Of a stretch of DNA of 32,000 nt, positions 1-32,000 are shown piece after piece; within the stretch, counting starts at the first letter, position 1, and each line of letters begins with the position of its first letter. This DNA comes from Trichlorobacter lovleyi SZ (GTDB lineage: Bacteria > Desulfobacterota > Desulfuromonadia > Geobacterales > Pseudopelobacteraceae): positions 1 through 32,000 of the forward strand of contig NC_010814.1 of the NCBI RefSeq assembly GCF_000020385.1, written 5' to 3'. Under the pieces are notes generated by a model. That model worked only from the letters and a program-made list of their open reading frames with translations, did no database searches and was not told the DNA's origin. Made by a program: the position numbers and the translations under genes.

Positions 1-120
1 TTTAAGAAAATGGTTTAGGCATTGAAAAAAGGCGACGGCTCTGTTAAAGTTTCAAGCCCCAAATTAGCCGCAAATGTTGCGCTAAAGGTGGTAACTGGCT
101 TAATTTACAAGAGTATCAAG

Positions 121-152
121 TTATCAACATGTGTTGATAACCCTGTTAATAA
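121..152. promoter_or_regulatory. DnaA-box cluster upstream of dnaA: inverted pair TTATCAACA (121-129) / TGTTGATAA (132-140) plus degenerate TGTTAATAA (144-152)
   Basis: These 9-mers are 1-2 mismatches from the TTATCCACA consensus. They lie about 130-160 bp upstream of the dnaA start, as expected for autoregulation. Confidence 0.55.
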
Positions 153-284
153 CCACATGAATCATTGTAATGCTCGACACCAGGCAAATCGATATTTCAT
201 AAAAGCATCCTCATGTTGCCTGGTGCTACGGCATCGTCCAGACAGATCGGAACCAGCGATATGCCGTCCTCAAAAATCAATGCC

Positions 285-1640
285 ATGCACGCGGTCTGGA
301 ATCAGACCGCTACGAATCTCGAAAAAGTTATATCACCTCAAAACTACACAAACTGGATCCAACCGATTCAATTCAGCCATGCTGATAATCACTCACTCTA
401 CCTGATTGTACCCAACCAGTTTTTCAAGGAGTGGCTTGAAGATAACTACGTTGACCTGATCAACAGTGCCCTGTCGGTGACTGCAGATAAGAACATGCTG
501 GTAACATTTCTGATTCGGGAAAAAGAGGCCGATAACGCGCCACTGGAGATTATGGAAGCTCCGCAACCGAAAGAAAGCTCAACCTTAAAGGACCTGGATC
601 AAGCCAAAGAGACAACACCGCTCAACCCGCTTAATCCACGCTATACTTTTGACCAGTTCGTAAGTGGCGCCGGAAACCAGTTTGCCCATGCGGCTGCCAT
701 GGCAGTTTCACATAACCCGGCCATAACCTATAACCCGCTCTTCATTTACGGGGGGGTAGGACTGGGCAAAAGCCACCTGCTCAATGCGGTTGGACATAAA
801 ATAATTTCTGACAACAGCAGCACTAAAATTTGCTACTGTTCTGCGGAAAAGTTTATGCATGAAATGGTAAACTGTATTAAACTTAATAAGATGGATGAAT
901 TTCGTGAACGCTTCCGTTCAATAGATGTACTGCTCATTGATGATATTCAATTCATAACCGGTAAGGAACGTACCCAGGTTGAGTTTTTTCACACCTTTAA
1001 CGCACTGTACGAATCCCATAAGCAAATTGTCATAACGTCTGATAAATTTCCGAGAGAAATGCCAAATCTGGAGGACCGCCTGCGTTCAAGATTTGAGTGG
1101 GGATTAATTGCAGATATTCAGCCGCCTGATCTGGAAACGAAAATAGCAATTCTCAAAAAAAAGGCCGATACAAACAGAATACTGCTTCCTGATGATGTAG
1201 CCTACTTTCTGGCATCAAGTGACACCAGAAATATCAGGGAACTTGAAGGTATGCTGATACGCTTGGGTGCCTACAGCAGCCTCCAGCATATCCCGATTAC
1301 CTTAACCATGGCCCAAAACAATCTGAAGGATATTCTGGTTAACAAAAGAAAAGAAATAACCGTTGAACTGATTCAAAAGACAGTGGCTGACCACTTTGGA
1401 CTCAAGGTTGCCGATCTTAAATCAGAAAAGCGCCTCAAGGCATTTGTACTCGCCCGTCAGGTTGCGATCTGGCTTTGCAGGGATATGACAACCGCCTCCT
1501 ATCCGGATATCGGTGCGAGGTTTGGCGGAAAAGATCATTCAACTGTCATCCATGCAACAAAAAAAATTGAAAAACTACTGGCTGAAGATCATAAATTATC
1601 TAAAATCATTGATGAATTAAAGGAGTCAATTCTGCAGTAA
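285..1640 (+). CDS. dnaA: Chromosomal replication initiator DnaA
   Basis: The ORF runs 213..1640. AAA+ motifs are GGVGLGKSHLL (Walker A) and LLIDDIQF (Walker B). The C-terminal DNA-binding domain reads KRLKAFVLARQVAIWLCRDMT..SYPDIGARFGGKDHSTVIHA. The homology-style N-terminus MHAVWNQ..NWIQPIQF favours a start at 285, but 261 or 213 cannot be excluded. Confidence 0.95.
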   Translation: MHAVWNQTATNLEKVISPQNYTNWIQPIQFSHADNHSLYLIVPNQFFKEWLEDNYVDLINSALSVTADKNMLVTFLIREKEADNAPLEIMEAPQPKESSTLKDLDQAKETTPLNPLNPRYTFDQFVSGAGNQFAHAAAMAVSHNPAITYNPLFIYGGVGLGKSHLLNAVGHKIISDNSSTKICYCSAEKFMHEMVNCIKLNKMDEFRERFRSIDVLLIDDIQFITGKERTQVEFFHTFNALYESHKQIVITSDKFPREMPNLEDRLRSRFEWGLIADIQPPDLETKIAILKKKADTNRILLPDDVAYFLASSDTRNIRELEGMLIRLGAYSSLQHIPITLTMAQNNLKDILVNKRKEITVELIQKTVADHFGLKVADLKSEKRLKAFVLARQVAIWLCRDMTTASYPDIGARFGGKDHSTVIHATKKIEKLLAEDHKLSKIIDELKESILQ

Positions 1641-1670
1641 AAAGTTGCTACCAATACCTGTGTATGCAAC

Positions 1671-1860
1671 TGTTGATAACTGTGGGTAACTCAGACCCTG
1701 TGAATAACCGGTCCAAACCGGGGCCGTTCATCAACAGGCATACCTTAATTTTATATTAATAAATTAAATAAGATATAAGTTATACACGGTTTCCACAGGA
1801 CTAATAATAGATACATAGGTTTTAAATACTTTAACTGCTTATTTAATACATGAAACAAAG
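1671..1860. other. Candidate oriC: DnaA-box cluster followed by an AT-rich unwinding region in the dnaA-dnaN spacer
   Basis: Boxes are TGTTGATAA (1671-1679), TGTGGGTAA (1681-1689) and TGTGAATAA (1699-1707), with weaker TCATCAACA (1728-1736) and TTATACACG (around 1780). A strongly AT-rich tract follows at about 1741-1860 (ttaattttatattaataaattaaataagatataag...). Confidence 0.55.
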
Positions 1861-1869
1861 GAGTCTGGC

Positions 1870-2988
1870 ATGAATTTCAAAATCGACAGAGATACCTTTC
1901 TTAAAGCGCTGCAAAAAGTACAGGGCATTGTCGAAAAACGGACATCGATGCCAATCTTATCGAATATCCTGATTGAGGCGCAGGGGGATAATCTTGAAAT
2001 CATCGCTACTGATCTTGAAGTAGGCCTGAAAGGCAACTATCCTGCCAAAGTGGAAAAAGACGGCCGGATTACAGTTGGTGCAAAGAAACTATATGAAATA
2101 GTGAAAGAATTACCAAACCAGGAAATTACGTTTTCAACCAAGGAGAACGACTGGGTAGAAATCACCTGTGGCAAAGTCAGATTTAATATTGTTGGATTAC
2201 CTTCAGATGAGTTTCCGGCGGTAGCTACGGTTAAAGATGAACAACTGCTGGAGCTTGAAGCAGCGTTGTTAAGAAAGATGATTGAAAAAACATCCTACGC
2301 AATCTGTAACGATGAAACCAAATACAATCTCAACGGCATTTTCACCAGGGTCGAACAGTCTGAAAAAGGTCAGTGTTTGAAGATGGTTGCTACTGATGGA
2401 CACCGTTTGTCTATTGCCTCTGGTCCTTTCAGTGGTACGGCAAATCCAGAACTGTTGAAGGGAGTTATACTTCCCAAAAAAGGTATTTTCGAGATTAAGA
2501 AGATTACCGACGAAGGTGACGGGCTTCTGCAATTCGGTTTTGTTGACAGTAGTGCTGTGATCAAAAAAGGAGATACAACACTGATCATGCGGCTGGTTGA
2601 CGGTGAATTCCCTGATTATACCAGGGTCATACCGGCAGCGAACGAACAGATTGTAAAGGCACCAAGAGAAGAACTGATCCATGCCGTGCGACGGATGGCT
2701 ATTTTGTCCAGCGAGAAATTCAAGGGAATTATGTTGGAGATTGAAGGAAATGCCGTCAAGATTTCATCAAGCAATCCGGAGCTTGGAGATGCCATGGAAG
2801 AGCTTGATGTGAGCTATGATGGAAACCCGTTTTCTGTTCGATTTAATGCCCGTTACCTGCTGGATGTCCTGATGGTTTGCGAGAGCCAACACGTATTGAT
2901 GAAATTTAAAAACGAACTGTCACCATCGATTGTAACCCCTGATTCGGATGATGAACTTTTAGCGGTTATCATGCCAATGAGGCTCTAG
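1870..2988 (+). CDS. dnaN: DNA polymerase III beta sliding clamp
   Basis: 372 aa with the three-domain clamp pattern (MNFKIDRDTFLKAL..., ...LAVIMPMRL end). AAGGAG RBS 6 nt upstream. Canonical position after dnaA. Confidence 0.95.
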   Translation: MNFKIDRDTFLKALQKVQGIVEKRTSMPILSNILIEAQGDNLEIIATDLEVGLKGNYPAKVEKDGRITVGAKKLYEIVKELPNQEITFSTKENDWVEITCGKVRFNIVGLPSDEFPAVATVKDEQLLELEAALLRKMIEKTSYAICNDETKYNLNGIFTRVEQSEKGQCLKMVATDGHRLSIASGPFSGTANPELLKGVILPKKGIFEIKKITDEGDGLLQFGFVDSSAVIKKGDTTLIMRLVDGEFPDYTRVIPAANEQIVKAPREELIHAVRRMAILSSEKFKGIMLEIEGNAVKISSSNPELGDAMEELDVSYDGNPFSVRFNARYLLDVLMVCESQHVLMKFKNELSPSIVTPDSDDELLAVIMPMRL

Positions 2989-2995
2989 ATCAGAC

Positions 2996-6507
<3,512 letters not shown>

Positions 6508-6511
6508 TCCA

Positions 6512-6516
6512 GCACG
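6512..6516. repeat. 5-bp target-site duplication GCACG (left copy) of the Tn7-like element
   Basis: GCACG immediately precedes the TGTAGG terminus at 6517. An identical GCACG follows the ...CCTACA terminus at 28250-28254. Confidence 0.8.
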
Positions 6517-6572
6517 TGTAGGTTTTCCCAATTAGTAATATTTTGGCCCCATAAAGTAAAAAAATCCTACAT
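6517..6572. repeat. tnsA-proximal (Tn7-R-like) end with putative transposase-binding repeats
   Basis: TGTAGGTTTTCCCAATTAGTAAT is followed by TTTTGGCCCCATAAAGTAAAAA and AAAAATCCTACA. All three have reverse-complement counterparts in the other end: ATTTATGGGGCCAC, TTGGGGCCAAAA and TAGGATTTT. Confidence 0.7.
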
Positions 6573-6590
6573 ACATTAGTTTATTTTAAT

Positions 6591-6620
6591 AAAAGCACCC
6601 AATCGGGTGCTTTTGTTTTT
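6591..6620 (+). terminator. Rho-independent-type hairpin just inside the transposon end
   Basis: aaaaGCACCC-aatc-GGGTGCttttgttttt: a 6-bp GC-rich stem followed by a T-run. It is positioned to stop gyrB read-through into the element. Confidence 0.5.
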
Positions 6621-6816
6621 GAAAGATTACAACTGAATCTTAGACAACTCAATAAGATGATACTCTAACACTACCCACCCGAAGTACTGCACAAATGGCG
6701 GAAAATAAGACAATGTTAATATAAGCATAGCTGATGTTTTATGTATATTAAATATACACCAAAAGTTGATATTTGTCAACTTACTGATATATTAATGTAA
6801 TATCAAGAAAACGAGG

Positions 6817-6844
6817 TTGACAGAACGTTATTTTAATCTAAAAT
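6817..6844 (+). promoter_or_regulatory. Sigma70-like promoter candidate for the tnsA-like gene
   Basis: TTGACA (6817-6822), a 16-nt spacer, then TAAAAT (6839-6844). AGGAGG RBS at 6857-6862 and ATG at 6869. Confidence 0.4.
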
Positions 6845-6868
6845 AAAACCAGAAGCAGGAGGGTCGCC

Positions 6869-7238
6869 ATGAATACAAATCCTGAATCTGGTGTTCTGCA
6901 GCACGGAAGGTCCAGAAAAGTAGTTAAGAGATCCAACTGTGGACACCCTGTAAAATTTGCAAGCCAAAAATGTGGCCGTTCTGTCCACCTTGAATCCCCC
7001 CTTGAATATGACCTAGCAATCCAGCTTGAATTTGATCCTTCAGTCATACTCTTTCAAGAACAACCCCTGGCCTTGAAAATTGAATATAACGGGAAAATTA
7101 GGACGGTATACCCGGATTTGGCAGTGTACAAAGATGACGGATCAACACTTATCATCGAAGTAAAGGATGCCAAAAAAGCAAGTCAGCAAGAGGTAATCGA
7201 AAAGTTCGAGCTTGAAAGGCAGGTATTGGTATCACTAG
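6869..7238 (+). pseudogene. tnsA: tnsA-like endonuclease, 5' part (interrupted by IS insertion at CTAG 7235-7238)
   Basis: The translation resembles the TnsA N-terminal catalytic domain: HLESPLEYDLAIQLEFDP, TVYPDLAVY, LIIEVKDAKK (E-x-K). The track ORF ends at 7249 only because of a stop inside the IS terminus. Confidence 0.65.
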
Positions 7239-8563
7239 CAGGTCGTTGAAAATCGGCTCGATTTGAGTCCGTTCCAGTCAGCCGGCTGATTTTTTAAGTT
7301 TGCTTCGCTGTTCAGATGTCGCTGTTTTCGGTTGTGTTGCTCTTTTTCAACTTTATTTGCCTATGCTTGATGCACCCCAAGGCCGATTTGCCGCTCTCAG
7401 GTGACACCGAGCCCCAGGTTTTTCATGCGTACCAGGTTGTAGGCCGCTGCATGGAGATCAAGCTGCCAGGCAATCTTCTCAATGCCTCGATACATGGTCT
7501 TTCTCAGTCTGCCGATGGTCTTCATCCAGCCAAAGCCTTCCTCGATCCGTTTTCTGATCCTTTGGCTTATGCTGTAATTCGGATGAGCGGTGGTTCTGCC
7601 ATCAATGCCTGATTTCCTTCTGGTGTTGTTCTGAGCCACATGCGGCGTGACGTTGATTTGCCTGAGCTCTTTGACAAAGCCTTCGGTGTCGTATCCTTTG
7701 TCTGCACCGACGGTGATACGCCGGGTAGTACGAGGCAATTGTCTGATCATGGCCTTGGCGGCTTCACGCTCTCCGGTACCGGTTGCCGTGGTGACGCTGG
7801 TCTTGACGATCAGACCGTTTCTATTCTCCATCAAGGTGTGTCCCTGGTAGCAGAGCTTGGCCTCTTTGGTGTTGCCCTTGCGGTACAGTCTGGCGTTTGG
7901 ATCAGTGCTGGAAGAATGAGTGTCGTTTTTGAGTTGTTTGCCTTTGAAATCAACTGATTTATTTTTGCCACCACCGGCAGATGGCGGACCGTCTTTGGGC
8001 TTGAAGCTCTTGATGGAGGCCCATGCCTCAATCAAGGTGCCGTCAACGGTGAAGTGCTCTCGGGACAGGAGACGCTTGCGCTCTGCCTGAGCAAGGATAC
8101 GGGATAGAAACTCTGCGGCCACATCAGAGCCAATTAACCGTTCATGGTTCTTAGTGAAGCTGGAGTGATCCCAGATTTCATCATCCAGTCCCATGCCAAG
8201 GAACCAGCGGTACAGGAAGTTGTAGCGGATCTGCTCTACCAGTTGCCGGTTACTGCGGATGCTGAACAGTATCATCAGCAGTTGTGCTTTCAGCAGCTTC
8301 TCCGGGGCAATGGAAGAACGACCGGAATCGGCATACATGCTGTCAAAGAGCGGGCTCATCTCGGAAAGTGCCTGATCAGCCATACTGCGAATAGCACGCA
8401 GGGGATGATCCTTGGGTACAAATGACTCAGGCGTCACATAGGCAAAAAGAGCTTCATTCTGGACATCAGTTCCGCGCATAACTTTCCTCAATCAAACCGG
8501 AGTGTTGTGCGCACAAATATACTAAAAAAAGGCTGTTTTTACTACTTCAATTTCAACAGCCTG
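7239..8563 (-). mobile_element. IS5-family insertion sequence
   Basis: Terminal inverted repeats are CAGGTCGTTGAAAATCGG (7239-) and, as the reverse complement of 8563-, CAGGCTGTTGAAATTGAAG. It encodes one DDE transposase. A CTAG lies on the left flank (7235-7238). The matching CTAG is found only beyond the neighbouring IS110-type element (10052-10055). Confidence 0.75.
7397..8491 (-). CDS. IS5-family DDE transposase
   Basis: 364 aa. The N-terminal InsH-like segment reads LFAYVTPESFVPKDHPLRAIR. The central part reads SFTKNHERL and HFTVDGTLIEAWAS. The DDE-type C-terminal part reads GADKGYDT...RIEEGFGWMK. Confidence 0.9.
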   Translation of the reverse strand: MRKVMRGTDVQNEALFAYVTPESFVPKDHPLRAIRSMADQALSEMSPLFDSMYADSGRSSIAPEKLLKAQLLMILFSIRSNRQLVEQIRYNFLYRWFLGMGLDDEIWDHSSFTKNHERLIGSDVAAEFLSRILAQAERKRLLSREHFTVDGTLIEAWASIKSFKPKDGPPSAGGGKNKSVDFKGKQLKNDTHSSSTDPNARLYRKGNTKEAKLCYQGHTLMENRNGLIVKTSVTTATGTGEREAAKAMIRQLPRTTRRITVGADKGYDTEGFVKELRQINVTPHVAQNNTRRKSGIDGRTTAHPNYSISQRIRKRIEEGFGWMKTIGRLRKTMYRGIEKIAWQLDLHAAAYNLVRMKNLGLGVT

Positions 8564-10051
8564 TTGATATGGCTGACAGTTTCAAGCCTAAAATATTCTG
8601 CCCCTTTTGATCTTTTAAATTTCTGTCCCAGAGGTACGGGGCCTTTTTCAACGACGGTAGATCACGCTGATATTCGCGGGTTGGTTACCGCATGTCTTGC
8701 CTACGTCGTGGAGCTGCCTCTCGCTAGAGCCGGGAGTTCGGCTTGATGCCTTATCCCATAACAGGCCCGAGGATTCTCCGGTACCTTGGCCGCAACCTCT
8801 GTGGACAGAAACTGAATCATGTTCTTTGAAATCTGGTTACGATGCGACTGGTACTGCTTGGGCTATAGCCCACATGAATGCGGACAGTTCTCTGGCAATG
8901 GCGGTAATGACTACCTGTGCCTGCTTGCCTTTGGTAACAAGTCGTTTGTAGCGGGCGCAAAGTCTGAGCTGTGCCTTCCAGGCAATCTCCCATACCGCTT
9001 GCGGCAGATTCTGTTGTCGGTCTCGAAGTCGCCTGCTAACCCGTGCCGGCAACCGATACGACCAGGCAGCTTCGACCAGCATTCGGCGTGCATGTCCATT
9101 GCCAGTCTTGGTTATACCGCCTCGCTGTGTTGACTCTCCACTTGAGTGTTCTGAAGGTACAAGCCCCAGATACGCCATCAGATGTCGGGGATTGTCAAAG
9201 CGACTCAAGTCACCAAGCTCAGCAACGGTGGTTGAGGCAACTACCAGAGAGACTCCCCGCAGAGCTTGGAGCGCTTCGACAACCGGACCAAGTCGCCATT
9301 CTGCAGCAAGCAGGCAAATCTGTTCCGTGATCCTATCAACGCGCTCTGTGTTCGATCTGACTGCATCCACATACTCCTGCAGGGTGATCTGCTGTGCGGA
9401 ATGCGTCATGTGTATGTCGGAGATCCAACGCCAATGGGCAAGACTCCAGAGTGTTTTGCCGCTATAGCGGAAGCCGCTGCGCAGCAGAAATGCATTCAAT
9501 TGCTGACGGGCCTTTCGCTCAGCATTCTTTGCATCGATACGGGCCCTGCAGAGGTCGCGCATTGCCTCATCTTCGATGCGCGGAACATAGACCGGAGTCA
9601 GTTCGCCTGCTCGGTGCAGACGGGCCAGCATCTCGGCATCACGCCGATCATTCTTTATTCGGCTGCCGCTCTTCTTGGGAATCAAAGAAGGGGCAACCAC
9701 GATACAATCAAAACCCTTACGGGTTAGGTGCCGATAGATGTCATAACCGCACGGGCCAGCTTCATAGACGAATCGAAGTTCGGTACCACGAGAAACCAGT
9801 TTTCTGAGAACTTTGTCCAATGCATCAAGACTGCCGTCAATAGTGCCGTAGTAACGGACTTCCTTGTCACGGCCTTCAGCGGCCAAAGCGACATCAATGG
9901 AGTTTTTGTGAACATCAAGCCCAACATACGTGATAGACTTTTCCATGACCTGCCTCCTTGGTTGTGGCTCTGTGCTGTGAATCTACTCGTTCCCAGCTTA
10001 ACCCACGTTTGCAAGAGGCAGGTCTACTTTTTCAACTGACAGCCATTATGG
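8564..10051 (-). mobile_element. IS110-family (IS1111-like) insertion sequence, inserted exactly at the terminus of the IS5-family element
   Basis: Subterminal inverted repeats are ATGGCTGACAGTT (8569-8581) and AACTGACAGCCAT (10033-10045). There are 273 bp of non-coding sequence 3' of the recombinase gene and 105 bp 5' of it. Boundaries are inferred from the IS5 terminus on one side and the CTAG duplicate on the other, accurate to about 3 bp. Confidence 0.7.
8837..9946 (-). CDS. IS110-family DEDD transposase/recombinase
   Basis: 369 aa. N-terminus YVGLDVHKNSIDVAL (RuvC-like DEDD domain). The C-terminal Transposase_20-type segment reads LRGVSLVVASTTVAELGDLSRFDNPRHLMAYLGLVPSEHSSGES..GGITKTGNGHARRMLVEAAW. 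Confidence 0.92.
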   Translation of the reverse strand: MEKSITYVGLDVHKNSIDVALAAEGRDKEVRYYGTIDGSLDALDKVLRKLVSRGTELRFVYEAGPCGYDIYRHLTRKGFDCIVVAPSLIPKKSGSRIKNDRRDAEMLARLHRAGELTPVYVPRIEDEAMRDLCRARIDAKNAERKARQQLNAFLLRSGFRYSGKTLWSLAHWRWISDIHMTHSAQQITLQEYVDAVRSNTERVDRITEQICLLAAEWRLGPVVEALQALRGVSLVVASTTVAELGDLSRFDNPRHLMAYLGLVPSEHSSGESTQRGGITKTGNGHARRMLVEAAWSYRLPARVSRRLRDRQQNLPQAVWEIAWKAQLRLCARYKRLVTKGKQAQVVITAIARELSAFMWAIAQAVPVAS

Positions 10052-10276
10052 CTAGGGTACGATTTTGTTGTCATGACAGACAAAGAAATACGAGGAACAA
10101 TTCAACATAAAAATTCGAGCAAGCTACTCCCCTACAGGCGACTCGTGATTGGCAGCATATTACGAGAAAAAGTCTTGGGAGCGCTCGCTTGGCGACCAAT
10201 GAGTTTGGGGGAAATGCTTCAAGAAGTACCCGGCGTCACTTTAGAATGCTATCGACTATTATCCTGGTGTTGCTGA
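10052..10276 (+). pseudogene. tnsA: tnsA-like endonuclease, 3' part (continues in frame from 7238 once both IS elements and one CTAG are removed)
   Basis: Joining ...gta tca cta g (7238) to gg tac gat ttt... (10056) gives ...ERQVLVSLGYDFVVMTDKEIRGTIQ..., a TnsA-like G.xF.VxTxxEI segment. The combined length is 591 nt, or 196 codons plus a stop. Confidence 0.65.
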
Positions 10277-10477
10277 GACCTTTGCAGCCTTACGTACCGG
10301 CCTGGTGATTTTGAAGCGATCGCTATTGCAGCAAGCGCTCCTAATTTCTCACCCTGTGGTGCTTGCCGTGAAGTTATCAACGAATTTGGGGATGATATGG
10401 TTGTTGTTTTTGAATTTAACGGACAGGTAGTCATCTCACCTTTGGCTGAAATTCTGCCCTACAACTTCAAGCTATAG
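10277..10477 (+). pseudogene. Cytidine deaminase (cdd-like) C-terminal relic
   Basis: The translation PGDFEAIAIAASAPNFSPCGACREVINEFGDDMVVVFEFNGQVVISPLAEILPYNF matches the C-terminal half of homotetrameric cytidine deaminases (PCGxCRQ motif). There is no start codon and no N-terminal half. The upstream CAE-like stretch (VAETFAALRTG) is in a different frame. Confidence 0.5.
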
Positions 10478-10611
10478 CCCTGTCTCTGCGGGCTACATGC
10501 AAATGGGGTTAATTACATGAAGCCCAATGACAATAATAACAGTGGCCCATTTCCCCAAAGCGTCTTTCCACCCAGCGTCTTTCCCCGAAGGATTTTCCCC
10601 TGGATGGGGGA

Positions 10612-10780
10612 CGACGAGACTACTGAAGACAAAGACGATGAAAACTCAAAGGTCTCTCAAGGCTCGTCGATCAGATCAGAATAAACCAAGTTGATTATAC
10701 GACATAAAGCCACTACCAAAACCTATCGCCAGCTCAACATACTGATCCTCCAGATCTGCTAAAAAGAAAGAATGCGGTTC
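10612..10780 (+). repeat. Direct repeat copy A (about 170 bp, with weaker similarity continuing to about 10825)
   Basis: It aligns by hand with 27871-28040 with about 19 differences. Copy A covers the 3' end of a 55-codon ORF (10517-10684, ...DETTEDKDDENSKVSQGSSIRSE) plus about 100 bp downstream. Confidence 0.8.
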
Positions 10781-10813
10781 AATTTGCTCGGCAGTTTATG
10801 ACCGAGTGCCTTT

Positions 10814-11815
10814 TTACATCAGCCTACCCTTGGCCAGTCGTAATATTGGTTTATCAGCAGCTGGTGTGGAACCTATTCCGGTGGCAATCACCGTAACCTT
10901 GATCTGGTCAGCCAACTCTTCATCCACAACTACCCCAACGATAATGGTCGCATCGCTGCTGATCTGTTCGGTCATCATCTTGCAGACCTGATCAAACTCA
11001 TCCATGGTCATACTGCTGCTGCCGGCAATGTTCAGAAGCAACCCCTTGGCTTCACGGATGTCCAAACCTTCAAGTAGCGGATTGTGAATTGCCATCATTG
11101 ATGCCGCTGTTGCTCGATCCGAGCCACTTGATATACCAGTTCCCATCATTGCCATACCGCGTGCCCCCAGAATGGTTCTGAGGTCACTCAGATCAACATT
11201 GATATGGCCATGCTTACTGATGATCTCCACTATCCCCTGTACTGCCTGCCTCAGCAGGTCGTCAGCAGGTTTGAACGCCTCCAACAGTGCGGTTCCTTTA
11301 CCGGATATGCCGATCAGCCGGTCATTGGGTATAACAATCAGGCTGTCCACCAGGGATAATAGCATCTTAATCCCTTGTTCAGCTATATCCGTACGGCGTT
11401 TACCTTCACGGGCGAATGGCTTGGTCACAACAGCAACCACCAGTGCGCCTGCTTCTTTGGCCAGCTTGGCAATCTCCGGTGTGGCGCCAGTACCGGTACC
11501 ACTTCCCATGCCAGCAGCCAGAAACACCAGATCTGCCCCTGTAAGACTATTCAGGATATCCTGCTGGCTCACCTCTACTGCAGCTCTGGCGGTCTCTGGG
11601 TTGCCTCCGGTACCAAAACCACGGGTGTCCGAACCTATCCTGATTTTTACTGCAGCATGGGATTTTCTGAGTCGCGCCTGTGAGGTACTGACGGCTATAT
11701 ATTCGACATCAGTAAGACCGGCTGCCAACATAGCATTGACTGCATTCAGGCCTGCCCCACCAATGCCGACGACCTTAATTGTAGGAGCCTCTATAGCTTG
11801 TTCTCTGTAGTCCAC
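10814..11815 (-). CDS. FtsZ paralog lacking the C-terminal linker and tail (Z3)
   Basis: 333 aa, GTG start with a GAGGAG RBS. It is colinear with FtsZ: IKVVGIGGAGLNAV (T1), GFGTGGNPE (T3), FLAAGMGSGTGTGATP (T4, GGGTG[ST]G altered to GSGTGTG), VVTKPF, IVIPND, INVDLSDLRTIL (T7), VTVIATGIG. It ends about 20 aa after the globular core. Confidence 0.88.
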   Translation of the reverse strand: MDYREQAIEAPTIKVVGIGGAGLNAVNAMLAAGLTDVEYIAVSTSQARLRKSHAAVKIRIGSDTRGFGTGGNPETARAAVEVSQQDILNSLTGADLVFLAAGMGSGTGTGATPEIAKLAKEAGALVVAVVTKPFAREGKRRTDIAEQGIKMLLSLVDSLIVIPNDRLIGISGKGTALLEAFKPADDLLRQAVQGIVEIISKHGHINVDLSDLRTILGARGMAMMGTGISSGSDRATAASMMAIHNPLLEGLDIREAKGLLLNIAGSSSMTMDEFDQVCKMMTEQISSDATIIVGVVVDEELADQIKVTVIATGIGSTPAADKPILRLAKGRLM

Positions 11816-11830
11816 AAGTACTCCTCGCCC

Positions 11831-12718
11831 CTAAATGATTGCCAGAACTGCTACCCTGGCAGAGTCATATAGGCTGTCATCAATGACGTAGTTGTAGATA
11901 ATGTTGAATTTGTTGGTTGAATTGGGGAGAAAGAAGCGGAAGAGCTCTATGGTAGCTTGGTCAAAGTCATTGAAATACGTAGCAGAGTTGCAGTAGATGC
12001 AGGCTATAGCACCACTATAGATGTCTGAGTCACTAACTTGTTGCTCTAAAAGGGCCAGAACCGACTGACTGGCCAGAGAACCTCTGGTGGGTCCGGTCGC
12101 GTAACTTGATGCAAAAACACTCCAGTTACCCTTCTGCAATATGGCCTTTACATACCCATTTACATCCGCAGCAACAACGCCATCAAGGTTACCATAATTT
12201 GCAAAGTCATACAGTGTCGTGACCAAACTGGATGCCGCAATTGGATCTGACTCGGTGCAGTACAGCGCATTTGATTCAGCAAGGGTGTGTAAGAGCCAAT
12301 GAGTAGACTGACTGGGGCCGATCACCACAGTTTGAATTCCTGATGCAGATGCAGACTCTAAGCTGGCTTTCAGTATATTGGCAGACCGCTTTTGCCTGGT
12401 ATCGGCAAACACGAACAACAGGTCGGTTTGGGGATAGGCCGTCACAACGCGGAGAATATCGGCGGCACCGTAATGTTGTTGAGTGAAATCTAGTTGGTAG
12501 CAATGCAATTTTCGAGCAGAATTGGTCAGCAAGTGCGTACAAGATGAGCCGAAAGTGCCAATTCCGATGGCGGAAATATGCAGGTTCTGTTGATAGTTAG
12601 TAGGAGCCTGGTGGAACGTTGCATGTGGCGGTGCCAGTAACGATGCAAGGCGGTTAGGAAGCGCAACTGACGCGAGGCTACCTTGCAACATTGTAGTGAG
12701 AAATGTCCGCCTGTCCAT
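11831..12718 (-). CDS. Degenerate FtsZ-fold protein with twin-arginine (Tat-type) leader (Z2)
   Basis: The ORF could start at 12736, but AGGAGG lies 5 nt before the ATG at 12718, giving MDRRTFLTTMLQGSLA.... It is colinear with Z3/FtsZ (ISAIGIGTFGSS; DLLFVFADT in place of T4; GIQTVVIGP; VVAADVNGYVKAIL; ATGPTRGSLASQ; GAIACIY; RVAVLAI), but the GTP-binding glycine loops are lost. Confidence 0.7.
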   Translation of the reverse strand: MDRRTFLTTMLQGSLASVALPNRLASLLAPPHATFHQAPTNYQQNLHISAIGIGTFGSSCTHLLTNSARKLHCYQLDFTQQHYGAADILRVVTAYPQTDLLFVFADTRQKRSANILKASLESASASGIQTVVIGPSQSTHWLLHTLAESNALYCTESDPIAASSLVTTLYDFANYGNLDGVVAADVNGYVKAILQKGNWSVFASSYATGPTRGSLASQSVLALLEQQVSDSDIYSGAIACIYCNSATYFNDFDQATIELFRFFLPNSTNKFNIIYNYVIDDSLYDSARVAVLAII

Positions 12719-12767
12719 GGGTTCCTCCTGTATCACAGTCTGAATGGTTTCATCTTAGAAAAACAAA

Positions 12768-12787
12768 GCGACGGGTGCTGTCGTTTG
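12768..12787 (+). promoter_or_regulatory. Conserved element copy 1: GCGACGGGTGCTGTCGTTTG
   Basis: One of six co-oriented GCGACA-N5-TGTCGTTT sites. It lies 49 nt upstream of the Z2 start (12718). Confidence 0.6.
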
Positions 12788-12878
12788 AAAATCTGTTTTG
12801 CAGGCGTTCCTGAATAAAGACCGCATCAAGAACGCTGGCCAGGCCTCTAGATTCGCCAGGCATCAGGCAATACAAAGC

Positions 12879-13751
12879 TCACCGCATTGCGAGGATGGCG
12901 ACTTTGATGGTATCAGCAGCTAAATGCTCATCCGGAATAGCTCCAAAGACAAAGGAGATGTCATTTGAGAAATAACCGTCCATCACTGAGACAGCCTGGG
13001 CATAGTAGTCAAACGGCATGGTAGGGGAGCCGTAGATGCAGGCCATGGCACCACGACAGTTGGCTGAATTAACCCCCTGCTGCTGTAGCCGTTCCAATGC
13101 TTGACTGCAGGCTCGTGATCCCCGGTCTGCACCAGTAGCCTCACTGCACGAGAACAGTCCAAGGTTGCCTGAACGGAGGATTGCCTTGATATCGCCATGG
13201 TCAATGCCAACAAAGCTGTCGGTGTTGGCAAGATCAGCCACCAAGGCCACTAAGTCACGTGCTGTAGTGTGATGAACAACAAAACAATGGGGGGGAGTTG
13301 AACAGGTGAGTGGTAATGCAGAAAGAGGACGATCAGTGCTGTATGGGCCAACAACAACCGACTGTACGCCAGCTGCAGCTGTTGTATTGATACAGGATGA
13401 CAGCAATGAATCAGATGCCGGGTCGGTTGTATCTGCAAAAAGGAACAGCAGATCCGTCTGCTGGATAGTACGGTTCAAACTTGAGAAATCCAGGTTGCCA
13501 GAGCGTAGCTGGTCAGATAACACTTCATAGCAACAGACATTCTGAATAGAGTAGGCCAGAAGTCTGCTAAAGACTGCGCCTAAGCTATTGATTCCAAGTG
13601 TAGAAATACGCACGTTCTGATATGAGTCTCCACCAAGGTGGCGCAGTGAGGCATACTGCTTTATCAGAAGCGGAGAGATGCTGTGCGGTAGCAGTGTCGC
13701 CGCAAGCGTCGTCCCCTGCAGCATGGTAGTGAGAAATGTTCGCCTGTCCAT
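12879..13751 (-). CDS. Degenerate FtsZ-fold protein with twin-arginine (Tat-type) leader (Z1)
   Basis: 290 aa. The first 13 residues, MDRRTFLTTMLQG, are identical to Z2. It is colinear with FtsZ: ISTLGINSLGAVFSRLL; DLLFLFADTTDPASDS in place of T4; GVQSVVVGP; VGIDHGDIKAIL (T7-like, both Asp kept); ATGADRGSRACSQAL; GAMACIYG; IKVAILAM. Confidence 0.7.
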   Translation of the reverse strand: MDRRTFLTTMLQGTTLAATLLPHSISPLLIKQYASLRHLGGDSYQNVRISTLGINSLGAVFSRLLAYSIQNVCCYEVLSDQLRSGNLDFSSLNRTIQQTDLLFLFADTTDPASDSLLSSCINTTAAAGVQSVVVGPYSTDRPLSALPLTCSTPPHCFVVHHTTARDLVALVADLANTDSFVGIDHGDIKAILRSGNLGLFSCSEATGADRGSRACSQALERLQQQGVNSANCRGAMACIYGSPTMPFDYYAQAVSVMDGYFSNDISFVFGAIPDEHLAADTIKVAILAMR

Positions 13752-13806
13752 ATGTATGCCCCCTGACTTACATCATTTGTAACGGTGGTCAGGGTAGTCG
13801 ATATAT

Positions 13807-13827
13807 GCGACAATGACTGTCGCTTTA
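13807..13827 (+). promoter_or_regulatory. Conserved element copy 2: GCGACAATGACTGTCGCTTTA (perfect 6+5+6 palindrome)
   Basis: It lies 55 nt upstream of the Z1 start (13751), in the divergent spacer shared with the DUF2779 gene. Confidence 0.6.
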
Positions 13828-13872
13828 AAATGTTAGTGGTAGCAGTACATCATCCTGACAAACGGAGCTGCC

Positions 13873-15354
13873 ATGAAAAAATCTGCCATCCCCGGTCTCA
13901 GCAAGTCCCGCTATCTTAATGGTCTGCAGTGTCCTAAATATCTCTGGCTTGCAACCTGGCGCAAAGAGCTGAGAAATGAATTTGATGAAACAACTGAAGA
14001 GATACTGGCCCAAGGGCATCAGGTAGGAGACATTGCCCAGGAGCTGTTTCCTGGTGGTGTGGAGATCCCCTATGATGGGCTGAGTATTGATGAGCAGCTG
14101 CAGCAGACGCAGAATGTGCTCAAGCAGAGCAAGGTCATCTATGAGGCCTCGTTTGAGTACAATGGTGTCTTTGTCAAGGCAGACATCCTGCGTAAGGGGC
14201 GCGGAGGCTGGGAGCTGTATGAGGTTAAAAGTTCAAGTAAGCTAAAAGACACCTATTACGATGACCTGGCAGTGCAGTACCATGTCATTACCAATGCCGG
14301 TATCAAGATAACCAAGGCGCATCTGATCCACATCAACACCTCATACCAGCGCAAAGGCAAGCTTGATCCTCACCAGTTATTTACCATTGTTGATCTGACC
14401 GAAGGTGTCCTGGAAATGCAACCTGCAGTCAAAAAGCAGATTGCAACCTTGAAGAAGATGCTTGCCGGAGCAGAGCCGATTGTTCAGATTGGCCCGCATT
14501 GTGAAGACCCGTATGAATGTGCGTTTAGCGAGCATTGCTGGCAGGATGTACCGGATGAAGGATCGGTTTTTGACCTTGCCGGTAACGGTGCGGACTGCTT
14601 CAAGCTCTATCATGAGGGGATCACAAAGCTCAAGGACATCCCGCTTGACCGCGTAAAGGGCAAGCAACGCCAGCAGGTAGAGGCTGCCAAAAAGAAGCAG
14701 ACCATTGTCAACAAAGAGGGACTGCAGGAGTTTATGGACAGTCTCTGGTATCCACTCTGCTATCTTGATTTTGAGACCTTCATGGAGGCTGTTCCATCCT
14801 ATGATGGGCAACGTCCCTACCAGCAAATGCCGTTTCAGTTCTCGCTGCATATCCAGAAAAAGCCAGGTGGTAAGGTATACCATCATGAATATCTGGCACC
14901 ACCTGCTATAGACCCGCGCAAGGAGTTTCTGGATGAGCTGCTGAAGGTATTGCCGGATGACGGATGTATCATGGTGTACTACAAACCGTTTGAGCAGAGT
15001 CGGCTTAAAGAACTGGCAGAACTTTACCCACGTAAGAAAAAGCAGATACAGCAGTTGATTGACAATATGGTTGATCTGCTGGATCCGTTCAAGGCACGGC
15101 ACCTCTATTCATGGAAACAGCAGGGCTCACACTCGATTAAGGCAGTGTTGCCAGCCTTTGTGAAGGACTTGAGTTATGATGAGCTGGAGATTAGTAACGG
15201 TAGTGCAGCCATGCAGGCATACCATAGCATGTGTGCTTCGGTTGAGAGCCCCAGAAAACTGGCTACACTCAGGAAACAGTTGTTGGCCTATTGCAAGCAG
15301 GATACGCTGGCGATGGTTAGGTTGCTTGAAGTGATATCTGAAAGGGCAAGATAG
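13873..15354 (+). CDS. DUF2779-type protein: N-terminal Cas4/RecB-like PD-(D/E)XK nuclease with a Cys cluster plus a C-terminal DEDD/RNase H-like domain
   Basis: 493 aa. The N-terminus LSKSRYLNGLQCPKYLWL is the family hallmark. Other motifs are ADIL...ELYEVKSS (D..ExK), CEDPYECAFSEHC (Fe-S-type cysteines), CYLDFET (DEDD-like) and a C-terminal YCKQDTLAMV. Confidence 0.7.
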   Translation: MKKSAIPGLSKSRYLNGLQCPKYLWLATWRKELRNEFDETTEEILAQGHQVGDIAQELFPGGVEIPYDGLSIDEQLQQTQNVLKQSKVIYEASFEYNGVFVKADILRKGRGGWELYEVKSSSKLKDTYYDDLAVQYHVITNAGIKITKAHLIHINTSYQRKGKLDPHQLFTIVDLTEGVLEMQPAVKKQIATLKKMLAGAEPIVQIGPHCEDPYECAFSEHCWQDVPDEGSVFDLAGNGADCFKLYHEGITKLKDIPLDRVKGKQRQQVEAAKKKQTIVNKEGLQEFMDSLWYPLCYLDFETFMEAVPSYDGQRPYQQMPFQFSLHIQKKPGGKVYHHEYLAPPAIDPRKEFLDELLKVLPDDGCIMVYYKPFEQSRLKELAELYPRKKKQIQQLIDNMVDLLDPFKARHLYSWKQQGSHSIKAVLPAFVKDLSYDELEISNGSAAMQAYHSMCASVESPRKLATLRKQLLAYCKQDTLAMVRLLEVISERAR

Positions 15355-15387
15355 CAGCCACTTTTTCAATACAAGGGAGCGTATGTC

Positions 15388-16017
15388 GTGGGCACAACCG
15401 TAATCATTGAAGAGAAGGCGTTTTTGGGGGTCTTGTTGGCAGCAGTTGAGGCGTTTCCCGGCAGGTTTTATGGTGAGCGCAAGCCCAAAGGTGCAACTGC
15501 AGAGGGAGAGGTGCATGGCCTCCTGTTTGGGCAAAGGATTCAGCGAAATGATGGGGATGTTGTCTTCAATGTGACCCTGACTGTGCCAAACCAGATAGTG
15601 CTGGAACGAACGCATGACGGAATTTCCGTTGCTGCAAAGCATATCAATAAAATCAGGGAGGCAATAGAATTATTCCCGGCGTACAGCCTGCTGGGGTTTT
15701 TCCACAGCCATCCATATCCGGCGGATGAATTCAAAAAATGCAGCTCAGTTGAACCGTCAGAAACTGACAGGGATAGTGCTATCAGTTCTGCAGAGCAGGA
15801 AGAGGAGGAGATGCTTGACCTGATTTTTAGCATTACAAGGCTAAAGAGGCCCACATGGATATTGCCGCAATTCCCGAAACCTTATTTAATTCATGCCAGT
15901 TGCGGCGTTTACAAGTATACGCTGGCCTGCTATAGTGCCGTAACCTCTGAGCATGAGGAGTCCTACGGGGCGGTTGACAATCTGATTTGTACTACGGCGG
16001 CAGGGTTGCAGGCATAA
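15388..16017 (+). CDS. JAB/MPN (JAMM) metallopeptidase-domain protein
   Basis: GTG start with an AGGGAG RBS. The JAMM pattern is EVHGLLFG ... GFFHSHPYP...SSVEPSETD (E, HxH, SxxD). Confidence 0.65.
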   Translation: MGTTVIIEEKAFLGVLLAAVEAFPGRFYGERKPKGATAEGEVHGLLFGQRIQRNDGDVVFNVTLTVPNQIVLERTHDGISVAAKHINKIREAIELFPAYSLLGFFHSHPYPADEFKKCSSVEPSETDRDSAISSAEQEEEEMLDLIFSITRLKRPTWILPQFPKPYLIHASCGVYKYTLACYSAVTSEHEESYGAVDNLICTTAAGLQA

Positions 16018-16040
16018 ATTGCGCTTGAACTGGAGGGATA

Positions 16041-16379
16041 ATGCGTACAGTCGAACCTATTTTTAAAGTTAAAACAGGTGATTATAAAAAAATGGAAGAA
16101 ACATTAAAAAGGACTATTGGACAATATATTAGGCATTCAAAAGAATGTAAAATTGGCATTACTAATGATCCTTATGTCAGATGGAATAGCTATATCTCTG
16201 CAAATACCAGATATAATGAAATGATAGTTTTTTATAAGACTTCATCATATTCATATATTTGTGAAGTAGAGAAGTATTTAATAGATCATGCAAAAGACTA
16301 CGTAGACAATCAGAGAGGTGGCGGTGCCGGTATAAAAGATTGCCATAATGATTATTTTGCATATATTGTAAGACTGTAA
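16041..16379 (+). CDS. Small protein, tentatively GIY-YIG/T5orf172-like
   Basis: 112 aa with a GGAGGG RBS. The segment CKIGITNDPYVRWNSY ... EVEKYLIDH resembles the YIGxTxxxxxR ... E core. The gene is markedly AT-rich compared with its neighbours. The assignment is weak. Confidence 0.35.
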   Translation: MRTVEPIFKVKTGDYKKMEETLKRTIGQYIRHSKECKIGITNDPYVRWNSYISANTRYNEMIVFYKTSSYSYICEVEKYLIDHAKDYVDNQRGGGAGIKDCHNDYFAYIVRL

Positions 16380-16414
16380 TTACTTATTACTACACAATCA
16401 ATTGGAGGCTTAAA

Positions 16415-16651
16415 ATGGCACACGAGGTAAGTATCAACCTTCATACTAAAGTTGTCGCACATAAAGACCTTGAAATAGAAATTAAAACCATTTCAGACAA
16501 AAAAACAACTAAACTCGGTACGTTACTCATAAGTAAAGGAAACTTAGAGTGGCTGCCTGCAGGATGTTCAGTCAACAAAAAACAAATGACTTGGACTAAA
16601 TTTGCTGAACTAATGGAAATTAATGGCAAATCTTCAAAAGCGAAACAGTGA
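16415..16651 (+). CDS. Small hypothetical protein (78 aa)
   Basis: GGAGG RBS, and the same AT-rich composition as the preceding gene. No family recognised. Confidence 0.5.
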   Translation: MAHEVSINLHTKVVAHKDLEIEIKTISDKKTTKLGTLLISKGNLEWLPAGCSVNKKQMTWTKFAELMEINGKSSKAKQ

Positions 16652-16741
16652 ATGTATCTTGAATGTGTTTCGGTAATTCAAGGATATAGCGTTTAACATA
16701 TTGATCTCCATTTTTCTTCCTGATTTTCTAAAAAATATCAA

Positions 16742-16786
16742 CAATCTATGCAATTTGTCAATAAGATTGATAAATTGCATAGATTG
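16742..16786 (-). terminator. 21-bp inverted repeat (20/21 match, 3-nt loop), a possible bidirectional or minus-strand terminator
   Basis: CAATCTATGCAATTTGTCAAT-aag-ATTGATAAATTGCATAGATTG. In the minus sense it is followed by TTGATATTTTTTAG. It lies between the convergent plus-strand and minus-strand gene blocks. Confidence 0.4.
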
Positions 16787-16985
16787 GCCTGTATCACCCT
16801 TTCCATGATCTCCCGCATGGCTGAACAAATAATCCGCACCTGCTAAAGGCTTCCCGGTTATAACACTGTGAATCGGCATGCAATATTGACCCACTTTCGG
16901 GTGTAATCGGCGTCCAAAATTGACCCACCTCAGCACCTCCTCCATTCTCTTTGGCATCATCCAGAGAGAGGAGCTTTGAAAGGAG

Positions 16986-18500
16986 ATGCTGCTAGTGGAA
17001 TCCATCCGTAAAATCCGCCAGGCTTACCACCGGGACAAGAAACCAATCAGGCAGATAGCCCGTGAGTTTCATCTGTCTAAGAACACCGTCAAGAAAATCA
17101 TCAGAAGTGACGTAACCGATCAGGTTTATACCCGCACCGAACAGCCCAGGCCAAAGCTTGCTGCATTTGAAGAACGTCTCAAAGGACTGTTGTCTGAAGA
17201 TGCCGTAAAGCCAGTCCGCCATCGTCGTAGTGCCCAGTTATTGTTTGAGACGCTACAGCGGGAAGGATTTGAAGGTGGCTATGACAGCGTCCGTCGTTAC
17301 ATCCAGCAGCAGCGCAAAGAGACCGGCGGCGGCGTAGCCGCAGCCTTTATTCCGCTATCCTTTGATCCTGGTGAGGCATTTCAGTTTGACTGGAGCTATG
17401 AGCAGATTGAGTTGGGTGGGATCATCGTAAAGGTCAAGATTGCTCAGTTTCGCCTCTGTAACAGTCGGATGCCATTTTGCGTGGCCTACACACGTGAGAG
17501 CCTGGAGATGGTTCTGGATGCTCATATCAAGGCATTCAGCTTCTTTGGTGGTGCCTGTCGGCGTGGTATCTACGACAACCTAAAAACCGTAGTAACCAAA
17601 GTCCTGATGGGCAAGGATCGTGTATTCAATCGTCGGTTTTTGAGTCTGGCCTCCCACTACCTGTTTGAACCGATAGCCTGCACTCCTGCTGCAGGCTGGG
17701 AGAAGGGGCAGGTAGAGAATCAGGTAGGCCTTGTGCGCAAGCGTTTCTTCGCCAAACGGCGGACATTTACCAACCTTTCTGAGCTAAACCAGTGGCTGCA
17801 GGAACAATGTCTGGACTACGCAGCAACCCAGAAACATCCTGACAACCCACTCCTGACGATCAATGACCTGTTTAAGGAGGAACGCCGGCAGCTTCTCACG
17901 GTAACGGTTCCGTTTGACGGTTATCTGGAAAGCGATGCCAAGGTATCTTCTACCTCCCTGGTCTCATTTGACCGCAACCGTTACAGCGTCCATGTCTCTG
18001 CTGTTGGCAACCCGGTCACGGTACGGGCCTATGCTGATCGTCTGACCTTTGTCCAGAGCGGCAGAACCGTAGGATTCCACAAACGGCACTTTGGTCGTGA
18101 TCAGGTCTTCTATGATCCCTGGCACTATCTGGAGGCACTGAAGAAGAAGCCGGGAGCACTCAGAAACGGTGCACCGTTTAAGGAATGGAATTTGCCGGAA
18201 TCTATTGAGCAAATCCGTAGTGCCCTTGCCAAGCACCGTGATGGTGACCGGCAGTTTGTCGGGATACTGGCGGTTGTCTCCTACTATGGCATTGAAGCAG
18301 TAACACAGGCATGCACTGATGCATTGGCAGCCAATACCATCAGTCGGGATGTCGTGCTTAATCTGTTGTCCCGAAACGATGAAGAACCGACACCAACGGC
18401 AGATCCTGCAGCAAAACTGCCGGTTTTGATCATACCGCCTGTAGCTGACTGCAGGCGGTATGACCTGCTGCTTGCCGGAGGTGCCTGTGCTACTGCGTGA
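16986..18500 (+). CDS. istA: IS21-family transposase IstA
   Basis: 504 aa. N-terminal HTH ([18 protein letters not shown]) and a DDE integrase core (FQFDWS..., [20 protein letters not shown]). Confidence 0.93.
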
Positions 18501-19224
18501 GAAACTGCAAAAGGCCATGGAGACCCTTGGGCTGCATGGCATGAAGACTGCCTGTGACGAGCTGATCGCCACAGGCATCAAACAACGGGCCACACCGGAG
18601 AAGATCCTGTTTGAGCTGCTTAATGCAGAGCTGGCTGAACGGAGAATCAGAAGTATCCGCTACCGCCTGAGTCAGGCAAGGTTTCCAGTAGAGAAGGACC
18701 TGGATCACTTTGAGTTTACGGATACACCGATCAACGAGACACAGGTCAGAATGCTGTATGAGGGAGGCTTTCTTACTGAAAAGAGTAATATCATTCTGGT
18801 AGGTGGAACCGGTACCGGCAAGACCCATCTGGCCATTGCCATTGCACGGCAGGTGATCAGAAACGGTAAGCGTGGCCGATACTTCAACCTGCTGGATCTG
18901 GTCAACCAACTAGAACAGGAAAAGCTAAGCGGACGCGGAGGAAAGCTTGCAGAGGCACTCTGCAGGCTTGATCTGGTTGTGCTGGACGAACTGGGCTATC
19001 TGCCGTTCTCAAAGGCTGGAGGACAGCTGCTGTTTCACCTTATATCAAAGCTGTACGAGAGAACATCGCTTATCATTACCACTAACCTGACCTTTGGAGA
19101 ATGGCCGCAGGTGTTCGGTGATGGCAAAATGACCACGGCACTTCTGGACAGGGTTACCCATCACTGCGAAATCGTCGAAACAGGAAATGAAAGCTGGAGA
19201 ATCAAAACCAGAAACTCAGACTAA
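18460..19224 (+). CDS. istB: IS21-family helper ATPase IstB
   Basis: AAA+ motifs are [13 protein letters not shown] (Walker A) and LVVLDELGY (Walker B). The more likely start is GTG 18487, preceded by GGAGG. Confidence 0.92.
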
Positions 19225-19290
19225 AATCAACCGCTGAGGTGGGTCAATTTTGGACGCCGATGGTGGGTCAAATTTCAATGCCGATTGACA

Positions 19291-19611
19291 GTCTGCGTTT
19301 TTGTGAGGCTTCAACATGACATCCTGCATGCCTGATAGCAGCTCAAGCTTATCATCAAGGTCGCAGAGTTTTTTGTTCAGCTTAACCAAGCCGGTGCTGA
19401 CCAAAGGGCTTTCTGGTTGGAGTGCCCGATGGAACTCACCCTCTTTAATGCCGGTCAGGTGTGCCAGCAGTTTACAGAGTGAGTCGGTAGTTGTCTTTTG
19501 TGTTCTAGGTGCAATGGCAGAACGGAATTCAGTAAAGATGCTCAGGCCTGCTGCAAAGGTGAAAACAGCCTGATCTGCCTCAGTTAGCTGGTCGTGATTT
19601 GTGAAACATCC
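19291..19611 (-). pseudogene. Gene fragment trapped between the IS21 and IS3 insertions (possible 3' part of the last operon gene)
   Basis: Only one minus-strand frame is open across the whole interval: ...GCFTNHDQLTEADQAVFTFAAGLSIFTEFRSAIAPRTQKTTTDSLCKLLAHLTGIKEGEFHRALQPESPLVSTGLVKLNKKLCDLDDKLELLSGMQDVMLKPHKNAD. There is no start codon of its own. I could not verify frame continuity with 20832-21214. Confidence 0.3.
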
Positions 19612-19658
19612 TGATGGGTAGAATAAGCAATATACCGATCTGGTTGTCGTTTCTGGCC

Positions 19659-20486
19659 TCAGGCTGCCAGCTTCAGTCTTTGGTAATACGCCTCATCCGG
19701 TGTCTGCTTGTCAAGTGATGTATGCTTTCTGCCGTTGTTGTACCAGTTGAACCAGTCTGTCAGGTCTTTGAAAAGCTCAGTTCCGGTCTCGTAGGTTCTA
19801 AGGTAGATCCTCTCGTATTTGAGGGTACGCCAGAGCCGTTCAATGAAGATGTTGTCCTTGAAACGGCCTTTGCCATCCATGCTGATCCTAACGTTCCACT
19901 GTTTCAGCACTGAGGTGAATGCCTCGCTGGTGAACTGGCACCCCTGGTCGCTGTTGAATATCTCGGGGGCTCCGTATTTGAACAGTGCCTCCTTGAGTGC
20001 TTCGACACAGAAGCGGGTGTCAAGCGTGTTGGACAGGCGCCAAGAGAGCACCTTTCTGGTGCCCCAGTCCATGATGGCAACCAGGTACATGAAGCCTCTG
20101 GCCATCGGAATGTAGGTGATGTCGGTTGCCCACACCTGATTGGGACGGTCAATGGTTAGTCCCCGCAGCAGATATGGGTAAACCGGATGCTTGGGATGCC
20201 GCTTGCTGGTTCCCGGCTTGGGCGACAGAGACTGGATGCCCATCAGCAGCATCAGACGGCGAACCCGGTCACGGCCTACCGGCTCTTCTGGTATTGTCAG
20301 ATGATCTGCCAAAGAGCGACTTCCCATCCAGGGATGCTGCAGATAGAGTTCGTCGATCCGCCGCATGAGTGCAAGATCACCGGAACGAAGGCCGGATGCC
20401 GGACCACGGTAGTAGCTGGCTCTCGCTACCCCGAGCAGTTCACATCTGCGTTCGACAGAAACATCAGGATGGCCGGTAGCGATCAC
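19659..20486 (-). CDS. IS3-family transposase OrfB (DDE integrase core), expressed as an OrfAB fusion
   Basis: WATDITYI, AIMDWGTRKV, FNSDQGCQFTS and ERLWRTLKYE are the DD(35)E region motifs. Confidence 0.92.
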   Translation of the reverse strand: MIATGHPDVSVERRCELLGVARASYYRGPASGLRSGDLALMRRIDELYLQHPWMGSRSLADHLTIPEEPVGRDRVRRLMLLMGIQSLSPKPGTSKRHPKHPVYPYLLRGLTIDRPNQVWATDITYIPMARGFMYLVAIMDWGTRKVLSWRLSNTLDTRFCVEALKEALFKYGAPEIFNSDQGCQFTSEAFTSVLKQWNVRISMDGKGRFKDNIFIERLWRTLKYERIYLRTYETGTELFKDLTDWFNWYNNGRKHTSLDKQTPDEAYYQRLKLAA

Positions 20487-20788
20487 TTTCTGTTTCTGCG
20501 CCCGGTCAAGCTCAGACCGGGCAGATTGGACAAAAAATCGTTTTCCGCCTTGAGCTTGCCGATGACGCGGTGCAGCTCGGCTACTTCGGCGTCGTGATTG
20601 ACCTCTTGCTTCTTCCCTTTGCCGAAGAGGTCTGAGGCGTTTTCAACGAGTTCCTGTTTCCAGTTGCTGATCTGGCTTGGGTGAACTTTGTACTCGCTGG
20701 CGAGCTCGGCCAGCGTCTTGGATTCGGTTAAAGCTGCCAAGGCTACCTTGGCCTTAAATTCTGAACTGTAACGGGTGCGGTGCTGCAT
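20483..20788 (-). CDS. IS3-family transposase OrfA (HTH)
   Basis: 101 aa. YSSEFKAKVALAAL..KTLAELASEYKVHPSQISNWK, followed by a leucine-zipper-like end. Confidence 0.9.
   Translation of the reverse strand: MQHRTRYSSEFKAKVALAALTESKTLAELASEYKVHPSQISNWKQELVENASDLFGKGKKQEVNHDAEVAELHRVIGKLKAENDFLSNLPGLSLTGRRNRK
20501..20537 (-). other. Programmed -1 ribosomal frameshift signal of the IS3 element
   Basis: In the minus sense, the slippery run T TTT TTG (20531-20537) is followed by the stem-loop CCCGGTC-tgagctt-GACCGGG (20501-20521). The -1 frame reads ...SARSELDRAQKQKVIATGHPD into OrfB. Confidence 0.7.
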
Positions 20789-20831
20789 GGAACCTCTCCT
20801 TTCAAAGGGATCGGCTCATTGCTTATACTCA

Positions 20832-21214
20832 TGTCTCAAAAACCGCAACCACTTCACAGTCAGATTCAACATTCCTGTCAGCAGTTTTATGTTTCTAAAA
20901 AATGGGAGTGAATCTGAAAGCTTCTTTTTGGCAAGCTTCTGGCGTTGGCGGACAAGCAGTTTCATACAATGCCCGGCTGTTACGCGTTCAGGCTGCTCCT
21001 CATGGTCTGTATCAAGGGCAGTCATGGCGCAGAAGTCGGAATCCTCGAATATATCCGGCCAGCGTCTGGGGTGACTGGGGCGATGCCAACCGAAGTAGAG
21101 TATGATGTCGATCAGCCAGACTCCAAAAAGCGGGGTATATTTTACATTTTCTCCAGGCCGTTTGCAGCATGTTAGGCTATTTGCTGCTGAGTGAGAAAGG
21201 AATGAAAGTGACAT
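20832..21214 (-). pseudogene. 5' part of the last gene of the WYL-regulated operon (gene X), truncated by the IS3 insertion
   Basis: The start is reassigned to ATG 21214 (MSLSFLSH...), which has GGGAGG 8 nt upstream and conserved element copy 3 48 nt upstream. No family recognised. Confidence 0.35.
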
Positions 21215-21262
21215 GGCTTCTGCCTCCCAACGATAGTGTTGGGTACAGAATGCCACAGAGTG

Positions 21263-21283
21263 GCGACAAGTTGTGTCGTTTTA
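21263..21283 (+). promoter_or_regulatory. Conserved element copy 3: GCGACAAGTTGTGTCGTTTTA
   Basis: It overlaps the MBL gene stop codon and lies 48 nt upstream of ATG 21214. Confidence 0.6.
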
Positions 21284-22549
21284 CAGATTATTGCTACCGA
21301 GATCGTATTCAGTCCCGTCGTTAACCATCAGACAGTTGCCAAAATAAAACTCATAATCTGCAGGGAATTCAGTGTGAACAGGAACCAATTGGCGTGGCTT
21401 AACTGCTTTGACAAGGCGTTGCAGATCTTCAACCGGGGCGTGACCGCTGGTGTGGGCATAGACATACCGAACACCCGGGCGCACTTCATCCTTAATTGAA
21501 CGCATGACTTGGGTATGTATGGCTTCTTCCGGCTTGGGAGCTAGATACCCCTGCCACTGAGAGTAGATCACCGTTGTGGGCTCTTCCTCGCATGCAAATT
21601 TAAATATTAAGCTGGCTGACGATACTTTTAGCAGCATAAGATACTTGGCCGGATGTGTTCGCAGCTCGCCTCCTTTAATTCTGTTTGAAACAGCCTGATT
21701 TATAAAGTCACCGAACATCCCTCGGTTTGCCGGGTCAAACAGAACTGACGACTTCCTCTTATCAAATACCACGCCTATAGAATCCCAGTCGATGGTTGGC
21801 GTACCTTGGGAAACTTGTCGTACCTGCTCCAAAACCCAAGCTGAATAGATATCCAGTACCAGGGTTTTGCCAGTGAATTTGCATGCACGGTAAGCAGAGA
21901 CAATACGATCTATATTCTGTGAAGAAGAAATAAGGAAAGAAATGTTGCGCTGCTTTCTGAGGATGTTTGCAATTTCAGTTTCCACTGATTTTTCATCAGA
22001 AAAGCTGCTGTTATCACGCTGCAGCATGGTGCCTTCCATCAGCATTAGATCTATATTTTGAGGAGGTTTATTGAGCAGCTTTTCAAACAGTACAGACTTG
22101 CGGCCATGGCCCCGGAAGTCCCCTGTATAGAATAAACGCTTCCCTTCGGCTTCGACAATAAATCCGTAGGCATCTGTTGCGGAATGGTCCATCAGATAGG
22201 GGGTGATTGTAATATCCCCGACACTGAAAGGTAGCCAAGCATCAATGGTTCTAAAATCGTTTGCTAATAGCGGGTGTCCCAAGAATAATCTGGTGGCGTT
22301 GAGCAAACCTTTGGCAACTTTGCCTATGTATACCGGCATGGATGAGGGTATCGTGTCAAGCAGTCCACAGTGATCTTGGTGAGAGTGGCTGATTATCAGC
22401 GCATCAGCCGCCAGATCAGCTTCGGTCAGCGGTTGGCTATTAGCTGCCAAGGGAAGACCTGCATCCAGCAGGATACTGATTGTCTCTGTACTGATACGGA
22501 TACAGGTTCCACCTATTTCATGGCTGCCACGGTGGATGGTGAACTTCAT
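21281..22549 (-). CDS. Metallo-beta-lactamase fold nuclease of the beta-CASP type
   Basis: 422 aa. Motifs are LLDAG, ISHSHQDHCG (HxHxDH), MDHSATDAYG, YTGDFRGHG and a C-terminal YAHTSGHAPVEDLQRLVKAVKPRQLVPVHTE (beta-CASP motif C pattern). Confidence 0.8.
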   Translation of the reverse strand: MKFTIHRGSHEIGGTCIRISTETISILLDAGLPLAANSQPLTEADLAADALIISHSHQDHCGLLDTIPSSMPVYIGKVAKGLLNATRLFLGHPLLANDFRTIDAWLPFSVGDITITPYLMDHSATDAYGFIVEAEGKRLFYTGDFRGHGRKSVLFEKLLNKPPQNIDLMLMEGTMLQRDNSSFSDEKSVETEIANILRKQRNISFLISSSQNIDRIVSAYRACKFTGKTLVLDIYSAWVLEQVRQVSQGTPTIDWDSIGVVFDKRKSSVLFDPANRGMFGDFINQAVSNRIKGGELRTHPAKYLMLLKVSSASLIFKFACEEEPTTVIYSQWQGYLAPKPEEAIHTQVMRSIKDEVRPGVRYVYAHTSGHAPVEDLQRLVKAVKPRQLVPVHTEFPADYEFYFGNCLMVNDGTEYDLGSNNL

Positions 22550-22580
22550 AAAACTGTGTCGTCCTTGATATCAGCTTGTC

Positions 22581-23522
22581 TCAGTTCAAGCTGTTCCTGA
22601 ACAGGGGGGATGCACCATATTCGCCTAAAACTTTATTTGCAGCGTTTTCGAGATCCGCAACTTTTTGAAGGTTTTCGACTCCCTGAACCAGAAACAAGGC
22701 TTTAAACTCGATATCAACATTCTCTTGCGGTGCCGCCACACCGGGTAACAGGCCTAACTCAATTTTTTCCCTTAGAATGTTACGAACAGATTCTTTAAAA
22801 GCTCTACGGGCATCTTTATCATTTCCCCCCGAGATAAACTGCTTTAAATCTTCAGCATGTTCTGCTACGCCTGCCTTGCCATCAACAGCTCCCAGGCCCT
22901 GTTTAAACTCAATCAGGTACACAGTAAGAGGTCCAGCGGCATGCAATTCGGTTCGTTCTAATGCGATCATATCAAAACGGCAGAGCCTGCGGCCAGCCGT
23001 CCGTTTGTCGCGACTTCTTTCGCCATGCAGCCAGACAGCATATTCAATATCCAGAATGATCCAGTGAGATGATGGATTCCGAGTGGATTCAGATGCAAGT
23101 TTATGTTGTAGTTCCCGTTCTGTTTTATTGTTGCCATCCTTAAACCAGTCATTCATCACATTTTTCAGCTTCGGGAAGCATTTAACCCAAGATGATGCGT
23201 CCCTAGGTATTTCTTTGAGCCAAGCAGCATCAACCTCCCATTCATCCTTACCTTTCCTCTTGTAGTAGTTTGGATCAAAGCTGAAGTTGATCTGTCTGCC
23301 GCGGAAGCTGCTGATTTTGAGCAGGCTTCCCCCCTTATAGTAGATATTCACATAGCCATCACGAATTTGGAGATCGAGATCGAGATCAGGATCATTTTTT
23401 ACAGCTTCAACAATCACACGTAGTTGTTCCTGGTGTTTTGGGGATACTCTGTCAAATTGAATTCCCCGGATTTTAGGCTTAACTGGCGGTTCTTTGCTCA
23501 AATTGGTCGTAGTGTCGTCCAT
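22581..23522 (-). CDS. Predicted PD-(D/E)XK-like nuclease-fold protein (family not recognised)
   Basis: 313 aa. The candidate catalytic pattern is ERELQHKL ... ILDIEY ... RFDMIAL ... VYLIEFKQG (E / D / ExK). The call rests on motifs only. Confidence 0.45.
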   Translation of the reverse strand: MDDTTTNLSKEPPVKPKIRGIQFDRVSPKHQEQLRVIVEAVKNDPDLDLDLQIRDGYVNIYYKGGSLLKISSFRGRQINFSFDPNYYKRKGKDEWEVDAAWLKEIPRDASSWVKCFPKLKNVMNDWFKDGNNKTERELQHKLASESTRNPSSHWIILDIEYAVWLHGERSRDKRTAGRRLCRFDMIALERTELHAAGPLTVYLIEFKQGLGAVDGKAGVAEHAEDLKQFISGGNDKDARRAFKESVRNILREKIELGLLPGVAAPQENVDIEFKALFLVQGVENLQKVADLENAANKVLGEYGASPLFRNSLN

Positions 23523-23531
23523 AAGATTCTC

Positions 23532-25043
23532 CTATAATTCACAATCAGCAAGATAACGGCTATTAGCCGCCGTGAACCTTTTAACTTCATCTTGGTCGCC
23601 GATCGCTTTCCACTCCTCTAAAATCCTATCCAAACTGTATGGTTCATGCGCCGCCAACAATTCCGCTCGCTTAAGGCATTTTTTTGCCGACTCGATGTCA
23701 TTAAAGTCTTCACGCCATATCTGGGCTAGCCATATCATTTCTCCGTCTGCCGCATCAGGTATAGCATCAGATCGGAGCAGGACGTTTCTTGCTCGTTCTC
23801 GTTCATTGAACTCTATCCAGCATTTTGCTAACTGGATAAGGTTAATAACCGCCCCCAAATTGGTATGTTCAACATGTTCTTCAGCAATTAACAGACACCT
23901 GCGAGCTTCGTCCTTGTCCTTAATTTTATCCTTCCAGAAATCCACGCAGGCACTCCAGGCGGTAAAGTCTTCCGCACGTTTTTCAGCTTCTCGTAGGCAT
24001 CGGATTGACTCCCTCCCGGATTTGTCGACAATCATCCAGTTCTCTGCACATGTAAGCCAATCCCACGCCCGCTCTGCCTGTTTCTCCGCTTCTCCTGGGT
24101 TAATCCTTAGCCATCCCTCTTCTGCAAGCTTGCGTAGTTGCCGACGCGGGTGGCCAAGTAGCACTTTTAGCTTCTTTGCATGATGGGGCTCAACCTTGTT
24201 GTGAAAAAACAGATCATCATTCAATGACGCATATCCTTTTTCGATCTGTACCTCTAATTGTGTGACTGTTTCAGTGAATGCATCGTCTTTGCTGAAGACG
24301 GTGTTCAGCCTCGACAACAGACGAGGAATCAGTTTTCGAGATTTCTTTGCCTCAAGGCACTCGTCAAAAAAATCAAGCATTGAATTAAGCATCTCTGAGT
24401 TGCTATTTTTATCGTCCATCTCGGCACAACAAGTATGGTTATGAGCTTCGGCCCGCTCTATTGCTTTTCTCATCGAGTCATCAAGCAGAAAAATATCTTG
24501 GCACGAAAGCTCTTCAATTGCCTTTACCTGCTCATCAGTAAATGTGCCGACTTTGGTATTGCCCTTGAGAGAAGAGGCTATTTCAATGACACTCCTTACA
24601 ACATACATTGGCCAAGAGGATGCAAGTACCTTATCTACCTTGTTTCCATATTCTTCCGTTATAATTACCGGAGCACATCCATTTTCATCAATAATTGTCG
24701 AGTCCAACGCCGTTGTGATTGGGGCGCCTGGGTAGCCGATATAGATCCTTTTCCAGCTGTCTTGCGGGTCATCACTAGAAACGGTACGACCATCGCATTC
24801 CATCAACTCAAATATTGAGACAATCTCCAGCGTCCCTTCGAGAAACTCGATAAGGCCTGAACCGTGTAGGGTCAACCAGTAGCGGTAGTCCGGAGGTACG
24901 ATCTTATTTTGTTTCTGCTCATACTGTGAAATCTGCTCCTCGGAAACAGGAACCAGCTTGGTATAGGTAATAAGTGGCCGAGCTTGTTCTAAAAACTCCC
25001 ACGCAATCTTGGTTTGCTTTATTACAACATCAGAATATTCCAT
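23532..25043 (-). CDS. SUKH (SMI1/KNR4)-like N-terminal domain fused to Trp-rich TPR/Sel1-like helical repeats
   Basis: 503 aa. IVPPDYRYWLTLHGSGLIEF matches the SUKH LPxDYxxFL..xNG signature. The C-terminal half has repeated A.xxxxxAxxW-type helical units (AERAWDWL, FTAWSACVDFW, LAKCWIEF, LAQIWRED, ILEEWKAI). Confidence 0.55.
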   Translation of the reverse strand: MEYSDVVIKQTKIAWEFLEQARPLITYTKLVPVSEEQISQYEQKQNKIVPPDYRYWLTLHGSGLIEFLEGTLEIVSIFELMECDGRTVSSDDPQDSWKRIYIGYPGAPITTALDSTIIDENGCAPVIITEEYGNKVDKVLASSWPMYVVRSVIEIASSLKGNTKVGTFTDEQVKAIEELSCQDIFLLDDSMRKAIERAEAHNHTCCAEMDDKNSNSEMLNSMLDFFDECLEAKKSRKLIPRLLSRLNTVFSKDDAFTETVTQLEVQIEKGYASLNDDLFFHNKVEPHHAKKLKVLLGHPRRQLRKLAEEGWLRINPGEAEKQAERAWDWLTCAENWMIVDKSGRESIRCLREAEKRAEDFTAWSACVDFWKDKIKDKDEARRCLLIAEEHVEHTNLGAVINLIQLAKCWIEFNERERARNVLLRSDAIPDAADGEMIWLAQIWREDFNDIESAKKCLKRAELLAAHEPYSLDRILEEWKAIGDQDEVKRFTAANSRYLADCEL

Positions 25044-25099
25044 TGCCCCGCCCCCTGGTTGTCATGTGATACGGAAATTTGCCCGGATTAGCGCGAAAT

Positions 25100-26098
25100 T
25101 TATCCAGGTCTATACATCTTGGCATAAGCATCTGCGAGCTCGACATACTCCTGTCGCAGAGAGGCCGGAGCCAGAACCTCCACCCTGCTACCAAAGCCAT
25201 TGAGCCACCAGCGTAGTTGCAGGGTATCTTCCACGGTTGCGGTAAGTTCGTGTCCATCAGCAGTTGCATGTATCTTCTGATTCGCTGCCAATGGAGACTC
25301 TTCAAGCCGCTGCATATCAACCTTGTGACTAAAACGAACTTTCAATCGAATACTACTGCCAACCGGAAACGTCAAAAGCTCTTGCACCCACGCATCCAGA
25401 TCAAAGTCCTCCGGCACGGTGACCGGTTTGTCCAGCAGGTCAATCGTCTGGAACCGGTGCAGCAGCAGCAGGATCGGTTCAACATGCTGGTTGATGGAGG
25501 CGATCAGGTAGGTCAAGCCATCAACAAAGGTCATGCCCAGAGGATTTACCTCTTCGTATGTTTTTGACTTGCCAGATACGGTTGTGTAGGTGGCTTTGAA
25601 GCGTTGTTCCTCCAACAGGGCGGTGTACGCCTTTTCAGTGATTTCCTCTGATATTGTTGGTGGAATGGTCGTCAGGCTGCGGGATAGGACCCTGACCTTA
25701 TTTGGCCAGGCAGCCAGCTTTGGATCAACAGCAGATTTTAAGCGTTGCTCTGCGGTTTTTTGATAGGGGATTAATGCTGAGAGTATGCCTTTCGGGAACA
25801 TCTTTTCCAGATACTGGCTGGCAAGGGTAAAGGTGAGGGCTGTAACCGGATCCATGTTGGGCATGTCAAAGTTTGCAGCATCATCAGTCCATTTCCAGCC
25901 CGATGGTTTTCTTCCGTCACTTGCAATCGGAAAGAGCGCTTCCAGTTCAATCAGATCCCGCTGGATAGTACGCAGGGTAGTTTCAATGCCGTCTTCATGT
26001 TTGAGTCGACTGCAGATCTCAACTGTCGAAATACCGGTTCCCCTCCTGGGGATCATGCGCAGGATTAGCCAGTGGCGATAGAGAGTACTCATGCTCAT
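25100..26098 (-). CDS. WYL-domain transcriptional regulator (wHTH-WYL-WCX architecture, BrxR/CapW-like class)
   Basis: N-terminal wHTH (LYRHWLILRMIP..GISTVEICSRL.....LRTIQRDLIELE), a central WYL-type beta domain (YEEVNPLGMTFVDGLTYLIA) and a C-terminal WCX-like LQLRWWLNGFGSRVEVLAPASLR. The more likely start is ATG 26092, based on GGAG spacing. Confidence 0.8.
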   Translation of the reverse strand: MSMSTLYRHWLILRMIPRRGTGISTVEICSRLKHEDGIETTLRTIQRDLIELEALFPIASDGRKPSGWKWTDDAANFDMPNMDPVTALTFTLASQYLEKMFPKGILSALIPYQKTAEQRLKSAVDPKLAAWPNKVRVLSRSLTTIPPTISEEITEKAYTALLEEQRFKATYTTVSGKSKTYEEVNPLGMTFVDGLTYLIASINQHVEPILLLLHRFQTIDLLDKPVTVPEDFDLDAWVQELLTFPVGSSIRLKVRFSHKVDMQRLEESPLAANQKIHATADGHELTATVEDTLQLRWWLNGFGSRVEVLAPASLRQEYVELADAYAKMYRPG

Positions 26099-26120
26099 TG
26101 CTCCATCATATGGGAGATAT

Positions 26121-26140
26121 GCGACAACTGCTGTCGTTTA
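26121..26140 (+). promoter_or_regulatory. Conserved element copy 4: GCGACAACTGCTGTCGTTTA
   Basis: It lies 22-28 nt upstream of the WYL gene start. In the minus sense it is directly preceded by TTGCCT-N16-TATGAT, a good -35/-10 pair. Confidence 0.65.
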
Positions 26141-26202
26141 TCATAGCAGTGTTTTGGCATGAGGCAATACATAGGAACCGAACTACCAACAGGGGACAAA
26201 GA

Positions 26203-26230
26203 GCTGGCACGCTCTTGCGAGCGTGCCAGC
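26203..26230 (-). terminator. Rho-independent terminator after the acidic-tail gene
   Basis: A perfect 12-bp stem, GCTGGCACGCTC-ttgc-GAGCGTGCCAGC. In the minus sense it is followed by TCTTTGT. It begins 8 nt after the stop at 26238. Confidence 0.75.
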
Positions 26231-26237
26231 AGGATTG

Positions 26238-26609
26238 TTAGAATGAATCATCATCTTCCTGGTGATCATCTCCAGAATCATCAAGCTCATCCTCATCAAT
26301 CTCCAGATCTTCGTCATCTTCAAAATCAGGCAGGTGCTGCTCAACCAGTCGTGCCGGTACGCTTCGGGCATGGGAGAGATCTTGTTGGCGTGCCACAAGC
26401 AAGAACGAGTCGCAGACAACCAGCAGCATCTCCATGTCACGCAGGTGGCTACCAATCTGATTGAGGTAGGAGGGAGTCAGTTTGGGTACTCCGGCAATAC
26501 TCCGTAACTCCGGCCAACCGAGCTGAAACTGCTCATAGCTGTCATTGGCAAAACTCTCGTCGTAAATTTCTGATAGTACCTGTGCTGTCTCTTGTGCGGT
26601 GCGTGCCAT
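26238..26609 (-). CDS. Small protein with an extremely acidic C-terminal tail ending DDDSF
   Basis: 123 aa with an AGGAGG RBS. The tail is PDFEDDEDLEIDEDELDDSGDDHQEDDDSF. The globular part was not recognised. Confidence 0.6.
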   Translation of the reverse strand: MARTAQETAQVLSEIYDESFANDSYEQFQLGWPELRSIAGVPKLTPSYLNQIGSHLRDMEMLLVVCDSFLLVARQQDLSHARSVPARLVEQHLPDFEDDEDLEIDEDELDDSGDDHQEDDDSF

Positions 26610-26652
26610 GATGGGCCTCCTGTATCGTTATGAGTCCATTCTAGTTGAAGGT

Positions 26653-26673
26653 GACGACAGATTGTGTCGTTTG
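26653..26673 (+). promoter_or_regulatory. Conserved element copy 5: GACGACAGATTGTGTCGTTTG
   Basis: It lies 43 nt upstream of the acidic-tail gene start (26609). Confidence 0.6.
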
Positions 26674-26715
26674 TCGACTTGCCTGGAGATCAACAGATAA
26701 TCAAGATCTTCATAT

Positions 26716-27672
26716 CTAGCAGAGGTTGCTAAAACAAAGCGTATCCGCGTGGAAATTGACAAATACAGTGCCGATAGGCCCATTTTTATGTTTTGCAACA
26801 ATAATTTCAGCCAGGTCTTCATGGTTGTGGACGCATGAACCATCACGACGCCTGCAGGCTTTGCAGTAGACCGACTCCCGGTAGATGAGCAATATGACAT
26901 CGGCATCGTCTTCAAGTGAGCCAGTGTTCCCCAAATCACTCAGTTTTGGCCGGGTCTTCTTTGCCTTTCGCCTGCCTACTGACGAATGCAGTTGGGAAAG
27001 CAGAATAACAGCTACACCAAGCTCTCTGGCTAACACCTTTAACGAACTTGAAATTCGGGATATTTCTGTGGGATCAAGAGCTGACCTGGCATCATCCCGC
27101 ATGAGCTGCAGATAGTCTATGATAATGACCTGTACGTTATGATCAACTTTCAGGCGTATGGCCTTGGCAAGGAGCTCCGTAATACTGATACCTGAAGTGT
27201 CGTCAACATAGATGGCGCTTTTCCGTAAGGTCTCTTTCGCATCATCAAGTTTGCACAGATCTGATTCCGATAAATGTCCGGTTCGTGCCCTGCAGATATC
27301 CACGTGGGCAACCGCTGATAGCAAACGTATGCCCAGTTGTTCCTTTGACAGTTCAAGCGAAAATATTGCTGTGGGAATGGTGTGCTTTAGCCCCACGTTC
27401 ATGGCAATGTTCATAGCTAACGAACTTTTGCCATTTGATGGGCGTGACGCTATGACAGTCAAGGTTCCCGGCTGCAATCCGCATAACATATGGTCAAGGT
27501 CTAGAAACCCCGTTGGATATCCGGTTATAGCTCCAGCATGTTCGTGGGACTGCTGAACCATTTTAAGTGATTCATCGATAAACTCATGCACTGCATAAAT
27601 TGGTTGACCGCTATAGCGGTACACAGGTTTGCATAATGAATTCTGTGCCGATTGATTTTCAAATGATTGCAT
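26716..27672 (-). CDS. DnaB-like helicase, C-terminal RecA-type ATPase domain only
   Basis: 318 aa. GYPTGFLDLDHMLCGLQPGTLTVIASRPSNGKSSLAMNIA (Walker A), VIIIDYLQLM (Walker B), ILLSQLHS...RPKLSDLGNTGSLEDDADVILLIYRE, IVAKHKNGPIG. There is no DnaB N-terminal domain. It carries an extra Cys/His stretch, CKACRRRDGSCVHNH. Confidence 0.8.
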   Translation of the reverse strand: MQSFENQSAQNSLCKPVYRYSGQPIYAVHEFIDESLKMVQQSHEHAGAITGYPTGFLDLDHMLCGLQPGTLTVIASRPSNGKSSLAMNIAMNVGLKHTIPTAIFSLELSKEQLGIRLLSAVAHVDICRARTGHLSESDLCKLDDAKETLRKSAIYVDDTSGISITELLAKAIRLKVDHNVQVIIIDYLQLMRDDARSALDPTEISRISSSLKVLARELGVAVILLSQLHSSVGRRKAKKTRPKLSDLGNTGSLEDDADVILLIYRESVYCKACRRRDGSCVHNHEDLAEIIVAKHKNGPIGTVFVNFHADTLCFSNLC

Positions 27673-27714
27673 AACGCCTCCAGCTGTAGAGTGTGCACAA
27701 GAGTAACCTCATAA

Positions 27715-27735
27715 GGCGTCAGTATGCGTCGTTTG
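27715..27735 (+). promoter_or_regulatory. Conserved element copy 6 (degenerate): GGCGTCAGTATGCGTCGTTTG
   Basis: It has the same spacing and TTTG extension and lies 42 nt upstream of the dnaB-like start. Both half-sites deviate (CGTCA / CGTCG). Confidence 0.4.
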
Positions 27736-27824
27736 TGTAAAGCAGTTGGCAATATGAGCGTATAATTGTTGTTGCGAGGCTTAGGCGTCTAAGAGATAGG
27801 AGGGCTGTGGTTCGTAGATAGGAA

Positions 27825-27846
27825 AATGTCAGTAATTGGGGCCAAT
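27825..27846. repeat. Outlying copy of the transposon-end repeat (AATGTCAGTAATTGGGGCCAAT)
   Basis: TAGGAAAATGTCAGTAATTGGGGCCAATCAGTGAG is nearly identical to 28110-28143 (TAGGAAAATGTCATTAATTGAGGCCAATAAGTAGG). Confidence 0.6.
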
Positions 27847-27870
27847 CAGTGAGTCTGAAACTATTGAGGG

Positions 27871-28040
27871 CGACGAGACTACTGAAGACAAAGACGATGA
27901 AGCCTCAAGGGTTTCTCCTGGCTCGACGATCAGATCAGAATAAGCCAAATTGATTATACGACATAAAGCCACCACCTAAAACCTATCGCCAGTTCGACAG
28001 ACTGGTCCTCCAGATCTCCTAAATGGAAAGAATGGGGTTC
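27871..28040 (+). repeat. Direct repeat copy B (partner of 10612-10780, with weaker similarity continuing to about 28085)
   Basis: See copy A. Copy B is embedded between transposon-end repeats. Confidence 0.8.
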
Positions 28041-28115
28041 TATTGCATGGCAATATATGCTATGTTACAAAGCTTTTTATCCGCAGAGACAATATTTCTA
28101 ATAACTCAGTAGGAA

Positions 28116-28249
28116 AATGTCATTAATTGAGGCCAATAAGTAGGATTTTGGCAGTAATTGGGGCCAAAAGTGTTAATTTATGGGGCCACGGCGAATATAA
28201 CTTATTGAAAATACAATTCCCCCAATGTCATTAATTGGGAACACCTACA
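28116..28249. repeat. Distal (Tn7-L-like) end with at least four putative transposase-binding repeats
   Basis: The repeats are AATGTCATTAATTGAGGCCAAT (28116-28137), TGGCAGTAATTGGGGCCAA (28149-28167), GTGTTAATTTATGGGGCCAC (28170-28189) and AATGTCATTAATTGGGAACACCTACA (28224-28249). Confidence 0.7.
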
Positions 28250-28254
28250 GCACG
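28250..28254. repeat. 5-bp target-site duplication GCACG (right copy)
   Basis: It immediately follows the ...CCTACA terminus and is identical to 6512-6516. Confidence 0.8.
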
Positions 28255-28297
28255 CTAACCACTTTATACAACACACCATTAAACGAGGGGACACCTC

Positions 28298-30844
28298 ATG
28301 CAGGAACAGGTAACGCAGAAGGTCGCAGTTAATATTGAAGATGAGATGAAGCGCTCCTACATGGATTATGCCATGTCAGTCATTGTCGGCCGGGCCCTGC
28401 CGGATGTACGGGATGGTCTCAAACCGGTGCACCGCCGCTGTCTGTATGCGATGAACGACATGGGCAATGACTATAACAAGCCCTACAAAAAATCGGCCAG
28501 GGTTGTCGGTGATGTCATCGGTAAGTACCACCCCCACGGTGATACTGCCGTGTATGACACCATTGTCCGGATGGCCCAGGATTTCTCGCTGCGCTATCTG
28601 CTGGTGGATGGCCAGGGTAACTTCGGTTCGGTGGACGGCGACAGCCCGGCAGCCATGCGGTATACCGAGATCCGGATGAAGCAGCTCACCCACGAGCTGC
28701 TGGCTGATCTGGAAAAGGAAACGGTTCCGTTTACCCCCAACTACGATGAGTCCCTCTATGAACCGGCCGTGCTGCCTGCCAAGTTTCCCAACCTGCTGGT
28801 CAACGGTTCATCAGGTATTGCGGTCGGCATGGCCACCAACATCCCGCCCCACAACCTGGGGGAGATCATTGATGCCATCATCGCACTGATCCATAACCCG
28901 GCTCTTAGCTATGAAGAGTTGCTGGAGCTGGTACCTGGACCGGATTTTCCCACCGGCGGCACCATCTATGGCCGCCAGGGGATTATTGACGGATATGCCA
29001 CCGGCCGCGGGGTAATCCAGATCCGGGCCAAGGCCCATGTTGAGAACAGCAAAAAGCATGATCGCGAGTCGATTGTGGTGACCGAGATCCCCTACCAGGT
29101 CAACAAGGCCCGCCTGATCACCAGTATTGCCGAGCTGGTCAAGGAAAAGAAGATCGAAGGGATCTCTGATCTGCGGGATGAGTCTGACCGTGATGGTATG
29201 CGGATTGTGATCGACCTGAAGAAGGATGAAAATGCCGAAGTGCTGCTGAACCAGCTCTATAAGCATACCCAGATGCAAACCTCCTTCGGTATCAATATGC
29301 TGGCGATTGTGCACAACCGTCCCAAGCTGATGTCACTGGCTGAGATGATGCACTATTTCATCGAGCACCGCCGTGAGATGGTTACCAAGCGGACCCTGTT
29401 TGAACTGAAAAAGGCCGAGGCCCGGGCCCATATCCTGGAAGGTCTCAAGATCGCGCTGGACTGGCTTGATGCCGTGATTGAGCTGATCCGTGAATCCAAA
29501 ACCCCGCCAGAGGCAAAACTGGGTCTGATGGAAGGCCGTTTTGCTGATCCTGACTATCTGCAGCGTCTGAACCTGCCCCGCCCTGCCGGGTATGAGAAGG
29601 CGGTACAGCTCTCGGAGATTCAGGCCCAGGCCATCCTGGAGATGCGTCTGCAGCGCCTGACCGGCCTGGAGCGGGACAAAATCATTGCAGAGTATGAGGA
29701 TATCCTGCGCTTGATCGCCCGCCTGAAGGAGATCCTGGGTTCTGATGCTGAGATCATGAAGATCATTGTGGGTGAGCTGACCGAGATCAAGGAGCGTTTT
29801 GGCGACAAGCGCCGCACCGAGATCGTTCATCAGACTGCCGACATTTCGCTGGAAGACACCATTGAAGATGCAGAAATGGTGGTAACGGTCTCCCATACCG
29901 GCTACATCAAGCGCAGTGCGGTTGACCTGTACCGGGCCCAGCGCCGTGGCGGCAAGGGCAAGACCGGGATGAAGACCCGTGAAGAGGATTTTGTGGAGCA
30001 GCTCTTCATCGCCTCCACCAAAGACTTCCTGCTGTTCTTCTCCGATATGGGCCGGGTCTACCGGATCAAGGTCTATGAGATCCCGGAAGGCAGCCGTACC
30101 ACCAAGGGTAAGGCGGTGGTGAACCTGGTCAATGTGCAGGAGGGAGAGAAGATCACCGCCATCCTGCCGGTGAAAGACCTGAACCGTGAAGACCTGTACC
30201 TGCTGATGGCAACCCGCAACGGCGTGGTCAAGAAGACCCCGCTGGTGGAATATCTGAACATCCGGACCACCGGTATCAATGCGGTCAACCTGGATGAAGG
30301 GGACAAGCTGATCTCAGTTGCCCTGACCGATGGTCAGAAGGATGTCTTCCTGGCTTCGCGCCACGGCAAGGCTATCCGCTTCCCTGAATCCGATGCCCGC
30401 CCGATGGGCAGGGTTACCCGCGGTGTGCGGGGGATGAACCTTGAGGCACGGGACGAAGTGATCGGTATGGAGGTGGTTGACCCGACAGCAACCGGTTCCA
30501 CCATCTTCACCCTGACCGAGAACGGCTTCGGCAAGCGGACCGACCTTGACGAGTATCGCGGCCAATCCCGTGGCGGCAAGGGTTTGATCACCATCAAGAC
30601 CACCACCCGTAACGGTCTGGTGGTGGGCGTGATGCAGGTGAATGATGAGAACCAGCTGATGGTCATCACTGACCAGGGCAAGATCCTGCGGGTACCGGTG
30701 GCCGGTTTCTCGGTGATTGGCCGTAACACCCAGGGGGTCAGGGTGATGGTGACTGAAGAACAGGAAAAGATCGTTGCCGTGGCCAAGCTGGCAGAGCGGG
30801 ATGATGAGGACGGCATTGAGCCGGAAGGTGAAGAAGAAGTTTGA
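28298..30844 (+). CDS. gyrA: DNA gyrase subunit A
   Basis: 848 aa. [23 protein letters not shown], the QRDR-type region [11 protein letters not shown], the catalytic Tyr context AAMRYTE, the GyrA box QRRGGKGK, a repeated beta-pinwheel CTD and an acidic tail. Confidence 0.97.
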
Positions 30845-30848
30845 TGTC

Positions 30849-32000
30849 ATGGAGTTAAATGCTGTTAGTAGACTTCGTACACTTGACACCAGTTACCGTG
30901 AACGAAGGCGGATTGTCAGGCTGCTTGATTTTCTGACACGTGACGAACTGACCCGTGATCAGCTGGAGCGGATCGGCCGGCGTTTGCAGAAGTCGGGGCG
31001 GCGGGCCCTGCCGCCGCTGGTCAGACGGCTCTGGCAGGAGCAGGATCATGAGCGGATCTATCGCTATACCTGCATGCTGGACTTTTTTGATGCCACCATC
31101 TGGCTGGACCAGCTGGTGGCGTTAACCCTTAAACGCCGCGATCTGGCTGATGAAGGCAGACTGCCTCTGTTGGAAATTCTGCAGGATTACGGCATTGATG
31201 TCTCCTCCCCTCCCTTTTCCCGTGATGAGGTCACTGGCGCAACCCTGAACAGTTTCCTCGACCTCTGTCTGCAGGAAGGTTCCTGGGGCATGGTCCGCTT
31301 GATGGATCGCTTCCTGAATGCGGACGAGATGCTGCGGGACCAGCTGATCCGCCGCCTTGGCAGCCGGGCTGACCAGGGGGCTGCAGCCGCGGCATGTCTG
31401 AGAATGCTGGCCTGTTTCGAGTACCGTGAAGTCGCCGATCTGGCGGTTGAGAGCCTGGGTACCCTGCGGCACGGCTGTGCGCTGCAGGTGCTGCAGTCCT
31501 TGCACGACCTACCGGTAGAGGGGCTTGAAGAACGGATCAGCCGTAGTATCCGGCGGCTGGGCTTTCTGGGGATCAGAGAGTCTGAACCGCTCCCTGATCT
31601 GTTTGCAGAGCCGGCTGCACTGCTGATGGCCCAGGCAACGCCTCTGGACTGTTATGGGGTGCGGACACTCTGGTTTTCCTGGGAACTGTGCGATACCACC
31701 CTGGCAGGAATCGTGCTGCAACTGGGGGATCAGGACGGTGTGCGGCATGCCGTGGCTTCGCGTTTCCAGAACCGTCGCGAGCATGATGACTACCTGGATG
31801 AGATCAACGCGGAAGAAGGCCTGTATCCGGTGGGATATGCCTATGCCGTCAATGTGCTCAAGGATGCCCTGCAACAGAGTATTGAGCGCAGCTTCTATCT
31901 GCCGCCGGACCTCTATGCATGGCGCTACCTGTTTGGTGAGACTGACCTGCGACCAGCCGACTATGTCCCCGGCTTCCCGGTGGAACTGCTTGATGGCCTG
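30849..32000 (+). CDS. Hypothetical protein, 5' part (the ORF runs off the window end and is absent from the supplied ORF track)
   Basis: ATG at 30849, 4 nt after the gyrA stop. I translated 384 codons with no stop: MELNAVSRLRTLDTSYRERRRIVRLLDFLTRDELTRDQLERIGRRLQ.... Its GC-rich composition resembles gyrA, and it explains the minus-strand shadow ORFs 31122..31505 and 31509..31874. Confidence 0.6.
   Translation, partial: MELNAVSRLRTLDTSYRERRRIVRLLDFLTRDELTRDQLERIGRRLQKSGRRALPPLVRRLWQEQDHERIYRYTCMLDFFDATIWLDQLVALTLKRRDLADEGRLPLLEILQDYGIDVSSPPFSRDEVTGATLNSFLDLCLQEGSWGMVRLMDRFLNADEMLRDQLIRRLGSRADQGAAAAACLRMLACFEYREVADLAVESLGTLRHGCALQVLQSLHDLPVEGLEERISRSIRRLGFLGIRESEPLPDLFAEPAALLMAQATPLDCYGVRTLWFSWELCDTTLAGIVLQLGDQDGVRHAVASRFQNRREHDDYLDEINAEEGLYPVGYAYAVNVLKDALQQSIERSFYLPPDLYAWRYLFGETDLRPADYVPGFPVELLDGL

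What the first reader, a model, noticed from the sequence alone, without database searches (positions are those of the whole stretch)
6505..28300. Tn7-like element inserted 9 bp after the gyrB stop codon, splitting gyrB-gyrA next to oriC and stripped of tnsB, tnsC and tniQ
Seen directly in the sequence: TGT...ACA termini with about 20-bp imperfect inverted repeats, several subterminal repeats in each end, an exact 5-bp duplication GCACG (6512-6516 and 28250-28254), and a tnsA-like gene reading inward from the gyrB-proximal end. Deleting 6517-28254 leaves a 52-bp gyrB-gyrA spacer. In canonical Tn7, TnsD recognises the 3' coding end of glmS and inserts just downstream, with the tnsA-proximal right end facing glmS. 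The geometry here is the same, which suggests the gyrB 3' end acts as an attachment site for a TnsD/TniQ-type targeting protein. No tnsB, tnsC or tniQ homologue is present anywhere in the 21.7 kb. A cytidine-deaminase relic starts immediately after the tnsA stop, so the element appears immobilised by internal deletion. Most cargo genes run opposite to gyrB and gyrA. If oriC is the dnaA-dnaN spacer, they are head-on to replication.
Basis: partly seen in the sequence, partly recalled or inferred. Interest (0 to 1): 0.7.

Follow-up and report, generated by a model that had tools for sequence, protein, structure and literature searches.

The report
Decayed Tn7-like transposon at gyrB
A 21.7-kb Tn7-family transposon sits exactly 9 bp after the gyrB stop codon of a Trichlorobacter lovleyi-type genome. 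It has lost its own transposition genes and belongs to a family that targets the end of gyrB, an attachment site I could not find in the Tn7 papers I searched.

Summary
Contigs encoding an identical GyrA protein (flanks 99.0-99.8% identical in DNA) have an empty gyrB-gyrA junction: a 52-bp spacer with one GCACG. The window therefore holds a precise insertion (6517-28249) with a 5-bp duplication.

The ends are TGTAGGTkTTCCCAATTA inverted repeats with about 30-bp subterminal repeats. The gyrB-side gene is a TnsA endonuclease.

At least six other host backgrounds carry elements with these ends at this site. In the five with the same 18-base terminus the element starts 9 bp after the gyrB stop. 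In a more distant relative it starts 6 bp after. The duplicated bases differ between hosts, and homology breaks exactly at TGT/ACA.

Intact relatives at the site (L075, L073) encode TnsA, TnsB, TnsC and a 620-627-aa TniQ with an HTH domain.

In the window, tnsA is split by a 2.8-kb IS composite. A deletion then runs from tnsA codon about 192 into a cytidine-deaminase gene, removing tnsB, tnsC and tniQ. Sister T. lovleyi copies keep the tnsB 5' end, cut by IS256 or IS21.

Verdict: a real, defective member of a gyrB-targeting Tn7-like family. The closest described case is parE-targeting elements. It is solid, and moderately new as an attachment site, but the mechanism is ordinary.

The parts
4099..6507 (+). 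gyrB. Its last ~60 bp (about 6448-6507) are the inferred attachment sequence read by the family's TniQ.
   Evidence: ORF. Across 6 host backgrounds only codon positions 1 and 2 of [18 protein letters not shown][VI]* are conserved. TniQ binding is inferred, not shown.
6512..6516 (.). Target-site duplication GCACG, gyrB-side copy.
   Evidence: empty sites have a single GCACG.
6517..6573 (+). Right (tnsA-proximal) end. It holds the terminal site TGTAGGTTTTCCCAATTAGTAATA plus one adjoining ~30-bp repeat.
   Evidence: (I2). The same sequence abuts gyrB in L007, L015, L029, L047, L063-65 and L068-72.
6588..6620 (+). Intrinsic-terminator hairpin with a T-tract just inside the right end, facing transcription coming from gyrB.
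   Evidence: -18.3 kcal/mol, z -6.7. The position is conserved in L029 and L047. L015 has a different hairpin sequence at the same place.
6869..7238 (+). tnsA, 5' part (codons 1 to about 123).
   Evidence: Pfam PF08722, E 1e-9. 98% aa identity to the intact 234-aa T. lovleyi TnsA. That intact protein matches Tn7 TnsA 1F1Z at E 4e-5.
7239..10051 (-). IS composite inserted in tnsA. It holds an IS5-type transposase (7397-8491) and an IS110-type transposase (8837-9946), and is flanked by CTAG (7235-7238 and 10052-10055).
   Evidence: Pfam. The segment is absent from L002 and L063, whose sequence joins 7238 to 10052.
10052..10276 (+). tnsA, 3' part. It is identical to T. lovleyi L063 up to 10245. 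The deletion junction lies at 10245/10246, so the reading frame ends early at 10276.
10295..10476 (+). Cytidine-deaminase relic (C-terminal third only).
   Evidence: 88% nt identity to the 3' part of the intact cdd gene of L002. That gene hits PF00383 at E 4e-19. The sequence is shown.
10517..10684 (+). Small acidic ORF (55 aa), conserved next to the left end in L002.
10604..10790 (+). Internal copy of the ~185-bp direct repeat (3' end of orf55 plus downstream sequence).
   Evidence: It is 87% identical to the copy at 27863-28050 and 84% identical to the single L002 copy.
10814..13751 (-). Cargo: an FtsZ-like gene and two paralogous genes with Tat-signal-like N-termini.
13873..16379 (+). Cargo: a DUF2779/Cas4-like nuclease, a JAB-like gene and a GIY-YIG-like gene.
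   Evidence: The DUF2779 gene is shared with L008 and L013.
16867..19290 (+). IS21-family element (istA, istB) with 29-bp perfect inverted repeats at 16906-16934 and 19233-19261.
   Evidence: The end of this IS is what cuts tnsB in L068.
19659..20788 (-). IS3-family orfA and orfB. The IS boundaries were not determined.
21281..27672 (-). Cargo: MBL/RMMBL hydrolase, a 313-aa unknown, a SUKH-domain protein, a WYL/WCX regulator, a 123-aa unknown and a DnaB_C-only ATPase.
   Evidence: The WYL-to-DnaB_C part is shared with L008, L011 and L013.
27819..27850 (-). Extra internal copy of the subterminal repeat.
   Evidence: (D3).
27863..28050 (+). Left-end-proximal copy of the ~185-bp repeat (an orf55 3' fragment plus downstream sequence).
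28106..28249 (-). Left end. Three adjoining subterminal repeats, a gap of about 30 bp, then the terminal site ...TAATTGGGAACACCTACA.
   Evidence: L002, from another species, differs at only 3 bases over the last ~210 bp, and homology stops exactly at ACA.
28250..28254 (.). Target-site duplication GCACG, gyrA-side copy.
28298..30844 (+). gyrA, which lies 52 bp from gyrB in empty-site strains.

Best explanation
Positions 6517-28249 are a defective descendant of a Tn7-family cut-and-paste transposon whose target selector recognises the 3' coding end of gyrB.

In intact family members, the proposed mechanism is as follows. All of it is inferred by analogy with TnsD and glmS.
- A 620-627-aa TniQ with a C-terminal HTH domain binds the conserved last ~15-20 codons of gyrB.
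- TnsC bridges TniQ to the TnsA+TnsB transposase.
- The element is then inserted in one orientation, tnsA end towards gyrB. It lands 9 bp after the stop codon (6 bp in a distant relative) and makes a 5-bp duplication.

An insertion of this kind entered the T. lovleyi lineage once, since all T. lovleyi copies share the GCACG junction. In this genome the element then decayed:
- An IS5/IS110 composite split tnsA.
- A deletion from tnsA codon ~192 into the cytidine-deaminase gene removed tnsB, tnsC and tniQ.
- IS21 and IS3 elements landed in the cargo.

Both ends are still intact, but the window encodes no transposase. The element is now a fixed, origin-proximal cargo island of about 17 kb, most of it transcribed against gyrB and gyrA.

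A terminator just inside the gyrB-side end stops incoming gyrB transcription (inferred). gyrA must therefore be expressed from within or behind the element.
For: Shown directly:
- Precise insertion with a 5-bp duplication, judged against conspecific empty sites.
- TGT/ACA termini, 18 of 19 bases matching in the inverted repeats, and subterminal repeats found only in the two ends.
- A TnsA gene at the gyrB-side end.
- The same terminus 9 bp after the gyrB stop in five host backgrounds with different spacers and different duplicated bases.
- L002, whose gyrA is only 75.6% identical in DNA, has a left end differing at 3 bases in ~210 bp, and homology breaks exactly at ACA. The element is therefore younger than the host split and moved as a unit defined by these ends.
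- Intact tnsA-tnsB-tnsC-tniQ relatives sit at the same site: L075 next to gyrB and L073 next to gyrA. L066 has a homologous left end. Their TnsB matches Tn6677 TnsB at E 1e-70, TnsC hits Pfam TniB, and TniQ hits TniQ plus HTH_17.
- T. lovleyi sister copies continue from tnsA into tnsB at the point where the window has its deletion junction.
- The window holds no TnsB, TnsC or TniQ.
Against: - No experiment shows that TniQ binds gyrB, or that any family member transposes.
- No complete T. lovleyi copy was seen. Every contig breaks at an IS inside tnsB, so the presence of tnsC and tniQ in the direct ancestor is inferred from 40-60%-identical relatives.
- L015, L029 and L047 show cargo (hsdR, or an AAA ATPase followed by a second ORF) directly after the right end. 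L066, L067, L073 and L074 have cargo or a divergent gene upstream of tnsA. The family layout therefore differs from Tn7, and I could read only ~2 kb of the first three.
- The two 185-bp repeat copies are 13% diverged, so the history is more complex than one deletion.
- The simple sigma-70 scan found no promoter facing gyrA.
Confidence: 0.85

Rival explanations
1. The 21.7 kb is a fusion of two related gyrB-targeting elements, not one element with one internal deletion. The two inserted in tandem at the same site. A later deletion removed the left end of the gyrB-proximal element together with the right end and tns genes of the distal one. The two diverged 185-bp left-end-proximal segments are what remains.
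For: - The direct repeats at 10604-10790 and 27863-28050 are only 87% identical. Each is about as far from the single L002 copy (84-90%) as from the other, which suits two homologous elements better than a recent duplication.
- A stray subterminal repeat lies at 27819-27850.
- L002 has tnsA'-orf254-cdd-orf55-left end with no 17-kb cargo.
- In L066 other cargo lies upstream of tnsA with no right end in between.
Against: - No remnant of an internal right end or of left-end terminal sites is present between 10790 and 10814.
- No second tnsA fragment was found.
- The alternative, in which the cargo was gained between two pre-existing repeats or lost from L002 by recombination between them, is not excluded.
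Confidence: 0.35
2. The element did not transpose into this particular genome. It arrived, and is lost in empty-site strains, by homologous recombination through the highly conserved gyrB and gyrA flanks. Transposition happened only once, earlier in the lineage.
For: - All T. lovleyi-type copies (window, L008/11/13, L063-65, L068-72) share the identical junction and GCACG.
- The copies whose tns region is visible (window, L063-65, L068-72) all have a broken tns module. Occupied and empty sites nevertheless coexist among contigs encoding the same GyrA protein.
- Cargo differs between strains within the same ends.
Against: This is compatible with the main explanation rather than opposed to it. 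It cannot explain the between-species copies, where the flanks are 72-76% identical and homology stops exactly at the termini with different duplications.
Confidence: 0.3
3. The element is non-autonomous but still mobile. Its intact ends are used in trans by the TnsABC+TniQ of a complete relative elsewhere in the cell or on an incoming replicon.
For: - Both ends are intact and the left end is nearly identical across species.
- tns-poor copies are frequent: L002 has only a tnsA fragment, and L015, L029 and L047 show cargo straight after the right end.
Against: - No second set of matching ends or tns genes is present in the window.
- The 18-base terminus found only gyrB-adjacent copies among 185,579 species genomes and the metagenome set. 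The other hits lack further similarity and look like chance matches.
- Every T. lovleyi tnsB seen is broken.
- A size of 21.7 kb with four IS elements suggests long residence.
Confidence: 0.1
4. It is not a transposon. It is an ancestral variable region, or an integrase-type island, between gyrB and gyrA.
For: None beyond the lack of transposase genes in the window.
Against: - Empty sites with a single GCACG.
- TGT/ACA inverted repeats and a TnsA gene.
- No integrase gene.
- Intact tnsABCQ relatives at the same site.
Confidence: 0.02

Closest known systems
Tn7 (TnsABC+TnsD, attTn7 downstream of glmS)
   Same: - Heteromeric TnsA+TnsB type, with TGT...ACA ends and asymmetric arrays of subterminal repeats.
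- 5-bp duplication.
- Orientation-specific insertion just downstream of an essential gene. The conserved 3' coding end, not the insertion point, is the conserved sequence.
- The tnsA-proximal right end faces the target gene.
   Different: - The target gene is gyrB and the insertion lies 9 bp (or 6 bp) after the stop.
- TniQ is 620-627 aa with an HTH_17-type domain.
- No TnsE.
- Relatives often carry cargo or a divergent regulator between the right end and tnsA.
- The window copy lacks tnsB, tnsC and tniQ.
Tn7-like elements at the parE attachment site (Petassi et al. 2020, bioRxiv 10.1101/2020.07.02.184150; PMC11014353)
   Same: - They insert downstream of the gene for the B subunit of a type II topoisomerase, which is the paralogue of gyrB.
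- Targeting is attributed to a TniQ that reads the coding region.
- The TnsB of the present family is closest in PDB sequence to I-F3/Tn6677-type TnsB. Petassi et al. tie the parE-type TniQ to a small group of I-F3 elements.
   Different: - Here the gene is gyrB by synteny (dnaA-dnaN-recF-gyrB-gyrA) and by domains.
- The reported parE-type TniQ is about 486 aa against 620-627 aa here.
- Homology between the two TniQ groups was not tested, because no parE-type sequence was at hand.
Degraded Tn7-like remnants downstream of nrdB in Acinetobacter baumannii (PMC11014353)
   Same: An ancestral insertion at a conserved-gene attachment site that persists as a decayed island.
   Different: In the window both ends are still sharply recognisable, and empty sites coexist in the species.
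Type I-F3 CRISPR-associated transposons (Tn6677 and relatives)
   Same: Related TnsA and TnsB, and a TniQ N-terminal domain.
   Different: No cas genes were seen next to the tns genes in any relative or in the window. Targeting appears to be protein-guided.

Membership tests
Tn7-like transposons (Tn7 family) | A TnsA-type endonuclease gene at one end. | tested here: met
   PF08722, E 1e-9. The intact sister protein matches Tn7 TnsA 1F1Z at E 4e-5 and an I-F3 TnsA at E 1e-8. In the window the gene is split by IS elements and truncated.
Tn7-like transposons (Tn7 family) | A TnsB DDE transposase gene. | tested here: not met
   Absent from the window. Its 5' part is present in sister copies L063 and L068. 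It is full-length in relatives L066, L067 and L073-75, and L075 TnsB matches Tn6677 TnsB at E 1e-70. The window copy is therefore a defective derivative, not an autonomous member.
Tn7-like transposons (Tn7 family) | A TnsC/TniB AAA+ regulator gene. | tested here: not met
   Absent from the window. The only AAA+ hit is IstB of an IS21 element that has its own inverted repeats. TnsC is present in the relatives.
Tn7-like transposons (Tn7 family) | A TniQ/TnsD target selector gene. | tested here: not met
   Absent from the window. Relatives carry a 620-627-aa TniQ with PF06527 plus HTH_17.
Tn7-like transposons (Tn7 family) | TGT...ACA termini with several transposase-binding repeats arranged asymmetrically. 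| tested here: met
   The autonomous relative L066 has the same layout at its left end.
Tn7-like transposons (Tn7 family) | A 5-bp target-site duplication. | tested here: met
   GCACG is present once in the empty sites L009, L010 and L012 and twice in the window.
Tn7-like transposons (Tn7 family) | Site- and orientation-specific insertion beside a conserved gene. | tested here: met
   Five backgrounds at stop + 9 bp and one at stop + 6 bp, always with the tnsA end towards gyrB. L002 and L073 show the left end beside gyrA.
Tn7-like transposons (Tn7 family) | Transposition activity, and TniQ binding to the attachment DNA. | not testable with these tools
   Needs in vivo or in vitro assays.
parE-att Tn7-like elements | Insertion downstream of parE, directed by a ~486-aa TniQ. 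| tested here: not met
   The target is gyrB, and the family's TniQ is 620-627 aa. Sequence relatedness to the parE-type TniQ was not tested.
CRISPR-associated transposons (I-F3, I-B, V-K) | cas genes and a CRISPR array inside the element. | tested here: not met
   No Cas effector hits by Pfam or PADLOC; only a Cas4-like DUF2779 protein and a WYL regulator. The repeat scan reported no CRISPR-like repeat family.
Tn5053/Tn402 (TniABQR) family | No TnsA, a TniR resolvase with a res site, and targeting of res sites. | tested here: not met
   TnsA is present, no resolvase was found, and the target is gyrB.

The most novel reading that the evidence does not exclude
The family is a previously undescribed lineage of Tn7-like elements whose large HTH-bearing TniQ reads the near-universal C-terminal codons of gyrB.

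It inserts between two genes that are co-transcribed in the empty state, right beside the replication origin. It brings its own terminator for gyrB and replaces the transcriptional input to gyrA by read-through from the element.

Expression of an essential gyrase subunit would then depend on the element. That would help explain why decayed copies persist, and why the left end is almost invariant across species. The attachment site would also be a new, broadly conserved safe-harbour target.
Probability: 0.2. Interest if true: 0.65.

Novelty: new member of a known kind. Interest (0 to 1): 0.45.

Why it matters
The result adds gyrB to the list of conserved genes used as homing sites by Tn7-family transposons. 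[quoted passage not shown] I found no mention of gyrB or gyrase in the main texts of the four Tn7 papers I searched, or in the supplements of Faure 2023.

The data come with a clean natural experiment: empty, occupied, intact and decayed copies.

The site is unusual because it splits a tightly linked gyrB-gyrA pair next to the origin. This raises a testable question about how gyrA is expressed afterwards.

Practically, an intact relative (L075 or L073) might offer a protein-guided integration system aimed at a gene present in essentially all bacteria.

The window's own copy is a fossil that now serves as a cargo island.

Tried and rejected
- **Terminus scans.** I scanned for the 18-base terminus in 185,579 species genomes and in the JGI metagenome set. 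Only 3 of 49 hits were real (L015, L029, L047). The other hits showed no further similarity to the window or its subterminal repeats, so I treated them as chance matches. No copy of these ends turned up at a site other than gyrB, and no autonomous copy was found this way.
- **orf254 of L002 as a TniQ or TnsB remnant.** No similarity was found by tblastn or Pfam.
- **The IS21 istA/istB pair as disguised tnsB/tnsC.** Rejected. It has its own 29-bp perfect inverted repeats, and the same IS interrupts tnsB in L068.
- **Recovering the region between tnsB and the deaminase gene in T. lovleyi.**
  - The search with the tnsB 5' fragment returned only contigs that end in an IS.
  - The exact-match look-up of orf55 found nothing (two searches were coordinate errors).
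- **PADLOC on the cargo.** No known defence system was found; only Cas4-like and WYL hits.
- **Promoter and terminator scans.** The promoter scan facing gyrA found nothing. The simple terminator scanner missed the right-end hairpin, which folding then confirmed.
- **L006.** This contig carries a TnsA 62% identical to the window's, next to a cpYpsA gene. No recognisable end was seen by eye and the contig is too short to interpret.

Full report
**1. What is in the window**

The plus strand carries dnaA (213-1640), dnaN, recF, gyrB (4099-6507) and gyrA (28298-30844). Between gyrB and gyrA lie 21.7 kb with lower and patchy G+C.

gyrB ends in TAA at 6505-6507. Nine bases later (TCCAGCACG) the sequence TGTAGGTTTTCCCAATTAGTAATA begins. 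At the other side...TAATTGGGAACACCTACA ends at 28249 and is followed by GCACG.

Read inward, the two termini agree at 18 of the first 19 bases. A repeat of about 30 bp (TTGGCCyCAwwwA...TCCTAC) occurs once more at the gyrB side (6541-6573). It occurs three times close together at the gyrA side (28106-28172, plus a partial copy at about 28171-28193), and once further in (27819-27850). Its core motif has four hits in the 32 kb, all in the ends, against 0.32 expected.

**2. Proof of insertion**

A look-up of the window's exact GyrA protein returned contigs of what appears to be the same species.

Three of them (L009, L010, L012) are 99.0-99.8% identical to the window on both sides. They read ...GATGTCTAATCCAGCACGCTAACC..., with one GCACG and a 52-bp gyrB-gyrA spacer.

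Three others (L008, L011, L013) are occupied. They have the same left end and GCACG but partly different cargo.

**3. Host**

Positions 1-7238 are 99.25% identical to a Trichlorobacter lovleyi assembly (L063, GCA_021849865.1).

**4. The transposition module and how it was lost**

ORF 6869-7249 hits Tn7_TnsA-like_N but is only the front of the gene. Compared with L002 and L063, positions 7239-10051 are an insertion. It contains an IS5-type and an IS110-type transposase gene and is flanked by CTAG.

tnsA resumes at 10052 and is 100% identical to L063 up to 10245. There the window departs and runs, after about 50 bp, into the last third of a cytidine-deaminase gene (10295-10476).

In L063-65 and L068-72, the same gyrB junction and right end are followed by an intact 234-238-aa tnsA. 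An overlapping ORF follows whose first ~195 residues are 36-41% identical to the N-terminus of TnsB from autonomous relatives. This tnsB is cut by IS256 at nt 581 in one set of strains. In another set it is cut at about nt 631 by the same IS21 found in the window's cargo.

tblastn with the family's TnsB, TnsC and TniQ finds nothing in the window. Pfam finds only IS-encoded transposases.

So "stripped by internal deletion" is supported. The deletion starts at tnsA codon about 192.

**5. The family and its target**

A profile search with TnsA found relatives 43-57% identical to the reference TnsA (P0002). Their contigs encode tnsA-tnsB-tnsC-tniQ, with TniQ of 620-627 aa carrying TniQ and HTH_17 domains. 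One exception, L074, has a 317-aa TniQ.

Two of these relatives sit at the same site:
- L075 has the last 314 codons of a gyrB (72% aa identity), the stop, 6 bp, and then TGTAGGTTTGCCCAATTA...
- L073 has tniQ, a left end (TGTAGGATGTCCCATTTAG when read inward), and about 60 bp later gyrA.

L066 has a left end with the same site layout as the window.

Scanning public genomes and metagenomes for the 18-base terminus gave three further true hits (L015, L029, L047). Each lies directly after gyrB. L007 adds another.

In the five backgrounds with this terminus the element starts exactly 9 bp after the stop. Meanwhile the stop codon, the spacer and the five duplicated bases all differ (GCACG, GCAGT, GTACG, AAATA, TGTGT). 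Upstream, only codon positions 1 and 2 of [18 protein letters not shown][VI] are conserved.

L002, from a species whose gyrA is 75.6% identical in DNA, has a left end differing at 3 of ~210 bases. Homology stops exactly at ACA, next to a different flank (GTAAT).

These facts mean repeated, independent, orientation-specific insertions measured from the gyrB coding end. This is the behaviour established for TnsD at glmS.

**6. Family membership**

- TnsA matches Tn7 TnsA (1F1Z, E 4e-5) and I-F3 TnsA (E 1e-8).
- L075 TnsB matches Tn6677 TnsB (E 1e-70) and, more distantly, Tn7 TnsB.
- The TniQ N-terminus matches TniQ chains.

The ends, the duplication and the targeting all fit the Tn7 family. The window copy fails the tnsB, tnsC and tniQ criteria and is a defective derivative.

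**7. Complications**

A direct repeat of about 185 bp (10604-10790 and 27863-28050, 87% identical) brackets the 17 kb of cargo. L002 has one copy and no such cargo. The three copies are about equally diverged.

I therefore think a fusion of two related tandem elements is a serious alternative to a single-element history (0.35).

In several relatives, cargo (hsdR, or an AAA ATPase followed by a second ORF) or a divergent gene lies between the right end and tnsA. This differs from Tn7.

**8. Function now**

A strong hairpin with a T-tract (6588-6620; -18.3 kcal/mol, z -6.7) lies about 70 bp inside the right end. Its position is kept in L029 and L047. In L015 a different hairpin sequence stands at the same place, which argues for a conserved terminator role.

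In the empty state gyrB and gyrA are 52 bp apart and are probably co-transcribed. After insertion, gyrA must be driven from inside the element. No sigma-70-type promoter was detected. In intact relatives the tns operon points towards gyrA, so read-through is a plausible source (inference).

By my sum of the ORF lengths, about 12 kb of the element's coding sequence is on the minus strand and about 5 kb on the plus strand. The minus-strand genes would be head-on to a fork leaving the dnaA region. GC skew and the DnaA-box-like clusters are consistent with this, but oriC itself was not mapped.

**9. Literature**

Reviews and surveys list glmS, ffs, parE, guaC, rsmJ, tRNA genes, comM and nrdB as attachment sites (PMC11014353, PMC11406308, bioRxiv 10.1101/2020.07.02.184150).

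I found no mention of gyrB or gyrase in Faure et al. 2023 (main text and 16 supplements). There was also none in the main text of Benler et al. 2021, in the 2024 Annual Review, or in the 2024 Acinetobacter paper. No paper pairs "Tn7-like" with "downstream of gyrB".

The nearest described case is the parE site. parE is the paralogue of gyrB.

The library is incomplete, so "undescribed" is provisional.

**10. Verdict**

This is a real but defunct member of a gyrB-homing Tn7-like family. It is new as an attachment site and conventional in its machinery.

Noticed in passing
window 13800-13825, 21260-21281, 26114-26139, 26651-26672: Four copies of a palindrome CGACA-N4-6-TGTCG lie in intergenic spots of the cargo. 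One is just upstream of the WYL/WCX regulator gene (25100-26098, minus strand). They look like an operator set for that regulator.
   Followed up: no
window 10814-13751 (minus strand): A second, element-borne FtsZ-like gene (Tubulin + FtsZ_C). On the minus strand it follows two paralogous 290-301-aa genes. Their products have a Tat-signal-like N-terminus (MDRRTFLTTMLQG), and one shows weak FtsZ_C similarity. No PADLOC hit. Function unknown.
   Followed up: partly
window 26716-27672 (minus strand); L008 8419-9375: A 318-aa protein consisting only of the DnaB C-terminal ATPase domain sits next to the left end. Together with the 123-aa and WYL genes, it is conserved in other T. lovleyi copies whose remaining cargo differs.
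   Followed up: partly
window 7239-10051; L001-L005; L007; L063-65; L068-72: The transposition genes have been hit independently at least five times. tnsA was hit by IS5/IS110, by IS3 and by IS21. tnsB was hit by IS256 and by IS21. Every copy of this subfamily in which the tns region could be read is disabled.
   Followed up: partly
window 6588-6620; L015 5856-5905; L029 1625-1665; L047 1943-1983: A terminator hairpin inside the right end is conserved in position. In L015 it is replaced by an unrelated stem. No promoter-like site facing gyrA was found at 27850-28320, so how gyrA is transcribed in occupied strains is open.
   Followed up: partly
L015 from 5786, L029 up to 1740, L047 up to 2058, L066 1-10000, L067 5115-6008, L073 748-1704, L074 1255-2199: In relatives, cargo or a divergently transcribed gene lies between the right end and tnsA. 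Examples are type I restriction HsdR, an AAA ATPase followed by a second ORF, an OLD-family ATPase plus UvrD helicase pair, a putative AbiC, a toxin-antitoxin pair, Fic and BrxR. This is unlike Tn7, where cargo follows the tns genes.
   Followed up: partly
window 10604-10790 and 27863-28050; extra repeat 27819-27850: Diverged (87% identical) direct repeats of about 185 bp of the left-end-proximal region bracket 17 kb of cargo. A stray subterminal repeat lies just before the second copy. This may be a scar of two fused tandem elements.
   Followed up: partly
L002 863-1630 and 1560-2045; window 10295-10684: The small relative in L002 carries a 254-aa ORF without Pfam hits, an intact cytidine deaminase and a 55-aa acidic ORF before the left end. 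The window keeps only the deaminase tail and the 55-aa ORF. This conserved trio near the left end has no obvious role in transposition.
   Followed up: partly
L001 1-6300: In one metagenome contig the IS3 that truncates tnsA is joined to polysaccharide-synthesis genes instead of gyrB. This is either an IS-mediated rearrangement or a chimeric assembly.
   Followed up: no
window 121-140 and 1671-1707: DnaA-box-like 9-mers (one mismatch each) cluster upstream of dnaA and in the dnaA-dnaN spacer. This is consistent with an origin next to this locus. The window-wide count is not above chance.
   Followed up: partly

Follow-up and report, generated by a model that had tools for sequence, protein, structure and literature searches.

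Three consecutive minus-strand open reading frames of Trichlorobacter lovleyi (10814-11815, 11831-12736, and 12879-13751 of the 32,000-nucleotide stretch analysed here, referred to below as the window) are all derived from FtsZ. The first gene of the operon encodes ZA (12879..13751, minus strand; 290 aa), a pseudo-FtsZ, and is followed by the genes of a second pseudo-FtsZ, ZB (11831..12718, minus strand; 295 aa from an ATG at 12718), and of a short FtsZ, Z3 (10814..11815, minus strand; 333 aa). The triad is tentatively taken to belong, as an accessory module derived from FtsZ, to a chromosomal island concerned with conflict or the cell cycle, and putatively not to be the housekeeping ftsZ. The best reading of its working, held with less than even confidence, is that capped FtsZ hetero-oligomers form the basis of a WYL-linked accessory module for conflict or the cell cycle.

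The colinearity of the three genes with FtsZ, on which the original prediction rested, is borne out by profile, PDB, and AF2 plus Foldseek evidence. That prediction was right in part. The FtsZ triad and its leaders stood, and so did, in its interpretation, the fold, the loss of the GTP loops, the twin-arginine motif, and the conflict setting; the Tn7-like transposon setting, the assignment of the T7 loop, and details of the Z3 tail did not.

The operon and the short FtsZ

The longest ORF of ZB begins with a GTG at 12736, but its start is most likely the ATG at 12718, which has AGGAGG upstream and gives the N-terminus MDRR, as in ZA. Z3 starts 15 nt past the ZB stop and has a ribosome-binding site (GAGGAG); therefore, ZB and Z3 appear to be co-expressed. 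The divergent intergenic region between ZA and a DUF2779 nuclease gene (13752..13872) is presumed to be the promoter region, and its layout is kept in three related loci (L001, L003, and L011).

All three genes are under purifying selection in four genomes, with dN/dS ranging from 0.09 to 0.29 (ZA 0.18-0.29; ZB 0.27; Z3 0.09-0.23), and the arrangement is seen again in five or more independent contigs. It is therefore beyond chance. The order of pseudo-FtsZ followed by short FtsZ is found in L001, L003, L009, and L011. The pseudo-FtsZ family comprises about 70 clusters at 50% identity, and all its named sources are Geobacterales. It is highly improbable, and was already disfavoured, that the genes are non-functional relics, that is, duplicates of ftsZ in decay on an island riddled with IS elements. 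Such decay would suit the heavy disruption of the island here, where an AAA gene is split and a DnaA-like gene is lost, and the ZB of L003, which is split into two ORFs; however, the three ORFs are intact in this strain, the dN/dS values are low, and motifs are conserved across the family clusters.

Z3 scores 349 bits against TIGR00065, the NCBI FtsZ equivalog (cut-off 295.2), and also matches Pfam Tubulin and FtsZ_C. Its nearest PDB matches are solved FtsZ structures (E 8e-86), and its identity to canonical Geobacteraceae/Desulfuromonas FtsZ is 53-57%, with both domains present. The motifs T1 (GIGGAGLNAV), T3 (GFGTGGNPE), T5, and T7 (NVDLSD) are kept, and Z3 should, judged by these motifs, be able to bind GTP. 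Two changes are seen in the alignments. In the T2 loop, S43-T44-S45 (11681..11689, minus strand) replaces the canonical N-T-D (VSTSQ for (A/V)NTDAQ), and the T4 signature is G104-S-G-T-G-T-G110 (11486..11506, minus strand) for GGGTGTG (GMGSGTGTG for GMGGGTGTG). These motif assignments (T1, T3, and T7 kept, STS for NTD, GSGTGTG) agree with those first made from the sequence. Z3 belongs to a distinct short-FtsZ clade of about 45 clusters (56-100% identical). The STS change is common to the whole clade and is not found in the canonical FtsZ of Geobacteraceae (~384 aa), and the T4 Ser occurs in most clade members. Both changes fall exactly in the pocket that receives T7.

Z3 had been thought to stop right after the globular core and to have no linker. 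A disordered linker is indeed missing, but 18 residues, STPAADKPILRLAKGRLM (10817..10870, minus strand), remain as a vestigial C-terminal tail. In the tail of canonical Geomonas FtsZ, they correspond in the alignment to the first EIPTYIRAK motif, and LDIPAYIRRK or LDTPTFMRNR is still present in five clade members (P0197, P0199, P0200, P0215, and P0216); by this alignment, the Z3 tail is probably a degenerate C-terminal peptide. Since the linker is missing, normal coupling to membrane tethers is not expected. Z3 differs from canonical FtsZ in these respects although it lies above the equivalog cut-off, and its gene lies in the island and not beside ftsQ/ftsA. A second, truncated FtsZ without a C-terminal tail is also known from Magnetospirillum, where FtsZm is encoded in the mamXY operon of the magnetosome genomic island. 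Z3 resembles it as a tail-less second FtsZ in a genomic island, but FtsZm is not known to be accompanied by GTP-dead paralogs or RR leaders, and there are no magnetosome genes at the Z3 locus.

Two FtsZ-fold proteins without a GTP pocket

ZA and ZB share 36% identity along their full length (E 7e-49), and the C-domain of ZA is 26% identical to Z3 (E 9e-14). In Foldseek searches with the AF2 models (pLDDT 80.6 for ZA and 73.7 for ZB), the top 50 of 50 matches of each protein are FtsZ, with about 300 aligned columns and TM of 0.6-0.7, the value for ZA being about 0.7. As modelled, both ZA and ZB have the full two-domain FtsZ fold. The profile matches of ZA are restricted to the C-domain (FtsZ_C, E 9e-4; TIGR00065, E 3e-7), and ZA is 100% identical to a T. 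lovleyi protein named 'FtsZ/tubulin family protein' by NCBI. The Foldseek matches of ZA and ZB include complexes of SulA and of MciZ with FtsZ.

The two proteins share the fold of canonical FtsZ but have none of its GTP-binding loops and carry an N-terminal leader. The T1 and T4 glycine loops are replaced in both, as had been predicted (NSLGAV and ADTTDPASDS in ZA; GTFGSS and ADTRQKRS in ZB), and about 25 residues spanning T2-H2-T3 are, besides, deleted in the alignment. Canonical GTP binding by ZA and ZB is thus ruled out. A T7-like loop, G182-I-D-H-G-D187 (13191..13208, minus strand), is kept in ZA as the counterpart of N-V-D-F-A-D of FtsZ; it aligns with NVDLSD of Z3, and G182 is invariant and D184 at least 90% conserved. 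The original prediction had recognised that one pseudo-FtsZ retains this loop (IDHGD) but had placed it in the protein with GTFGSS and ADTRQKRS, in which the T7 equivalent is degenerate (GVVAAD). The T7 consensus across the pseudo-FtsZ family is IGIDFADV. It is kept, and T1-T4 are lost, although members outside the ZA clade are only ~18-30% identical to ZA. Such a pattern would be predicted for a lower face that still contacts a partner loaded with nucleotide.

FtsZl1 and FtsZl2 are divergent paralogs of the FtsZ superfamily that occur beside conventional FtsZ and are thought to act outside division itself (PMC2875224). Both families were aligned on the T1 and T4 elements; FtsZl1 has neither T6-H7 nor the FtsZ C-domain and is found in vWA/OmpA operons, and FtsZl2 keeps T1, T4, T6, and T7 and has an extra C-terminal region of ~300 aa and no conserved neighbours (PMC2875224). 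ZA and ZB are the reverse of these (Makarova & Koonin 2010), the GTP loops being lost and H7/T7 and the C-domain kept. No prior description of the triad or of the pseudo-FtsZ family, nor of a naturally occurring GTP-dead FtsZ paralog that serves as a cap, was found in the literature, and PADLOC gave no match for the triad. The pseudo-FtsZs with a Tat-like leader apparently form an undescribed protein family.

The twin-arginine-type leader

ZA and ZB both open with MDRRTFLTTMLQG, a leader fitting the twin-arginine motif as first noted, and their first 13 residues are identical. The leader comprises residues 1-36, MDRRTFLTTMLQGTTLAATLLPHSISPLLIKQYASL in ZA (13644..13751, minus strand) and MDRRTFLTTMLQGSLASVALPNRLASLLAPPHATFH in ZB (12611..12718, minus strand). 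In ZA, in which it is nearly invariant across 26 homologs, the twin-arginine motif precedes an h-region that has no charge and closes with Pro, and a second conserved motif comes after it. No other segment of the protein is as constrained as the leader, whose dN is 2.6-3.9 times below that of the remainder of ZA, and RR-x-F shows no variation among 12 distant representatives that are 26-38% identical elsewhere. Therefore, the leader is clearly functional. ZA and ZB are, from their sequences, putative Tat-type substrates.

Genuine Tat export is unlikely but has to be taken seriously. ZA and ZB would fold in the cytoplasm, and TatBC would read the RR leader and deliver the proteins to the periplasm or, via the uncleaved signal, to a membrane-anchored state. 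The consensus (S/T)RRxFLK is closely matched even in distant relatives (MNRRDFLKG, MKRRDFLKG, and MNRRDFIKG), the invariance of RR-x-F contrasts with the divergence of the globular part, and a basic residue follows the Pro of the h-region. In profile searches of the family, Pfam TAT_signal and TIGR01409 are the commonest specific matches after FtsZ; however, they match only 3 and 5 of 44 relatives, respectively, at a marginal E of about 0.02, and neither TIGR01409 nor PF10518 matches ZA or ZB even at E<=10. The h-region KD of ZA and ZB (1.08-1.17) is at the low edge of hydrophobicity and lower than in reference signals from E. coli (~1.4-1.75), and no AxA-type or other evident signal-peptidase site follows the h-region. 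RR is missing from about half of the family, in which the downstream motif and the T7 loop nevertheless persist, and this loop would have no obvious use where GTP or FtsZ is absent. An RRxFLK-type motif at the N-terminus and an uncharged h-region behind it are features that ZA and ZB share with Tat substrates, from which they differ also in having no cofactor and an unusually conserved leader, and we know of no Tat substrate with an FtsZ/tubulin fold.

In Tat hitch-hiker complexes, such as the small and large subunits of hydrogenases, a signal-less partner is exported with a signal-bearing one. The short FtsZ, where present, may likewise ride as a GTP-locked hitch-hiker, resulting in a periplasmic FtsZ-fold assembly; in Z3, hydrolysis might be slowed by the STS and GSG changes, leaving GTP in a structural role. 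As a general feature of the family, the hitch-hiking originally suggested for Z3 fails, because leader and short FtsZ are uncorrelated: L013 has an RR pseudo-FtsZ without a short FtsZ, and L009 pairs a short FtsZ with a leaderless pseudo-FtsZ.

It is rather improbable that the leader is a cytoplasmic recognition or tethering peptide and not an export signal. It might then be a tag read by the neighbouring double-AAA unfoldase, which would make the pseudo-FtsZ a regulated, degradable, antitoxin-like cap, or a membrane-binding helix that takes the place of the FtsA-binding tail missing from Z3. The leader changes less rapidly than the mature domain, which sets it apart from a generic signal peptide, and in L013 and L015 a double-AAA ATPase of 716-719 aa lies directly beside RR-bearing pseudo-FtsZs. 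The second motif, P-x-L-L...V-R-x-Y-P-A-M-P, survives in members without RR, and an N-terminal helix is predicted by AF2, with low confidence in the ZA leader. However, the likeness to the Tat consensus would have to be a coincidence repeated in dozens of lineages, and the consensus helix has a low hydrophobic moment (0.33; ZA 0.86, ZB 0.50). To our knowledge, an RRxFLK degron has no precedent.

The island and a possible role of the triad

The triad island sits between gyrB and gyrA, and its chromosomal site differs among genomes. The module had been placed in Tn7-like cargo, but the transposition genes of the window are those of IS21 (IstA/IstB; IstB_IS21, E 3.4e-75), IS110, an IS5-like element, and IS3, and the same module is found in islands of other genomes that are free of these four IS elements. 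A location of the module on a transposon is therefore rejected; the IS elements are secondary insertions that damaged neighbouring island genes. A double-AAA (Cdc48-like) ATPase is left as remnants (19291..21163, minus strand; tblastn with the 724-aa protein of L003), namely 20858-21163 and 19291-19587, with an IS3-family insertion between them (transposase 19659-20486) and the downstream end cut off beside IS21. Intact copies adjoin or lie near the pseudo-FtsZ in five loci (L001, L003, L011, L013, and L015). A DnaA-like gene, found downstream of the short FtsZ in relatives, is absent from the window. With these losses, the module may be partly disabled in this strain.

The conserved divergent neighbour of the operon is a DUF2779 / Cas4-like PD-(D/E)XK nuclease (13873..15354, plus strand; PF11074, E 1.9e-46; Cas4, E 1.2e-5), which is 75-94% identical in L001, L003, and L011 (dN/dS 0.06-0.13). 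The most widely conserved companion is a WYL/WCX transcription regulator (25100..26098, minus strand; PF13280 and PF25583), ~11 kb from the triad within the window. Its homologs (37-77% identical) occur in six further loci (L003, L007, L009, L010, L011, and L013), that is, in all at seven places examined. The regulator and the double-AAA ATPase are near the module in most, not all, loci. The surrounding genes, which include SIR2, PLD, Tpt1, DUF2779/Cas4-like, MBL, BREX, R-M, ABC-3C, and HipA, are in keeping with the predicted defence or conflict setting.

The island might instead be, or derive from, an integrative replicative element whose FtsZ-like proteins work beside a DnaB-like helicase and a DnaA/DnaC-like loader as a segregation or positioning cytoskeleton in the manner of TubZ/PhuZ; this is very doubtful. 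The window encodes a DnaB-like helicase of 318 aa that aligns from end to end with a phage DnaB-like profile of 273 aa, the DnaA-like gene of relatives also matches DnaC-like loaders, leaderless cassettes adjoin P4-type integrases, AlpA, and DUF3631, and the differing sites of the island would fit. However, the window showed neither an integrase nor a TubR-like adaptor or centromere repeats, searches of 72,556 plasmids and 50,697 phages found nothing similar, and Z3 is far nearer to true FtsZ than to PhuZ (E 3.5e-8). We know of no segregation tubulins with GTP-dead subunits.

Under the favoured reading of a capped hetero-oligomer, Z3 would be an FtsZ core that binds GTP in a modified gamma-phosphate pocket, and ZA and ZB would be pseudo-subunits with a destroyed upper nucleotide face, the lower-face T7 loop being kept in ZA. 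ZA, and perhaps ZB, would dock on the GTP face of Z3, or on host FtsZ in relatives without Z3, through the ordinary head-to-tail interface, and growth beyond the pseudo-subunit would be blocked. A cap formed by ZB is unsupported because its T7 aspartates are missing. Longitudinal contacts between non-equivalent subunits are known from alpha/beta-tubulin and BtubA/B, in which both partners bind GTP; here, in contrast, one partner has no pocket. The 'capper' mutants of the FtsZ interface and the inhibitors SulA and MciZ occupy one filament end and limit polymer growth, but SulA and MciZ are unrelated small proteins and not FtsZ-fold paralogs. The leader may direct the complex to the Tat machinery or the membrane. 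Capping is hard to square with true export by the leader, which would remove the pseudo-subunits from the compartment that holds FtsZ and GTP.

Expression is probably controlled by the WYL regulator of the island, as suggested by co-occurrence only, and the double-AAA ATPase nearby may have a part in turnover. Under DNA damage or in conflict with phages or mobile elements, the module would interfere conditionally with FtsZ assembly and so arrest growth or division. DidA of Caulobacter, a small membrane protein, is unrelated to FtsZ. The triad may nevertheless resemble the DriD-DidA system and DdaA-AciT of Acinetobacter in its control, as homologous regulators accompany it: in these systems, the WYL activators DriD and DdaA turn on the division inhibitors didA and aciT, respectively, and division is blocked upon DNA damage (PMC9186387, PMC13010146).

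Fold and GTP pocket of the triad

Three minus-strand ORFs derived from FtsZ are present in the window as had been claimed: ZA (12879-13751) and ZB (11831-12736 as the longest ORF), which are pseudo-FtsZs, and Z3 (10814-11815), a short FtsZ. ZA (290 aa) is 100% identical to a T. lovleyi protein labelled by NCBI as "FtsZ/tubulin family protein", and is 36% identical to ZB over the full length (E = 7e-49). On sequence evidence alone, ZA can be recognised as FtsZ-like just in its C-terminal domain, which is 26% identical to Z3 (E = 9e-14) and matches PDB FtsZ at E ~5e-7, and BLASTP gives no match between ZB and Z3. The colinearity of ZA and ZB with FtsZ, as originally predicted, was upheld by AF2 models (pLDDT 80.6 for ZA and 73.7 for ZB) and Foldseek. 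For both models, all 50 of the top 50 PDB matches are FtsZ crystal structures (TM 0.6-0.7), with no unrelated family among them, and since the alignments extend over ~300 columns, both FtsZ domains are covered in each protein. The predicted fold, consisting of a Rossmann-like domain, H7, and a C-terminal domain, settles the placement of ZA and ZB in the FtsZ/tubulin superfamily.

The loss of the GTP pocket in ZA and ZB exceeds the replacement of the T1 and T4 glycine loops that had been described. In the refined alignment, T1 reads GINSLGA or GIGTFGS, T4 reads ADTTDPAS or ADTRQKRS, and ~25 residues over T2-H2-T3 are deleted entirely. Neither the tubulin signature G-G-G-T-G-(T/S)-G nor the T1 glycine loop is found in the two proteins, which are superfamily members by fold, yet not GTPases. 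The T7 loop is GIDHGD in ZA, and its equivalent in ZB is a degenerate GVVAAD with the first Asp lost. The T7-like IDHGD noticed earlier is therefore present, but it belongs to ZA, the protein with NSLGAV and ADTTDPASDS, and not to the one with GTFGSS and ADTRQKRS. The true start of ZB is almost certainly the ATG at position 12718, with AGGAGG upstream, and not that of the longest ORF; with this start, ZA and ZB both open with MDRRTFLTTMLQG.

Z3 is an FtsZ by all sequence tests. It scores 349 bits against the TIGR00065 equivalog (curated cut-off 295.2), contains the Pfam domains Tubulin (PF00091, E = 1.5e-39) and FtsZ_C (PF12327, E = 6.7e-30), and matches solved FtsZ structures at E = 8e-86. 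The motifs previously read from it are borne out by the alignment: T1, T3, and T7 (NVDLSD) are intact, whereas T2 is VSTSQ against (A/V)NTDAQ in canonical FtsZ (STS for NTD), and T4 is GMGSGTGTG against GMGGGTGTG. Judging from these motifs, Z3 is likely to bind GTP, and its GTP hydrolysis may be altered.

The view that Z3 ends right after the core is correct in that there is no linker and no FtsA/ZipA/SepF-binding tail, but 18 residues (STPAADKPILRLAKGRLM), ending DKPILRLAKGRLM, remain after the core, and these align with the EIPTYIRAK motif of the canonical Geomonas FtsZ tail. The canonical relatives of Z3 have a tail of ~65 residues, then DIPTFLRKSVD at the end. Some members of the Z3 clade still terminate in LDIPAYIRRK or LDTPTFMRNR. 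By these alignments, the Z3 tail is vestigial rather than absent. Z3 belongs to a distinct clade of short FtsZs (~45 clusters, 318-369 aa, 56-100% identical to Z3), whose members have lost the T2 NTD (STS, VNVS, CSV etc. in its place), carry RLRKS and, in most cases, GSGTGTG, and have short tails; next to it are the canonical FtsZs of Geobacteraceae and Desulfuromonas (~384 aa, ~53-57% identical to Z3). Compared with canonical division FtsZ, Z3 is a family member by score, but it differs from the housekeeping protein in its tail and in its gene context, as its neighbours in the island are pseudo-FtsZ genes and IS110 and not a dcw cluster beside ftsQ/ftsA.

The Z3 gene starts 15 nt past the ZB stop, with a GAGGAG site, which suggests that ZB and Z3 are co-transcribed and possibly translationally coupled. 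The pairwise dN/dS values, in which dS is near saturation in the deeper pairs, are 0.18-0.29 for ZA, 0.27 for ZB, and 0.09-0.23 for Z3. Decay of superfluous copies is an unlikely explanation in view of these values, and there is scarcely any probability that the three are relic genes.

FtsZl2 is known to keep T1, T4, T6, and T7 and to carry an extra C-terminal region of ~300 aa, and FtsZl1 is without T6-H7 and the FtsZ C-domain (PMC2875224). In contrast, ZA and ZB have lost T1 and T4 and kept H7 and the C-domain. The assignment of ZA and ZB to FtsZl1 or FtsZl2 was rejected on the differences in GTP loops, H7/C-domain, and domain layout.

The pseudo-FtsZ family and its twin-arginine-type leader

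A profile of ZA and ZB was searched against 1.84 billion representatives. At E ≤ 1e-30 the search returned 27 proteins; end-to-end matches of 280-325 aa number several dozen, after which the list grades into canonical FtsZ. None of the members examined has a T1 or T4 glycine loop. TIGR00065 is matched at E ≤ 1 by each of the 44 members in the alignment (E = 6.2e-22 for the best and 3.1e-07 for ZA), and the T7 loop is kept in the family consensus as IGIDFADV (core IDFAD). The named sources are all Geobacterales (Trichlorobacter, Geobacter sp. M21, Geomonas limicola, and Geomonas propionica); a genome-wide locus survey with a narrower family alignment recovered a single locus, which is in Geomonas propionica and lies at the end of a contig. 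In size and coherence, the family exceeds what could be seen in the original prediction. One pseudo-FtsZ (7485-8420 of locus L009) has the full FtsZ length and keeps T2-T3 while the T1/T4 motifs are lost. It lacks the RR leader, shares 29% identity with Z3, and is encoded two genes 5' of a short FtsZ; from its sequence, it looks like an evolutionary intermediate between short FtsZ and pseudo-FtsZ.

FtsZ/tubulin proteins are defined by GTP-driven head-to-tail assembly, and the T7 loop normally reaches into the pocket of the neighbouring subunit. A family in which the nucleotide pocket is discarded and the T7 loop conserved would supply natural "pseudo-subunits" ready for use as filament caps or GTPase activators, and would offer cells or mobile elements a new means of controlling FtsZ.

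In tblastn searches of 72,556 plasmids and 50,697 phage records with ZA and two other family members (P0039 and P0177), nothing or just canonical ftsZ was found, and a plasmid or phage origin of the pseudo-FtsZs was rejected for lack of homologs there. The segregation tubulins TubZ and PhuZ were rejected on the same searches and on the weak match of Z3 to the PhuZ phrog (E = 3.5e-8, N-domain only). That the proteins form a cytoskeleton for the maintenance of a mobile element is given a slim chance.

ZA and ZB share a leader of ~36 residues, which has the motif D-R-R-T-F-L-T followed by 25 (ZA) or 17 (ZB) uncharged residues and agrees with the Tat consensus at the motif level. Members of the Trichlorobacter clade show hardly any variation over the first ~36 residues, and the dN of the ZA leader is 2.6-3.9 times below that of the rest of ZA. 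An RR-x-hydrophobic-hydrophobic start is present in 37 of the 70 full-length representatives, and many family leaders match the textbook Tat motif (MNRRDFLKG, MNRRDFIKG, MKRRDFLKG). M1, R3, R4, and F6 are among the columns without any variation in 12 RR-bearing representatives that share 26-38% identity in their globular parts. Past the RR motif, the uncharged stretch closes in Pro and is followed by a second motif, approximately P-x-L-L-x-x-x-x-V-R-x-[YH]-P-A-[IM]-P. Judged by this conservation, the leader motif is real and under selection. A conserved leader of twin-arginine type has no known precedent in the FtsZ/tubulin superfamily, and it indicates either that an FtsZ-fold protein is exported or that a Tat-like peptide has been put to a new use.

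The proposal of a Tat-type leader is borne out as far as the RR motif and its conservation are concerned, but not by the curated Tat models or by a cleavage site. TIGR01409 and PF10518 at E ≤ 10 match neither ZA, ZB, nor the consensus leader, isolated leaders included; among the relatives, they match 5 of 44 and 3 of 44, respectively, at E ~0.02. The hydrophobicity (KD) of the h-region is weak (1.08 in ZA and 1.17 in ZB) compared with 1.36-1.75 in E. coli signals. Under a simple rule made for this analysis, which calls for small residues at -3 and -1, ZA residues 22-41 contain no signal-peptidase (AxA) site, and the sole candidate in ZB is LAS|LL at residue 27, with no plausible site after the h-region. 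About half of the family is without RR, in some members visibly degenerate (RQ, RC, TR), and retains the second motif and T7; at the loci with DNA examined, no upstream extension restores RR in these members.

Export of ZA and ZB by the Tat pathway is a hypothesis, and true export, with or without hitch-hiking, is considered doubtful. Passage of ZA and ZB through the inner membrane as genuine Tat substrates, with a GTP-locked short FtsZ in tow, is rated as quite unlikely; were it to occur, it would yield the first tubulin/FtsZ-superfamily assembly outside the cytoplasm, with natural "pseudo-tubulin" subunits and the nucleotide in a structural role. The same estimate covers a cytoplasmic variant, in which the leader would tie an FtsZ-capping module to the proton-motive-force-dependent Tat machinery. 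In this variant, export would clear the caps in healthy cells, and the caps would build up and arrest division when the membrane is de-energised, e.g. by phage.

Genomic setting and a candidate mechanism

The window starts with dnaA, dnaN, recF, and gyrB (213-6507) and ends with gyrA (28298-30844), and these flanks place the triad in a ~21.8-kb island between gyrB and gyrA. The triad had been taken for cargo of a Tn7-like transposon. This is wrong, because neither TnsA/TnsB/TnsC nor TnsD/TniQ is found: the sole pair of rve/Mu-C transposase and AAA protein in the window is IS21 IstA/IstB (PF01695; IstB_IS21, E = 3.4e-75), and the remaining mobile genes are IS110, IS5-like, and IS3. Moreover, the module recurs in islands free of these four, namely L001, L003, and L011, of which L001 has two unrelated IS200-type Y1 transposase genes. 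Apart from the transposon context, the original prediction was substantially right in what it observed.

The IS elements have damaged the island in the window. The gene for a double-AAA (Cdc48/IteA-like) ATPase (19291-21163) is reduced to two fragments (20858-21163 and 19291-19587), which are parted by IS3 (19659-20486) and in which only residues ~18-125 and ~124-223 of a 724-aa homolog are still detectable; IS21 (16986-19224) lies just past the downstream fragment. A DnaA-like gene, which elsewhere is located 3' of the short FtsZ, is missing, and IS110 (8837-9946) occupies its place. The G+C content falls sharply to 0.358 in 16001-17000, between a JAB-like gene and IS21, against ~0.49-0.52 on either side.

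The gene order recurs in three further genomes: another T. lovleyi strain (L001, CP058409), a Geobacteraceae MAG (L003), in which ZB is present as two ORFs, and a metagenomic scaffold (L011) with a single pseudo-FtsZ. In these, a DUF2779 nuclease gene is divergent from an operon consisting of the pseudo-FtsZ(s), the short FtsZ, and the DnaA-like ATPase. The DUF2779 protein of the window (Cas4-like PD-(D/E)XK nuclease plus RNase-H-like domain; 13873-15354, plus strand), encoded divergently from ZA, is kept in all three and is the most constrained of the neighbourhood (dN/dS 0.06-0.13). The adjacent JAB/MPN-like protein (15388-16017, plus strand) has weak matches and is seen in the window only. 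The WYL/WCX regulator encoded in the window (25100-26098, minus strand) has homologs of 37-77% identity in L003, L007, L009, L010, L011, and L013.

The unfoldase-like double-AAA ATPase (716-724 aa) adjoins RR-bearing pseudo-FtsZs in two loci (L013 and L015) and is nearby in L001, L003, and L011; NCBIfam gives it a sub-threshold IteA-like/Cdc48-like match and nothing better. The leader might have a non-export role, as a tag recognised by the AAA protein or as a membrane tether, which is regarded as unlikely.

In the leaderless subfamily (L005-L008), the pseudo-FtsZ gene is paired in a two-gene cassette with a partner that differs between loci: two of the partners resemble peptidase C45/AAT, and the others have a weak C39-like match and a zinc-ribbon match. 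The C45/AAT-like protein (358-368 aa; PF03417, E = 2.6e-7) is encoded as the downstream partner in L005 (10933-12009) and L006 (2296-3402), and its gene is frameshifted in L013 (1457-2532), the island of the RR-bearing P0039. An XRE regulator is divergent from the cassette in L006 and L008 and lies ~0.8 kb upstream in L007, and a P4-type integrase is located ≤1 kb downstream in L006-L008. HipA, BREX, and ABC-3C genes surround leaderless cassettes, and L005 lies amid type I R-M, HNH, and NERD genes.

Variable genes of nuclease or defence type (DUF2779/Cas4-like, PLD, SIR2, Tpt1, MBL/beta-CASP, and, in the window, JAB-like) are interspersed between the conserved ones. The neighbourhood is a conflict-island signature, and the regular co-occurrence of the module with WYL, the double-AAA ATPase, and defence genes suggests that Geobacterales harbour a hitherto uncharacterised system for conflict or cell-cycle arrest. 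A known anti-phage defence system was rejected, since PADLOC-DB 2.0 has 0 families for Z3, ZB, or ZA and gives only generic Cas4, WYL, and JAB matches in the neighbours. A full-text literature search on such FtsZ-like proteins found no description either, in keeping with the earlier remark that no described FtsZ or tubulin family with Tat leaders or with such a three-paralog layout was known. It is rated as an undescribed branch of the FtsZ superfamily, with nucleotide-free pseudo-subunits, a twin-arginine-type leader, and a WYL/AAA-linked island module. Scans for promoters and terminators gave sites no commoner than in shuffled sequence.

The WYL activators DriD and DdaA turn on the division inhibitors didA and aciT (PMC9186387, PMC13010146), and by analogy with them WYL control of the triad is proposed. 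In the simplest mechanical reading, the T7 face of the pseudo-subunit would dock on the GTP face of Z3, or of the host FtsZ where Z3 is absent. As the pseudo-subunit has no nucleotide face of its own, a capped heteromer would result, and FtsZ assembly would be conditionally interfered with; the role of the leader would be to direct the caps to the membrane or the Tat machinery. The T2 and T4 changes specific to the Z3 clade are located in the T7-receiving pocket, which would fit co-adaptation or slowed hydrolysis. This combination of WYL-controlled capping and leader targeting is put forward tentatively, with a probability somewhat short of even.

Other genes of the islands

The protein encoded directly 3' of the short FtsZ in L001 (13586-14278), L003 (12933-13670), and L011 (10022-10798) is a DnaA paralog of 230-258 aa consisting of the AAA+ domain only. 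Its TIGR00362 match (252 bits) covers positions 103-343. It shares 44-47% identity with the DnaA of the window and matches DnaA far better than Hda; DnaC-like loader phrogs also match. A DnaB-like protein of 318 aa in the window (26716-27672, minus strand) matches positions 149-433 of the 435 of the DnaB model, so that the N-terminal domain is missing, and no ORF upstream is able to supply it. Its match to a phage "DnaB-like helicase" profile of 273 aa is end to end, and it may therefore be a replicative helicase of a mobile element. The idea of a "poison subunit trio" of core-only DnaA, DnaB, and FtsZ paralogs was downgraded, because, according to PHROGs, DnaC-like loaders and short helicases of the DnaB type are commonplace among the replication genes of mobile elements.

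A small, very acidic protein is encoded beside the WYL gene in the window (26238-26609, minus strand; 123 aa, C-terminus DEDLEIDEDELDDSGDDHQEDDDSF) and in L009 (7061-7405), and beside the pseudo-FtsZ in L007 (9428-9760). The proteins are 39-55% identical and have no Pfam or PHROG match; a DNA mimic or a regulator partner is possible.

Between the broken AAA gene and the WYL gene of the window (21281-25043, minus strand) are encoded an MBL/beta-CASP (RNase J-like) hydrolase of 422 aa, a 313-aa protein without an assigned family, and a protein of 503 aa that weakly matches SMI1/KNR4 (SUKH). L003 has counterparts of the MBL and SUKH-like genes at 72-79% identity. In L001, ZA and ZB are separated by a 175-aa ORF with no detectable family (10902-11429). 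The window lacks an equivalent of this ORF, and its ZA-ZB spacer measures 160 bp, or 142 bp if counted to the upstream GTG.

Follow-up and report, generated by a model that had tools for sequence, protein, structure and literature searches.

The window analysed in this work is a stretch of 32,000 nt from Trichlorobacter lovleyi SZ in which a short palindrome recurs upstream of cargo genes. The question raised by this locus is what the palindromes do and whether a single factor acts on all of them. The preliminary description placed them at about +1, behind -10-like hexamers, and proposed a WYL regulator as the factor that joins the neighbouring modules into one regulon. The analysis reported here keeps the regulator but moves the promoters. 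Each copy is probably the site for a dimer of the island WYL activator, a member of the DriD/DdaA family of DNA-damage activators, which would promote transcription from it.

Copies of the box and their statistics

All copies are located within one mobile element.

6517 to 28249: Tn7-like element with termini TGTAGG...CCTACA, carrying all boxes and the cargo

The element is inserted 10 nt past the gyrB stop codon, upstream of gyrA, and is flanked by a 5-bp target duplication (GCACG, 6512-6516 and 28250-28254). Repeats resembling TnsB sites occupy 27819-28244, with an inverted copy near 6528; what is left of tnsA (6869-7249) is interrupted by an IS5-family element. An identical gyrA-proximal junction is found in Trichlorobacter lovleyi contigs. 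The Tn7-like element between gyrB and gyrA is decayed.

Six co-oriented copies of AAA-CGACA-N5-TGTCGC (gene sense) were identified on the same strand, against a chance expectation of about 0.2. The gene-sense motif is AAACGACA-N5-TGTCGC, i.e. CGAC-N7-GTCG. The 16-nt pattern starts at 12768, 13807, 21263, 26121, 26654, and 27716 on the plus strand, and the distances from box to start codon are 49, 55, 48, 22/28, 44, and 43 nt for copies 1 to 6. The first four starts and distances had been given correctly in the preliminary description, while the last two were each 1 nt too low (26653 and 27715; 43 and 42 nt). All six copies are intergenic and oriented as the downstream gene. They share a box of 15-19 nt and a hexamer but not their flanks.

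The counts were compared with 1000 dinucleotide-preserving shuffles of the window. The strict core CGAC-N7-GTCG has five sites in the window (10 over both strands) against a shuffle mean of 0.42, a count that none of the 1000 shuffles reached. CGACA-N5-TGTCG was observed eight times against 0.04 in shuffles. The pattern CGNC-N7-GNCG followed by 11 nt and [T/C]AnnnT was observed six times and only in minus-strand orientation; the shuffle value is 0.23, and none of the 1000 shuffles reached six. The six copies are also the top six window matches (22.9-31.8 bits) to a weight matrix that had been trained on other loci only; on shuffled sequence this matrix has a 95th percentile of 15.8 bits and a maximum of 22.6 bits. 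The six palindromes are real, and the earlier report of six co-oriented copies with constant spacing is borne out by both the shuffles and the matrix.

Copy 6 has two core mismatches (CGACG...TGACG), yet a sister element carries exactly the same copy. Copy 2, which lies between the divergent Z1 and DUF2779 genes, is perfectly palindromic; read in the DUF2779 direction, it ranks seventh among the matrix matches (18.6 bits) and has a weak -10 hexamer, TAGTGG. The weight-matrix scan found no box in the chromosomal part of the window. Both the chromosomal core and the plus-strand cargo had been described as lacking the box; this holds for the core but not for the cargo, which copy 2 faces.

Promoter geometry

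The six promoters are listed below with their matrix scores.

12752 to 12786, minus strand: promoter 1, box AAACGACAGCACCCGTCGC (core 12769-12783), 11 nt, -10 hexamer TAAGAT (12752-12757), 24.4 bits; predicted target Z2, probably also the FtsZ-like gene
13791 to 13825, minus strand: promoter 2, palindromic box AAAGCGACAGTCATTGTCGC (core 13808-13822), 11 nt, -10 hexamer TACCCT (13791-13796), 24.5 bits in minus sense and 18.6 bits in plus sense; predicted to drive Z1, and may serve DUF2779 in reverse with the plus-strand hexamer TAGTGG at 13834-13839
21247 to 21281, minus strand: promoter 3, box AAACGACACAACTTGTCGC (core 21264-21278), 11 nt, extended -10 TGgCATTCT (hexamer 21247-21252), 31.8 bits, the best matrix score; predicted to drive gene X
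26105 to 26167, minus strand: control region of the WYL gene, with TTGCCT-16-TATGAT (26140-26167), box AAACGACAGCAGTTGTCGC (core 26122-26136), 11 nt and a second TATGAT (26105-26110), 28.1 bits
26638 to 26672, minus strand: promoter 5, box AAACGACACAATCTGTCGT (core 26655-26669), 11 nt, -10 hexamer TAGAAT (26638-26643), 25.7 bits; predicted to drive the acidic-tail gene
27700 to 27734, minus strand: promoter 6, box AAACGACGCATACTGACGC (core 27717-27731, two core mismatches), 11 nt, -10 hexamer TACTCT (27700-27705), 22.9 bits; predicted target the DnaB_C-only gene

Each of the six copies has a [T/C]AnnnT hexamer exactly 11 nt downstream of its GTCG. Across 80 loci that encode homologues of the WYL regulator, the same offset is found in 46 of 242 oriented strict boxes (background about 3), and 78 relaxed boxes have the hexamer there against a background of about 9. 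The offset histogram of these loci exhibits a single spike, at 11, and the hexamer is often preceded by TGn. For five of the six promoters, the sigma70 scan identified no -10 hexamer with a -35 partner at any workable spacing. Because the -10 hexamer lies 11 nt downstream, the box would occupy roughly -38 to -24 and would not be transcribed. Fixed phasing of box and -10 hexamer is also expected for some repressors.

The arrangement is conserved. Promoter 2 has the same arrangement in L002, promoter 6 is identical in the sister element L081, and the box and TGnCATTCT of promoter 3 are kept in the orthologous promoters of L001-L003. The WYL-gene box begins 38 nt before the start codon, as it does in L001-L004, L007, L011, and L017. 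Among 15 aligned loci with acidic-tail homologues, most keep the box, TGn and -10 hexamer upstream. In footprinting across orthologues, the conserved blocks upstream of the acidic, AAA, DnaB_C, and Z1 genes were the box and the -10 hexamer.

The WYL gene is the exception, since its upstream promoter TTGCCT-16-TATGAT, which had been proposed earlier, is real and kept in close relatives (L001-L003 and L081). Its downstream -10 hexamer abuts GGAG/ATG and would give a near-leaderless mRNA. With transcription from this good upstream sigma70 promoter the box would lie at +1, so autoregulation of the WYL gene may be negative, and autorepression there is possible.

The WYL regulator and its relatives

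The proposed box-binding factor is encoded within the same element.

25100 to 26098, minus strand: WYL regulator of the DriD/DdaA family (wHTH-3HB-WYL-WCX), probably starting at the second ATG (26092)

Pfam identified WYL and WCX domains, and below 1e-8 the PDB sequence search matched DriD chains alone. The AF2 model (pLDDT 82) has DriD 8tp8 as its best Foldseek match, over the full length (E 8.5e-15), followed by PafBC and then by the repressors BrxR and CapW. In BLASTP the whole length of the regulator aligns with an Acinetobacter baumannii DdaA homologue (32% identity over 327 aa, E 6e-49), and the recognition helix LRTIQRDL is identical in both. Residues R43, R47, Y171, and Y197 align with R47, R51, Y173, and Y200 of DdaA and are invariant among 61 homologues. 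In DdaA, mutation of R47 and R51 abolished promoter activity and mutation of Y173 and Y200 abolished damage sensing (PMC13010146). HMMER gave no alignment between the N-terminal wHTH and DriD itself, so the link of this domain to DriD comes from the DdaA homologue and the fold.

In core and spacing, the box equals the sites of both relatives. The Caulobacter DriD consensus is ATACGAC(X)7GTCGTAT, with the site ATACGACAGTTACTGTCGTAT at the driD promoter (PMC10853764, PMC13004042), and the Acinetobacter DdaA site is CGACAATATGTGTCG (PMC13010146). The half-site variation follows the DriD code XC1G2X3C4-N7-G12X13C14G15X (PMC10853764): G2/C4 and G12/C14 are fixed, whereas either A or T can stand at positions 3 and 13, which are only weakly correlated. 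The geometry matches that of DriD-activated promoters. According to PMC13004042, the sites of DriD overlap with the -35 position and keep a constant distance to the -10 element; the didA oligonucleotides of that paper have a -10-like hexamer 10-11 nt after GTCG (a spacing known to within 1 nt) and an 'optimised -35' in place of the box centre.

A repressor operator is the alternative to be weighed against this homology. The WYL protein would then sit over the promoter core in the manner of CapW or BrxR, block RNA polymerase and be released on a signal, and the regulon would be derepressed instead of activated. The WYL regulators of defence systems, CapW and BrxR, are ssDNA-sensing repressors (PMC11662680), and many of the targets do resemble conflict or defence genes (nucleases and AAA, with SIR2 and JetA in related loci). 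The upstream sigma70 promoter of the WYL gene, which puts the box at +1, would also suit a repressor, and DriD has been proposed as a repressor of its own gene. However, five of the six promoters lack a recognisable -35 and offer little to repress, and their geometry is that of DriD-activated promoters. By both sequence and fold, the island protein also stands closer to the activators (18-32% identity to DriD, DdaA, and PafBC) than to the repressors (11-14% to BrxR and CapW). Repression is thus unlikely as the general mode, and we infer that the WYL regulator binds the boxes as an activator.

Distribution of the box across homologous loci

In 54 of 79 loci (68%), the 250 nt that precede the WYL gene contain a box, compared with 0-8% in control windows. 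Of the 80 loci, 27 have DUF2779 together with the WYL gene, and acidic-tail homologues and FtsZ-like genes adjoin WYL genes in 16 and 12. Together with the identity of the motif as a DriD/DdaA box and the homology of the regulator, this co-occurrence supports the earlier proposal that the WYL regulator is the single factor and that the modules form one regulon.

The boxes could instead be used mainly by a host chromosomal DriD-like master regulator of DNA damage, the island WYL protein being redundant or having another target. In its favour, alpha-, gamma-, and Desulfuromonadota-type regulators have box cores that hardly differ, and some genomes have two or more WYL paralogues close together (L007/L023, L024/L079), so that a host paralogue might use these boxes as well. 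Against it, the box travels with the WYL gene, also inside the transposon in sister elements, and is absent from the chromosomal part of the window; the box flanks vary by clade (AAA-, ATG-, GTG-, TCG-), which suggests private specificity. Control by the host regulator is therefore improbable, and the island WYL regulator is retained as the candidate factor.

Position of the transcription start

At about +1, the palindrome would be either an operator that covers the transcription start or an RNA hairpin at the 5' end of the transcript. The TTGCCT-16-TATGAT promoter of the WYL gene fits this placement, as does TAACAT/TATCAT upstream of the Z1 box, which is common to L002. However, the TAATCT taken as the -10 hexamer of gene X is not conserved in orthologous promoters, whereas the downstream TGnCATTCT is. 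Copies 1, 5, and 6 have no upstream -10 hexamer, and the hexamer spike lies downstream of the box. When covariation was checked in homologous loci, the arm changes were mostly uncompensated (27 versus 9 at positions 3/13) and positions 5/11 were independent, which argues against a hairpin; the stem is also broken in copies 1 and 6, and the Rfam search gave no match. We regard both forms of the +1 placement as very unlikely.

Chance matches, or a dispersed REP- or MITE-like repeat without regulatory role, would suit a short palindromic element but deserve almost no credence, given that the counts exceed all shuffles, the box is kept at orthologous promoters, and all copies lie between genes, face the same way as the gene that follows, and stand near start codons with unshared flanks.

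Because the -10 hexamer lies 11 nt downstream, a -35 is lacking and arm substitutions are uncompensated, the promoters are, on sequence grounds, most likely activator-dependent promoters of the DriD type with the box replacing the -35 element.

Candidate target genes

The genes downstream of the boxes are as follows.

26716 to 27672, minus strand: DnaB-like protein, 318 aa, with the C-terminal RecA-like helicase domain only (Pfam DnaB_C, 1.4e-79)
26238 to 26609, minus strand: acidic-tail protein, 123 aa, with an acidic C-terminal tail
21281 to 25043, minus strand, downstream of the WYL gene: 503-aa SUKH-like/helical-repeat protein (23532-25043), 313-aa unknown protein (22581-23522), and MBL/beta-CASP nuclease-like protein (21281-22549)
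19288 to 21214, minus strand: gene X, remnant of a tandem-AAA+ ATPase gene of about 718 aa, traced by tblastn with the intact L001 orthologue
12879 to 13751, minus strand: Z1, 290 aa, degenerate FtsZ-like protein with the N-terminal twin-arginine-like motif MDRRTFL
11831 to 12718, minus strand: Z2, paralogue of Z1 (unit 10814 to 12718)
10814 to 11815, minus strand: FtsZ-like protein, 333 aa, a short but genuine FtsZ paralogue (Tubulin and FtsZ_C)
13873 to 16651, plus strand: possible seventh unit with a DUF2779/Cas4-like nuclease (13873-15354), a JAB-like protein (15388-16017), a GIY-YIG-like protein (16041-16379), and a 78-aa ORF (16415-16651)

The DnaB-like protein does not reach the cut-offs set by the equivalog models of full-length DnaB, and its L003 orthologue also has a box at its promoter. 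The acidic-tail protein has no family match in Pfam, and a strong terminator-like hairpin (26203-26230) follows its gene. The SUKH-like, 313-aa, and MBL genes have no box of their own in the weight-matrix scan; because of their shared orientation, short gaps and lack of a separate box, they probably form one operon with the WYL gene. This module is missing from sister elements, where the AAA gene directly follows the WYL gene.

Gene X had been taken as a cargo gene. It does lie behind a box, but it is a fragment. Codons 1-119 (20858-21214) and codons 117-217 (19288-19590) are split by an IS3-family element (ORFs 19659-20788). An IS21-family element (ORFs 16986-19224) then truncates the gene, whose remaining part is absent. 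Intact tandem-AAA homologues with a box at their promoters are found in at least six loci.

Z1 has weak FtsZ_C and TIGR00065 matches and falls into a cluster with FtsZ-like proteins that are box targets in other loci, and the FtsZ-like protein scores 349 bits for TIGR00065 against a cut-off of 295. The sequence GATACAGGAGG that had been noted before the ATG of Z2 and of the acidic-tail gene is real and present in two copies, and six of its 11 bases are Shine-Dalgarno sequence. The divergent plus-strand DUF2779 operon may share copy 2; in L008, L014, and L018 the box lies directly at the DUF2779 promoter.

Proposed mechanism

The recognition helix LRTIQRDL (R43, R47) would read two CGAC/GTCG half-sites that are 7 bp apart. 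The box would occupy the place of the -35 element, with its last G 11 nt upstream of the [T/C]AnnnT hexamer. Because they have no -35 of their own, the promoters should be nearly silent until the activated WYL regulator recruits RNA polymerase. Such recruitment has been seen for DriD in cryo-EM structures and is proposed here for the island WYL protein.

By analogy with DriD and DdaA, the signal would probably be ssDNA bound by the WYL domain, i.e. DNA damage or invading or replicating foreign DNA. Three ssDNA-contacting residues of DriD (K202, R204, and W206) align with E207, I209, and L211 of the island protein, which could therefore have an effector other than ssDNA or bind it in another way.

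Activation would turn on six, possibly seven, transcription units jointly: the DnaB_C-only gene, the acidic gene, the WYL-SUKH-p313-MBL operon, the tandem-AAA gene, Z1, Z2 with the FtsZ-like gene, and perhaps DUF2779-JAB-GIY-YIG. The tandem-AAA ATPase unit is inactivated by IS elements in this copy. The mechanism itself is already known from DriD and DdaA; here it would operate on a transposon and with an unusual set of targets.

Box copies in the window

The whole window was searched for GCGACA-N5-TGTCG with at most two mismatches. The six co-oriented palindromes (CGAC-N7-GTCG, hereafter the box) that the preliminary description reported upstream of minus-strand genes were all recovered, far above the shuffle expectation, and the repeated copies are real. 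The coordinates and distances of copies 1 to 4 were as described, and copies 5 and 6 had been placed one base too low.

Copies of the box and the minus-strand genes that they precede (plus-strand start of the copy; sequence in gene sense; -10-like hexamer downstream; distance to the start codon; gene)
Copy 1; 12768; aaaCGACAGCACCCGTCGC; TAAGAT; 49 nt; Z2 (degenerate FtsZ-like), 11831-12718
Copy 2; 13807; aagCGACAGTCATTGTCGC; TACCCT; 55 nt; Z1 (degenerate FtsZ-like), 12879-13751
Copy 3; 21263; aaaCGACACAACTTGTCGC; CATTCT; 48 nt; gene X (tandem-AAA remnant), 20858-21214 and 19288-19590
Copy 4; 26121; aaaCGACAGCAGTTGTCGC; TATGAT; 22 or 28 nt; WYL regulator, 25100-26098
Copy 5; 26654; aaaCGACACAATCTGTCGT; TAGAAT; 44 nt; acidic-tail gene (acidic 123-aa protein), 26238-26609, then a strong terminator-like hairpin
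Copy 6; 27716; aaaCGACGCATACTGACGC; TACTCT; 43 nt; DnaB-like gene (DnaB C-terminal-domain-only protein), 26716-27672

The null model consisted of 1000 dinucleotide-preserving shuffles. CGAC-N7-GTCG was counted 10 times over both strands (five sites) compared to a shuffle mean of 0.42, and none of the 1000 shuffles reached the observed count. The longer form CGACA-N5-TGTCG was counted eight times compared to 0.04. A weight matrix was also trained without the window, on other loci only. The six copies, in minus sense, are the top six positions of this matrix in the 32 kb (22.9-31.8 bits), where the 95th percentile on shuffled sequence is 15.8 bits and the maximum is 22.6 bits. The matrix scan of the window detected no box in the two flanks, dnaA-dnaN-recF-gyrB and gyrA, which agrees with the earlier claim that the chromosomal core lacks it. 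Copy 2 is a perfect palindrome located between Z1 and a divergent DUF2779/Cas4-like gene. In the DUF2779 direction its score is 18.6 bits, and the -10 there, TAGTGG, is weak.

In the sister element found in T. lovleyi contigs at the same gyrA-proximal site, the box and the -10 precede the genes for DnaB_C, the acidic protein, WYL, and an intact AAA protein. There, the box of DnaB_C does not differ from copy 6, which had been called degenerate. An exact-sequence look-up gave no match for the WYL protein; sister elements were reached using P0001, a stand-in protein that is 90% identical to the WYL protein of the window.

Promoter geometry

All six copies are followed by a -10-like hexamer, TAnnnT (CAnnnT at copy 3), that lies exactly 11 nt past the last G of GTCG. 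The pattern of box, 11 nt, and hexamer occurs six times in the window, always on the minus strand, compared to 0.23 expected, and this count was reached in 0 of 1000 shuffles. At five promoters the hexamer lies 27-39 nt from the start codon with a Shine-Dalgarno sequence between them in each case, which is a normal leader length. At the WYL gene the hexamer lies only 6-12 nt from the start codon. The consensus sigma70 scan detected no -35/-10 pair at five of the six box promoters, and an additional sigma70-like promoter, TTGCCT-16-TATGAT (26140-26167), was detected upstream of the WYL box. Since the hexamer is at offset 11 and no -35 was found, the box would cover roughly -38 to -24, the usual place of the -35, and not +1. 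The alpha C-terminal domain may find an UP-like contact in the A-rich tract that immediately precedes the box.

The WYL protein DriD of Caulobacter crescentus activates a DNA-damage response that is independent of SOS (PMC9186387, PMC10853764, PMC13004042). A cryo-EM study reports that DriD sites overlap the -35 position at a single fixed distance from the -10 in promoters without a consensus -35, and that DriD-ssDNA mainly recruits RNA polymerase (PMC13004042). The didA oligonucleotide reads ...ATACGACCGTTTCTGTCGCAATGCGCGGACAATCT..., and its 'optimised -35' construct swaps CCGTTT for TTGACA (PMC13004042). This oligonucleotide places a -10-like hexamer 10-11 nt past GTCG, which equals the window spacing within one base. 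Because of this match, we read the six copies as putative DriD-type activator-dependent promoters.

The preliminary description placed the palindrome at about +1, either as an operator that overlaps the transcription start or as a 5' RNA hairpin, with -10 hexamers upstream of it. As an operator at +1 the palindrome remains tenable only for the WYL gene; at the other promoters the predicted -10 is downstream of the box. The TAATCT that had been proposed as the -10 upstream of the gene X box is not conserved in three orthologous loci (L001-L003), unlike the downstream TGnCATTCT. The promoters of these orthologues retain the box and TGnCATTCT, and the sequence upstream of the box is not retained.

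Boxes in related loci

Hundreds of homologues share 50-90% identity with the WYL protein; their named sources are Trichlorobacter, Geobacter, Pelotalea, and Desulfuromonadaceae, and the nearest named relatives are from Trichlorobacter lovleyi. The profile scan of one genome per GTDB species identified 212 relatives, and 80 loci were fetched. These 80 loci contain 120 strict boxes in 1.08 Mb. Downstream of strict boxes, TAnnnT has one spike only, which is at offset 11 (46 of the 242 oriented sites, compared to about 3 at other offsets), and the relaxed core CGNC-N7-GNCG exhibits the same spike (78 compared to about 9). Position -14 is G in 27 of the 46 phased sites; therefore, an extended -10 is indicated. 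CG[AT]C-N7-G[AT]CG is present at most 250 nt upstream of the WYL gene in 54/79 loci, compared to 0-8% in control windows farther off. A second peak of boxes occurs past the WYL stop codon in the set of 79 loci. The promoters of acidic-gene homologues from 15 loci exhibit a conserved box, TGn, a [C/T]ATACT-like hexamer at fixed spacing, and AGGAGG.

Two-sided boxes with TAnnnT at offset 11 in both directions were observed at L001 19822-19836, between a SIR2 gene and a gene for a 225-aa protein, and at L045 1400-1414, between the WYL gene and a gene for a 325-aa protein. Both look like bidirectional activator sites. Two WYL paralogues were found close together in L007/L023 (one contig, CAIMXI010000354.1) and in L024/L079 (OW818669.1, 15 kb apart). 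The box flanks of these paralogues differ (AAA-, ATG-, GTG-, and TCG-CGAC), which suggests that each paralogue recognises features beyond the common core, or that the paralogues cross-talk.

DNA site and RNA stem

The hairpin alternative was assessed by covariation in 109 boxes with a phased -10. At positions 3/13, the 36 departures from A/T within A or T consist of 27 uncompensated (T/T or A/A) and nine compensated changes, and positions 5/11 vary independently (Fisher p = 1). The search pattern itself fixed G2, C4, G12, and C14, and that they are constant in the 109 boxes is therefore not evidence; the four bases are also conserved in the acidic-gene promoters, which were found by gene homology. 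The variation pattern is that published for DriD sites, XC1G2X3C4-N7-G12X13C14G15X, where arginines read G2 and the G opposite C4 (PMC10853764). Rfam at gathering thresholds gave no match in the window. The 5' RNA hairpin was rejected because the -10 is downstream of the element, which is then not transcribed, the arm changes are mostly uncompensated, and the Rfam search was empty. The box as a disguised -35 (ACGACA or TTGTCG) was also rejected, since the spacer to the -10 would be 21 or 11 nt.

The WYL regulator

Pfam assigned WYL (154-220) and WCX (250-325) domains to this protein of about 330 aa. The AF2 model (mean pLDDT 82) exhibits helices at 5-15, 25-36, and 42-55 with strands at 58-70 that form a wHTH, then a helical bundle at 84-129, and then the WYL/WCX beta domains. 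The domain order from Pfam and the model is thus wHTH, a bundle of three helices, the WYL domain, and then WCX, as in the DriD/DdaA activators. Sequence matches in the PDB below 1e-8 consist of DriD chains only. The best Foldseek match of the model is DriD 8tp8 at full length (about 345 columns, E 8.5e-15, 21% identity), followed by PafBC, with the repressors BrxR and CapW well below. Searching the PDB by phmmer with the N-terminal 124 aa yielded nothing meaningful; therefore, the wHTH was linked to DriD via the fold search and the DdaA homologue.

In Acinetobacter, the WYL protein DdaA activates the DNA-damage response along with the division inhibitor AciT, and it binds CGACAATATGTGTCG (PMC13010146). 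The tblastn search of PLSDB identified a homologue in A. baumannii replicons of 3.6-4.1 Mb (ORF L085:374-1381 of the fetched locus). BLASTP aligned it to the window WYL protein over 327 residues (32% identity, E 6e-49), and the recognition helix LRTIQRDL is identical in both. R43, R47, Y171, and Y197 of the window protein align with R47, R51, Y173, and Y200 of the Acinetobacter protein and are invariant in 61 homologues. At the same residue numbers, the DdaA substitutions R47Q and R51Q abolish promoter activity, and Y173S and Y200S abolish the damage response (PMC13010146).

The correspondence to DriD R37/E40/R41 is based on residue spacing and on the alignment in the DdaA paper; HMMER gave no direct alignment to the DriD wHTH. 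Arginines of the recognition helix, R37/R41 in DriD and R47/R51 in DdaA, read two bases, the G of CG and the G that lies opposite C4. The ssDNA contacts K202, R204, and W206 of DriD align with E207, I209, and L211, and the equivalents of Y168 and Y192 are conserved (Y171 and Y197). Because those three contacts are replaced, we only infer ssDNA as the effector of the window WYL protein. No relative turned up when viral_contigs was scanned with the WYL family profile, which gives no evidence for phage carriage. Comparative evidence (box, regulator homology, and co-occurrence) lends good support to the earlier proposal that the WYL protein controls a single regulon.

Proposed regulon members

The WYL gene is followed by three co-oriented genes that lack a box, for a SUKH-like protein of 503 aa, an unknown of 313 aa, and an MBL/beta-CASP nuclease-like protein. 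Their co-transcription with the WYL gene is probable. The FtsZ paralogue at 10814-11815 (minus strand, 333 aa) follows Z2 likewise, so it is probably co-transcribed with Z2. It passes the TIGR00065 ftsZ equivalog cut-off. It has essentially no linker and ends in ...ADKPILRLAKGRLM, which bears a faint likeness to the C-terminal peptide conserved in FtsZ. Gene X corresponds to codons 1-119 of a gene for a tandem-AAA+ ATPase of about 718 aa. Codons 117-217 are located at 19590-19288, past an IS3-family insertion, followed by an IS21-family cut, and the rest is missing. An ORF at 19316-19573 (plus strand), antisense to the AAA fragment, is probably spurious. DUF2779 accompanies the WYL gene in 27/80 loci and is directly box-driven in three of them (L008, L014, and L018).

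Z1 and Z2 are degenerate FtsZ-like proteins, though both N-termini (13730-13751; 12697-12718) open with MDRRTFLTTMLQG, a Tat-like twin-arginine motif. An unrelated box-driven 225-aa protein of L001 (about 19690-19836, minus strand) opens with MDRRGFLTSLA. The Z2 and acidic-gene leaders have GATACAGGAGG in common (12729-12739 and 26619-26629, minus strand), as had been described, and this is mostly the Shine-Dalgarno sequence AGGAGG. Most of the 15 acidic-gene leaders that were aligned keep AGGAGG(C). The additional GATAC in common with Z2 may be a copied promoter-leader cassette or may be due to chance.

Control region of the WYL gene

The upstream TTGCCT-16-TATGAT promoter is conserved in close relatives. 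In the window, 38 nt separate the start of the box from the WYL start codon, and GGAG/ATG directly adjoins the downstream hexamer. The WYL gene may therefore be autoregulated negatively through the upstream promoter, positively through the downstream promoter, or in both ways. The DriD promoter has a similarly start-proximal box, which has been interpreted as autorepression. The start region at 26086-26110 reads hexamer-GGAG-N2-ATG-N3-ATG, with two in-frame ATGs, in 8/8 loci (the window, L001-L004, L007, L011, and L017). Judging from this arrangement, the two starts could be used by a leaderless mRNA from the box-dependent promoter and a Shine-Dalgarno-led mRNA from the upstream promoter. The leaderless idea is weakened because the closest sister element (L081) has ATT for the first ATG. 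The -35 region of the upstream promoter (26140-26167, minus strand; L003 about 2440-2470) exhibits a conserved near-palindrome, TTGCCTCATG(G/C/A)CAAA, which is TTGCC-N4-GGCAA in L003 and is a possible second operator. After the acidic gene, a GC-rich terminator-like hairpin of 12 bp (26203-26230, minus strand) separates that gene from the WYL promoter.

Transposon setting

The regulon lies in the following element.

6517-28249, decayed Tn7-like element with ends TGTAGG (6517) and CCTACA (ending at 28249) and a 5-bp GCACG duplication (6512-6516 and 28250-28254)

TnsB-site-like repeats consist of four direct repeats at the gyrA-proximal end (27819-27850, 28110-28141, 28141-28172, and 28224-28244) and an inverted copy at about 6528-6547. 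The insertion is 10 nt past the gyrB stop codon and upstream of gyrA, with the tnsA end adjoining gyrB. The TnsA N-terminal domain was detected at 6869-7249 (1.1e-9) in a tnsA remnant of 126 codons that is cut by an IS5-family element, and no tnsB, tnsC, or tnsD gene is left in the window. Sister elements in T. lovleyi assemblies have the same gyrA-proximal junction. The region downstream of gyrB may be a homing site. Decay of the island by four IS elements was observed (7397-8491, 8837-9946, 16986-19224, and 19659-20788). The IS5-family element after the tnsA remnant is followed by an IS110-family element, and IS21-family (istA/istB) and IS3-family (orfA/orfB) elements split and cut the AAA gene.

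Recurrent targets in other loci

Genes behind box and -10 promoters in loci other than the window (number of promoters)
WYL gene itself, 17
FtsZ-like, 7
Tandem-AAA ATPase, 6
140-217-aa unknown, 6
DnaA-like (DnaA_N and ATPase, without the DNA-binding domain IV), 5
DUF2779, 4
SIR2, 3
DnaB_C, 3
Acidic protein, 3
ADP-ribosylglycohydrolase, 1
JetA, 1

The DnaA-like targets include proteins of 339-351 aa in L019 (about 9876), L027 (about 3377), and L028 (about 4440-4517) and a 192-aa member in L076 (about 16898), all on the minus strand. Pfam was applied to the L019 member only, and the rest were grouped with it by BLAST. The DnaA-like, DnaB_C-only, and FtsZ-like targets make a recurrent theme of partial replication and division paralogues. 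A 525-aa protein at L001 8200 could, from its sequence, be labelled as ankyrin-repeat. PADLOC-DB 2.0 assembled no system from the target proteins and gave only generic Cas4, WYL, and JAB matches and one weak mad8 match. Literature searches found no papers for DUF2779 with WYL, and nothing describing this cassette for WYL, FtsZ, DnaB, and Tn7.

Comparison with characterised WYL regulators

The operator/regulator pair is of the DriD/DdaA kind already characterised. DriD binds ATACGAC(X)7GTCGTAT, with ATACGACAGTTACTGTCGTAT in its own promoter (PMC10853764, PMC13004042), and the corresponding sequence of copy 4 is AAACGACAGCAGTTGTCGCAT. The likeness to DriD consists of the CGAC-N7-GTCG half-sites and spacing, a box in the promoter of the regulator itself, a box over the -35 at fixed distance from the -10 in promoters without a -35, and single-chain wHTH-3HB-WYL-WCX proteins (DriD is a homodimer and the closest solved structure). 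Cell-division functions are also among the targets of both (didA there and FtsZ paralogues here). The own-promoter box is present in 68/69 alphaproteobacterial DriD homologues compared to 54/79 window-type loci (within 250 nt). However, overall identity is only about 20%, the wHTH could not be aligned by HMMER, K202, R204, and W206 are not kept, and the box flank is AAA/C here and ATA/TAT in DriD. DriD is chromosomal and controls recA, recJ, dnaG, bapE, and didA, whereas the window regulator and all its detected window sites are in Tn7-like cargo, where the targets are FtsZ and DnaB paralogues or truncations, nucleases, and an AAA ATPase.

DdaA is similar in site type (CGACA-N5-TGTCG), in its A. 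baumannii homologue (32% identity at full length, identical LRTIQRDL), and in the tested residues R47, R51, Y173, and Y200, which align with invariant residues of the window family. It differs in being a chromosomal master regulator (recA, ssb, uvrA, and aciT) with no mobile-element context reported; for aciT, a site about 160 bp upstream has been reported, where phasing with the -10 is not described.

Mycobacterial PafBC, which acts at RecA-NDp promoters by sigma adaptation, is likewise an ssDNA-sensing WYL activator of promoters without a -35. The RecA-NDp motif tTGTCRgtg-N8-TAnnnT places a TGTC element at the same distance upstream of TAnnnT as the box here. PafBC differs as a heterodimer or fusion with a non-palindromic site and falls below DriD in sequence and fold searches. 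CapW and BrxR, the CBASS and BREX repressors, have the wHTH-WYL-WCX architecture and control accessory or defence cassettes of islands, and CapW senses ssDNA. However, they are repressors with other operators, are 11-14% identical, and are clearly lower in the fold search.

Implications

Work on Caulobacter DriD (2022-2026) and Acinetobacter DdaA (2026) has already described the operator, the regulator family, and the promoter mechanism, so neither motif nor mechanism is new. However, we have identified the box-N11-(-10) architecture in Geobacterales/Desulfuromonadales and in many gamma- and betaproteobacterial loci, and a Tn7-like transposon that carries such a regulator along with what would be its private regulon. 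New, too, is that the recurrent targets are not classical repair genes; they include DUF2779 nucleases, the acidic protein, the tandem-AAA ATPase, and partial FtsZ, DnaB, and DnaA.

A speculative and rather unlikely reading is a transposon-borne DriD-like 'alarm' regulon. ssDNA from damage or from phage or plasmid replication would cause truncated or tail-less decoys to flood the cell and stall replication and division in a dominant-negative manner, as a mobile checkpoint or an abortive-infection module of undescribed kind. The decoys would be the linker-less FtsZ, the two degenerate FtsZ-like proteins, and the DnaB C-terminal domain, acting with the nucleases and the tandem-AAA ATPase, and in related loci DnaA without domain IV. 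Both characterised relatives drive a cell-division inhibitor, DidA for DriD and AciT for DdaA, and for this reason a division and replication block by decoy paralogues, triggered by damage or invasion, would be attractive.

The box-driven effector genes form an unstudied set that is probably ssDNA-induced, and the scan for box, N11, and TAnnnT should predict WYL-activator regulons in uncultured bacteria.

Follow-up and report, generated by a model that had tools for sequence, protein, structure and literature searches.

Repressors of the wHTH-WYL-WCX type, such as CapW and BrxR, come off the DNA when they bind ssDNA (PMC11662680; PMC13373217). The operon described here lies in the window (the whole stretch of DNA analyzed, 32,000 nucleotides) from Trichlorobacter lovleyi SZ and resembles the CapW (CBASS) and BrxR (BREX) units in that the regulator gene comes first in the unit that it presumably controls, has a palindrome at its own promoter, and heads an operon encoding potentially toxic enzymes. 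It differs in that the genes presumably controlled are not those of CBASS, BREX, or another named system, and in that the regulator N terminus has no Pfam HTH match. Two other parts of the operon also have described relatives: SUKH domains are immunity proteins for nuclease toxins, and enzymes of the RNase J type degrade from 5' to 3' as exonucleases, with a preference for ends that carry a 5' monophosphate.

The minus-strand gene order is WYL-WCX regulator, SUKH+TPR protein, 313-aa protein, beta-CASP metallo-beta-lactamase (MBL), and gene X (Table 1). The five co-directional genes and the gaps between them (56, 9, 31, and 66 nt) given in the initial annotation were found again, all on the minus strand; the start that it gave for the region, 20832, falls inside the IS3 element, whose true boundary is 20856. 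Its failure to recognize the gene combination as a named defense system agrees with the database searches, in which the set had no match to any PADLOC or NCBIfam system. Only generic WYL models in PADLOC-DB v2.0, including the PDC candidates, matched operon proteins, and the 503-aa, 313-aa, and MBL proteins and their distant relatives had no match in that database. The five genes had also been taken as one module, which did not hold, as wide conservation is confined to the 313-aa/MBL pair.

Table 1. Features of the operon, of the insertions in it, and of the element that carries it (positions are those of the window)
Feature	Coordinates	Strand	Basis or detail
Decayed Tn7-like element	6517..28249	.	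Terminal inverted repeats and 5-bp duplication
tnsA fragment	6869-7249		TnsA_N, E = 1e-9
IS21-family element	~16867-19290	+	Terminal repeats; istA 16986-18500, istB 18460-19224
AAA+ ATPase fragment 2, about codons 120-217	19291..19584	-	tblastn; ends at IS21
IS3-family element	19585..20856	-	Target duplication; orfA 20483-20788, orfB 19659-20486
AAA+ ATPase fragment 1, codons 1-119	20857..21214	-	tblastn against intact 717-aa homologue, 62% identity
Beta-CASP metallo-beta-lactamase nuclease, RNase J/CPSF type	21281-22549	-	422 aa
N-terminal beta-rich domain and C-terminal PD-(D/E)XK-like core	22581-23522	-	313 aa
SUKH (SMI1/KNR4)-like N-terminal domain and TPR-like helical repeats	23532-25043	-	503 aa
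WYL-WCX transcriptional regulator	25100-26098	-	332 aa; 330 aa if second ATG used
Palindrome CGACA-N5-TGTCG	26136-26122	-	Sequence; putative WYL operator
Promoter-like site TTGCCT-16-TATGAT	26167-26140	-	Promoter scan
Promoter and palindrome region	26122..26167	-	Putative operator of WYL regulator
Hairpin terminator, 12-bp stem, 9 G-C pairs	26203..26230	-	After upstream 123-aa gene

The hairpin terminator after the upstream 123-aa gene is strong and marks where a separate transcription unit begins. The palindrome is located just after the -10 box of the WYL gene's own promoter, and the motif ACGACA-N5-TGTCGT is also found upstream of the WYL gene in three other loci (L013, L014, and L007, with two copies in L007). 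A degenerate copy in L016 brings the number of related loci with the motif to five, counting the window, and the WYL regulator would be expected to bind it. Both domains of this regulator are recognized by Pfam (WCX, PF25583, E = 3.2e-16; WYL, PF13280, E = 2.4e-8, 34.3 bits versus a cutoff of 21.8), which, together with the conserved palindrome, bears out its first assignment to the WYL-WCX type. The domains are shared with CapW and BrxR as well as with DriD and PafBC. Among PADLOC WYL models, the match has an E value of 1.5e-25, and the alignment to PDLC01457 covers residues 10 to 314, including N-terminal sequence for which there was no Pfam HTH match at E <= 0.01. The nearest solved chains (E ~1e-8) were deposited as “WYL domain-containing protein” and “DeoR-family transcriptional regulator,” and some of them we take to be the ssDNA-sensing damage regulator DriD.

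The 313-aa protein had been singled out for an E/D/ExK pattern, and its D...ExK core proved to be invariant. Six residues (D158, E160, R178, D184, E205, and K207) do not vary in an alignment of 22 sequences, and in a confident AF2 model (pLDDT 89) D184 and E205-x-K207 lie on strands E178-189 and E199-208. Nearly all Foldseek matches are PD-(D/E)XK nucleases, with SduA, BstEII, MunI, McrC, AddB, and HamA at the top, but these matches are weak (best E = 0.027 in the PDB and 0.004 in BFVD; TM ~0.2 to 0.25). One fused relative matches PDDEXK_9 (E = 8e-4); the 313-aa protein itself has no match in Pfam, NCBIfam, PADLOC, or PHROG. It is thus predicted, from conserved residues and the model, to be like a PD-(D/E)XK-fold endonuclease. 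It would share with Shedu (SduA), Hachiman HamA, and restriction endonucleases a D...ExK core on a restriction-endonuclease-like fold, whereas it has no match to DUF4263 or another family, has no helicase partner, and carries an N-terminal beta-rich domain with the motif IRDGYxNIYYxGG. A profile search places at least 1,696 representative clusters (50% identity) in the family, and tblastn searches of 72,556 plasmids and 50,697 phage records gave no match to it.

The product of the fourth gene contains the HSHQDH and HTSGHA motifs by which it was initially recognized as a beta-CASP MBL, and MBL motifs 1 to 4 (D, HxHxDH, H, D) and beta-CASP motifs A, B, and C are all invariant across 21 homologues (D29, H55xH57xD59H60, H122, D144, E172/D214, H370, and H392). 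Pfam matches are to Lactamase_B_2 (E = 2.5e-18) and RMMBL (E = 5.5e-9). Judged by its motifs, the protein is a catalytically complete beta-CASP enzyme, and its motif C is His, the type found in RNA-acting members. In profile searches the nearest solved structure is EF2904 (2az4; E = 1.5e-37), followed by RNase J; Apollo is also reached. Like RNase J, CPSF73, Cas14, and EF2904, the enzyme retains MBL motifs 1 to 4, beta-CASP motifs B and C (His), and RMMBL. Unlike RNase J, it is far shorter (about 415 to 422 aa) and lacks the C-terminal domain; its partner is instead a PD-(D/E)XK-like protein. Many family members are labeled “ribonuclease J” by JGI.

Three specific identities for the MBL were considered and rejected. 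The RNase J models TIGR00649 and NF047419 give 57 to 60 bits against cutoffs of 400 to 820, over the N-terminal half only. The 6A-MBL anti-phage model NF058524 gives 15 bits against 220, and the operon has no E1/E2 genes. For type VII CRISPR Cas14, NF045584 gives 41 bits against 800, and Cas genes are absent from the operon.

Genes of the 313-aa and MBL types are adjacent and co-directional in about 33 of 50 loci, distributed over Bacillota, Bacteroidota, Pseudomonadota, Desulfobacterota, and Archaea. Their stop and start codons often overlap, and no other neighbor is conserved across loci. The two proteins co-evolve (r = 0.92 between their distance matrices, a value reached by none of 2,000 Mantel permutations), and the pair has been transferred from one domain of life to another; Bathyarchaeota and Proteobacteria share 57 to 61% identity in the 313-like protein and 71 to 74% in the MBL. 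WYL genes are linked to the module in L007, L013/L014, L016, L057/L058, the Butyrivibrio plasmid pCY186, and the viral contig L094, and a LexA-like S24 protein is linked to the pair in L010 and L043. Defense genes occur near the pair occasionally (AbiEi, Vsr, IetA, a SIR2 protein, LmuB, viperin, and CapH). The neighborhoods are heterogeneous, with many ordinary metabolic genes, and are not clearly defense islands. The MBL family is found on 11 of 72,556 plasmids and 17 of 2.9 million viral contigs, about eight of the 17 also having a partner gene. On a Rhizobium plasmid, a member adjoins a MobF relaxase and a restriction-modification system.

The description of the second gene as SUKH plus TPR has support. 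The 503-aa protein falls just below the Pfam gathering threshold for SMI1_KNR4 (PF09346; E = 1e-4, 23.3 bits versus 25.4, profile positions 1 to 56), and 12 of 16 family members match this model at E <= 0.01 (best, 2e-5). An identical protein is named SMI1/KNR4 by NCBI. In the AF2 model (pLDDT 82), residues ~255 to 503 are all helical, and Foldseek returns TPR proteins at a probability of ~1.0. As with the SUKH immunity proteins of polymorphic nuclease toxin systems, a SUKH-1-like domain is encoded beside a predicted nuclease, but here it is fused to a TPR-like domain of ~250 residues, and no secreted polymorphic toxin adjoins it. The homologues (17 in all) come from Geobacter-like lineages only, as far as the sources give names, and the gene adjoins a 313-type gene in the window, L014, and L012.

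Gene X had been left as an unrecognized family. It is the 5' part, ~217 codons long, of the gene for a 717-aa Cdc48/VCP-like double AAA+ ATPase, which intact homologous operons encode in full. A GGGAGG ribosome-binding site precedes its start codon, ATG 21214, and the gene has been struck by both IS3 and IS21, as first proposed: IS3, with its 4-bp target duplication ACTG at 19581-19584 and 20857-20860, separates the two fragments, and the second ends at IS21. The intact homologues in L014, L007, and L016 have two PF00004 AAA domains; the residues left in the window lie upstream of the first of these and contain neither. Rejoining gene X from the window is impossible, as some 500 codons have been lost, those of both AAA domains among them. 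No target duplication was found in the flanks of IS21, and the C-terminal part of the ATPase has no tblastn match anywhere in the window, with nothing left of IS21 continuing gene X, so that both ATPase domains must have been lost in a deletion next to this element. That the IS insertions could reflect toxicity, as the initial annotation suggested, is a conjecture. Four contigs (metagenome or MAG) with an identical 313-aa protein end at the IS3 junction, 129 to 132 codons into the gene, and therefore the broken allele appears to be the common, stable one.

The AAA+ gene belongs to a separate WYL-linked family with interchangeable partners. It adjoins a WYL gene in five of seven plasmid loci inspected and is ~4 kb from one in a sixth, and its plasmid partners include Sir2 (beside BREX-2 genes), DUF2779, PLD with a DEAD helicase, SNF2, and a set of ARH, HEPN, and PD-(D/E)XK. 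The ATPase matches the phage family phrog_10401 over its full length. Like Gao_Iet and Cdc48/VCP proteins, the intact homologue has classical AAA domains, and it matches IetA models (E = 6e-35) and VCP-like ATPases (E = 6e-26). However, the similarity to IetA amounts to a single AAA domain, no IetS protease is present, and the usual neighbor of the family is a WYL regulator. Effectors of what may be an AAA+/WYL control chassis are Sir2, PLD, DUF2779, HEPN, and the 313-aa/MBL nuclease pair.

A Tn7-like element, now decayed, carries the operon as cargo, in line with the first suspicion. The terminal inverted repeats of the element, TGTAGGT(T/G)TTCCCAATTA, are of the TGT...ACA type, the duplication GCACG is found at 6512-6516 and 28250-28254, and four repeats resembling TnsB sites lie near the right end. 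The tnsA fragment encodes the N-terminal part of TnsA and is followed only by IS5-family and IS110-family transposases; intact tnsB, tnsC, and target-selector genes are absent.

Our best explanation, which we hold tentatively, is a composite stress-gated nuclease module on a Tn7-like transposon, with defense against phage or mobile DNA, or abortive infection, as its most likely role. A defense role is plausible, and its support is the gene context. The corresponding proposal in the initial annotation keeps its footing in the WYL-WCX regulator, the predicted nucleases, and the Tn7 cargo, but not in the idea of five genes forming one conserved system. We infer that the core is a horizontally moving two-gene unit of a PD-(D/E)XK-like protein and an RNase J-like beta-CASP MBL. 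The WYL-WCX regulator, on the promoter-overlapping palindrome, would keep the operon off until ssDNA from DNA damage or a replicating invader releases it. The PD-(D/E)XK protein would then cut endonucleolytically, and the beta-CASP enzyme would enter at the new 5' ends and degrade the nucleic acid in the 5'-to-3' direction. As to the remaining components, we infer that the SUKH+TPR protein, always encoded beside a 313-type gene, most likely restrains the 313-aa nuclease, as SUKH immunity proteins do, and that the Cdc48-like double AAA+ unfoldase probably controls activation or release. With the unfoldase destroyed by IS3 and the IS21-linked deletion, the system in T. lovleyi is either crippled or running without its AAA+ control layer. 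It is possible, if doubtful, that the pair is an unnamed two-nuclease module for immunity or damage-induced suicide, that AAA+ and WYL are a generic control chassis, and that the T. lovleyi operon fuses both, with SUKH/TPR as inhibitor.

Regulators of the DNA-damage type (WYL and LexA-like) fit a role in repair or in mobile elements equally well. An accessory DNA-damage-response or repair module, in which a DriD/PafBC-like WYL or LexA-like switch turns on two nucleases, is an unlikely reading. The nucleases would process damaged ends, crosslinks, or stalled forks, like the SNM1/Apollo beta-CASP 5' exonucleases, and the unfoldase would strip proteins from DNA. Consistent with this are the WYL domain-containing and DeoR-family proteins among the regulator's nearest solved chains, the profile match of the MBL to Apollo, the L010 locus, where the LexA-like S24 protein comes before the pair and a Y-family polymerase gene after it, and the AddAB-like UvrD and PD-(D/E)XK genes that flank the module in L013 and an Ochrobactrum plasmid. 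However, in most loci the pair has no link to core repair genes, and its patchy distribution, its cross-domain movement, and its transposon location here argue against such a role. So do the motif C His and RMMBL domain, as in RNA-acting members, and the position of the putative operator, which comes after the -10 box and thereby points to repression and not to activation of the DriD kind.

Less probable still is that the operon serves its carrier element, through anti-restriction or establishment, exclusion of rival elements, or as an addiction module. Along with the Tn7-like cargo, the plasmid (including Rhizobium) and viral occurrences of the MBL family, and the full-length match to phrog_10401, this would account for the 313-type and SUKH/TPR genes beside ArdC, DUF4942, RadC, and integrases in L012 and for the MBL beside ArdA and RadC in Trichlorobacter (L017/L018). 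Yet the plasmid and viral rates are very low, and most pair loci are on long chromosomal contigs that have no mobile-element genes nearby. Defense systems are also typical cargo, and thus context does not separate this reading from the defense module. Least likely of all is an RNA-processing or RNA-repair accessory, in which the RNase J-like MBL and an RNA endonuclease partner act on damaged or foreign RNA: the JGI labels, the RMMBL domain and motif C His, a HAD domain of the RNA-repair “Swiss Army Knife” type in three neighboring proteins, a 233-aa gene family between the pair genes in L046, L048, and L049 (presumably the same as the HAD genes), and RtcB beside the AAA+ gene on a Methylomonas plasmid point that way, but the RNase J models score far below their cutoffs, the RNase J C-terminal domain is missing, the pair lies outside a housekeeping context with regulators of the DNA-damage type, and PD-(D/E)XK enzymes are overwhelmingly DNases.

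T. lovleyi (Geobacter lovleyi) SZ is a cultured organism, and close intact operons exist in metagenomes, so that these hypotheses are directly testable. Control of nucleases or other effectors by a double-ring unfoldase, as predicted for the WYL-linked Cdc48-like ATPase, would be rare in bacteria and would have parallels to eukaryotic p97/Cdc48. The family of the 313-aa protein spans both domains of life, with no family model. Should the pair prove to be an effector of immunity or of the damage response, the prokaryotic repertoire would gain a widespread module that annotation has so far missed.

The five co-directional open reading frames are separated by gaps of 56, 9, 31, and 66 nt, the same values as first counted. 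The five-gene layout described in the initial annotation is borne out, with some details corrected (e.g., gene X, the fifth gene, is the remnant of an AAA+ ATPase). ACD93760 (“hypothetical protein”) and ACD93759 (“MBL fold metallo-hydrolase”) of Trichlorobacter (Geobacter) lovleyi SZ are identical to operon proteins. Both the WYL (E = 2e-8) and the WCX (E = 3e-16) domains are matched in the product of the first gene, as its assigned architecture predicted, and the solved chains nearest to it are WYL-domain regulators (E ~1e-8). Between the terminator of the upstream gene and the regulator gene lie a promoter-like site and the palindrome CGACA-N5-TGTCG, a motif also found 5' of the WYL gene in four homologous loci (L013, L014, L007 in two copies, and L016 in degenerate form). 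The palindrome is a putative operator, and its position after the −10 box suggests repression. Repressors of the CapW/BrxR type leave DNA when they bind ssDNA (PMC11662680; PMC13373217).

Coordinates of the operon, its control region, and the surrounding mobile elements in the window
Feature	Position	Strand	Remark
Decayed Tn7-like element	6517-28249 (6512-28254 with duplications)		21.7 kb; flanked by gyrB and gyrA, near dnaA-dnaN-recF
tnsA fragment	6869-7249		126 aa; shortened by IS elements
IS5-family transposase	7397-8491		after tnsA fragment
IS110-family transposase	8837-9946		after IS5-family transposase
IS21	~16867-19290		without target duplication; gene X not continued to its left
Gene X, residues ~120-217	19584-19291	-	
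IS3	19585-20856		clean insertion, ACTG target duplication
Gene X, residues 1-119	21214-20858	-	
Gene X start	ATG 21214	-	GGGAGG ribosome-binding site upstream
MBL	21281-22549	-	ORF
313-aa protein	22581-23522	-	ORF
503-aa protein	23532-25043	-	ORF
WYL regulator	25100-26098	-	ORF
Palindrome CGACA-N5-TGTCG	26136-26122		after promoter-like site
Promoter-like site	26167-26140		after terminator
Strong terminator	26203-26230		ends upstream gene

Just upstream of the operon, beyond the terminator (26238-27672), are genes for a helicase made up of the DnaB C-terminal domain only (318 aa, without the N-terminal domain) and for a very acidic 123-aa protein. These two genes were ruled out as operon members because the terminator separates them from it and because L013 and L014 are without them. 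The helicase is kept in L016 at 71% identity.

The second gene had been read as a SUKH domain fused to TPR-like repeats, and this make-up is probable for the SUKH part and upheld for the TPR part: the SMI1_KNR4 model is matched by 12 of the 16 members of the family (the 503-aa protein itself scores 23.3 bits, below the cut-off of 25.4), and in the AlphaFold model (pLDDT 82), an alpha/beta domain at the N-terminus is followed by a C-terminal helical solenoid that Foldseek assigns to TPR proteins with a probability of ~1.0. The SUKH-like N-terminus, searched by sequence against the PDB, gave nothing informative. Only 17 homologues were found. The gene adjoins a 313-type gene in the window and in L014, and in L012, where the MBL gene is missing, a small zinc-ribbon gene lies between the two. 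Because their genes stand together in these three loci, the SUKH/TPR protein is tied to the PD-(D/E)XK-like protein.

The 313-aa protein has no match in Pfam, NCBIfam, PADLOC, or PHROG. Six residues (D158, E160, R178, D184, E205, and K207) are invariant in the alignment of 313-type proteins, and the structure model is confident (pLDDT 89, pTM 0.88). Its Foldseek matches are weak and are nearly all PD-(D/E)XK nucleases (BstEII, SduA, MunI, AddB, McrC, and HamA), with viral RecB-like and UL24 proteins also among them. The sole matches in a profile search of the PDB, to an AP-3 adaptor (E ~1e-3), fall on a helical stretch and were judged spurious. Close homologues are few (n = 21), and a 313-type profile search returned 1,696 representative clusters, of which 277 reach E ≤ 1e-30. 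With tblastn, two 313-type proteins found no match in the plasmid collection, nor did the protein from the window in the phage collection. N-terminal fusions of these proteins (the partner family of the MBL) contain no Pfam domain; such extensions, of 150 to 230 aa, are present in L032 (1035-2606) and in the family members P0206, P0243, P0270, and P0282. One extension carries an HExxH-like string (HERFH), and P0243 and P0282 end in a CxxC...CxxC tail.

The fourth gene product is a beta-CASP MBL nuclease, as first assigned: it has Lactamase_B_2 and RMMBL domains, and all of its motifs (D29, H55xH57xD59H60, H122, D144, H370, and H392) are invariant across 21 homologues. Motif C is His, as it is in RNase J and CPSF73. 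In a profile search of solved structures, EF2904 (2az4) is nearest, followed by RNase J, CPSF73, Int11, Cas14, and Apollo. In NCBIfam, its scores stay far under the cut-offs of the models for RNase J, for Cas14, and for the 6A-MBL enzyme, and membership in RNase J is ruled out by score and architecture. With >5,500 matches, the MBL family exceeds the partner family. A more divergent partner of ~318 aa with a D...ExK motif is found with the MBL in Acidobacteria, as well as on plasmids of Rhizobium and Ochrobactrum. An hhalign comparison of this type (Acidobacteria, Rhizobium) with the 313-type family was not significant; two viral-contig proteins match both HMMs, and for that reason the two types are likely to belong to one superfamily. 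No link to either type was found for a 277-aa partner in Butyrivibrio. The arrangement of the MBL with the ~318-aa partner often adds a small protein of 120 to 150 aa with a “YPRGRV” motif, which is not in the window. Small “YPRGRV(V/L)Y” proteins, without a family model, are often beside the MBL gene (L007, L016, L019, L060, L079, L080, and L101).

A scan for 313-type genes, limited to one genome per species, gave 53 loci, 50 of them usable, from Clostridia, Erysipelotrichaceae, Coriobacteriales, Bacteroidota, Alpha-, Beta-, and Gammaproteobacteria, Desulfobacterota, Kiritimatiellae, Saccharibacteria, Chloroflexota, Bathyarchaeota, and Crenarchaeota. An MBL homologue immediately adjoins the 313-type gene on the same strand in ~33 of the 50; gene order within the pair varies, and stop and start codons often overlap. 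The distance matrices of the two families are correlated (r = 0.92), a value reached by none of 2000 Mantel permutations. Between Bathyarchaeota or Crenarchaeota (L062 and L037) and Proteobacteria (Gamma-/Delta-) or Kiritimatiellae (L044, L045, and L065), identities are 57 to 61% for the 313-like protein and 71 to 74% for the MBL. Since they span Archaea and Bacteria, these sequence identities indicate that the pair crossed between domains of life recently. Clustering of 542 neighboring proteins revealed no other conserved neighbor. Together, adjacency, coevolution, interdomain identity, and the lack of another kept neighbor show that the functional unit is a mobile two-gene module. In L026, the partner comes from one subfamily and the MBL from another, which implies that modules are exchangeable. 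WYL genes also occur with the pair in Bacteroidota (L057 and L058), on the Butyrivibrio plasmid pCY186, and in viral contig L094. A LexA-like S24 protein accompanies it in L010 and L043, and a CapH-like match is present among its neighbors.

Gene X had been left as an unrecognized family. Its residues 1 to ~217 align to a 717-aa protein that has a pair of classical AAA domains and is encoded by the last gene of an intact operon (WYL, 503-aa gene, 311-aa gene, MBL, and 717-aa gene) in the homologous loci L014 and L015 (83% identity). This protein resembles VCP/Cdc48, and its match to phage family phrog_10401 runs along the whole protein. The disruption by both IS3 and IS21 is confirmed, and, because gene X is not continued to the left of IS21, ~500 codons that include both ATPase domains have been deleted. 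The four genes upstream are intact. Four metagenome or MAG contigs with an identical 313-aa protein (L001/L077, L002, L004, and L006) stop 129 to 132 codons into gene X, where an assembler would break at an IS, and the disrupted allele thus appears to be common and stable.

The AAA+ ATPase occurs with the pair only in Desulfobacterota-type loci (L007, L014, and L016). Among seven inspected plasmid loci (L082 to L088), the family is beside a WYL gene in five and ~4 kb away from one in a sixth. Its plasmid partners differ by locus: Sir2 (next to BREX-2 genes), PLD with a DEAD helicase, SNF2, RtcB, or ADP-ribosylglycohydrolase with HEPN and PD-(D/E)XK proteins. DUF2779 is a partner twice, on Rhodoferax and Diaphorobacter plasmids (order AAA, DUF2779, WYL). 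This WYL-linked, Cdc48-like double AAA+ family looks like a candidate system family itself. On the far side of the IS elements and convergent with the operon (13873-16379) are a DUF2779/Cas4-like nuclease gene (493 aa; 13873-15354), which is also near the operon in L016, and genes with weak JAB-like (209 aa) and GIY-YIG-like (112 aa) matches.

The operon lies within a Tn7-like element, as had been proposed, with matching terminal repeats TGTAGGT(T/G)TTCCCAATTA, a 5-bp duplication (GCACG), a tnsA fragment, and four TnsB-site-like repeats near the right end (27825, 28116, 28147, and 28224). The element also carries (10814-13751) an FtsZ/tubulin-like gene (333 aa) beside two FtsZ_C-like paralogues that are divergent (301 and 290 aa); each of these begins with a signal-like N-terminus, MDRRTFLTTMLQG. 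The FtsZ-like genes could form a conserved cargo set, since L013 and L016 have them next to the WYL operon as well. Elsewhere, family members are found beside ArdA, ArdC, RadC, and integrases, toxin-antitoxin genes, and a restriction-modification system with a relaxase.

For the biological role of the locus, the best-supported reading that we infer is a two-nuclease effector that is gated by stress. First, the PD-(D/E)XK-like protein would make an endonucleolytic cut, and the beta-CASP enzyme would then degrade 5' to 3'. In this lineage, the pair would be wrapped in the WYL switch, with the SUKH/TPR protein as a probable inhibitor and the Cdc48-like unfoldase, lost here, as a probable activation control. 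The defense role originally suggested is plausible and partly supported. Defense-type matches are scattered, not dominant, among the 149 neighbors of the pair. Three rival explanations may also hold: the locus could be a module for DNA-damage repair, could serve the mobile element, or could act on RNA. As initially supposed, the gene set is not a named system in the family libraries or in the literature searched (work on 6A-MBL, anti-phage beta-CASP, WYL with MBL, EF2904, and DUF2779). The pair of 313-aa-type and MBL genes is a widespread unnamed module, and the WYL-linked AAA+ family looks like a second.
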